Assembly (NCBI GenBank): GCA_910592345.1
Contig: CAJVPI010000127.1
Coordinates: 1-50,946 of the forward strand
Origin: Paraglomus brasilianum
Lineage: Eukaryota
Direction: 5' to 3'
DNA: 50,946 nt
Below, piece by piece: positions 1 to 50,946 of this stretch (its first letter is position 1; every line of letters starts with the position of its first letter). The notes below the pieces were generated by a model that ran no database searches, was not told the DNA's origin, and saw only the letters and a program-made list of their open reading frames with translations. The position numbers were made by a program, and so were the translations under genes.

Positions 1-245
1 TCTTCACCATCACATCTCACAATGAACATAGACACATCTTGGCTATACTCCAACGTAGCATTCGTTGGCAACGACTCAGTCCTATTAGCCTCGTTATCGT
101 TGATCGGCAAGGAAAGAAAATTTGTGGAATATCCTTGAGAGACTATGTTATCTGTGTCTAGATAAATCTCTGGATTCTCCTGAAGCGAAAATTCGTTAAA
201 CGACATGGGCAGGTTATTGTTCAATGTTAAGAACCAAGCACTCAT
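1..245 (-). CDS. 5' part of a hypothetical protein running off the window edge
   Basis: Minus-strand frame is open from ATG at 245 to the window start (MSAWFLTLNNNLPMSFNEFSLQENPEIYLDTDNIVSQGYS...IVRCDGE). No recognisable domain. Confidence 0.35.
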   Translation of the reverse strand, partial: MSAWFLTLNNNLPMSFNEFSLQENPEIYLDTDNIVSQGYSTNFLSLPINDNEANRTESLPTNATLEYSQDVSMFIVRCDGE

Positions 246-1802
246 AACCCATGAGGGTATTTTATAGGGAATTCAAAGACATTATTATTAGTATGTTTTG
301 TTTTGCTTATAGTACGGGCTGGCTAATTCTCCCAAAAAGCAACATTTCCCTTGTACTACCATCAAAAAGGAAATGAGACAGTGATGATTACCATGTATGT
401 AGTAGTAGTTAGCAGGAAGTGTAGTCGTTAAATGCACACCGAGCCTGTAATAGAACTGCTGTTTAAAAGCGTTCGAACAGTCTTTTGCTACACTACGCCT
501 GTTGCTTTCAGGATGCATTGGAGCTTGAAATATGTAAGGGATGTCACAAGTAGTCTTGAACATGTTACATGTCTGATAACATTATGCTTTTGATATAAAA
601 AAGAGGCGCAATACTGATTGTTATTATGCTGAATTAGCGAGGCTTGACCGTTTCAGAAAAGTAAATGAGACGTTAAAACTGTTCTTCTGTATTGCGCGTA
701 GTTAAGTAAGAGCTAATAATAAAGAACCAAACTTTACTAACTAAGCTGTTTTTTAAAAACTCTCGAATAGTTTCGGTGTATCAAAAACCAAGAGTAGGAG
801 AGACTTTGCGTGTCCTTTTGCTGGTTTTACAGCCAAGATCCTGTGCTAAGCAACTTGTGCTTTCTCATAATTGAGCTTATTAACCTTCATTCTTACAATC
901 AAATCGCTGCTACTGATCGCTTTTACCAACGTCTTTTAGGTAACATTGGCATTCACGATTTGATGGTCAACAGAAGCGTATCGATACGGGTTTACAAAGT
1001 TAGCTAACCAGACAGCATATTAATAAGTTCCGAACTGTTCTATTTGTTGACGTTCGCTATAGAGATAAAATTCCGCTTTAACGAATAGGCCCGCATTAAT
1101 GAAGATAGTCAATGGAACAGAGCATTTCGTTATAACGGCACACGAAGTACGTTATTCTTTAGGACCACACTTTGCGAGGAGTTTGTAGTATGGACCCATG
1201 CCTGTTTCTACAAAGAAAATAATATATATAAATCCATTACTAATTTACAAGTTAAATGCGCATACTACAAAGTATTTCAATAAGAATTAGGGAAGTTTCA
1301 CTGATTCTCCGAGGTTAAGATAGCATTAACAACCCAAAATGTAAAGGACACAAGCGCATTTTTCTAGCAGGCGAACGAGAAAAGAACCATTCTGCGACTA
1401 AACGAAAATCCATTATATTTATCAGAAAGATTTAGATATTCTTTCCTACACAGCTTTGCATTTCACTGAGCAATCTTTTGGTATTCGATGTGTATCCGTA
1501 AAAGCGGCGACTTTAACGAACCTCCAACAGACGTTATTCGTAAATCATTTGATCTTTGACATAATACTAATATCAAACAACACGTTTCGACTTGTGACTT
1601 TGATAGTAATAGAACTGGGTTCTTTGACTGCCTCCAGCAGCCTAAGAAACGCGTGACCATATGCAACGAGTCATTCTCGATCTACAAATAACTTTGGGCA
1701 GGGTTACTTGACATGGTTATCCATGTTACACACAAACTTTCAATATGTCACATTCACACCGTCTCATACTAATACTCGGCTTTCAAACCAAAATACTTAT
1801 AG

Positions 1803-2802
<1,000 letters not shown>

Positions 2803-3345
2803 AGAAAATAGTTGATGAGATGTGTGAAGAGGGCATGTGTGTTGGCGATTACGCGGGTGTTTAGGAAAAAGGTAATTGATGAACAATAGATGAAAATACA
2901 AATGATTACATGTAATTGTTTAGAATCGTTGTAGTTTAAAACTTCTAGTAGTGGATATATATGCCACACATCAGTATATATTGTGCTACCTTACAATAAA
3001 AACTATTGTTAATATTCTCCTGTGGCATCGTCAGAGATGTAGGGTACGTCATAGCTTCACATTAGGATTTGCCAATCTCATATGCCTCTTTGGCACACAT
3101 GGTTAACTGGATCATTATTCACGAATTCTTCATGGGAAAGCAAGATGCAATGGTAATGGGGAAGAGTGGGATAAAAGTGTCATTGTTGAAAATGATATGG
3201 TTTTGGAAATGTGGCAGAAGTAAAATCCACCATACATATACAAGCATACAATTTCCTATGATTTCTTAATCTCACTATACAGTAATAATAATAATAACAA
3301 TTCCTATTTTAAAAATCATTTTGTCAAACAATTAATAAAGCATAA

Positions 3346-4250
3346 CTAATTCTTTCTAGCCTTCTTTGCCTTCAGATTATCATGGTGGACAATATTCTTG
3401 CTTTCCTGGAGGAGCTTGACAACCCAAAGAAAATTCACAACTGTTTTGAAGTAGTTCCCCTTCATTCTGTTCTTCTGAACTATCTTTCTCTACAGGCTTA
3501 ATTATATTGCTCACAATGATCTAAAAATTAGGAGTTTCATTTAGCAACATTATTGTCAGGACTCATAGTAATAGGGGACTATTGACATTGTAATTGTTTT
3601 AATATTAAAAAACATTCAAACACAAAGCATATTAATATTAATATACCTTTGCTTTCCATGCCAATACTCGATATAATAGAGGCTATGGTTCTGACCCTTT
3701 TCTCCGTTAAATCAAGAGATCCACTAAATCGAGTTTTCACAATATAAATATACTGGATATCATAACAAACCATGTTATTATTATATCAACTTTATTGGCG
3801 ATCTTCAAATAATTAATATTTGCTTAGCATAAATTATGAAGGCCTTACTTGAACCAGGATAGATGGCTAAGGTGCAATAGGGTTGAGCCTTCCTATATTC
3901 TTCGTCAAACTGCTTCATTAAATCATTGCCGTCGTATATCGGCGCGTTGACGAAGTATCTGTGAATTTCGGTTAGATTATATGAGTGTATGAACATGCAC
4001 ATGCTCATGCGAGTTTTCGAGGAGTGCACATCCGGATTGTGTTGAAAATTTTCAGATCCCGTCTTCCCATTGTTTTCCTTTGATATCAATGCAGAGACGG
4101 TTCGATTTGCGTTCTTTCTTGCTGATGATGCTAGACTGGACGACTCTTCCCTGTTATAATAGTTAACATGAGAAAAGCTTAAGTTTACCCAAAAGACAAG
4201 ACATGAACAAACAATCTTCAAACCTTATGGCCTAATGTTTTCAAAACATT
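3346..4250 (-). CDS. hypothetical multi-exon gene or gene remnant
   Basis: Several exon-like open segments bounded by GT/AG (EESSSLASSARKNANRTVSAL...; YFVNAPIYDGNDLMKQFDEEYRKAQ...; terminal IIVSNIIKPVEK...KAKKARKN*). The internal phases could not be fully reconciled and the start is uncertain. Confidence 0.35.
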
Positions 4251-4799
4251 TGTCAATAAAACTTGTCAAGTCAACAATCGCAGGAGCAATCAATCGGGGG
4301 AAACTGTGGCCTCTCCTACTTTATATTGTCAAAGCTCAAAAAACCGATGGCAATTTCCGCGTAGGTTTCGAAAAACTGATATAGAGGCGCAATATCGGTT
4401 TTGAGGAACTTTTAATATTGGACTTATTTTTATCGGATAGCTGACATATGATGAAAGTATAAAATAGATATTAATATATTTAGTCCCGTTTTTTTACGAG
4501 AGTAGAAGATCATCTGAATACTGTAAGTTGTATTCTGAGGAAGGTTGATACGACCGGAAGTCTTACACGATGGGTTATGGTAGTAACTTATTGACTAGAC
4601 TGCCATCGCGCTTAACAGTAGAAGAATATAGCACGACTTACTTTTACGTTCGAAAAAGCGGTTTAAAAGCTGTTGACGTTAGCGAAAAGAATTTAAGATT
4701 TAGTGCCTAAAAATGGGCAGTCCCGTGATAATTAGCTCAATGGGTTATTATTATCATTATTGGTTAAAACACGTCAATACACACGAAAAGGAATAAACT

Positions 4800-4852
4800 T
4801 CAACAACCCAACGTGTACCTAAATAAAGACCTCGAAAACTCAACAACCCAAC
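4800..4852 (+). mobile_element. micro-insertion copy 1 (27-bp insert, 13-bp TSD)
   Basis: TCAACAACCCAAC (4800-4812) + GTGTACCTAAATAAAGACCTCGAAAAC (4813-4839) + TCAACAACCCAAC (4840-4852). Confidence 0.8.
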
Positions 4853-6441
4853 TATCTCAACCAAGTTGATTGTTGGCAACGTTTGTTACATGCCAGAGTT
4901 TCCATCAATCAAGGTTTGTCCGACTACTATAGCTCCTCAACTATCAACGTTTAAGATTCAAATCTTCTTTATTCAGCCTTCTTTTTTTCCTGCCAAGAGT
5001 AACTTCTTAAAGTTTGCAATTTCATATTTAACTCCTCTTGTTGCATGTAGAACGAAAGACTGTCAATAATAATATTATTAATAGCTTCTGATGATACCTT
5101 TCTCACTTTCTCCAGCAATTAAGTAATTTCCTTTTTGTTAGACGAGTGATTTTACATTGACTATTATTCGCTAAACGTACATTGGGATCTTGTCTGGAAT
5201 ATATCTTAAGCATTTATATCTTTCTATGCTATTACAAATATATAACAATTAAATAAGAACTTACAGCACTTCTAATCTAATCACTACTCTTAATGGCCTA
5301 TTAATATATATTTAGGCAATTAATAACACAAAGACAAATATTAAATAAACATATCGTCGAAAGTCAGGTTCACCTGGTACACAGTAGCATATATAAAATA
5401 TTTAATGCCTATTATATATTATATCGTAAATATTATTTCGCTAATGAAGGTTAGGTTCGCCTCAATATTAATATTTTTCTTTTCACTGTAATGCTTCTAT
5501 TGAATTTTCATCAAGAGTATCCGCATTTCACTTCGTGTCTCTATGGCTCCTGCAGATAAGTTCCGAATAGTTTCTCTCCAGATTTTTTCTTCGAAAACAA
5601 AAACTACAAGAGTGTAGAACTCTCCCTGCCTCCCTCATTTAGCATCCTGAGGTCGGCCAATACTCTACTAACATTTTTGGCATGGGTTTCCCTTCATTGA
5701 CAAAATAACTTAAACAAAACAATGATAAATCCACAAACCTTTGTTGTATCGAACGAGTATCAACCTTCTAATGAGTATATTTCAGCTTATTATTCGAATA
5801 TTTGTTCTTCATTTTGATAATACAGTAATATCCCTTGCTGTCCTCTACTGGCTACTCGAAAACCAGACTTTGCATTTATTGCTAAAGATGATCCTCTAGG
5901 CATCGTGTGTTGTGAGAAATAAGGAAACGATCTGGCACTAACGCAGATATAGGACACGCTATATCATTCGGTGAAAAGGTCCTCGGCGAGCCTATGTATA
6001 CGTGATTTCCGTGCTGCAACGGTCCGTATTTGCATCTGTAATAATAATTAGGTGCGACTCTAATAATAGTGACAACTTACCCAGCAGTTGGGTGGAAGTA
6101 CCTAGTAACGATTATGGGATGTGACTCTTCTGCTTTACCTTCATAATAATATAAACATTAACATTCTAATCATTCTTTAATAAGTATTAGTATCCTTAAT
6201 ATTAAGCTTAAAACTAGTTCTAGCGGTTGACCGCTATATTGTTATTATTGTTATAAACTCGGAGAATGTTCCTCCGGCCTATCGACAATTGACTCCGAAG
6301 CGATTGTGTGATTATAATAATACAAATAAAAACTACTCCGGCAACGTGATCGAAGTCCATTACACAGAACTGGGCACAGAAATAAATGACTGCTGTGCAT
6401 CCAGACTTTGGCAGTTTGACATATACTCTACTCTCTTCATT

Positions 6442-8831
6442 ATGGAACCAAAGCTAATTGAGCTTACTTCCTTATCCAAGAAGGCCCTGTCTTTTAGCGA
6501 GACTTTGTGCTCCAAGGCTGAAGCTCTTATAAAAGACTGCAAAACTGATATAGACAGTGTGGAAATAATATACCCCAAACTGCGCTTTCTTTGGTATGAA
6601 CTTCAAGTTCAGGCAAAGGTGCGTTGACTGAAAACAAACCCTCCGGTAATGGTTCTTTTTTATACACCTTTCGCACTAATCTACTTTCCTCTTCCAGTCA
6701 CTTGACAGGTTGAAAGAAATTGCGATAAATCAAACCAATAGTTTGAAGCTGTATAATTCTGTAGGTAAAAATCATTCTATTACAAAAGCTCGCTGTGGTA
6801 CCTTCCAAGTTACGTGCATGCTAAACCCCTTAATCTTACATAGAACAAGGAGAAGCAATTGGCTGCTATTTACGAAGAGCTTGATAAGGTCTTGGATAGT
6901 TTACGCAATAAAATTGTAAATCCCGCGATACGAAAGAGCGCATTAACATTAGATGACGAATCGGTGGATAATCCAGAGGCCATGACAAAGGGCATAGAGG
7001 GCGAGCGGACTGAGCGCGAAGGGAATGATAAGGTGTCTTTATACGATTACATTGATGAGATTAGCGTGCAAGATTTGAAGCGCAAAACGCAAGAGGAGGT
7101 TACAAACATACAAGTAAGCCCATAACTCATATGATCTCTCTAAAATGAGAATATAATACCGATTTCATGCAGTCTCGTATTATCTTGGCTGGGTATTGAC
7201 TATTTTAACCTTTATTTAACAAAGCAATTCCAATCAGTCAGCTCCAATATTGTCACTCAAATTAGCGCCCATATTAGCCACTTTCGTACACTCTTCAATA
7301 ACTGTCCGATCGATCTTGAAGAGTCAAGTGTTGCATTCCTTCAAGAAAAATCGTCCATACACGAACAAGAAACCAAGGTTATGGCTGAGAGTCTACTTTC
7401 TTTAGCTAGACACGATGAACAAGTCAGCGCAGCATTGAAGTAAGTAGTGAATATTCTTTATATTAATTTGATTTGGCAACAATGGAATGTGTGCTGAGGG
7501 GTTTGTAAATACGAGGTTAGCTCATTTCTTTGGGTTTATTGCGTAGATCTTGTCAATCAAATGCTGAAATGAGTTTACAATTAGACATTTCTGGTATGCA
7601 TGATTCATATTTTCTTGGTGACATGCTGTCTTTTTTCACAAGATATTGATTATGAAATTTTTGTGGGTTAGTTCTTGAGAAAGATACGCGAGAACTGCCA
7701 ACGGTGATTGAAGAACTGAAGGAATCACTTCAAATCATAAAATCAACAAGGTCAGTAATTGTCATTATTTTATTAGCCACTGTGGGAAAAAAAGGCATCA
7801 ATTTTAACTTGGTATCGGGCATAATAAGTAGTTTAATTTTATGTATATTGAAGCTTGACCATTTTTTAGTATTGCTTAATCTTTTTTCCTTGATTGTAAC
7901 TAGTGAAGAGATAAGCGTGCGGAGTCAGGTGTATAATGCATCATATAATGAAGCTGTTAAAGTATTCGACGAATTGGACGCATTTGGAAGTAAAATGGAA
8001 GAAATTGTCGCTGCAATCAAAGCCAATGAGGTCGGTTTTAATATACATTTGACTCTATCGTGTAATATTGAATGTTATTTAACATTAACCTAGACATATA
8101 ATCACTTTTCAGGCTGACTTTGAGAAAGGACGTATTATTGTTGATCGCTTTATAGAAGAACTCTGGAATCTTATTGGATGGTACGTGAATTAATTTGATC
8201 TGGATCTTAAATACCTAATATTTTATGGCTAATTTTTATACGGATTGAATAGGTATGAGGAGTTTTTGAAATCATACGATTACTTGATTATCGAGATTGA
8301 TCGGCGTCAGTGTGTGGGAGAACAGCATATTAAATTGGCAGACGAGTTCTACGCCAAGCTAGAAAGTCTCTATCTGGGTAAGTTTTACTTGGATGAGTTG
8401 TTTTGATGAAATAAGTAAATAATACCATGGTAACCGTCTGGCTTTGACACTGTATTAGAGGAAACACAGCAGAGGAATTTATTCTTCCAGATGCATGGAC
8501 AATACATACCAATGGATTTATGCCCTCCAATCCAAGTATGATAAAGTGATACTGTTGAACCAAACCATATTTTATCTTTTCTGCACAATAACATTAAAAC
8601 TCTGAATTTTTATTCACTCAGGAGCAGCCAATAAGATACGAAATCATTCCTCAAACAAGTACAAAATTACCTACAATTCCACCAAAGGCGTTGGCTGAGG
8701 TAAGTTAGCAAGTGTAATAGCATGACACAATCTAATCAAGCTCGTATAAGACTAATTGTTCTGCAACTGATCATAATCATTTTTAACAGGCTCAGGCTAA
8801 TGTAGACAAATATAGATCGAGTGCACAGTAG
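6442..8831 (+). CDS. ATG17: autophagy-related protein 17, about 12 exons
   Basis: Spliced product MEPKLIELTSLSKKAL...SLYDYIDEISVQDLK...MAESLLSLARHDEQV...WYEEFLKSYDYLIIEIDRR...RNLFFQMHGQYIPMDLCP matches Atg17 family motifs (LxDFID; MAxxLxSLxxH; YxxLxxExxRR; GxYLPxDL). Canonical GT-AG introns; TAG at 8829-8831. Confidence 0.85.
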
Positions 8832-9322
8832 GCTAATGTATAGGAAGCCTCTGGTAGGAGTTTTTTCTAAACAATTGGTATTGAATGCCGGGTTCCGTTG
8901 TTATGCTTTAATGGAATCCATAGCTTTTGTGTCACTAATTATAAGTCTACAATCTTTTTTTGTATTCGTTCAGAGAACAAGTCGCACATTATGATGACGC
9001 CTCATAATCAATATTCCAATATTATGTTGAACAAGGTAATAATATAGTTATCAACACTCTTTGAACACATTTGTTATTTAATAAGTAGTTCTTTATATTG
9101 TACATGCTATTGTTGACACATTCTATGTCTATGAAATGTTATGAATAATATTCAATAGACTGAAATTCTCTGAACATTTATTCTTTAGGGTGCACTCCTC
9201 CCCAGCGCACTGCAGATTGCATAGCCGGCCATAACGAATAATAACAAAAGGTTACGTTGTTATTATTCCATAGTACTTTCCGTCCTCCTTGATAAATAAA
9301 TATATTGTCATCTAATTTTAAA

Positions 9323-11684
9323 TTATCGTAAATCAGCAATTCGTAAGTCTAGGTTTTTGTTAATAACATGTCCATTTTTAGATATGTCCTGAAAATAAAA
9401 AGAAAATGTAAGCGACTGTGATATAAGAGTATATACATCGAAAAGAATATATTTGCAATCGTTAGATACCACAAAAAGTTCATCTTCTGCGTGCGGATGG
9501 AATCCTCTCTTTGTACATTTGATTACAGCTTGAAGTCCAGGTGGATTAGAAAGACGGAAAATACGGATGCTAGAAAAATCAACTGCATTTAGGATTATTC
9601 ACAAATATAAGCAGGATATTCAAACGTCAAAATGACAACATACTCGTTGTACTTTGGTGCACAGACAATAGCAATGGCTTCTGGAATGCCCCATTGATAG
9701 GATGAGTGAGTATGCAAATCTATCGAACTCATAAAGCATGTTTGGGTGGGATGGGTCTAAAATGAGGAGAAATAATGATTTGTGAGTTATTTGGAATTAA
9801 CACGTTGATGATTATCCGCAACTCACATGTATCCATCCTAACGTCAGTTCGTTCGGATTCACACATTCAAGGAGTTCTTCTTCGTTTATCATGTTGCAAC
9901 TGTCTGAAGTAGCAGTTTGCTTGGGAATTATTAAAGACGTGATACAGAATGAGTTGTGCGACTGGAAAATAATAAAACATTCTGTCAGTATGATCGAAAG
10001 TCGTAAAATCTGGTAGATTGAACAATGATGGTAGTAATTTTTTACCAAAGTTCCAACTAAAATACCAAGAGTTTCCAAATTATTTTTTGTGTTCTTTGCG
10101 GCGATTTTTAAGAATTCCCTGGTCAACTTGGATGGCAAATATATTGTTCGTAGACCTTCTCCGCCTTCCGTATATGCCTTGTAATCTACCTCTGCAATAT
10201 AAACATTACGTATGAGCACAGTCCAACGTTGCTAAAACAGATATCTACTTGAACCGGACAGTTTTCTCGTACCTTCGACATAGCCGTCTTCTATCTTTCC
10301 ATCTACTTGAATCTCTGGTTTAACTTGGAGCGTAGCCGCAGAAATTGTGTTCTTATCGTCCATTGTATAGTTTTCCAACTTTGGTGGTTTAGGTGGTCCG
10401 TGAGGCACTTTTGGTGGCAGCCGTGGAACAAAAACGTCCGCGTCTTCAACATCATGTGGCAACTTTGGCGGAATAGCAGGTGGTGACTTTGATGGTGGAG
10501 GAGCAACTAATTCCGGCGGCACCGGTGGCAGTGCTGGTGGCGTAAAAGGCGAGGGTCGATCGTTGAGACCAGTATATGAATACCTATTCGTGAAGCGGTA
10601 TTGGTGGGTTGAGCCCAATACGAAAGAAAAAGAAGAAAAAAGTGAATGGTAACAGATTGAACTGCCTACCCGTCACTTTCATTTCTTAGTGATACAGTGG
10701 GATATTCTACTTTCTGAACAGATCGGTGAAGATTGTAAGTCAAGTGTATATATAACAAACGCTCGTGATCCGCACATGCTTACCGTAGTAGCTCCTGGCG
10801 CATTTCGTTTCGAGGATCTAAATTATAACACAATTGAAAGACCAGTTATGGAGAAAACCATCACACATTATATAATGTAAATCGCAAATAAAGCACGCAA
10901 AGGATACAAATTGTTCGAACTGTATTCGCTGTAATTTTCTTTTTCAGTCCGCAGTTTATTCATTTGATTTATCAAAGACCATTCTTCAACCCTTCTAGCA
11001 GACATTTGATCTGCTTGCTGGGTATGATCTAATATTCTTGCTTCCTTTTGCCTCCTCGCACGTTCTTCTGCTTCCTTCCGATGTGCTCTTTTTGTCGCTT
11101 CCAGTTCTGCTCTCATCTGCTCTTCGCGCATATGTTCAAGCTTTGGTTTGAGAATTGCCATTTCTGTAAGTACCTTATCCGCTTGCTAGAATCAAATAGA
11201 ATGTAAGCGCTTCTAGTCGACCGTTAATATTATCATTCCAAAGTCGTCACAAATAACATAGTTTACCCTTTTCAAGTCGGCTATCATTTTTTTGCTCTCC
11301 GGTTTGTTATACTCCGGGTGTGCTGGCAACTTGTCAAGAGTGATTCTAGTATCATTAATATCTGCAGATCAATATTCAAGCTCTCCAAAATGCTTAAAGA
11401 CTAACTGATTAAATTCTTACACGGCAAATTTCATATAAAATTTGAATGCGTTAAGAACATCTTGTTCAAGTTTATACTGTTCCGCCTGAAGGAGCAGTAA
11501 GCACGTTAAGTAATGGAAGTCCAGAGAATTATACAAAAGTGCTATAATATACCTGTCGGAGAACACTAGATATTGTCCGTAGATAGATCTTGAGTGCAAT
11601 ATGCGTGTGCAATTCAAGCTTTGAGGCTTCTGCTGAGATCTCTTTTATGGTGGGTATTCTTTTGGTGAGCGGAGCCGTCGACAT
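9323..11684 (-). CDS. STAMBP: AMSH/STAMBP-like JAMM (MPN+) K63 deubiquitinase, multi-exon
   Basis: N-terminal USP8-dimer/MIT-like region ([16 protein letters not shown]...[10 protein letters not shown]...KLPAHPEY), a proline-rich linker, and a JAMM domain ([14 protein letters not shown]...[11 protein letters not shown]...[22 protein letters not shown]...[10 protein letters not shown]...GFHPH). ATG at 11684, TAA at 9323-9325. Confidence 0.95.
10818..10907 (-). other. candidate U12-type (minor spliceosome) GT-AG intron in the AMSH gene
   Basis: 5' splice site GTATCCTTT is the U12 consensus. Branch-like TTCTCCATAAC (consensus TTCCTTAAC) lies about 28 nt upstream of TTTAG. Removal keeps the frame ([14 protein letters not shown]). 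Confidence 0.75.
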
Positions 11685-11871
11685 TTTGTAAGATTGTTAT
11701 AACAAGTTTAATTATAGTGGAGAGAATCCGCTTGGTTATAGTTATTGTCATCGGACAGAATTACAGTGACGGGTATGTTACACAGGTGGTACCTTGCAAA
11801 CGCGTCCTAAAAAGGTACGCGAAGTAAGATATAATATTCTCCAACTATCGGTAACCGCTGAACTGGACACT
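11685..11871. promoter_or_regulatory. short divergent (bidirectional) promoter region between AMSH and Cnd1
   Basis: Only 187 bp separate the two head-to-head ATGs. Contains ACGCGT (11800-11805) and CGCGAA (11818-11823). Confidence 0.5.
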
Positions 11872-14800
11872 ATGGAAGAGTTTGCCTTGAGCGAGGAACT
11901 CGAAAAACTTCAGGAGGAAAATTATTATCTCAAGACTCTAGCCAATCTAAGAGAAGCCGACTTGATACAAATCAGTAGGGAACTACAGAGTAAGTGTTTT
12001 GTTAGAATAGATTCCAAACAGAATTTGGTATTAACAAGCTGTTTCAATAATATAGGCTGTCTTGAAAAGGTAGAAGAAGACCCGCAGAACATATTCAACA
12101 CTCAGTTATTTGCACGCTTGAAAAGCATTACAAAGTACGTATGCGCAAGTCTTTTGGCGATAGTCAATGAAAGATCGATACACCTGTTAATTACATTAGC
12201 ATTCATTAGAAAATTCAGCAATCTGAAACCACCGCAGATATCTCAACTTATTAATATAATAATCACAGGTAAACGAGTGATTTTGTTGGCATCAAGCCTT
12301 TCTAACACTATAGTTGACATGACGTTAAACTTTGAACATGCAAGGCCTTGCAACTGAATGTGAGAACACATCAGGCGATCTTCAAGCCAATGATGATCAG
12401 ACATTTGACAGTCACCGACAAGCACTCAATATGTGGAGCTTTTTACTCGGTTGGGCTACATATTTAGCAGAAAACAAAGCACAATCAAAGCAGAATCAGA
12501 AAGAGACTGGAGAATTCACTAGCAGATCGGGCCGAGTATGCGGACAATATTTCGACGAGGATCGCTTCTTTGGTTTTGCTACATAAATTAATATGATTAT
12601 TTTTATAGCGCGGAAAAGAACGAAACAATGAACCGAGTCAATGGAATTGGGATGAACAAAGAAAGGCTACCTTGACTGTGATGGTAAACGTATTGAAATT
12701 GAATCTTGAAAGTATATGGGTTATGAAACAGGAATTGGAGACTTTTGTTGGGTAGGGCCACTCACGTTAATATGAAACAGCCTTGGCAACTGTAACTTGC
12801 TTATTATTAACCAAAACCCTGGTATATCTAGAATATTTACAAAGACAGTTTTCCTAATATTGGAAAGTCCACTAAATATCAAAGATCAATCGACCAAAAT
12901 GCACTTGTTTGAAATACTAGCCATCTCGACGAAAAACTATAAGCAAACCTTTGGTAAGCTGTTTATCGTGTTGTCTAGTCGACTACATCAACAACTTTTA
13001 TTAGAGATTGACAATGGCTGACTTCGTTTTCTCTAGCAATAAAAACCTCCATCCTCCAACATCTTCGCTATTACGAACACATGCCGGAACCAACGGCCGA
13101 GCTACTCGGATATTTACATAATAAATACACGTACACACAATTAACTGACGATATACTAATGTATGTGCCAAACAGTCGTACGTTACAAGAAATGAGGCCT
13201 ATAAATTAACATGCATTTTCCGCTTGTCAGGGAAATTGGTGATGCTGATCTATCAGTTCAAGACAAGACTGGTCCAAAGCAGTTTTCTAAATTCTTGGTG
13301 AGACTGTCAGAAGTAGCGGCTAGCCTTGTACTGAGGCAATTAGTACATGTGATGAAGCATATGGACAGTCCGGTAGAGTATAATGCGATGAAGAAACATT
13401 AACCTTAAAAACACCAGCTTACCCGAGTTATTAATATAATAGGTTGGTCCGATGCGTGTGGCTGTCATTGAGATTACTGGAAATCTTATTGAGCATCTGG
13501 CAAATAGAGATGAACAGACAGAGTCGGATAAAGAGACTTTGAATAATCTTTTTAATATATTAAAACAGCGTTCTCTGGATCTTAATGGATTTGTAAGAGC
13601 AAAAGTGATGCAGGCCTGCATTAAAATATGCGAGTATGTATTCAGTTTGTAATTTGCTATTTTAAAAATTTCCTATATATTTAATTTAATAAACTGTTCT
13701 ATACTAGCCTAAAGGCGAAGTTTCCCAAAGCGAGGCAGCATCTGGTAGATCGGGCAATCCAATGTCTGAAAGATAAGAGTGTAATTGTACGCAAATACGC
13801 TATACAAGCACTGGCAAAATTTATCCGAACTCATCCATTCGGTATGGTCTATGGTGGGGAACTTCGATCGCAACCATGGAAGGACGGGTTAGCGAAAATC
13901 AATGAGGATTCTTCGGTACATGTTCTACTAAGTAACGTAATTTTAAATTGGAATTCGGAACATATTTTCTAAACAAATTTGAAATATCAGTCTATAGAAC
14001 CTCCCGAGGAGCTTTCTCATATTACACAGGAGTCCCCTCCGTCATCTCCACTCGCTGATGCCCAATCATCCCGTCCCTCATCGCCATCACCAATATCTTC
14101 CAACGTTTCTCCAGAGTACTACGAAAAACTCAACTTAACCAAAAGATATTATGCCGATGCCTTGCGTTTCATCGAATCGCTTTCAACGGCTATACCAACA
14201 TTATTTCAGTTATTGGACTCGATCAATAAATCTGAAGTTATTGAAACTATGGAGTTTTTTGTTGCAGCCTATCAGTACAAATTGGATCGCGCCGAAGAGG
14301 GATTGACAAAAATGCTACATCTGATATGGTCACGAGAGACAGATGAAGGAAAGAGTGTAAAGAAGAAGTTGATAGAATGTTATCAAAATGTTTATATATC
14401 AACTGGAGAAGGTGCTGCCGAGATAGAAAGAGTTGAGCAAACAGTTCGGAATCTTGTTAGGTGAGTATCATCTGACGAGCAAAAAGACGCTTTACTAAGA
14501 ATAAGTATGGAGATAGGTCGAAGACTTACGCCTATAATTACCTTGCCAGATTGGCCGATACAACCTCTGTTGCAAAATTAACTTCCCTCGAAGAGCTCTT
14601 TAGCACAATGATGTCAACAGAACTTATATCACCCGAAGTAATAGAAAGACTCTGGACTGTTTATGGTAGGGACCAGCATTATGATTTAGTTCAATCAAAT
14701 GTCTAATCCAGAATGCCGATTTAACTATCAACATAAAAGCTGCATCAAATTCTCAAACCAGTGCAAAAGAACGTCGAGGAGCTATGATGGTGCTTGCGAG

Positions 14801-16965
14801 TTTGGCAAAAGCAAAGAAGGAGATTATCTCAGAGAAACTAAATGTATTGCGTAATATTGGACTTAGTTCTGCTGGAAGGGTAATTACGCTTTCTTCACAA
14901 GCGCTTCCATATGCTATTATTTTTATTTTTATTTTTTGACCGCTTTTCTTTTTTGTTGAAATTATAGCAAGATCTCGTGTTGGCAAGATATACTTGCATT
15001 GCATTGCAGCGTCTTGCCGGAGAGGCCAAAATCAAAGGTAAGAGTACTTCTTAGTATAAATTAGGTAAGTATACGCGCATTGATTGTCAATTTAATAATA
15101 GGTTCACCACGGGATGAATCCACAAGATTACCCGTATCACATCCGATATTTGAAGATCTCCGCAATATACTTGAGATACACACAAACTCCAATCAATGGT
15201 ACTGATACAGATGCTTATTACGCTTTTAACAATTTAAATTTGAGGTTTAACTTGTTTTCGTAACCCTACAGGTATCCTCTCGCCGAACAAGCGATAAATG
15301 CCATTTATGTCCTATGTAATAACCCAGATATTCTATGCGGAGAAATCATCAAACAAAAGACGATTTTCGTCTTTAAACTAGATGACGACAGTTTTAGGGA
15401 TGAACCGAGTACAAGTGAACCTGTCACAGTTAATACGACACAATTGAGTCAGTTACTGTTTATTGTTGGACATGTCACTCTCAAACAACTTGTGCATCTC
15501 GAGACTATCGAAGCTGAATGGAAAAGACGGAAACAGTCGGGCGAAACGAAAGGTGTCGATTACGATTTCAATATTTGAATAACGAACGCTGTGGCATTGA
15601 TCGTCTATTGCCTTGATAATTTGCTTGTAATTGAAACAACAGTACTAATGAAAGTCTATTGCATAGATAAAAATCACGTTGAAGATGAATTAGATCAAAT
15701 TGTTGGAACAACAGAGGATGAGTTTAGTGAAATGATAACACAAATACGGGAATATGAGCTTCTATATGGGGCCAATTCGTTATTGGGCGAATTCGGAGGA
15801 TTAGTGGCTAAAATCTGTGCCAACAGAAAGGTCTTTAATGTAAGCCATAAAAGAATTCGTTGGGGTATGAAGTAACGCCGATTGCGTCATTCTAAGTTTT
15901 TTATATTTGTCGAATTAGGACAATATGTTGCAATTTTCTGCCACACTGGCTCTAGCCAAATTTATGTGTGTCAGCTCGCAGTATTGTGAAACGTATTTGC
16001 CTCTACTGTTCAATGTGCTTGAGAAATCAAATGACGATACCCTTAGATGCAATATAATAATTGCGCTGGGAGATTTGGTTGTTCTTTTCAACAACATCAT
16101 TGATCCAGAGATTAATGTTTTATATGAGCTGCTTGCGGATGAAAGCTTAGAGATCAAGAGGAACGCTTTGATGGTTCTTACACACTTGATCCTCAATGGA
16201 ATGATCAAGACCAGAGGACAACTTGGTGAGGTGAGTTGAGTTCTTTTGCATATTATATGTAAGGCATTTCCCTTTCCTTGATTTATATGTATTGTTTTAA
16301 AAATTCTGAATTTCGGTCATGATTGTAGATGGCCAAATGCGTGGCGGATGAGAACAGCAGAATTAGCAATCTTGCTGGACAATTTTTCACAGAATTAGCC
16401 AAGAAGGAGAATGCAGTATACAACAATTTGCCAGATATTATAAGTAATTTGTCACGTGGTGAAAATGCAGTGGACGAAGACTCGTTTAAAAGAATAATGA
16501 AATTCTTGTTTAGATTTATCGAAAAGGTTGGTCTAAACAATCATTATTACCATGTAATTATCATATTGTCTTATGTGATATTTGTGTAGGATAAACACTC
16601 TGAAAACGTCATTGAGAAGTTATGTCAAAGATTCAAAAATCTTGATGATAAGCGACAATGGAGAGATATTGCTTATTGTCTCTCTCAATTACAATACAAA
16701 CACGATGGCAGTGTCAGGAGATTAGTCGAGGGCTTTCCTAATTATCAAGACAAATTACAGGATACGGACGTTCTCAAACACTTTCGCGAAATCGTGAATA
16801 AGGTAAAGAGAGATGCGAGAGCTTGATGGAAGCAATTGGTTGATCAACGCTAAACTGACTGTCTATTATTTTTAGCTAAAGGCACGAAAGGAACAGTCCA
16901 CAGAGATGAAGCAGTTCATAGAGGAATATGAAGCAAAGGTGAAAGCGTGTGAAGTAACGTCGTGA
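11872..16965 (+). CDS. YCS4: condensin complex subunit 1 (Cnd1/Ycs4/CAP-D2), about 21 exons
   Basis: HEAT-repeat protein with family motifs YYADALRFI...LLDSINKSEVIETMEFF, ELDQIVGTTEDEF...EYELLYG, LALAKFMCVSSQYCE...LRCNIIIALGDL...LTHLILNGMIKTRGQLGEMAKC...FFTELAKKENAVYNNLPD, RQWRDIAYCLS. TGA at 16963-16965. Confidence 0.95.
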
Positions 16966-18094
16966 ATCTGTTACTCGGAGGTACTGTGTTTAGAGTGAAT
17001 ACTATCTCTTAGTAAATGCGATGTTTTGGCGCGTCGAAGTAGATAATATACCAAATACATTTCTTGTCAAATAAAATGTTTACTAAAATTCACGTGAAAC
17101 GTAAAACTGACGCCCACAATTAAAGCAAAGAATTGGAATTCGAAAAAAAGATGGGTTGAGTAAACCCATATGCATGTAGTCATCAACCGAATTTGCAAAG
17201 CGTTAGTTATCAGCGAACCTAGAACGGAAGAATGACGCTACGATTCGAATGAATACTTTTTCTTAAATGGAAATAATCTAATTTTTAGACTTGCATATAT
17301 TTGGTTCCGATTCGCGTTCTCTTGCAGTCTCTACTAAACGGTTTAATAAACTCGCAGTTAAATCAAATTGAAAAAAAAACAATTATAATAAGCTTTTGAA
17401 ATCCGTGAATCCAGTCACAAATCGACAGTGATACAGCAAAGTCTTCTGCGTCTCGTTTAATATTATAAAAGCAACTCAATTGGGTTAGGTGATACCAACA
17501 AAATAACCTACGCAGATGCTGTACGTCAAAGTAAATTTGTCATTAAGATTGCAAAACCGCGTTGCAGTCGTGGAATTAAACGTCCATTTTTTAATAAGCT
17601 GTGCTCCCTTATGGGTTTTCAAGGCAGGAATGAGATAATAATAATAATAAACTTTTTTTTATTAATCATATGGTTAATATGTGTAGAAGGCGATGTGGTA
17701 CAATAAAACTTTGACCATCTATGCTTGTATTCAAGCGAGCCTATCGCCTGAAAAAGGAACCCTGGAACTTTCGCTTGGAAGAATAATGCTCGATATGGGG
17801 CGTTCACTTTGTCTCGTTTAATTGCAGCAAGCTCTATACATTCTCATGACGATTTTTGAAAGCACTGGACCTTGTTCAAGAAAATAATTATTTAAGAGTT
17901 GAGAACAGCCTTTACGCATTCTCCGTGCGAATCAAGACCTTTGCAAAATTCACAGGTTCACCGAATTCTTTTCCCAAGTTTATATTACTTTCCCACAACC
18001 ATCACAATTTTGGTCATGTGATATACAAACTAATAATTAATCAAGTGATTATCTACTCACATATCCGCGACAATGCCTCTTGCAACCTGCAGTA

Positions 18095-19134
18095 ATGAGT
18101 ACCTCGCGCGCTAACCTAATTCAATCAGCAGTCAATTTCCTACGAGACCCCACTGTTCAAAATGCCCCACTTCAGAAACGAGTCTCTTTCCTAGAGTCTA
18201 AAGGTCTCACTTCCGAAGAGATCGAAGATGCATTGAAGCAAGCCAAAGGAGGAGCGACAGCCTCACAGACAGAGGGAAGCCAGGCTGCAGCCGTTACTGC
18301 TGCTGCACCTCCTGGCCAACAGGTTGTGCATGCAGTACCCCCACCAGTTCCGCGAATGGATTGGCGAGACTATTTCATTGCTGCTGTAATAATAGGAGGA
18401 GTGGGGTGGGCTGTTATCGCCGTAATAAAGGCAAGTAATTTTACTTTATCTCGCAATACGCACCTGTCCAGTTCGTCATTGCTCATAAGAGAGCACATAA
18501 GCATGATCCCGCTTAATTGTAACATTCTATTCCCACTCTTTAGAAATACGTAGCACCACTCCTAGGGACACCAACTGCCACAGAACTCGAGCGTGACAAA
18601 CGTGCCCTCACATCCCAATTTGATTCTGCTACAGAAACACTTGATACGGTCAAATCTGACACCCAGGTTGCACGCAAACACGTCGAAGAACAATCGGCAG
18701 TAATAAAACAATCACTCGAGAATCTCGACGTTCTTCTTAAAGCCGTAAGAGATAACGATGAAAAACGAGAAGTTGCGATTAAATCTCTCAAGGAAGAAAT
18801 CGATGCCATAAAAGATTTACTCCCAAAACTGCTCGAAAAGTCAAAGGAGTCACAAGCTCAGCAAATGAATGATCTCCAGCAAGAGTTAAAGAGTCTAAAG
18901 TCATTGTTATTAAATCGGGGGAGCGTAGTGGGGCAGCCGCCTAGTTCGGCAGCAACGGGAACGCCCAATATTACTGCACTTCCACAAAAAGGGGGCAATG
19001 TATCAATCCCATCGTGGCAGATGACAGAGAACAACGGTATAAGCGGAAGTAGCAACTCTACAGAGCAAGAAGATGAAACGAATAACGTAGCTGCTGGGAC
19101 AAACGGGACGTTCCCTGATAATACGTCAGAATGA
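18095..19134 (+). CDS. PEX14: peroxisomal membrane anchor protein PEX14, 2 exons
   Basis: Pex14_N motif RANLIQSAVNFLRDPTVQNAPLQKRVSFLESKGLTSEEIEDAL, then DWRDYFIAAV with a TM segment, then a coiled coil (...QELKSLKSLLLNR) and IPSWQ. Single intron 18431-18543 with a GC donor. Confidence 0.95.
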
Positions 19135-19549
19135 AGAGATTTTTGTTTTTATGAGGGGAAAAAAATTTTTTTTTTATTAATGTTTATAACAGTTTAGAAT
19201 GACAATACAGATAGGCATGGAACAGCTGTTTATATTTTGTTTGACAAATTGGTTCATTCTGGTCGTGTCAACTGACGAAGCTGCTCCTGAATAAGCACGC
19301 CTGTATATAATGATGAACCGTTATTTGAGAGGGGAATGGGGTACAGACGATTTCATATAGTCCTTGTCTTTTTACTTACCCATAGTGTATAGTGCTGGGC
19401 CATCCATCCGACACAAAATCTCTTGCATATCGCGTTTTTGATAGTGATCGAATGCAAACATATTTATTGCCTCCAAAAGCTCCTGGATATATAATAGAGC
19501 AGTATAGTTACACCCAAGCGAGCTCAATGGATGGCCACCTAGTCTCTTA

Positions 19550-20117
19550 CTATTTACTTACTGGCGATGGCGAATCGGGGTCATCTCCGAGCTTGTTTTG
19601 GTCTTTGTCGTCAGTGACTGTGGTAGTAGATTCGGATGGAAGAGATTCTACCGGTTGTTTGTTTTTTCCTTTATCCAAAGCCGGGTCATTTTGTGCGGTT
19701 GTATCTATTGTATCTATTGTATCTATTGAAGCGTCTGATACACAACCGTGTCAGAAATGCTACCACCGATACCATAATCAATGATCCCTTTGGAGACATA
19801 AAAAAAAACAACTGGTCATCTTTACCGGGAGTCTCGGAGTATGGTTTTGTTCTTATGTAATACATGCTTTTATACAGTCGTGGTGAGTCTACGAAAACGG
19901 CAGTCAGCTTTGTTGATCCTGGTTTTAGAAAATTTGCTGCTTCCTTTTTTGTTGGAAAGTAAGACACTAGATTCCAAGATGGATCGTATATGTATATAGG
20001 AACGCTGGACCATTTCATGTTCGGGTTGGGAATGCCCCCTAGCAAAACAATGGGGATGGACAAAGAGAAACAGCGATTATAATAATGTCGTACTTTGATC
20101 TCATTGGCGGACATCAT
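19550..20117 (-). CDS. small NUMOD1/IENR1 (homing-endonuclease-associated DNA-binding) domain protein, probably 2+ exons
   Basis: VPIYIYDPSWNLVSYFPTKKEAANFLKPGSTKLTAVFVDSPRLYKSMYYIRTKP fits the NUMOD1 pattern (VYvYD...li..FpS..eAa.fL...lyk.ky). A GT-AG intron 19735-19825 with a CTGAC branch joins it in frame to a low-complexity tail (DASIDTIDTIDTT...DKGKNKQP...SPSPVSK*). Start and end are uncertain. Confidence 0.6.
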
Positions 20118-20273
20118 CTATTACATCATTACAATAAATAGTGGCCGCATCCTCAGTAGTAGAGGATGAAGCCTTATAGTATATCCAATATTAAAATAAT
20201 CTCTAACAGTATCTACGATTATCTATTAATGTATTGTCTTTATAACCTCGTGGCTGAAATGACTTTGGTTGTC

Positions 20274-21002
20274 CTAGAGGGCTTGGGCCTCGATCTTAAA
20301 AATGACCAGGCGACCTTTTGACTGCTTTCAGAACAAAGTAGAACAGTTACTGGGTCGCCGTCTTTCACGGGTGCAGCTAGGCATTTGTCCATATGATTGT
20401 AAGGGTGGAGAGTAAAAGAATCCTATAACCGAATGATACAGATTAATTTTACAATTAGGATTGGAACGACTGAATGAAAAACGTGAGCTACCTACCTCAT
20501 AATACGAATCATCCCAACACCATCCCGAATTCTCTGGATTATGTATCGCATTCATTCGTACTGTATTTGTATCTTTATCCCACCAAAGTCTAGAAATAAA
20601 CAAACACATTTGTTTAGTCATTCTGCATTTCTATCTATATCCTTTTTTGCAAATCAGTTTACCTACACGGTTCTCCCTGGTCCATATATAATAATCGGAT
20701 GCATACAATGTTCATAACTTTGATGGACAAAACTCAACGAGAAGCTCATTTGTGTTTTGCTATGTTGATGTACATCGCATATTTTCACATACATGGGCTC
20801 ACTTGCAGCGTCCAAACATCGCCAAAGGTATTCTAATAAATTAATGTCAATACATGTGTTATGAACTAGACAGACTTTCCTAACACACTACTCAACTGTT
20901 CTCGAGAGTATTGGCTATTATGTCTGGTTCTTCGGCTCCATGGCCGGAAACTCGTGTTAAAATAGCAGACACTGCCAAGATAAATACGGCATTAAATCTC
21001 AT
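20274..21002 (-). CDS. small secreted cysteine-containing protein, ricin-B/beta-trefoil-like, 5 exons
   Basis: Signal peptide MRFNAVFILAVSAILTRVSG. In-frame splicing gives about 145 aa with LENKYLWRCLDA...CRLWWDK...SGWCWD...LHPYNHMDKCLAAPVKDGDPVTVLLCSESSQKVAWSF, which shows ricin-type xCLD / CL..G..V.L..C....W repeats. Confidence 0.6.
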
Positions 21003-21400
21003 TTTTTTTAACGTTTGCCGATGAGTGAGGATTGCAAAAATAAGTGTTGTTTGTATGTGCAGTGTGAATGCTGTGATACCATAAAAATTACAATTAGCTG
21101 TTGCACAATATGTATTATTATTATATAATTTGCTAGTCATTTGCCTTTGAAACGAGACGTTCATTAAAACATGTCTCCGTCTTCACCTTGAGTCTTCTCC
21201 TGAACACACTGCCTATCTTTCATCTTAATTCTTCTTGCACGTAAGGCTCTTACAGATGGTTCTTCATTACATATCGGTAATGAGGAATAGTAGTTTGACA
21301 ATTAGTATAAATATGGTGCATTGTCTGTTGATGCTAATAGATCCGAGCTTCATTGATTCTTTTCTTTTTGACGCAAGAACAAGTATGTGTTAGTATCTAT

Positions 21401-21438
21401 TCAACATCTAAACGTATTTTCAACATCTAAACGTATTT
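21401..21438 (+). repeat. perfect 19-bp tandem duplication beginning TCAA
   Basis: TCAACATCTAAACGTATTT occurs twice with no spacer. Confidence 0.9.
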
Positions 21439-22246
21439 ACAACCATGCATATGCGACTGTGCTACGGCTTTACCGGGTATTGTAATTGTGTTTTTCGATT
21501 GATTGGAAAGGCGGGAAGTAAAACTCGTACATGTTATACACATCAATCGCGCACAATGAAAATAACAATTCAATCATTTAGAGTAGTAACAAAATACAGC
21601 CGAGGAAAAGATACTTGTCCATATTAATACGTTTTATTAGGAGTAGCATGTAGCGGGGAAGGATAATCGACTGATAGCAGGTTTCTTGTGACGAATTTGT
21701 ATCAATCTTTTATTACGAATAAATGGCATATGGATTTTCTTTTACCCTTCATTTGAGACTATTTGCAGTAAACCAGTTAACCTCGTTATCAGCAGACGCG
21801 CAAGTAAACATTTTCACATGTTTATTGTAAATACACAGCCATTGAAAAAGGCGTTGTCTGTCCTTTAGCAGCACTCAAATAAAGTGTTGGGTTTAGCATC
21901 CGTGAACACAGAATACAGTATAAATTCTACAATAGAAAAGAAACCCAGATTTACATATTAACCTGCTCAAATTATTGAACGGCTAGCCATTTCAAGCCAA
22001 CGAGCTCATTCAAGGCCCGAGCGATATGCCTAGATACAAAACTTTAATCATTCAGACGATCAATTTCTGCGACAATAATTTTAAAGTACCCCCGCTCTGG
22101 GTATTATTATTATGCAAAAATAGTAAAATATCCGAGCATGGCTAAATTGATAATTTAAAAACCAGACCGGATATGCGATTAATCATCCGGATTTAGCCCA
22201 TTGCTGTATACAAATAATAATGTGTAACTATTACATTGACGTCGCA

Positions 22247-22270
22247 ATATATATATATATATATATATAT
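22247..22270. repeat. (AT)n microsatellite
   Basis: About 12 consecutive AT units. Confidence 0.9.
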
Positions 22271-22347
22271 GCGCGTTGTTCTTTGACTTTGTTGAACGAC
22301 TCCTTCTCTCTACACAACTCAACCATAAATCCTGAATAATTTCCAAA

Positions 22348-23122
22348 ATGTATACAAAAATTCTTGCAATCATTTTTGAAAACTACGTTCATATGAAAGC
22401 CTTTTGGCCACCAACTGCGAATCAAACCACCAGACAGATTTTGGCAACGGAAGGATTAGTAGGATTAGCTTTCGCTCGGATTCTTCCTATATTAATAAAC
22501 ACTTTCAACACGGGACAATGTTTATTTTATATTTATATAATGTATCAACAAGAAAATGGTGCGCTGCCAATCAAAAGCTACAGGTTTTCGGAATGGCATC
22601 TACTAGATGTTATCTGGTTTTTGGGCACTGCTGGAGGATCTTCATTAAGATTGTGGTGTTTTAAATGCTTGAAAGAATTTTTCACTTTCCATGTTACTAT
22701 CAAAGAACATCACAGATTGATTACCACCGGTCCATACTCTTTACTAGTTCATCCTTCGGTGAGCATGTTATTTTTATTTTGTTTCGTTTCGTTTCGTTTT
22801 GTTTTATTTTGTTTTGGTATTCATTTATCCGTGGGAATACTAATGACATAACTTGATTACACAGTATACGGGTGCTGCCTTGGTGATAACTAATTATTTG
22901 ATGACTTATCAATTGTTGTGCTACCTTCCATTACATCTGTCGCTTGATTGGGGCACGGTTTTGATATCATTTTTTGCTCTTGCTGCAAGTAGTATTATAA
23001 TAGCTCAAGTTTTGACGTTCAGGCGGATCTCATATGAAGAACAGGCATTGAAAAAGAATTTCGGTAAAGCCTGGGAGATTTACTTTAGTCAAAGGAAAAG
23101 ATTTATACCATATGTTATTTAG
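22348..23122 (+). CDS. isoprenylcysteine carboxyl methyltransferase (ICMT/Ste14/PEMT) family membrane protein, 2 exons
   Basis: LRLWCFKCLKEFFTFHVTIKEHHRLITTGPYSLLVHPS|YTG...RRISYEEQALKKNFGKAWEIYFSQRKRFIPYVI. Intron 22759-22864 splits the HPSYTG motif. Confidence 0.9.
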
Positions 23123-23182
23123 TAATTTCCATGTTTTTGTTTTTATTTATTAAATTTATATTAAATATTCAATACATACATA

Positions 23183-23753
23183 CATAGTCGACCTCGATAA
23201 GTCGGTCAATACGGGCTTTGCGGTCGACTTATCGAGAACATGTAAACAAACTGAATATAATGTGTAAAAAAACACAACTATCTATAGTAATAGTGGTTTG
23301 TTTCATGAATTAATTTATTTTTTTCTTATTTGACGTAAGAAACTACCTATGCTAACGTCACTATATTATTGTAAATAATTCCGTATATTTTCAAAGCCGT
23401 TTTATTTGAGACAGATAACGGACACAAACCATTGCAGCTGTCTCTTGAACTAAAGCAATAATTGCACCTTTATCGATTATATCAGATTCCTCCAAACCGC
23501 TAATGTAATTTCTTACAGTATCCGTTTAATGAAGTGATTGTGGGATATTTCAATAAAATTGTATGGTTGAGATAGTATCACTACGTTCCGTTATTCATAA
23601 AACGAAAATTTTCACAAAAAGTAAATCTTTCTAATGCCTTGATTCCATTTTCACAAATAATTATTTCCGACATAATCGACTCGATCGCGTAATGGCGTGA
23701 ATTGTAAATTTATCGCGACATATGATTGTTATCACCTACCGAGGTTGACCATT
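23183..23753. mobile_element. degenerate, internally deleted pogo/Tigger-type DNA transposon
   Basis: Left end TA|CATAGTCGACCTCGATAAGTCGG with an internal palindrome (CTCGATAAGTCG...CGACTTATCGAG). A diverged inverted copy lies at about 23734-23752. The minus strand carries a KQTTI..DS fragment resembling a pogo transposase C-terminus. The TIR is related to the element at 50079-50214. Confidence 0.6.
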
Positions 23754-24128
23754 AATATCTTTTGTCCGATCACAACTGAACATGACAATTGTGCTATGAT
23801 ACAGTAAACTATGGCATAAAGACATGTCGACAATTGCGTTACATTTGTGGCAAAGTATTAAACTTGCATATTAATAAACTACTACCACTATTACTATCAG
23901 TGATTAAATAAATCTATCGTGAAAATAAAACAGGATTTCCTTAAAGGACGTGTTTAATTTAATCAATGAATAATTTACTTTTCGACTAAAAGTTATTGTT
24001 CGAGTAATAGTGTTGTTATCGTTGTCATTGAACGGAAGCGTCTGTTGAAGCATTCAAACATAAGCCAATCTGAAACTGTTGACACATATCACACAAAATT
24101 GTTTGCAGACTCGAATTTGATCAAACAA

Positions 24129-24188
24129 TCAAATATTATCACGTGCGCCTAAATAAACGACCTCGAAACCTCAAATATTGTCACGTGC
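24129..24188 (+). mobile_element. micro-insertion copy 2 (24-bp insert, 18-bp TSD with 1 mismatch)
   Basis: TCAAATATTATCACGTGC (24129-24146) + GCCTAAATAAACGACCTCGAAACC (24147-24170) + TCAAATATTGTCACGTGC (24171-24188). Confidence 0.8.
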
Positions 24189-24323
24189 TAGTCTTAATGT
24201 GGTACAACATGACTAAATTACATCACTTTCACGTGATCATAACTATAAATATTCATGAACAGCTGGCGCATATTATCCTTTGATACCTCTCTTATACATC
24301 TAATAATTCTAATATTCAGCGCT

Positions 24324-24954
24324 ATGACTTACTATGCACTTTATCGAAAAAGCAGGTGAGTTTCCAATGGTGTCTGGGGCGTGTTCCACAGAGCCGATTG
24401 AGTGACATGCAGTGAACTTGTAGTATTGGCATGGCTTTAACCGATTCGCTTGACGAGTTGATCCAGCTGGACAAGATCACTCCCCAACTAGCGTTGAAAG
24501 TTCTTGCACAAGTAAGTATATGGCACAAAGACGAGAAGATCTTGTTATTCTGGTTTACCTTCTGCCATCTGACCACCCCATCTATGCTTTTGCGAGACAG
24601 TTTGACAAGAGTATAACAGAGGCATTGGATTGTAGAGTAAAAACCCGGGCTACGTTCAAAGTATGTAGAAATCACAGTGCTTGCACTGTACGAGTCGTAT
24701 CCTGTGTTTCATACCGAATACGTATTTTGAGTTGTCTCTAGAATTATGAATGTTTTAGATGTACTATACATGTACTTTCTTCATCTTTTTTCAACTAACA
24801 GCAAGGAAGCCTGCGGACCTACCGTTTTTGCGATGAAGTCTGGACATTCATTATTAAAGATCCAAATCTCCGCATAGAGCATGAACAGCTCCAAGTTGAT
24901 AAGATCAAGATCGTGGCTTGTAGCGCAAAGAAACCTGGAGAGGCGGAGAAATGA
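24324..24954 (+). CDS. TOA2: transcription initiation factor IIA gamma (small) subunit, 4 exons
   Basis: [49 protein letters not shown]...[24 protein letters not shown]...[12 protein letters not shown] at 24952-24954. Confidence 0.97.
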
Positions 24955-26920
24955 ACCGGGCGTTTAATAAGTCCTGGCACGTGCGTTGAACTACAACTCT
25001 TGTATTAGAAATAAAATTGTTGTTTCAAAATATTAACTAGTATAATAAGGGCTAAATCGTGGTTAATGGTTGATGGACGATAGAGGTTATCATAATAAAT
25101 AGACAAAATTATGAACGTAAAGTATTCGCGAGGAAGTGATGGTTGTATTTGGTATTATATGCTAGGTAAATGCTATTACTCTCGCTTCTAACTTGTAATG
25201 GCTGATCAGGGGGTTGGCGTGCGGTAATTGTGTAAAACGTATTTAACGTAATCTTAATCGAAAGAGCGGTTGAACTTTTAAAGCAGACGTGTGGGAAGAG
25301 AAAATGTATAGATGAATGTATCTGCTGAACTATTCATAAGAAATAAAGATGCTATCACCTATAAAACCAGGTTCTTATAGAGCTTGCCAATTCATGTTTG
25401 ATTTTTGCTTCCTAACTCGTCTAATTGTGTATAGACGTCCATTATGTTTTATTATTATATACTCATGACTCTCATTGTATTAAGTGAATTCACCATAGTA
25501 TTATATAAGTCACTAAATATAGTAAATGTATTTTTCATTTGCTGGTTGTAAAACGACGCGTTAATCATAACGTAACGCGTCGAGATTTCTGACCTCGAAT
25601 AGGAAAAATTCTTTTTTGATCAACGAGTTTTGAAGCGCAGCAACATCATGATCAACAGTGTTATATTGAGCATGATCCTGAAACTATTTTTTATGTCCAA
25701 AATTTTAAAAGCTATGATGTTTAATTCCTTTTATTCTAATTTTTACGGCAGATTATTGAACAACCGGTTATTATGATACACAGTATGGTGCTATGCATTG
25801 CATGGCCAAATTTGCGAAATTCACGATACCCATTATCAGTTAATGTGCGTAACAATGTGAATGCGAATAAATCTCCCAATTGATGTCGAATTATTGCTAT
25901 GCATCTTAGCCGCGTGTGCGGTAACGTTTACGCAAATCACAGTGATGACCACACGAACGCGAACTTATTATTATTATTGTTGTCAATAAACCTTGTAGGC
26001 ATACTCGCTAGAAAACTAAGGCTTTTTAATATAACAATGTGAGAACTAGTCCCGGATAGCTGATTCTATAAGGTAATACAATTTTAAACAATGAATAGTC
26101 TGCGAATTCTCCATTTCTTTACGGCACAACGGAAAGATCATTAACAATATCAACCAAATAATTCATAAATCGACATCTATAGTCTAATGTTCCGTGTATA
26201 TATACGATATACGTTTATCGAGAATGTGATGGGCATGCTATGCAGAGGACTGGTATGGAGAGATCATAAAAACTGGAATTATTACGATTCATACTTCCAA
26301 ATATTACTTCGAGATGTTATTTTATTGGCCACAAGTAAATGCCAAGGCTGCTTTTATAGCAAGAAATAAAAACAAACAACAGAAAGAAAGAAAATCAAGT
26401 TTTTTCTCAGTAAAACTCAAACGATCTTTCCTATTTCTGATCCCGACTACTTACTGCTTACAGTGTTGATGCAGAAGATTTGGATCAGGAATGGACGAAA
26501 TCAAATGAAATATACCGTTTATCTTTTTATTTATTAATAATGCCGTTGTTTAGTCAAGAAAACCGGAGAATTAGATAGTGACGGGTTGGATAAAGGTCGT
26601 ATACCATCCATCGAAGTAGTTTTGCGCACTGCGATCGATGTCTTCATTTTTCTAACGTAATAATTAGCCACATAGATGTTCATTAACCGTTTCTAGATTA
26701 GGGCTAACGATAATGGGAAAGTATATTGCGTTCCCACCGCGCCTCTGAGAAAGTAGTATGCCAGAATATGTCATAACGTGGCTATCACAAGCGGTTAACA
26801 ATTGCGTCAGGACGAAGTAATATTTACGCAAAGAGATCGATATAGACGAGAAAATGATAAATTGGTGGCTATAGCTTCCCATCCTCCCACTCAGCGTTAA
26901 ACTAACAGGAAAAAAGAAAT

Positions 26921-28471
26921 ATGAATGGTAGAATACACTCTTCCCTAGTTATAGCTATATTCCTTTGCTTGTATGTATTCTGTTGCAACTCAAAGATGAC
27001 TGATGTAAATAGTAAGTTAATCTGCCGACTTGTTACTTTTATGAAATAACTTGGATTGACACTAAATTTAAAAACAGATCAAAGAGGCCCAGATGTCTGG
27101 TCTCCACGTGAGTTGAAAGAGTGGTTGGCCGAAAATAGAGTATATTATAAAGGAATCCCAGAGAAAGATGAACTAGTGGTCTTGGTGAAACGTCATTGGA
27201 GAGATACGAAACAAAAGGAAGACACGATTACGTCTTATGTTGATGAATTCGTGAAATATCTGGAAAGTTGTAAGTACCATACGTTGATAAGAGCGATCGC
27301 TTGTTCCATTATGACCGTTATTGATCATGCTACAATTTTGCAGACGCCACCGCGGGTAAGGAAGTCACAAAAGAAAATGCGAATGCATTAGCTGAAGAGA
27401 TTGCTAAAAACGCTGAATCAATACGAATTGGCTTTGGCATCACCGAGGATAAGATGGCATCAGTCTTTGATCAAGTAAAGTCTCGCATGTCGGGAGCCAA
27501 AGACGAAACAAGTAAGCAGATCAGCAGTACTTTCAATGATATCAGCCGATCATATGCTTCTGCTAAATCCAAGAGAGACGAGATAATAAACGAAGGGACA
27601 AAGCGCATCGCGGCAGACTACAAGAAAACAAAAAAAGTCTCTCAAGATACTATCCAATGGCTCAACGACCGAGTCGACGAGCTGAGTAAGGCTCCAGGAT
27701 TCGCCAAGTCGAGAGTCCAAACTCAAACTATACTTATTCTCCGCGGCATTGAAGAAAATCTGGTTTCTACCATGAAGACATCAACCAAAGATGTTGAAAA
27801 AATTGCCAATCAACTATCATCTGCACTTGGCGAACCATATGGAAAGACCAAGAATATATTCAAGCGTATCGGCAGCGGGATTTATAACACGATTGGTATG
27901 TAACTTTCCGATAAATGTTTCGAAACCCAAACATGGAAAACTGCTAAAAAAAAAAAAAAAACCGTTTGTACTTTTCTTTTTATATAAAGCTGGGACATGG
28001 CGTGCAGTTGTTTACGTCAAGAGGAAGGTGGTCGACGGAACGGAATACACGATAAACCGAATTATTGCTGTAAAGAATGGAGTAGCACATTTCGTTGGTA
28101 GGATTACGGGTAGAGCTAAAAAGACGGCTCTTGAAACCAAACAAGCTCAACAAGAACGATTTGCTTACTTGACCGATTACCTGCGAGACACTGTCAAGTC
28201 TTCTAAAGAGCCGATCGCCAAGGTATTGGCTAATGTTGAGAATCGAATTGTTACCACCGAGAAATTAACAAAAGATCAAGCGAAGGTTGTCCAGGAAACT
28301 TTGAAAGAGAAATTAGGTAACATAAAAGACGCAAAGGATTTGACCGAAGATCGTATAAATGATGCCATCAACGCTTTATGTAAGAAATTTACAAGCACTG
28401 GTGATGATAGATGTTGTGAAAAGTGTAAGAAGTATGAGCAAGTGGAACAGATCGTCAAATCGGAGTTGTAG
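26921..28471 (+). CDS. Ish1/Msc1-like (stress-responsive nuclear envelope/ER) protein, 4 exons
   Basis: N-terminal hydrophobic signal, then an Ish1-type repeat DVWSPRELKEWLAENRVYYKGIPEKDELVVLVKRHW, a helical body, and C-terminus KSEL*. Three GT-AG introns keep the frame. Confidence 0.65.
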
Positions 28472-28722
28472 TTGAACTGACATTTTAGTATAGCAGCATA
28501 GTATGAAAGTGTAATTAATTTACTTGGTGTGAAATCATATTTACCTAAATAAAATATTGCGTGATCTGTCAGCATCTTTTAACTTGCATTTCACACATGA
28601 CTGAGCCACTAATTTCATCGTTTTGCGAGTCGCGTGGTCCAACGTGATGTCGATGAGAGAAAATTATTATTGTCTAACGCTAAACCAAGCCGTTTATCTA
28701 AATTAGTCATTTCAAAAAAACG

Positions 28723-30313
28723 ATGTATGAAATATACGTGTGGGGAGAAAGCTTGGGATTGCCTTCGATAGATCCTGGTTGTCTGGCTATAATTTCGTAC
28801 TTGCAGCTGGTCGCACCCGGTGAATATGGTATAATAGAGTGTAATAATCCCAACGTGTCGATTACAGGTTAGTAAAATATACTCGGTCAGCAGTAAAATC
28901 TCTTTTTACATGCTTAGTATGTTGTGATTTTAGGGGAACTACCTCTTTTAAGAGTCGGTAGTGAATGGATCGCTGGTGTCGAGAATATAATCAAACATTT
29001 GAACAAAGAGGTATTATCATTGGGCCGTCCAAGTGGGGAGGAAATGCTCTCTTTTTTTTTTCATAACGTTTTAATTCAACGTGCTTCTCAACCAGGGTCG
29101 TGACGGTACGGATCGTTTAACTGATGTACAAAAGGCAGAAAGTCTTGCGTATGTCTTTGTTTAGCCTTAACCTGTTTGGCAAGACGCGATCAGCTATTTA
29201 ATTCAACCCGAGTCTCAAGCCTACCTCGTTTTTGCTTTAGATTTATGACTCTTATTCAAGAAGATGTCTATGACGCATTCGTGAGCTTTGAAACTGTTAC
29301 TCCATGGTGTTCTTGTTCACCATTACTTTTCAACTCTATGCACATTTTGTTGTGAATACGAGTGATGACAGATCTGACTATTTTATGGATAGCTATTCTC
29401 ATGGTATATTGATTCGAAGAACTATTCAGAGGTCATTCGGCCACTCTTTGGTAGACTTTTGCCGCTGAGTGTGAGATATATTATTCCTTCTCAAACGCAA
29501 AAAATGGTCGAGGCGAGGTTGGCGAGATACAAAAAGGCTTTCAACGGCGATGAGAAGCTAACTGTTCACGATACGAATGGTGTAGGTTGATGTGATGAGC
29601 GAAAGCTTTCTTAGGACGCCTTCTTACGATGCTTAAATGTTAAATATGGAGTAATTATGAGTAATCACAATTAATACTTTATTCAGATATACATGATGCA
29701 AAGGGATTTGTACGATATATTAACAAGGAAACTCGGAGAGAACGATTATTTTTTTGACGGCTCGTAAGTATAATCTTCTTGGCACGATCTAATAATCTTG
29801 ATAGAACACTAACCGTCATGCAGTACCCCAACAACACTAGACACGATAGTTTATGGTTATCTGGCCCTTCAACTATATCCCCGTCTTCCCAACCCAATTC
29901 TATCCGATATCCTTGAAAATGATTATCCTCGATTAAAACAATTCTGTGATCGGATGAAACATCGTTTATTCCAAGAACAGCTACCGATTATTCAAGCAGC
30001 TGAGCTGCCTTCAATGTTTACAGGATTGTTCGTATCGCCTCGTTCGTGGTTTACCAACACTTTTCGGGGCAAAAGAGATGACACGAAGATAGAAAAGTCT
30101 CAAGCTCAGTTGAACTTTGAGAGGAAAAGGTTCTATTCGATCGTCGGTGCAGTAATGTTTATGATTGTATATACCGTTTGGAATGGTATTGTTGTGATAG
30201 ATATAGTGGGCAGTGAAGATGAGGATGAGGATGAGGATGAAGATGAGGAAGAAGAAGATAATGAGGACGATGAGGAAGAGGAGGAAAAAGAGGGGGCGGA
30301 AGAAAGATTATGA
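28723..30313 (+). CDS. SAM37: metaxin-1 / SAM37 (Tom37) mitochondrial outer-membrane SAM complex subunit, about 7 exons
   Basis: MYEIYVWGESLGLPSIDPGCLAIISYL...NNPNVSITGELPLL (Tom37 N-terminal motif), GST-like C-domain (LGENDYFFDGSTPTTLDTIVYGYLAL), a C-terminal TM segment and an acidic tail. Confidence 0.88.
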
Positions 30314-31187
30314 TTTGTGTAGAGACGAATGAGTCAGACTGAGGACAAACTTAATTCATTCAAAATAAAGTAAAAATGAATAACAATTGCAACAAGATAT
30401 TTTCATTTCAACTCGCAATGTTTGTGGCATTTTCAGTTAAAACCATACTTGTAGAATACTCGACAATTCAATCTGTCGGCATGAGCTTTCGTCTGTAAGA
30501 ATTCGCGATAGCCATAATGCACATCACTTTATCGTTAATGTTTGATTATTGACTTTATTAAGACCCCGAGCGATCTTTGTAGATAAGCACCAAGACTGTG
30601 AAATAGAAGTACTTCGAATGCAACTTTTAAAGAGGTCGACATTATTAAGTGGTAGGTTTGTTTTAAACCTTTGAATATTGATGTAATACACACTGGACAA
30701 ATAAAAGTTATTTATAAACTTCAATGAGGACGAGTCGCGTAGATATTTACTCAATATCATTCATTATATGCGACAAATTCTTTTGCTAAACTGATTTTCC
30801 TGATTGATCGACATTCGTGCAACATTGCCAAAATTACGCAATTTAATCTCAAAGGATTTTGCTGGAAAGTTGTCTGAATTTATCTTCGCTTCAAGACTTG
30901 TAAAGCATTTCTTTGAGGGACCTTGTTGCAGCAGCAAGCTTTGAAGACTGATTGCTGTCTAGTTTTCATTTGTCTTACTCCTTTCCATGCACTTCTTGAC
31001 TTATTTTGTGAAACAAATAATCTAACACAAACGGTCTCATTACCTATTAGTAATGAGCTTTTGGTGTCATACTGAATCACGGGATCAATTTCAAATGGTT
31101 ATAAAAAACGGTTTTCTTTTTCTTCGCTCATTATCCGCAGTACCAAAAGCATTCTTCCAGTATTCCAGGGAGGAAAAAAATACTACC

Positions 31188-33671
31188 ATGTCAGATGAAA
31201 CAGCCACCCTCCCCCCCCCAAACTCAGTGCCTATGGAGGGTGAGGTATCCAACAGTCAGATAGAATTACCTGCTCATAATCAAGAGAAAACCGAAGCTCA
31301 AGAAAGTGTGCAAACGAATGATCAGTTACTTATACCCTCTACTTCAGACCCATCAACTCAATCGGTTGAACTGCCTCCTGTCCCTGTTAATGAGCCCAAT
31401 CATGAACATTTTACTCAATCGCCTTCCTATGTAGAGATAAAGCCCCCAGAAATAACCCATAATAATATCAATGTTGAACCTAGCATTAGTAATGATATAA
31501 CTAGTGTTTCATCAACCGTAAGCCAAGACACTGCTCAAATTGAGGTTACTGGAAAAGAGCCTTCAACCTTAGGTCAAGAGACAGTTCAAAATGAAGTTAC
31601 TGGGAAAGAGCCACGCAAATGGCGCCATCGTCGTTCACCTAATGATAAGAATGACAATAAAGCACCATTTAACTTACGCAGACTTTCTGATGCTGATTTT
31701 CAAGCTTTGCCTCCAGGGTCCCGTCTGTTCCTTGGGAATTTGTCTACTCATTCTACTTCTAAGAAAGAACTTTATGACATATTCTCGCCATATGGGGAGA
31801 TTTTGCAGATATCTATCAAAAATAGTTTTGGTTTCATTCAATACGATAATCCAGACAGCGTGGTCAAAGCAATTACTAAAGAAAATGGAAGAGTATTACA
31901 CGGGTTGAAATTAGGTGAGACTTTTTGTTAATCGCTATTCTATAAACGATCAATTCATTATTTACTCGATAATAAAATATCTCCTTTCCCTTCGTATGAT
32001 GTCCCCCCCCCCCCCGTATAGGACTTGAGATTTCATATGGTAAGCCATGGCATCATCCTCCACAGGGTGAGGGACCCAAACAAGCACATGCGCACAGGCC
32101 AGACAAGCATTGGGCTCAAAGAGGTTACAAAGATGAATGGTACGGAGGCGAGCGTGCCTTTTCTCCTCCACGTGGACACCAGATGCCTCCGTATACTGAT
32201 AGACGTTACGAAGAATATGAGCACCGACCAAACGAATATCGGCGTACTTCGTATGATGGTAGACCTGGTTATGAATACCAAGAACATAGAGAATACCGCA
32301 CACCTCCTGATTATCGCGAAGAATATAAGCCTGAACATGAATATCGACCTCGCGACGAGCGCGCCGGGTATCGACGAGGCGCCTTTCGTGAAGAGCACCG
32401 CGAAGAGCGATATCGAGCAAAACCTTACAGAGTCCCTTCGCGTGATTACGTCGATCGACGCCAAGGTCGAGAATATCCTCCATATAGGGGTCATAGTCAC
32501 GACGAGCCCGATGACGACTTTCCTTTACCAAGACGTCAAGGCAATGAGGTGCCCGAGTGTCAGATTATTGTGTTGGAAGAAATTGAACGGTAAGCATTCT
32601 TTAATAATTATCATATTATCACAAACTATGATTTGACACTTTTTTTTCTGTTGAATAGTAATTTTATATGGCAAGTTGAAACTGCATTCCGTGAAGCAGC
32701 CATTACTGTCCACATATTACATTTGTCAAGAAAGAAGCTCCCAATACCTGCAGTAATTCGTCAAATGATCGTTGAGGGTGTGCATGCTGTCATCTTCTTG
32801 GAACGTCATCACGAAATGACCGCACGTGTCAATATGCAAATCTTTGATCAATCGCGTGCTGCACGAGACAGCAATGTAAAGTATGATGGTATGTATTTTG
32901 CCCGTATGTTGGAAATAGATGTGCACTATCGCAATCTTTGTTGTTATAAACGACTGCTGATTAATCTTTGAAATTTACTATTGTTCAGAATATGAAAACA
33001 TTAGAATTGAGGAAGCAGTCGGCCTTCTACTTCGTGCCCGCGCCATGCAAAGACCCGGTGATATTCGACCTCCTGATAATTTGTTGCTTGGCCAGCCACC
33101 AATGCAACCCCCCCAAACAATGCCACTCGGACCTCAACCTGGGGGAGCCAACCCCAACCCAAATCTTCTGGGTAATGTTAATTTTGCTGCGTTGGCCAAT
33201 CTTCTCGGGAGCCTTCAACAGCAGCAGCCGGGTGCAACTGGCCAACCAGTGCAACCAGTGCCAATGATACCGCCAAATGCCATACAACCGCCAGGTTCTA
33301 TACAACCGTCGCAGCCTACAGGAATGTTGCCACAACAGCAACCGCCTAATATTGATGTTCAACAGCTTTTAAGACAGCTTGCTCCCCAGAATCCGGCTGT
33401 AAACAACCAACCATCATTTATGCCAGCTCCACATCCCATAGGATCGAACCTAGGATCGAACTTGGGTCCACCACCCACACATTTTAATCCTCAAATGGTG
33501 GGACAACCACCAAACGCTGTTCCTCCTAATACAATGCAACCTAGTATGTCATTGTCCCAGCAGACTCAGCATCCCACGTCAAATATTCCACAGTTTACAA
33601 CTCAAATCAATCCACCTACAAATGTGACTGATTTGATGGCACAATTGAACCAGTATAGCAATCAGCATTGA
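31188..33671 (+). CDS. NAB3: Nab3-like RRM RNA-binding protein with an NCOA5-like domain and P/Q-rich tail, 4 exons
   Basis: RRM SRLFLGNLSTHSTSKKELYDIFSPYGEILQISIKNSFGFIQYDNPDSVVKAI closely resembles the yeast Nab3 RRM. It is followed by an R/E/Y-rich region, then VPECQIIVLEE...RQMIVEGVHAVIFL, then a Q/P-rich C-terminus. Confidence 0.85.
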
Positions 33672-34736
33672 CATCTTGCCGATGATTGAGAAACACTCTT
33701 TCCCCCCTCCCCCCAACTTTTCGCTCGTTGTTCTTTTCATGCTCTGGTTATAGCATCCGCGTCTTATCTCTCTGTTGTCTGCAATTGGGTTGCGTATTAT
33801 CATCCGGATACTAAGTGGATGCATGTGTTGCTTTGCGTTTGCGCTGCATTTTGAATAATGAGTTCGTGTGAACCTGTAATACCGAAATGTAGATAGAATT
33901 ATTCTTTATTGTATAGGGTGCTACGTTATTGCATATCTAATTGCTTGCCAAGTTTAGTTGTCATTGCACGAATGGGTGATTGGACAGACTTTCCATACTA
34001 GATAATATTTCTTAGCTTGCAGACCCTTGATTCGGCCCGTTCGATTATTCCACCTACAATTTCATTCGTGCTGTCCTTTTCCTATTTCCTTCATATTATT
34101 CTCCCCAATAAATCCCCATTTGATCATCCGGTTTATGTACATAAATATATCCGCTAGCTTTGCGATACGTGACTTTTGTGTTCCTTTACGCAACGAAAGT
34201 AGGATCTGTCATAAGGTTATATAGCCGAGCCGACTAACTACATTCGTTCTACAATTAATAACCCTGAAAAAACGTATCCATAACAAAAATGCGATGTCTT
34301 ACTTCTTAGATGTATAGGAAGGTTGTACTAAAAATGTTTAGCAGTCTGAATTAAATAAAATAATTATTATTATACTCGTTTTACATAGAAGTCAGTAGAA
34401 TGTGATTTTCATGCCCTGTCGAATGAGTGAAAACTTTACAAAATGACCCTGTTCATTCCACGCATAAGATTTGATATAAAGTCGAATCACAATTTATTTC
34501 ATCAAAAGCAAAAAATGTGCCACCAAGAAATAGAAGAGTCTTTGTCTGGTGTGTATGATTGTTTGCAGATATCCAATGTTTCCATTTACGAAATGGAAGA
34601 CTTGGATGCGTTCCTACGAGTCAGCAGCCGCTATATTCACAACGATTAACTAACAAACAGCTGTATCGGCTTTTTGCCAACTGTTTAGATTGACATGCAA
34701 CGTATGCCATTATTATGACATGTGCCAGGATGATCA

Positions 34737-35864
34737 TCATTCTTCAAATGCAGCAGCTCGAATGATCTTTACATTATCTTTTGGTCTATGAATTGATCAT
34801 CTCGTATACTTTAGCGTCATTATATTATTGAGCAGAATCCATTTGTATCGCGCCTGACTTACCGATCATTAGAATCCGTTGCAACAAGACCCATACGCCT
34901 TACAATCTTTATGCCTTTGGAAACGCGGCCGAATATTGCGTGTTTGGCTTTTGTTGGAAGCAAAAGAAATTTAACATTATTTCCGCTAGCATTTTACATC
35001 GATTGAATATTAATATTAGCAATTACCATCTAGCCATGGTGTAGGTGCTAACGTGATAAAAAACTACAATAATAATCGATAGGTCGTACTATTAGTTAGT
35101 TCAAGACTGTGTGTGTTAATAAACAACCGCCTTCCCCATATGAGATTCTTGCCTGACTCCCGTTGGTATCGGGTCCCGAGTTTGCCATACTCAAAATTCC
35201 TGCACCTGTGTGCTTTAGATCAGGATGAATTTCATCTTCAAATTTGTCGCTATTTTATATAGACGGGAAATGTTAAATTTTAATATCTATTATAAATAGA
35301 CTTTGATCATGAGGGACGAGCTCTACGATACCCATAGATAGACGTTCCACCTCTTCCTGTGCCAGTGGGATCACCTCCTTGAATTACAAAATCCTACAAC
35401 GTGTCCAACCGCAAATAAGTATTCATAAGGATGGTCACCTGAAAACATATGACCATCAGATACTTACTGGAATAATTCTATGAAACTAAAGAATAGAGGA
35501 ATAAGTCTGCGTAATCAAGCCCACGAGTATAGCCTCCCTAGTGAATCTACTTACTATAACGTTGTTGTAACGACCACGTTTAGCCTACAAAGAAGATCGT
35601 TTAGTTAACGCTTTCGCGTTTTGCAAATCTGCAATTTTCACGTATCGCTATATCTTTCGAAAACGCTAACTAACCAATTCCCAGAAATTCTTACAGGTCT
35701 TGGGCGCATGGTCCCAATACAATTCGATGGTTATTTCCCCCTAACGGTATATCAGATGATAAAACAATTAATAATTCGGAAGCGTTAGAGTATTGGAAAA
35801 GAGTGACACTAACCATGGAAGTGTAAAGGATCACGTATGGTCGGTCAACTTCTTCATCAGCCAT
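34737..35864 (-). CDS. PPIL1: spliceosomal cyclophilin PPIL1-type peptidyl-prolyl isomerase, 9 exons
   Basis: Spliced product ...[115 protein letters not shown]...[11 protein letters not shown]. Absent from the ORF track because the exons are short. Confidence 0.95.
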
Positions 35865-36662
35865 ATTCTCTCGCTGTGACGAAACGAAACCTTGGAAATT
35901 TTTCCAGCTGATGATTTTTCGTAGTCGAAAATTTTGCCGATCATCGATCTGCTCTATGAAAATAATGACGATTGAAGTTTACTTGCAGCTATCGTTGTCA
36001 TTCAATATATATAAAATAAGATTAGGGGTGAGAAGGTCATAAAGAATCATATGGATGTCGCAATGTGAATGTTTCTTGCTATTACAACCGATTATTACAG
36101 TTTGGGTTTATTAGACCTCATATAATAGTAGTTTGTCAAAACTCAAACATACTGGCGTGGCAATATGATTCTATCGATGCAGTAAGATGCCTCAGCCAGC
36201 CGCCTGAAGAATGCATGTCAGAATGGGGTTTTATTAGAGGAACTACAACATTCTACAAACAAAGTTATCGAAATCTTTACTGCTCAATGAAATGTAAACA
36301 AGACGCTCTTTCGTTAGTCTCACTGATTTCTGGCGAAACTCATTTACTTTAGCTTATTTATCAATGAAGAGTTTGCCAGCGAACTAAGATATGGCGAATA
36401 CTTCAGGTCAGTTTATATCTTGAAGAACGCGATTATTTCATTAATAAATAAAATTTTATATCAGATTCGATATGTATTTATTCGCATTATAGTAAACATT
36501 TACTATATAGCGAGAGTCTTGATATTATGCAAGAAACCAGATCTTCCTGGGCCGAGAGATCGAAGTTTATCGTGATCAATAAAAACATGAATGTTAATAT
36601 ACGTAACCTTTTAACATTGAATATACTTCGATTATTGTGTTTCTTACCAAGCAATATTCAGA

Positions 36663-37321
36663 TTAATGATGATGTCCACCATCACCATCACTACCTACGA
36701 AAACTAGTTTGTATACACCACCGCACTCGGGGCATCTGTCAAATTCATGTTCTTTTTCCAATTTCAACCAGATCATCTCGTGCGTGTCGGCAGGGTAGCC
36801 TTAAATTTCAAAAAAATGAATGTTGGCTGTGCGAAAAGCAAACAACAGCAACATTACAATGGCCTCGCTTGTTTAATTCACTAACCGGTGCATCCAACAT
36901 AACGTTCAGGATCAACACTTTTGACGAGAATAGGATTGCTCTTAGTCCCAAGATGAGTCAAAAGCAGCGGTTTCATATCAAAAAATTCCTGTCCCTCTAT
37001 CTTAGCAAGTATTTCGGCTCTCTCGAGACCAGTCGCCTGCTCCAAATCCGTGGGAATGCTGTTTGGCTTTGCACCCGGGCCGATAAGGCTAGGCGATACG
37101 TCTATGAAAGCAAAAGCAAGACGAGTAACATAGATATGAGTAATATTAGTAAATAACATGTAATTATAAACGAGCAGGACTGAACCGGACAAGCAGCTGT
37201 TCATACCTCCCCTGCGAGCACCAAATACCGAAAATGATCGGATTACTCTTGGAGTGCGTGACTGAAATCTAAAGTTGTTCAGCGCAGCAAAGCCAGTGCG
37301 ACGAATAACTGTATGGAGCAT
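36663..37321 (-). CDS. COX4: cytochrome c oxidase subunit 4 (COX5B family, Zn-binding), 3 exons
   Basis: Arg-rich presequence, then PTDLEQATGLERAEILAKIEG...RYVGCTG|YPADTHEMIWL...RCPECGGVYKL. TAA at 36663-36665. Confidence 0.95.
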
Positions 37322-38158
37322 TCTATACAACAAGCCGAGGATAAAGGAATAAAAGTATAGTTCTTGTAGAGGGAATCGTCAGTAGTTTGTCAGTTATTAT
37401 TATTGATAGCGCAACTAAATAGACTTATCATTAGTGTAACATCTAACTGATTTTAAAATTTTTATTTCTAAATGTGACACGTATTATTATTACGCTGATA
37501 TAAGGCTACTGTATCCCCACAATGTTTGGTAACAGGGTTTTATGAAGTAAAGCGTAACTGCATATGCAGGCGGCCATTCTAGCCAGATATAGGAGCCAAC
37601 TATCGCGGGAGAGCGTTCAGTAATTGGCCTTGGGATTTAGCTCTTTCAATCGAGGCCTAGCTAACTTCTAAATCGATAATACAGTTAGTGACTTTATACC
37701 CTCATGCTTTCAGGACAATGCTAATATTAGATGAATTCTTTACAGGACGCAAATTTACGTTCATGTCTAATATCCTTGCTAGATTAACCTTTCAATTGGC
37801 AAATGCAATAAACATAATTATTCTAACGGATAATCTAACAAATAGCACGACAGACAAATAGTACGACATTTGACGTTCACGAAATAAAATCGTATTTTTG
37901 TTTAACGACAGAAGTACAATGATGATATTTGTTGAATTTGTTTATGAAAGAATCTTCGATTGGCAAATATACATGTCTAACTGTCGATGACTGATTAAAT
38001 AAATAAGAAAAGACGTATACATTTCGCCACTAACTGAAATGGTATCACCGCTTCTCTCTTTCCTTTTTTTTAACAAAAAAAAAATTACCGTTATGGCCTG
38101 CTTTTTATTGCATTGTTTGAGTTGGAAAAAAGCTTGCTTCTCTCCTTCTTACCAAGCA

Positions 38159-38209
38159 TCAAACTCCCGGAATCTAAATAAAGACCTCGAAACCTCAAAC
38201 TCCCGGAAT
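38159..38209 (+). mobile_element. micro-insertion copy 3 (21-bp insert, 15-bp TSD)
   Basis: TCAAACTCCCGGAAT (38159-38173) + CTAAATAAAGACCTCGAAACC (38174-38194) + TCAAACTCCCGGAAT (38195-38209). Confidence 0.85.
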
Positions 38210-38529
38210 TTTCGTTGGTCATAATCATGATGATCACCCTATATATGGGAATATACTGTGCGATGTTAAATGTGTTGGAAAAGTGTGTTGGATTTCTTGA
38301 TTATAATCTCACGATTATTTATTGTTATTATTATTATACTACTAGTAGAGTTAGTGTTAGTGTATTTATTACAGGGGGTAAGCTACTCTAACTTCGAACG
38401 AAGATCTTTAGCAAACTAAGGGTAAACGTTTATAAGAGACTCCGGCACTTCGGATCGGCCTAATTTAGCAAGTACAATTATTCATTTGTGCCCCCAACCA
38501 GAAAACTTTTACCTTTTTATCGTAACATT

Positions 38530-40683
38530 ATGGAAGTAAATGTTCACAGATGTCGGTTTATAGAGTATCAGCCTGCCCAAATTAATTCATTATCACATAC
38601 TGAGACGCCTACGTTGGGATTAGTAGCATGTGGTCGATCGAATGGGAATATTGAGATATGGACAACACGGAATAATTGGAACTTATTGAAGATAATACCC
38701 GGTGGAGAGGGACGTGATGTCAATTCTGTTGTATGGGTCAATCAGCATTCAGATAATACGCTTCCACGCTTATTCTCTGCTGGCTCAAATGGGCTTTTGG
38801 TTGAATGGGACACAATCTCACTCGAGCCAAAAGTATTGACACGCGTATCTGGTGGATCGATTACTTGTATGTCAGTAAACCACGGCAATACTTTCATAGC
38901 TCTGGGCTCAACTGATGGAGCAACCCGAATATTTGATATAACTAATCCTAAATTGCCCGATTTGTATAAAACTATTAAACCGGGAAAGCCATCTCAAGTA
39001 TTATCAATTGTATGGACTTATGATGACAAGTATATAATAACAGGCTCATCGGATGGTACTATTAAGAAATGGGATAGTGTAAGTGGAAGAACAATATCAA
39101 CAATGACTGTGGAAACGCGACGAAAATCACCTACTCCAGTGACAAGTGTAATTGCTCTTCCTGATAACACCATAGTATCTGGTGATGCTCTTGGGCATGT
39201 CAAGTTCTGGGATGGTGAACAGTGTAGTATGCTTCAGACTTTCAACAAATCTCATCTTGCCGACGTTTTATGTATAGCCTCCAATAGAGATGGTACCGAA
39301 GTGTACACATCAGGAGTTGATAGGAAGACGGTTAAATTCCGCAAAGTAGATGACTTGGAGAATACGGGTAGCATATGGATAGAAACGGGGAAAAAGGGTT
39401 ATCATTCTCATGATGTTAGAAACATGATATTGATTGAAGTTGGTAAAGAACAGGAAGTATTGGTGTCGGGCGGAACAGATCCTGCACTAGTCGTATGCCC
39501 TACCGTTCATTATCCGAACGTTACTCATAGAAGACTACAACATTTTCCACAAAAACCAATGATCTCAATTTCCAAATCAAAGAGACTATTGGCTTGTCCG
39601 TTCGATAATGGAGAGGTGCTAATATGGAAATTAGGAAAATATGCATATCCCAAAGAGTATGACGTCTCTGCACAAGATCCATCCTCTGTGAGATTGTCTT
39701 TGGCCGAGAATAAGAGTTTAATAATGAAACTGGTCACCAAAAGTAAACAGAATGTTGTTTCTTGTGCCATATCGGAAGATGCAAATTGGATCGCTGTCGC
39801 GTCAATAGACAGTGTTGGATTATACAGAATGGGTGAAGATATGCAACGTCCAGGACATTTAAAAAGACCAAAGAAAATGAAGTCATTTATACAGGAGGTA
39901 ATTGTAGATGGCAAAAGTTCAACCGGAGCGCACAGAGTATTATTCACTCCAGATAGCGGTCGATTAATTACTGTTGCATCCAATTCCGTTATTATTATAA
40001 GCGACTTGACAATGTGGGTTGACGGTGTGTTCCCCGAACTTGCCAGATTCACGGAATACGCATCGCCAAGCCAATTGTCTATCACTTCTATATCAACAAG
40101 TGGGGACAATAAGTGGTTGGCGGTAGCTGATGATATGGCTAAACAAATAAACATTTACTCTCTTGATTCTTATCAACTGCACATGACTCTTCCTCAATTG
40201 ACACCAGCCAGCTGTCTGCATACTAGTCTCGCATTTAATCCGTACTCATCGACGCTGGTTATTACATTTGCCAATAATCAATTCTACGTTTATGATGTTT
40301 CTGCAAATGCACTTACTCAATGGTCAGAGAAATATGCCAACGTGATGCCAGCGCGATTTGCCCGAATACAGGATAAGATCATGGGATGCGCATTTAATCC
40401 GGAGAATAGTAACCATATCGTACTATGGGGAAGCGGATATCTGTGTTCGATAGATATGCAATTGGAGATAGATGAGAGCCAACTGGATATTACGGTGAAG
40501 AAGAGAAAGAGGGAAGCAAATACTGTACGCGCGAATGAGAATTATAGGTTGAGTCATCATTATCAGGGTATAATGTTGGTCGAATTTATTGGAGAGAAAG
40601 AGATGGTGGTAGTGGAGAGACCATATACAGGCATATTAGAGAATCTCGGTCCATCGTTCTACCGTCCCCAGTATGGAACTTGA
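38530..40683 (+). CDS. UTP4: U3 snoRNA-associated protein 4 (UTP4/cirhin), WD40, intronless
   Basis: MEVNVHRCRFIEYQPAQINSL...ACGRSNGNIEIW...RLFSAG...VSGDALGHVKFWD...HSHDVR...VVVERP...LGPSFYRPQYGT are Utp4 family N- and C-terminal signatures. One uninterrupted ORF. Confidence 0.95.
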   Translation: MEVNVHRCRFIEYQPAQINSLSHTETPTLGLVACGRSNGNIEIWTTRNNWNLLKIIPGGEGRDVNSVVWVNQHSDNTLPRLFSAGSNGLLVEWDTISLEPKVLTRVSGGSITCMSVNHGNTFIALGSTDGATRIFDITNPKLPDLYKTIKPGKPSQVLSIVWTYDDKYIITGSSDGTIKKWDSVSGRTISTMTVETRRKSPTPVTSVIALPDNTIVSGDALGHVKFWDGEQCSMLQTFNKSHLADVLCIASNRDGTEVYTSGVDRKTVKFRKVDDLENTGSIWIETGKKGYHSHDVRNMILIEVGKEQEVLVSGGTDPALVVCPTVHYPNVTHRRLQHFPQKPMISISKSKRLLACPFDNGEVLIWKLGKYAYPKEYDVSAQDPSSVRLSLAENKSLIMKLVTKSKQNVVSCAISEDANWIAVASIDSVGLYRMGEDMQRPGHLKRPKKMKSFIQEVIVDGKSSTGAHRVLFTPDSGRLITVASNSVIIISDLTMWVDGVFPELARFTEYASPSQLSITSISTSGDNKWLAVADDMAKQINIYSLDSYQLHMTLPQLTPASCLHTSLAFNPYSSTLVITFANNQFYVYDVSANALTQWSEKYANVMPARFARIQDKIMGCAFNPENSNHIVLWGSGYLCSIDMQLEIDESQLDITVKKRKREANTVRANENYRLSHHYQGIMLVEFIGEKEMVVVERPYTGILENLGPSFYRPQYGT

Positions 40684-40757
40684 TGTCGTTCATTTCGAAT
40701 GTTTAATTAAAGACAGTTTCTGGCGGATTCTGTGATTGTGGGTTTACTAATATACGA

Positions 40758-41716
40758 TTAGAAATATGCTACGCAATGAAGATAACTATACTTTGACTTT
40801 TCTTTCCATTTTTCAAGAATCGTTTGCATGTCTTGATCCACATTGGAAGCTTTCTCGACCTAGAAGTGGCAAAAGTATTGGGATATTTAATAGAGCAAAC
40901 CAAGAACGTATCTTAATATAATATCAGCCATTGATTGTAACAAACCGAGCCTTGATAACGACCTGGCGAACAATGACTTGTGCAACATACTCACCATTTC
41001 AGCAAGTTGTAATATCGCTTTGCCCCCGAGCATTGCATCCTCGTGATTATCTTTGATTTCTACGTTAATGATGTGAACCGGTAAATTACGCTCTTCTCCC
41101 CTTCCTATTAAATCTGTTCGAGCATTTGTTACAAGTTGAGAAGTATTATTTGCAAAAGAACTCAATAATTCCAAGCATCTCGTGCATTTACAATTACCTT
41201 CACATACAGCGTCAAAGCACCGTTCTTCACATGTTACGATTACATCGTAGAATCCGGTCGTATCTTGCCAGCGCTCAGGTGCTCGTTTGATTTTTCTGTT
41301 GCGATCTAACATATCCAATAGACCATTTTGAGAATAACTATAAAGAGATAAAGGCACGATAGTGCTATCAAACTTCTGATGATTGACCGTTTGCTCATCA
41401 ACTTGAACTTACAGTCTAAAGTCTTTCTTTTGTAGATCTTGATAGATGTGATCGTACGGTGTTCCAAACGGATATATATTGGGTTTATCTATACTTTGTC
41501 CTGGTAGACGGACTGCTGAACCAGTACCAAATGAAGCAACTTTAAAGCCCTTTTTACTGACGAGCATGAAAAGTAACGATAAATAAATTTCTGCATTAAA
41601 CATTAGAAAGTACCAATAGATACGGGAAAACATTCACTTCTAACATACGATAGGGTATAGTGAGCTTCCATACTGCGGTTCTGATTACTAGCGCATATGA
41701 TAGCAAAAGTCACCAT
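40758..41716 (-). CDS. SSU72: RNA polymerase II CTD phosphatase SSU72, 5 exons
   Basis: Catalytic motif [13 protein letters not shown], then [46 protein letters not shown] and IKDNHEDA. Ends LHCVAYF*. Confidence 0.97.
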
Positions 41717-43062
41717 GTTTATGTTCGTATCAGAGAAACAAACGATGTATCGACTAATATCAGTTTCGCATTGTGTTACACGCTGATTATAAACCCCACC
41801 CCCTTCTCTCCTTAGGTACCCATTTATTAAGGATGAAAAAGTTGTGGAAGACCTAATAAACAAGTTTTAGAATAGAGACAAGAAAGATCTTTGAGAATGT
41901 GGCTTGGGAAATAGAAGGGAAATAACCGTTATGAAAACTTCAGGTGATTTGAAAGAGAACAAAAAAATTGAGGCATTAGGGGAATATACCATCTACCCAA
42001 TCCTTTTAATCCGATCTATACTGTATTTCGATATACGAGTCGTTTAGTGTCAGAATACCTGTAGTATCCAGGTTGGCAAAAGTGGCAAGCAAAGTTCTAA
42101 ACACACATAAATTGAGATGCACGTAAGATTAATATGCTTTTAGGCAAGAGCTTAATACAACTATCCCTTTTTAGCTCATAAAGAATGTTCAGCCTTGCAT
42201 TTTATTAAACGATTAAGCACGTAGTGCTGAAATGACTGTCTATCGTGTATCCACTGCTTACCAAGTTGATAACCGATTTTTGCTTGAATGGCATACCGAT
42301 TACTACTGCATCATTTTGTCTTATGGTCAACAAGGGTGGCAATGGCGGGATTTAATATTAATATTCTCGTATTTAATAATTAGGTTAGTCTTGACAATAT
42401 TAGTCCATGTCTAGACGAATATTCCCGATATTCGCTACCTTGCGAGTGGTGCGCAAAACATGCTTCGCGTAATTACGTCACGACGCAGTCTAACAATTTC
42501 CAGTTACAAAGTATTTTCTCGTTATCAACGAACAGAAGCAGTCCTCGAACATATCAGCCTCTAAGTCACTTTAATATCCTCCGCTAAGATACATCAGTCG
42601 TTCCTCCAGTATAACGTTGCCCATACTAAGAGGTTTCTCAGCTTCGGTAGCCGGGTACCTTCTTTGATGCGAGCATATGGTCGAATTAACCAGATACAGA
42701 GAGCGTCAAATTTCTGGAATAACTATTAAAATAATTATTTTATTTCTTTATGTTACTCCTCATTAAACTCTAGCAACAGCTCTGGAAAGAGTTTTTATAT
42801 TCCTCTTTAGTATTAGGAAACTATTAGCAATTGCCTGAATTAAGTTTTCAACACGATTAACGCCTTTCTTCAGCTCCGTCTTCGAATGCACTAATAGTGC
42901 TTACATTTAATGCTCTTTTTCTTTTGCAATCATTATTGTCGATGCCATTAAACTTTTTTTATATAATTTTTGGTTTATATAATTTTGTTTTATATGAGGG
43001 TGACACAAGATTTATTATTATACAAAATTTTCATTTAATAAAATGGTGTTTGAATTCACAAG

Positions 43063-43299
43063 TTGCTTGGTGAAGGAAAAGCTGTTGCAGCTTCCACAAT
43101 ACGAAATTTTTATCTTCGACGAACGACTCCGCGGAAAAAGACTATTGAGGCAATTCAACGTTGGATTGACGAAAAAATGAAGGAAAATGTAAACCACTCA
43201 GATGGAGACAATGAAAATAAAGAAATAGATGATAATTATAATGTTATTAATAATAGCAATGATAAAAAAAGATTCCGATTTAGATTTGCACCAGAGTGA
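43063..43299 (+). pseudogene. gene fragment with an HTH-like segment, probably repeat-derived
   Basis: VAASTIRNFYLRRTTPRKKTIEAIQRWID resembles an XRE/Cro-type recognition helix region. No ATG start; lies in degenerate AT-rich DNA. Confidence 0.3.
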
Positions 43300-44749
43300 C
43301 CACAGAATAGGTTATACTCATCAATGGCTTTGGGTCCGAGTATTCCTCCCATGCAATCACTCTGATGTTTTTATTATCAGAACAATCGCATTCTATTACT
43401 ATAATAAAGATAATAAAATAATGCCTACGAAAATTGAATTATCGTTATGTAATTTGACTCTTTGGTTGTAGTTGCATAAAAGTAGTGAAATACGAATTAA
43501 GGCTCAACAAACAGTCCTTTATCAACGGGTCAAAACTATAAGGAATGATCTTTCATTGATAGGTTGCTTGATCAGTAGAGGCCTTGTGGAAAGCTTTTAT
43601 GTTAAACTGTTTTCCTTTACGTTTTCGTTTCTTTCTTCATTCATCATGTGTTGGTGTTTATTGTAAACAAATCAGTCCATAAATTTGTGCACAAGTCACA
43701 GCCAAAATGCCATTAGTCAAATTAGTTAATTTTCGGTCACACCAGCTTCTCATTTGTACTATGCATATGATTGAATGGAATGCTGCAGTTTTCCTGATTC
43801 GATTGATCATTAACACCCGCCATACCGTGAATATGCGTATAAATGTATAAGCAAAAACTAGCGTTTGGGTCTGGAGATTTCACAGACAAATTGGTAGATA
43901 TTAGTCTTCGATGAGACTGTATATTAATAATGTATAAGCATGACCTCACCATTAACACATCAGGTAAAAATTTGCCTTCCAATTACGGAAAACAATAAAC
44001 GGATTCTAAATGGTCGGTTATTTATCTATAGATTTAATCGGATCACTTATATTTTATTTTCCGGTGACAAACCATTAATAAACTTTATTTTCATTTCGCT
44101 GTCATCTAAACCCACACCCAACGATATAGCGTATGTGTCTATCAATTTAAAATACATAGATTTACAACAACATAGTTCTGCGTTGGAGAAATGTTATTAT
44201 CTGGGTGATTATCATAGCGTGAGCTAGACTTTTTGGCTTTATGCGCTACTATTGCAAATAACCTAAATATTCGTGGACTATCTTGCTGACCCCAATTTTT
44301 TGCATACCTGTTACTCCGGCATTTAAAATGTGCAAAGTTATGACTTCATATTCAGCATAACATTAACGAGAGCTTGCAAATCAGGTGACTATAATTTTGA
44401 AATGACGATAATGTTATTTGTATAATGTGCAGATGTTAATTACCGTCGTGAACCGCTATTAGCGATATAATCTATCCCTCACCAATAGACATAAGAACAC
44501 AAGGTTATAACCTTTTTATAATACGTTTCTGGTTACTGTGGTTATGGTTTGCCGATCATTTGATATGGGGCGATAAATTCCTGCGTATCGATTATCATTG
44601 GATACAGTATGATGCATACTTGTGTCCCCATAAAATTTATATCATTCTAAAGCTAAATGATTGTAGGTCTATTTGAAAAATATCAGCAATTTCATGGTTG
44701 TCATATATACCCTCAAAATAAAAAGATCATACAATTAAAATCGTAATTG

Positions 44750-45310
44750 ACATGATCATGGATGGCTTTTTGCAATTATCTTGGTTTCCACAGCATAGCA
44801 CAATTAGTCCAGAGACAGGCAGTTGCTCAAGTGACATGGACACATTGATGTGACCAACCTCCACCATAACATACAGACCATCGTATAAGGTAAATTGTGA
44901 TGTGCCACCTTGTTGAGCTTTTGTCAGTGTGATGTAAAAATCTAAATTACTGACAACTTGAATCCGAGCATGCAGTTCTTGTTATAAAAATCGATATCAT
45001 CCTTATTAAACTCTGGATAAGATCAGCAAAGGCTGTAGAGTTTGTCCATCTCTTCCTGCACTTTTGCCGCCCCATATACATATCCCACATATCAACATCT
45101 GGCATTGATATTGAATCAATTGAACATGTTGCGAAAACCTCCACCGGTTTCGCAACAACGTCATTCTCATTAGCGAGAATGATGTCGAAAGATGAGGGCT
45201 ACCAATATCCCAATAGGTTTGTAGGGACATTTGAGAAGCATACCTTCCAACTCCCGGACTACAGACAGTGATGCAACGATTGGTATTGAAAGGGGTCACA
45301 TAGATTATTC
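44750..45310 (-). pseudogene. degenerate RecQ/SF2-like helicase C-terminal fragment
   Basis: Frameshifted pieces VEVFAT..SISMPDV and GKSAGRDGQ resemble helicase motifs V/VI (QESGRAGRDG), followed by Cys-rich remnants. Multiple stops. Confidence 0.35.
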
Positions 45311-45678
45311 AGACATAGTAATAGTCGAACTGGGTGTAACAGTTTAAATTATGGTTTTATTTTATGATAACATTTCGTTGCTTTAATTTTTATTATGTTA
45401 TTCATTTATTGGGAGGCCTTGTATGTAGTAGTAGGTGAGTATGTGGTAAGGATGGTAGTTCTTTGTTTGTTTATTTTTAATATAGTAAATAAGACAACAT
45501 CGACAGACAGGATTTCTGTTGATTGATTCACTCTAGCTATTATGTAGGAGAATGTTCTCCTTATCTTTGTTAATAATTCTCAATAAAAGCTTATTTGGAA
45601 AACTCAATTGAGAATAACACAAACGCATCAGAGCACCGCTGTTAGTAAAAAGTTTACCAACAAAGCCTAGAGAAAATA

Positions 45679-46160
45679 CAGTCACCCGGCGAAGTAAATG
45701 TATTATTACTTTTCTTATTTACTTAATATGTCGGGCATAATTAAAAATACCCTTGTCTTTATATTTGCATTTTAATAATCTCAGTGAGGTTTGGACTGAC
45801 TATAAACTTATAATAACAGTCTCAAATTTACTATAAGATGTTCGCGTTTTTAGACTTGTTAATTAAAATTTAGAAGATTACAAGTCGAAAAATATAATTT
45901 TTGCCTGATACAATCTAATCTGTTAATGTAAAAAAGCTTTTACATATGCTTTTTGTCAACTTACTCAAAATTTTATTCATAATATTAGGTTTAAATTGAT
46001 TATAATATAGATCTAAAAGGAAGCCACTTTTCATCTTGGTTTTTTGCAAGTTATAATGTTAGTCTTGAACTTCTGTTAAATAAAATTTTTTTAAAAAATA
46101 ATAAGAACAAAATTGATATATTAAAAAAATACTGGCTGCCATTATTTTTGCCAGGGACTG
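45679..46160. mobile_element. non-autonomous Tc1/mariner-type element (MITE-like), about 480 bp
   Basis: TA|CAGTCACCCGGCGAAGTAAATG on the left and the inverted TA|CAGTCCCTGGCAAAAATAATG on the right. TA flanks on both sides; very AT-rich non-coding interior. Confidence 0.6.
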
Positions 46161-46465
46161 TACAAAGAAAGCCCAGGAACTGAACTCGGAGAAGCATTAA
46201 AAGCTATTCCCAATGAAACTAGATATTGCTGAAGATAAAATTGGGGTTGCTAATACAAATTTGAGTGACTTGACTAATCTCATTGATATCAAAAATGAGT
46301 CATTAAAGAATGATAAGAAAGTACAATTACAGTTTTTTGTATGAAAGTAATTGTAGGATGCCTGATACTAGATTGGAAAGCTTGGAATTTTGCATTCTTT
46401 ATTTGTTTACACCTACAATTGAATGCTAAAGGTGTTAGATTGGAAAGCTTGGGCTTGTCCTTAGA

Positions 46466-47060
46466 TCATAGTGCTCTTTTGGGAGTTGTTGGTGTTGGTT
46501 TGTTTTTTGAATTTGTTTGTTCTTCACTTGAATTATCTGGAGTAGATATGGATTCTACAGACTTAGTTGTAGTAGTTGTTTTTGGATGGTTTGAAGGCAT
46601 AGTAATTTGTTGAGTTGGAGTATGTTTGATAAATTTGTATAATTGAAATCTTTTCTGTGAGGCAGAGTTGTTGGAGGATGATGTGGTACAATCAGTGGGT
46701 TTAAGTGTTGAGGAAGACATAGAGGAGGTGTGGGTGGAGATGAATTCAAAATTTGTGGAGTTGGATATAAAGTTTGTTATTGTGTATGTCCAACTCTCCT
46801 ACTAGCAATACCCAAGATCCTACTTCTCCCTTCTTTGTTCTCTCATGCAGATTTTTCTTGGAGGATTCATGGTATGCTATAATATCAAATTCTGCTATAT
46901 TTAAGCTTGATCCACTGCTGCTTATGTATTGTTATTGTGTGGTGCAAGAGGTAACACAAACATGGTGATATTATTTCGTACTTGAGCAGCAGATTTTATT
47001 GTGGCAGTTGTGCAGATCCATACATATATATTGGATATGGATGAATTATATGCAGTGACA
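46466..47060 (-). pseudogene. frameshifted OB-fold/SSB-like gene with Ser/Thr-rich tail
   Basis: NIYVWICTTATIKS...ITMFVL / QYISS..IAEFDIIAYHES...GSWVLLVGELDIHNNKLYIQLH / FEFIS followed by a low-complexity S/T/N tail. The beta-strand pattern includes an SSB-like GSxVxxxGxL. At least two frameshifts. Confidence 0.4.
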
Positions 47061-47329
47061 TGGCACTTGAAGTGGTTTATCTATTATCTGGGAAATTGGA
47101 GTAGTAAGTGGACAAGGTATAAATTAATCAATAATGTGTTAGAAAAGAAATAGTTGTCATATGCTAATTACTTACAGTCAGTATATTATCATGTAGTGAT
47201 GTTATTGTGCCAGCTAGTTTGAGTATTAGTATGTCATCTGATGCAAAAGCCATTGTTGCCTGCCAGTCTGGTTTGTCTTTGGCACATACACATCAAATTG
47301 AATATGTATCAGCTCAGAGACAAGAAAGA

Positions 47330-47700
47330 CACCTCTAGATAAGCAGGTCAACCATTGCATCAACCTGCAGTGATGGGTCATGTGGGCATGTTGAGGAAAC
47401 TCGCAAGAATGATGTTGTACAGTGACTCTTCTGCAACCTCTCTTGTTCCACTAAAGTCATTGGTCACCAATATCCCAATTGAATATTCTGACTTTTATTG
47501 TTTTATCACATGGTATGCAGAATTGAGGATTAATGATGAATAAATTCCCAAAGGTAGTTGTTATTGACCAACGAGAGTGGAAGGCTTGCTGAGATAATCC
47601 ATTGACATAAATGATTGAGTATGAGGTTGGGAGTGCAAATTAGAGGGATGTCAGAAGAGTACTTTCCAATGCCTGCACTACAGATTGTGTTACAACAGAC
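47330..47700 (-). mobile_element. hAT-superfamily transposase remnant
   Basis: LCQWIISASLPLSLVNNNYLWEFIH / INPQFCIPCDKTIKVRIF matches the conserved hAT segment W(I)....LP.S.V....F..F...LNP.F.IP...TI. Frameshifted. Confidence 0.65.
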
Positions 47701-48310
47701 CATTCACAATTAGTTATTTGTAACATTATATATTAATGTGATACAAAATTAATACTTACTTCATTGCCCATCATCTGTGATTAGGGTTCTTTGATACAAC
47801 CCAATGATGTCCTCACCATCATGGTTTCTAGTAAAATAAGGAATATTAATATGTGTCCTTCTGTTATTGTCAAGACCAGAGAAGAACATTTGTTCACAGC
47901 TAGCTAACCACTATTACTATATTATAGTCAAGTGCTTTTTAATGTATTCTATTCACCACAACTGGTATTTCTGACAGCATTTTGGTAACAGAGGTTCGAT
48001 ATATTTACACCCGCTGTGCTTCTGAACCTCCTATTTACACCTTATAAAACACTCAACTTACTTGGGCATATAAGCCCGGATTTCAACTCTGCGGAGAATC
48101 TTAACCACTTGGCATTCACGTCCGTGCTGGGCCATTTTGAGAGGAGACCTATGAAAGAAGAGAGGTCTGTATATGTGAAGAGGAGTGTGTTTGTGTATGG
48201 AAGAAAGCACGTTTGTAATTTTGTTTCGCCTCGTACATTTTGATGATCCTCTCTATTGAGGGGCCCAATCATAGCGATGTCAATAGACTTGTGTACACTA
48301 TTATTATCGT

Positions 48311-48432
48311 TACCTCCTACTCCAGATTTGGTAAGTAGGTAATTTAAGAAGTAGGTGCTCATAAGCTCTTGCCAATTATACACGGTGATTGCTAATTTTA
48401 GCAACTTTGATCGCCAAATCTGATAGGGGAGG
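48311..48432. mobile_element. MITE-like repeat, family copy A (TACCTCC...CAGATTTGG termini)
   Basis: Shares CAGATTTGGTAAGTA.GTAATTTAA...GTAGGTGCTCATAAGCTCTTGCCAA and GCAACTT.GAT.GCCAAATCTGATAG with 50400-50629. Its ends are inverted repeats of each other. Confidence 0.7.
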
Positions 48433-49052
48433 GGAGTAATTTACTTCCATAAGCAGTAATGTTGGCGATTAACAGATATCGCTAGATGCACCCATGCATG
48501 AAATCTCCTGAGCAAACAAACAAAGAACCTTGTCGTAACTTATTCGCTTAACCAGTAAATTGCCTGTGAATCTTGTGTGCACACAGATTTCTTTGTCTAG
48601 AACCAGAGAGACAATTACCCAGAAAATAGCACAGCTATCAATGCAGATGTCGATTAGACAAACGAGACCCGAAAAAAAAAACCCCCAAACAAGAACTTGT
48701 ACTTGCGTGGCTACTGGTTAATGGCTGTAGGAGATCTGAAACAAACAAGAACCAACACACATATTTTTTAGCCATCACACAGTAAGGAGTGTGAGAATTT
48801 TTACACATAGACGTATGTGTAGTCTATTGGAAGAGCACTATTTCGAAAAATATCGGAAATCAGCAGAAATCATAATGGGGGGAACACGTCGCTAGGTTTT
48901 GTTATCTTCCGAGGTTTGTTCTTTTTGCATTTCTGTGCTTACGACTATTTATATTTTAAACAGTCACATGAGAAGGATTGTAGGGGTAGTACAGTCACAA
49001 AGTCATGAAAATATCTGTTAATCGCCAACATTGGAAGTAAATTACTCCCCTC
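48429..49052. mobile_element. non-autonomous DNA transposon with ~42-bp terminal inverted repeats
   Basis: GAGGGGAGTAATTTACTTCC(ATAAGCAGT)AATGTTGGCGATTAACAGATAT at 48429-48479 and its inverted copy ATATCTGTTAATCGCCAACATTGGAAGTAAATTACTCCCCTC at 49011-49052. Non-coding interior. Confidence 0.75.
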
Positions 49053-49319
49053 TACCTCTCACAGTGATTGTTGATTTTAACAATCTCGATTGTACTGATG
49101 GAGGAGGTAATTTAAGAAGATTGATACCATAAGATTTGTTAATTATTGTCTCGGAGAATAATAAAGATCACGCGTTTCCTACATGTATTTAAAGCTACAT
49201 GGACAGGCCAATGAAATTCACTGAACACTCGTTTTTTCTCTTTGCGATTTCGTCCTACCATTCAACAAAAAAGTAATCGCCGGTTCTTCGATTTTTTCAA
49301 CATCAAAAGCATCGCAAAT

Positions 49320-49655
49320 ATGTTCAGATCCATCTTCTCCCCCCGCAACTTACGCTCTGTTCGTTCAAACGTTCAAATTTCGAAGTCACCTGGTGGTGCG
49401 TCTCTCGTATAACTTTGTTTTATTATGATTTTATAATGTTCATTTTTTTTTTTTTGTTATCTGTCTGTTGTGTGTTTATCGTTTATTTGTCTATTAGATT
49501 CTAGAAGATATTCAACAAACACCGAAGAATGGGAAAAAATTCATAACCGCATCTCGGCGCGATCATACTTTCATGGTGGCTTGTGCGGTGGTTACGGCAA
49601 TAACCTGTACCTATGTCAGGTTTTTAGGAAAGAACCCGGTCAATACCAACCCTGA
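49320..49655 (+). CDS. small protein with a mitochondrial presequence-like N-terminus (2 exons), possibly a pseudogene
   Basis: MFRSIFSPRNLRSVRSNVQISKSPG|DSRRYSTNTEEW... is Arg/Ser-rich with an RRYS cleavage-like motif. GT-AG intron at about 49396-49497. Paralogous to 50747-50946. Confidence 0.45.
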
Positions 49656-50061
49656 AAGTAATAATCAGGTGAGGACCGCTCCGTCAAAATAGCGATAATG
49701 ATCGCAATCTAATTATAATTCTCTTCGTTTACTACTTTTAAGGAATAACATCCCCCCTTTTTTAAGGAATTCATTTTTTTTCTCGGCGGATAATTGATAA
49801 AAAAAAACTCTCTTCGAGCTATATTTCCCTATCGAAGAATAGATATGGGTTAGTTGAGGTAAAAACGTAGTAATGTAGTACGTAGTAACTTCATCATGTA
49901 TCACGGTCAAAGTCTCAAACGTGTTGTATCATGCTATCATTGTAGTTAATAAATCTTTTGATTAGTTTCAGCTAATTCCATGTAAACAAAAGAACCTTTT
50001 GATCATTTTCACAACTTGTAAACTTTTATTTAAAGTGGAATTTCCTATAAAGGCAATAATA

Positions 50062-50340
50062 CTAAGTGAAACTCGATACATAGTAATAGTGAAACTCGAT
50101 AAGTCGGACACGACCGGCTGGGCATGGTTATCCGACTTATCAAAAGAATTTTAATATGAAAAAAAGGAAAGGGCAGAGACTTATTGAGTGTCTGACTTAT
50201 CGAGTTTCACTATGTATAACGGACTGCGTTTTAATCCGTAATATCGACTTGTGAGTTTTATATATTCCGTTCCCAGAGAAAATGTCCGTTTTATTGACGG
50301 TCCGTTATATCGATGGTCCGTTATATCGACTCTCACTGTG
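50062..50340. mobile_element. pogo/Tigger-type MITE (outer element) interrupted in its left TIR
   Basis: The right TIR reads CAGTGAGAGTCGATATAACGGA on the minus strand, with CCGTTATATCGA subterminal repeats. The left TIR AGTGAAACTCGA-TA-TAACGGA is restored by removing 50079-50216. Confidence 0.65.
50079..50214. mobile_element. pogo/Tigger-type MITE (inner element), 136 bp, TA TSD
   Basis: TIRs ATAGTGAAACTCGATAAGTCGGACA / TGTCTGACTTATCGAGTTTCACTAT (1 mismatch), termini CATAG...CTATG, flanked by TA at 50077-50078 and 50215-50216. Confidence 0.85.
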
Positions 50341-50399
50341 TACTAAGTATTGTCGACACAAGAGGCCCAGGCAATATACTTGGGTCTCTCGTCAGCTTA

Positions 50400-50629
50400 C
50401 CTCCTCCGACAGATTTGGTAAGTATGTAATTTAAAGGAGATGTAGGTGCTCATAAGCTCTTGCCAAACGCAGTGGAAAGATTTCTTTATTGTTTGATAAA
50501 CTATACGTGAGATTGTAATAGAAACAATAATATAAATAGCACGATTACTGAAAATGTCTGTTGATCACTCCCCTATGTACCTCCCCCTATAGTGATTGCA
50601 ACTTCGATTGCCAAATCTGATAGTGGAGG
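50400..50629. mobile_element. MITE-like repeat, family copy B, TA-flanked
   Basis: TA|CCTCCTCCGACAGATTTGGTAA ... TTGCCAAATCTGATAGTGGAGG|TA; homologous to 48311-48432. Confidence 0.75.
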
Positions 50630-50746
50630 TAGCTGATGAGAGTACCCTTGGTTGGAAATTTTGTTCTCAGTCATCGTGAGTCTGAGTTTGAATTTATCCC
50701 TTCCCCTCTTGCTAATATCGTATGTAATAGTAATGTATTAACTCCT

Positions 50747-50946
50747 TTAAAGTGAACTTGACTTTAATTTTATCCCATTCAGGCGACTCGAGCAGTGTTT
50801 TTCAGCCTCTGTAGTATATCTTCTAGATTCTCTTCTAGATTCTAAATAAACAAATAAAACGATGAGCAGTATAAAAACACAACAGATAACAAAATAAAAC
50901 AAAGTTACATGAAAGACATACCACCAGGGTTTGGCCATTCTTCATC
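50747..50946 (-). CDS. 3' part of a paralog of the 49320-49655 small gene (5' end outside the window)
   Basis: ...WPNPG|ESRRESRRYTTEAEK... has the same CCTGGTG|GT donor and a recognisably similar intron (TAACTTTGTTTTATT, TTGTTATCTGT, ATCGTTT(T)ATTTGT.TATT(T)AG). Confidence 0.45.

What the first reader, a model, noticed from the sequence alone, without database searches (positions are those of the whole stretch)
4800..38209. Family of ultra-short (21-27 bp) insertions with 13-18 bp TCAA-initiated target-site duplications
SEEN: three unlinked intergenic sites (4800-4852, 24129-24188, 38159-38209) carry the same core CTAAATAAA(C)GACCTCGAAA(A/C)C. Each is sandwiched between direct repeats unrelated to one another except that all begin TCAA (13, 18 and 15 bp). 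The right junction is fixed (...CGAAAMC|TCAA). The left junction varies: copies 1 and 2 extend to ACGTGYRC, which partly overlaps the TSD as microhomology. KNOWN: a fixed 3' end, variable 5' truncation with microhomology, variable-length TSDs and a nick-site motif at the TSD start are the geometry of target-primed reverse transcription by non-LTR retroelements (compare L1 TT|AAAA). INFERENCE: these are 3'-terminal stubs of a poly(A)-less LINE/SINE or other RNA with an AATAAA near its end and an ACCTC(G/A)AA-type tail that pairs with TCAA targets. Inserts barely longer than their TSD, at three per 51 kb, would be missed by standard repeat annotation and may be abundant genome-wide. Low-prior alternative: the reverse complement GGTTTCGAGGTCTTTATTTAG|GT resembles a spliced-leader exon (GGTTT...AG followed by a donor), and SL trans-splicing is not established in fungi.
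Basis: partly seen in the sequence, partly recalled or inferred. Interest (0 to 1): 0.9.

Follow-up and report, generated by a model that had tools for sequence, protein, structure and literature searches.

The report
Tail-only stubs of a fungal LINE
These three tiny insertions are the last 21-27 bases of a LINE jumping gene found in the same fungal sample, likely pasted in by its normal copy-and-paste route but stopping almost at once; they are an extreme form of an ordinary process, odd only in having no A-tail and in mostly landing at the letters TCAA.

Summary
In detail: three inserts of 27, 24 and 21 bp with 13, 18 and 15 bp target-site duplications (TSDs) starting TCAA. A metagenome scan gave 14 hits, 10 of them true copies. 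One runs 519 bp upstream through a 3' UTR into the end of an ORF that is 99% identical to an intact 1119-aa APE endonuclease-RT-zinc-finger protein, closest to human L1 ORF2p among solved structures. Runs of the window's best-holding sample carry this LINE end, with contig depth piling up in the last ~45 bases. So these are extreme 5'-truncated copies of an L1-like LINE, not a SINE or a spliced leader. Nine of 13 copies are 21-29 bp (6 of 10 among copies not picked for shortness); 0 of 13 have poly(A); 10 of 13 abut TCAA. Priming by RNA-DNA pairing at TCAA and a stall at a 3' stem-loop are inferences. No orthologous empty site was seen; a paralogous one is inferred for site 3. Similar stubs were noted in other genomes of this scan. 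Modest interest.

The parts
4800..4812 (+). Site 1, left TSD copy (13 bp, begins TCAA)
4813..4839 (+). Site 1 insert: last 27 nt of the LINE 3' UTR (equals L001 493-519, 2 differences)
4840..4852 (+). Site 1, right TSD copy
24129..24146 (+). Site 2, left TSD copy (18 bp); its last up to 7 nt also fit the LINE variants (microhomology)
24147..24170 (+). Site 2 insert: last 23 nt of the LINE plus one extra C (24 bp)
   Evidence: a soil run (X7) covers the extra C unchanged
24171..24188 (+). Site 2, right TSD copy (one mismatch to the left copy)
38159..38173 (+). Site 3, left TSD copy (15 bp)
38174..38194 (+). Site 3 insert: last 21 nt of the LINE (identical to L001 499-519), blunt 5' junction
38195..38209 (+). 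Site 3, right TSD copy
37593..38410 (.). Unclassified multicopy repeat that hosts site 3 (ends approximate); other copies appear to lack the insert
   Evidence: depth 13-73 in three soil runs against 0-5 elsewhere; loose ends at 37593, 38157, 38194, 38410

Best explanation
The three inserts are the 3'-terminal 21-27 bases of an L1-like LINE (APE endonuclease-RT-zinc finger ORF) held in the same fungal sample, flanked by 13-18 bp duplications, and were likely made by target-primed reverse transcription that stopped after 21-29 bases. Shown: identity of the stubs with the LINE's 3' end, the intact ORF, TSD sizes, fixed 3' end, no poly(A), TCAA at the start of most TSDs. [quoted passage not shown] The stubs are dead by-products with no function of their own.
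For:: 10 of 14 metagenome hits are true copies sharing the 3' end; 6 of those 10 have a full 15-17 bp TSD (L009 is cut by its contig end, L001 and L002 run off their contigs 5'-ward, L014 has none). L001 continues 519 bp upstream; L002 is identical to it over 122 bp. L001 1-273 is 99% identical to the C-terminal 91 aa of P0122. P0122 has Exo_endo_phos 4-240, RVT_1 510-727, zf-RVT 964-1032; catalytic-type residues N7, E38, D153, N155, D214, H240 and YADD 686-689 present (roles recalled from human L1 EN); human L1 ORF2p E 2e-65 versus R2 E 2e-29; two more full-length cluster members, 1115 and 1108 of 1119 identical (recent activity); runs X1 and X2 (one sample; each holds 0.85 of the window's sampled words) cover the L001 stretch in 30 of 30 bins with long pieces at 0-2 differences; summed depth about 2100 (X1) and 1200 (X2) over most of the ORF end versus 16600 and 13600 at 495-513; soil run X8 0-23 over 1-456 versus 146. 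TCAA follows the 3' end in 10 of 13 copies, 7 of 10 in the independent set (background 0.0072, binomial P 1e-13); bases upstream of the TSD show no clear preference (position -1: A5 C2 T2 G1). TSD 7-20 nt and premature second-strand synthesis as the source of 5' truncation: PMC7617806 (passages); TSD peak 14-16 bp: PMC2912911 (passages); 4-nt primer 'snap': PMC4014453 (passages).
Against: The empty paralogous site for site 3 rests on overlapping loose ends in different runs, not on one bridging contig. Summed contig depth is not a copy number and is inflated where contigs overlap (X1 also reaches about 6300 at 191-209). The full-length element's DNA, 5' end and any ORF1 were not seen. The stem-loop is weakly supported: z about -2 for 104 and 247 nt, -0.24 for the last 64 nt. 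The search pattern cannot see stubs under 21 nt, and 8 of the 10 metagenome copies come from one assembly. The one RNA-labelled run laid (X10, a guess) had 0 contigs on the LINE end.
Confidence: 0.93

Rival explanations
1. Same LINE and same TPRT, but TCAA is chosen by the endonuclease (a Tx1-like sequence preference) rather than by RNA-primer pairing, and the RNA simply ends at ...GAAAMC.
For: Tx1-group L1 relatives are target-specific (PMC3747384, PMC4014453 passages). TCAA is in both TSD copies, so it is genuinely target sequence.
Against: Conservation is only on the primer side of the nick, whereas human L1 EN reads across it (TT|AAAA, PMC7617806); TCAA also continues the tail's own repeat unit; sites are dispersed in unrelated DNA.
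Confidence: 0.3
2. The 21-29 nt pile-up is set by cDNA length (a general early checkpoint of TPRT or host repair), not by this element's RNA structure.
For: Seven earlier notes of this scan report L1-like stubs of 17-25 nt, mostly plus a short A-tail, in other genomes, similar in total length (unchecked AI notes). [quoted passage not shown]
Against: All 9 short copies end at L001 491-499, in or one base beside the predicted stem arm 492-501; a nearby UTR hairpin shows a two-sided change in variant contigs (426 A>G with 441 T>C), so the UTR does keep structure.
Confidence: 0.45
3. The stubs are a self-standing minimal SINE transcribed separately and moved in trans by the LINE.
For: Many copies are of similar length; two tail variants exist.
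Against: 5' ends vary over 491-499 and continue to 39, 61, at least 120 and at least 519 nt; no tRNA/5S head or other Rfam match; 21 nt cannot hold a promoter.
Confidence: 0.03
4. The reverse strand is a spliced-leader exon or a 5'-intact tailless retropseudogene of a small RNA, or a telomerase-templated insertion.
Against: The core is collinear with a LINE 3' UTR and ORF2; the base pair after AG varies (GT, GC, AT); no Rfam hit in the window or in L001, L005, L014.
Confidence: 0.01

Closest known systems
5'-truncated insertions of human LINE-1 (L1 clade, APE type)
   Same: APE-RT-zinc finger ORF2, TSD 13-18 bp (L1: 7-20 nt, peak 14-16; PMC7617806, PMC2912911), fixed 3' end, variable 5' truncation, occasional microhomology, dispersed sites.
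   Different: No poly(A) in 0 of 13 copies; target motif TCAA rather than TT|AAAA; most sampled copies are under 30 bp.
Grem-LINE1 of Mucorales (10.1101/706580, passages)
   Same: LINE1-like element of early-diverging fungi with AP endonuclease, RVT and zf-RVT domains and a poly(A) signal near the 3' end.
   Different: Grem-LINE1s are pericentromeric; these stubs lie between housekeeping genes. No direct sequence comparison was possible, and no named Mucorales protein is among the 120 listed homologues.
Zorro3 of Candida albicans (PMC3510499, passages)
   Same: Fungal L1-clade LINE whose target matches its own RNA end.
   Different: Zorro3 has poly(A) tracts and targets poly(A); this one has neither.
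Tx1 group and stringent-type LINEs with a 3' stem-loop (PMC3747384, passages)
   Same: Sequence preference at the target; predicted stem-loops in the 3' UTR; a short repeated unit at the end instead of poly(A).
   Different: Preference here is only about 4 nt and sites are dispersed; clade placement was not resolved.

Membership tests
APE-type non-LTR retrotransposon (LINE) | N-terminal APE endonuclease followed by an RT domain in one ORF | tested here: met
   P0122: PF03372 4-240, PF00078 510-727; linked to the tail through L001
APE-type non-LTR retrotransposon (LINE) | Fixed 3' end with variable 5' truncation | tested here: met
   13 of 13 copies end at the same base; lengths 21 to at least 519
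APE-type non-LTR retrotransposon (LINE) | Variable-length TSD, under about 20 bp | tested here: met
   9 of 13 copies have a full TSD of 13-18 bp; 3 are cut by contig ends; L014 has none
APE-type non-LTR retrotransposon (LINE) | Empty pre-insertion allele with one TSD copy | tested here: inconclusive
   No orthologous empty allele listed in 4 soil runs for sites 2 and 3; paralogous empty sites inferred from loose ends for site 3 and for L001
L1 group (L1 and Tx1 clades) | C-terminal zinc-binding domain (zf-RVT) after RT; RT closest to L1 | tested here: met
   PF13966 964-1032; best solved match human L1 ORF2p E 2e-65 versus R2 2e-29
L1 group (L1 and Tx1 clades) | Monophyly with labelled L1 or Tx1 RTs | tested here: inconclusive
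   Tree of 54 of 120 homologues: P0122 in a 100/99 clade of 34 unnamed metagenomic proteins; deep branches unresolved; no labelled clade references
L1 group (L1 and Tx1 clades) | ORF1 upstream of ORF2 | not testable with these tools
   No DNA of a full-length copy was obtained
Canonical poly(A)-type L1 (human LINE-1, Zorro3) | 3' poly(A) tail in insertions | tested here: not met
   0 of 13 copies
Canonical poly(A)-type L1 (human LINE-1, Zorro3) | TT|AAAA-type target | tested here: not met
   TCAA in 10 of 13; no preference seen upstream of the nick in 10 copies
SINE | Pol III head (tRNA, 5S, 7SL) and a defined full length | tested here: not met
   No tRNA or Rfam match; graded lengths running into ORF2
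Spliced-leader RNA | Exon found at mRNA 5' ends; SL RNA gene with conserved donor | not testable with these tools
   Only contigs were served; indirect evidence is against: donor varies and the sequence is a LINE end

The most novel reading that the evidence does not exclude
An undescribed lineage of L1-like LINEs in an early-diverging soil fungus has swapped poly(A) priming for a 4-nt UCAA:TTGA pairing, and its reverse transcriptase aborts at a 3' stem-loop so often that most insertions are 21-29 bp, adding about 35-45 bp per event at roughly 60 per Mb: a hidden, abundant mutation class and a natural read-out of the first two helical turns of TPRT.
Probability: 0.3. Interest if true: 0.55.

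Novelty: new variant of a known kind. Interest (0 to 1): 0.3.

Why it matters
Inserts barely longer than their TSD fall below the length limits of usual repeat annotation, so LINE activity and small structural variation in such fungi may be undercounted (3 in 50.9 kb is 59 per Mb, 95% range 12-172; one window, picked for this feature). Without a poly(A) tail the cDNA length can be read exactly, which makes this family a clean test of why TPRT aborts early and of how much the RNA end, rather than the endonuclease, picks the target. The process itself is known.

Tried and rejected
No whole genome is held, so no genome-wide census. Four of 14 metagenome hits were dropped as chance or unassignable before counting (L004, L006, L010, L013: no TSD, tail does not end in MC). 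Viral contigs: 0 pattern matches and no relative of P0122. Rfam and ARAGORN: nothing in the window or in L001, L005, L014. A fourth candidate at 4013-4022 (-) matches only 10 nt and has no TSD: rejected. A scan for shorter stubs with TC-starting repeats found only known copies. tblastn of P0122 against the window and 14 loci hit only L001: no LINE ORF in the window. Run X10 (RNA is a guess) gave 0 contigs on the LINE end, which proves nothing about expression. No joint across site 2 or site 3 was listed in runs X5-X8 (low depth, tables cut). The RT tree did not resolve the clade. Earlier findings by place and by sequence: none. Eight literature searches listed no paper on this family or on stubs of this size in fungi; the library lacks most subscription journals, and supplements of 10.1101/706580 (Grem-LINE1 sequences) were not seen.
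Full report
Observation. The three sites are as described: inserts of 27, 24 and 21 bp between direct repeats of 13, 18 (one mismatch) and 15 bp, each repeat starting TCAA. The 19-mer core has 2 gap-free matches at up to 3 mismatches against 0.03 expected, none of 100 shuffles reaching 2; site 2 carries one extra C. A 13-mer repeat in that position occurs at 3 of 20000 random window positions. No other copy, and no shorter one, was found in the window.

Host. The window is a whole contig of an early-diverging fungus: its 717-aa UTP4-like protein is 36-41% identical to the best Mucoromycota, Glomeromycotina and Basidiobolus proteins, with nothing closer listed; Pex14, COX5B, Ssu72 and RRM genes lie nearby. 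No genome is held. No tRNA or Rfam family is in the window.

More copies. One scan of metagenome contigs for the core gave 14 loci. Four (L004, L006, L010, L013) have no TSD and diverge right after the pattern; I dropped them. The other 10 share the same 3' end; 8 of them come from one assembly. Six of the 10 have a full TSD of 15-17 bp with inserts of 24, 25, 26, 28, 29 and 61 bp; L009 (26 bp of homology) is cut by its contig end 6 bases into the second repeat; L014 has 39 bp of homology and no TSD; L002 and L001 run off their contigs after 120 and 519 bp. With the window's three, 9 of 13 copies are 21-29 bp; among the 10 not picked for shortness, 6 of 10. The pattern cannot see stubs under 21 nt. 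None of the 13 has a poly(A) tail. TCAA follows the 3' end in 10 of 13 (others TCAT, TCTA, GCAT), and in 7 of the 10 independent copies against a background of 0.0072 (P about 1e-13). The base before the TSD shows no clear preference (A5 C2 T2 G1). Microhomology of 2 nt or more at the 5' junction is seen in 3 of 9 TSD-flanked copies (by eye); the rest look blunt.

The master element. L001 continues upstream through about 243 nt of 3' UTR into a 91-codon open frame that is 99% identical to the C-terminus of P0122, 1119 aa. P0122 has an APE endonuclease (4-240), RT (510-727) and zf-RVT (964-1032), with the expected catalytic-type residues and YADD (roles recalled from human L1). Its best solved match is human L1 ORF2p (E 2e-65; R2 proteins 2e-29 or weaker). 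Its cluster has 8 members, two more of them full length with 1115 and 1108 of 1119 residues identical, which suggests recent activity. Of 146 homologues of the RT region (120 listed), the nearest are unnamed metagenomic proteins. A tree of 54 of those 120 (109 aligned over 380 residues; I kept the top-ranked and the named ones) puts P0122 in a 100/99 clade of 34 unnamed proteins; deep branches are unresolved and no labelled L1 or Tx1 references were available. The HMMER search of representatives with the 91-aa end gave 8 hits.

Link to the window's organism. Runs X1 and X2 (one sample, each holding 0.85 of the sampled words of window 33000-42900; possibly the window's source, so not independent support for the window itself) cover L001 1-560 in 30 of 30 bins with long pieces at 0-2 differences, and an X1 contig runs on upstream into zf-RVT coding sequence (table 7; read by eye). 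Summed depth is about 2100 (X1) and 1200 (X2) over most of the ORF end and 16600 and 13600 at 495-513; soil run X8 gives 0-23 over 1-456 and 146 there. This fits a strong excess of short 3' copies, but summed contig depth is no copy number and rises where contigs overlap (X1 about 6300 at 191-209). X10 had no contig on it.

Empty sites. Laying four soil runs (2 studies) on window 23900-38600 showed no joint across site 2 or 3 (depth 1-5, tables cut). X7 covers site 2's extra C unchanged, so that insertion may be shared by another strain. Site 3 sits in a multicopy repeat (about 37593-38410, depth 13-73 in three runs). Contigs of other copies leave the window at 38157 (X5, X7) and rejoin at 38194 (X8) with overlapping loose letters that are not the core, which points to paralogous copies with one TSD copy and no insert; no single listed contig bridges it, so this is inferred. 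Likewise L001's LINE interrupts a DDE_1 (pogo-like) transposon whose uninterrupted relatives appear as loose ends at 524 in X1 and X2.

Mechanism. Shown: LINE 3' end, TSD, fixed 3' junction. From established work: L1 ORF2p nicks the bottom strand, primes on it, nicks the top strand to give 7-20 nt TSDs, and a premature switch to second-strand synthesis would give 5' truncation (PMC7617806, passages); TSDs peak at 14-16 bp (PMC2912911, passages); the last 4 nt of the primer matter most for pairing with the RNA (PMC4014453, passages). Inferred here: the primer end TTGA pairs with UCAA at the RNA end, since TCAA continues the tail's own repeat unit and conservation lies only on the primer side; if the RNA is polyadenylated below its AATAAA, priming at the body/poly(A) joint would explain the missing tail (fifth base A 7, T 5, C 1). 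All 9 short copies start at L001 491-499, in or beside the 3' arm (492-501) of a predicted stem (z -1.99 for 104 nt, 7 of 200 shuffles as good; z -1.98 for the whole UTR; z -0.24 for the last 64 nt). A hairpin at 424-443 shows a two-sided change in variant contigs of X1 and X2 (426 A>G with 441 T>C), though one X2 contig also has 427 G>A, which breaks a pair. A stall at the stem is therefore plausible but weakly supported; a length-based cliff is about as likely, since seven unchecked notes of this scan report 17-25 nt stubs, mostly with short A-tails, from other L1-like LINEs.

Comparison and verdict. It works like L1 and is an APE-type LINE of the L1 group by domains; it fails two features of canonical poly(A)-type L1 (tail, TT|AAAA target). 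Grem-LINE1 of Mucorales has the same ORF2 domains (10.1101/706580, passages) and Zorro3 is the fungal model (PMC3510499, passages); stringent-type LINEs have 3' stem-loops (PMC3747384, passages). Eight searches (listings only for papers not named above) showed no description of this family. The SINE, spliced-leader, tailless-pseudogene and telomerase readings are rejected because the core is collinear with a LINE 3' UTR. Verdict: real, well explained, an extreme variant of an ordinary process; interest 0.3.

Noticed in passing
window 37593-38410: Unclassified multicopy repeat of about 820 bp between the COX5B-like and UTP4-like genes (soil depth 13-73 versus 0-5); it hosts site 3 and ends in a short hairpin-like stretch near 38390-38410. 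Class not determined.
   Followed up: partly
window 26110-26153: A 44-bp segment present in the window but skipped by contigs of three soil runs (X5, X6, X8), with no TSD and no likeness to the LINE tail.
   Followed up: partly
window 48310-50928: Cluster of direct and inverted repeats (e.g. arms 48458-48479/49011-49032, 49389-49427/50890-50928); part matches L008 at 70-72%. Likely decayed DNA transposon or MITE pieces.
   Followed up: no
L001 520-1106: The long LINE copy interrupts a broken pogo-like DDE_1 transposon.
   Followed up: partly
L001 424-443: 3'-UTR hairpin with a two-sided change in variant contigs; variant tails lacking the G of the first repeat unit also appear as loose ends at 511 in X2 and X8, suggesting subfamilies.
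   Followed up: partly
window 19686-20117 (-): 143-aa ORF without a Pfam match; by recall it resembles the C-terminal part of fungal mitochondrial intron endonucleases, so possibly a NUMT fragment. Not tested.
   Followed up: no
window 38530-40683 (+): Intronless UTP4-like gene only 36-41% identical to its best listed homologues: the host seems to be a poorly sampled early-diverging soil fungus.
   Followed up: no
P0122 clade: A well-supported clade of 34 unnamed metagenomic APE-RT-zf proteins with several subfamilies; their 3' ends and stub lengths would be a natural comparison set.
   Followed up: no
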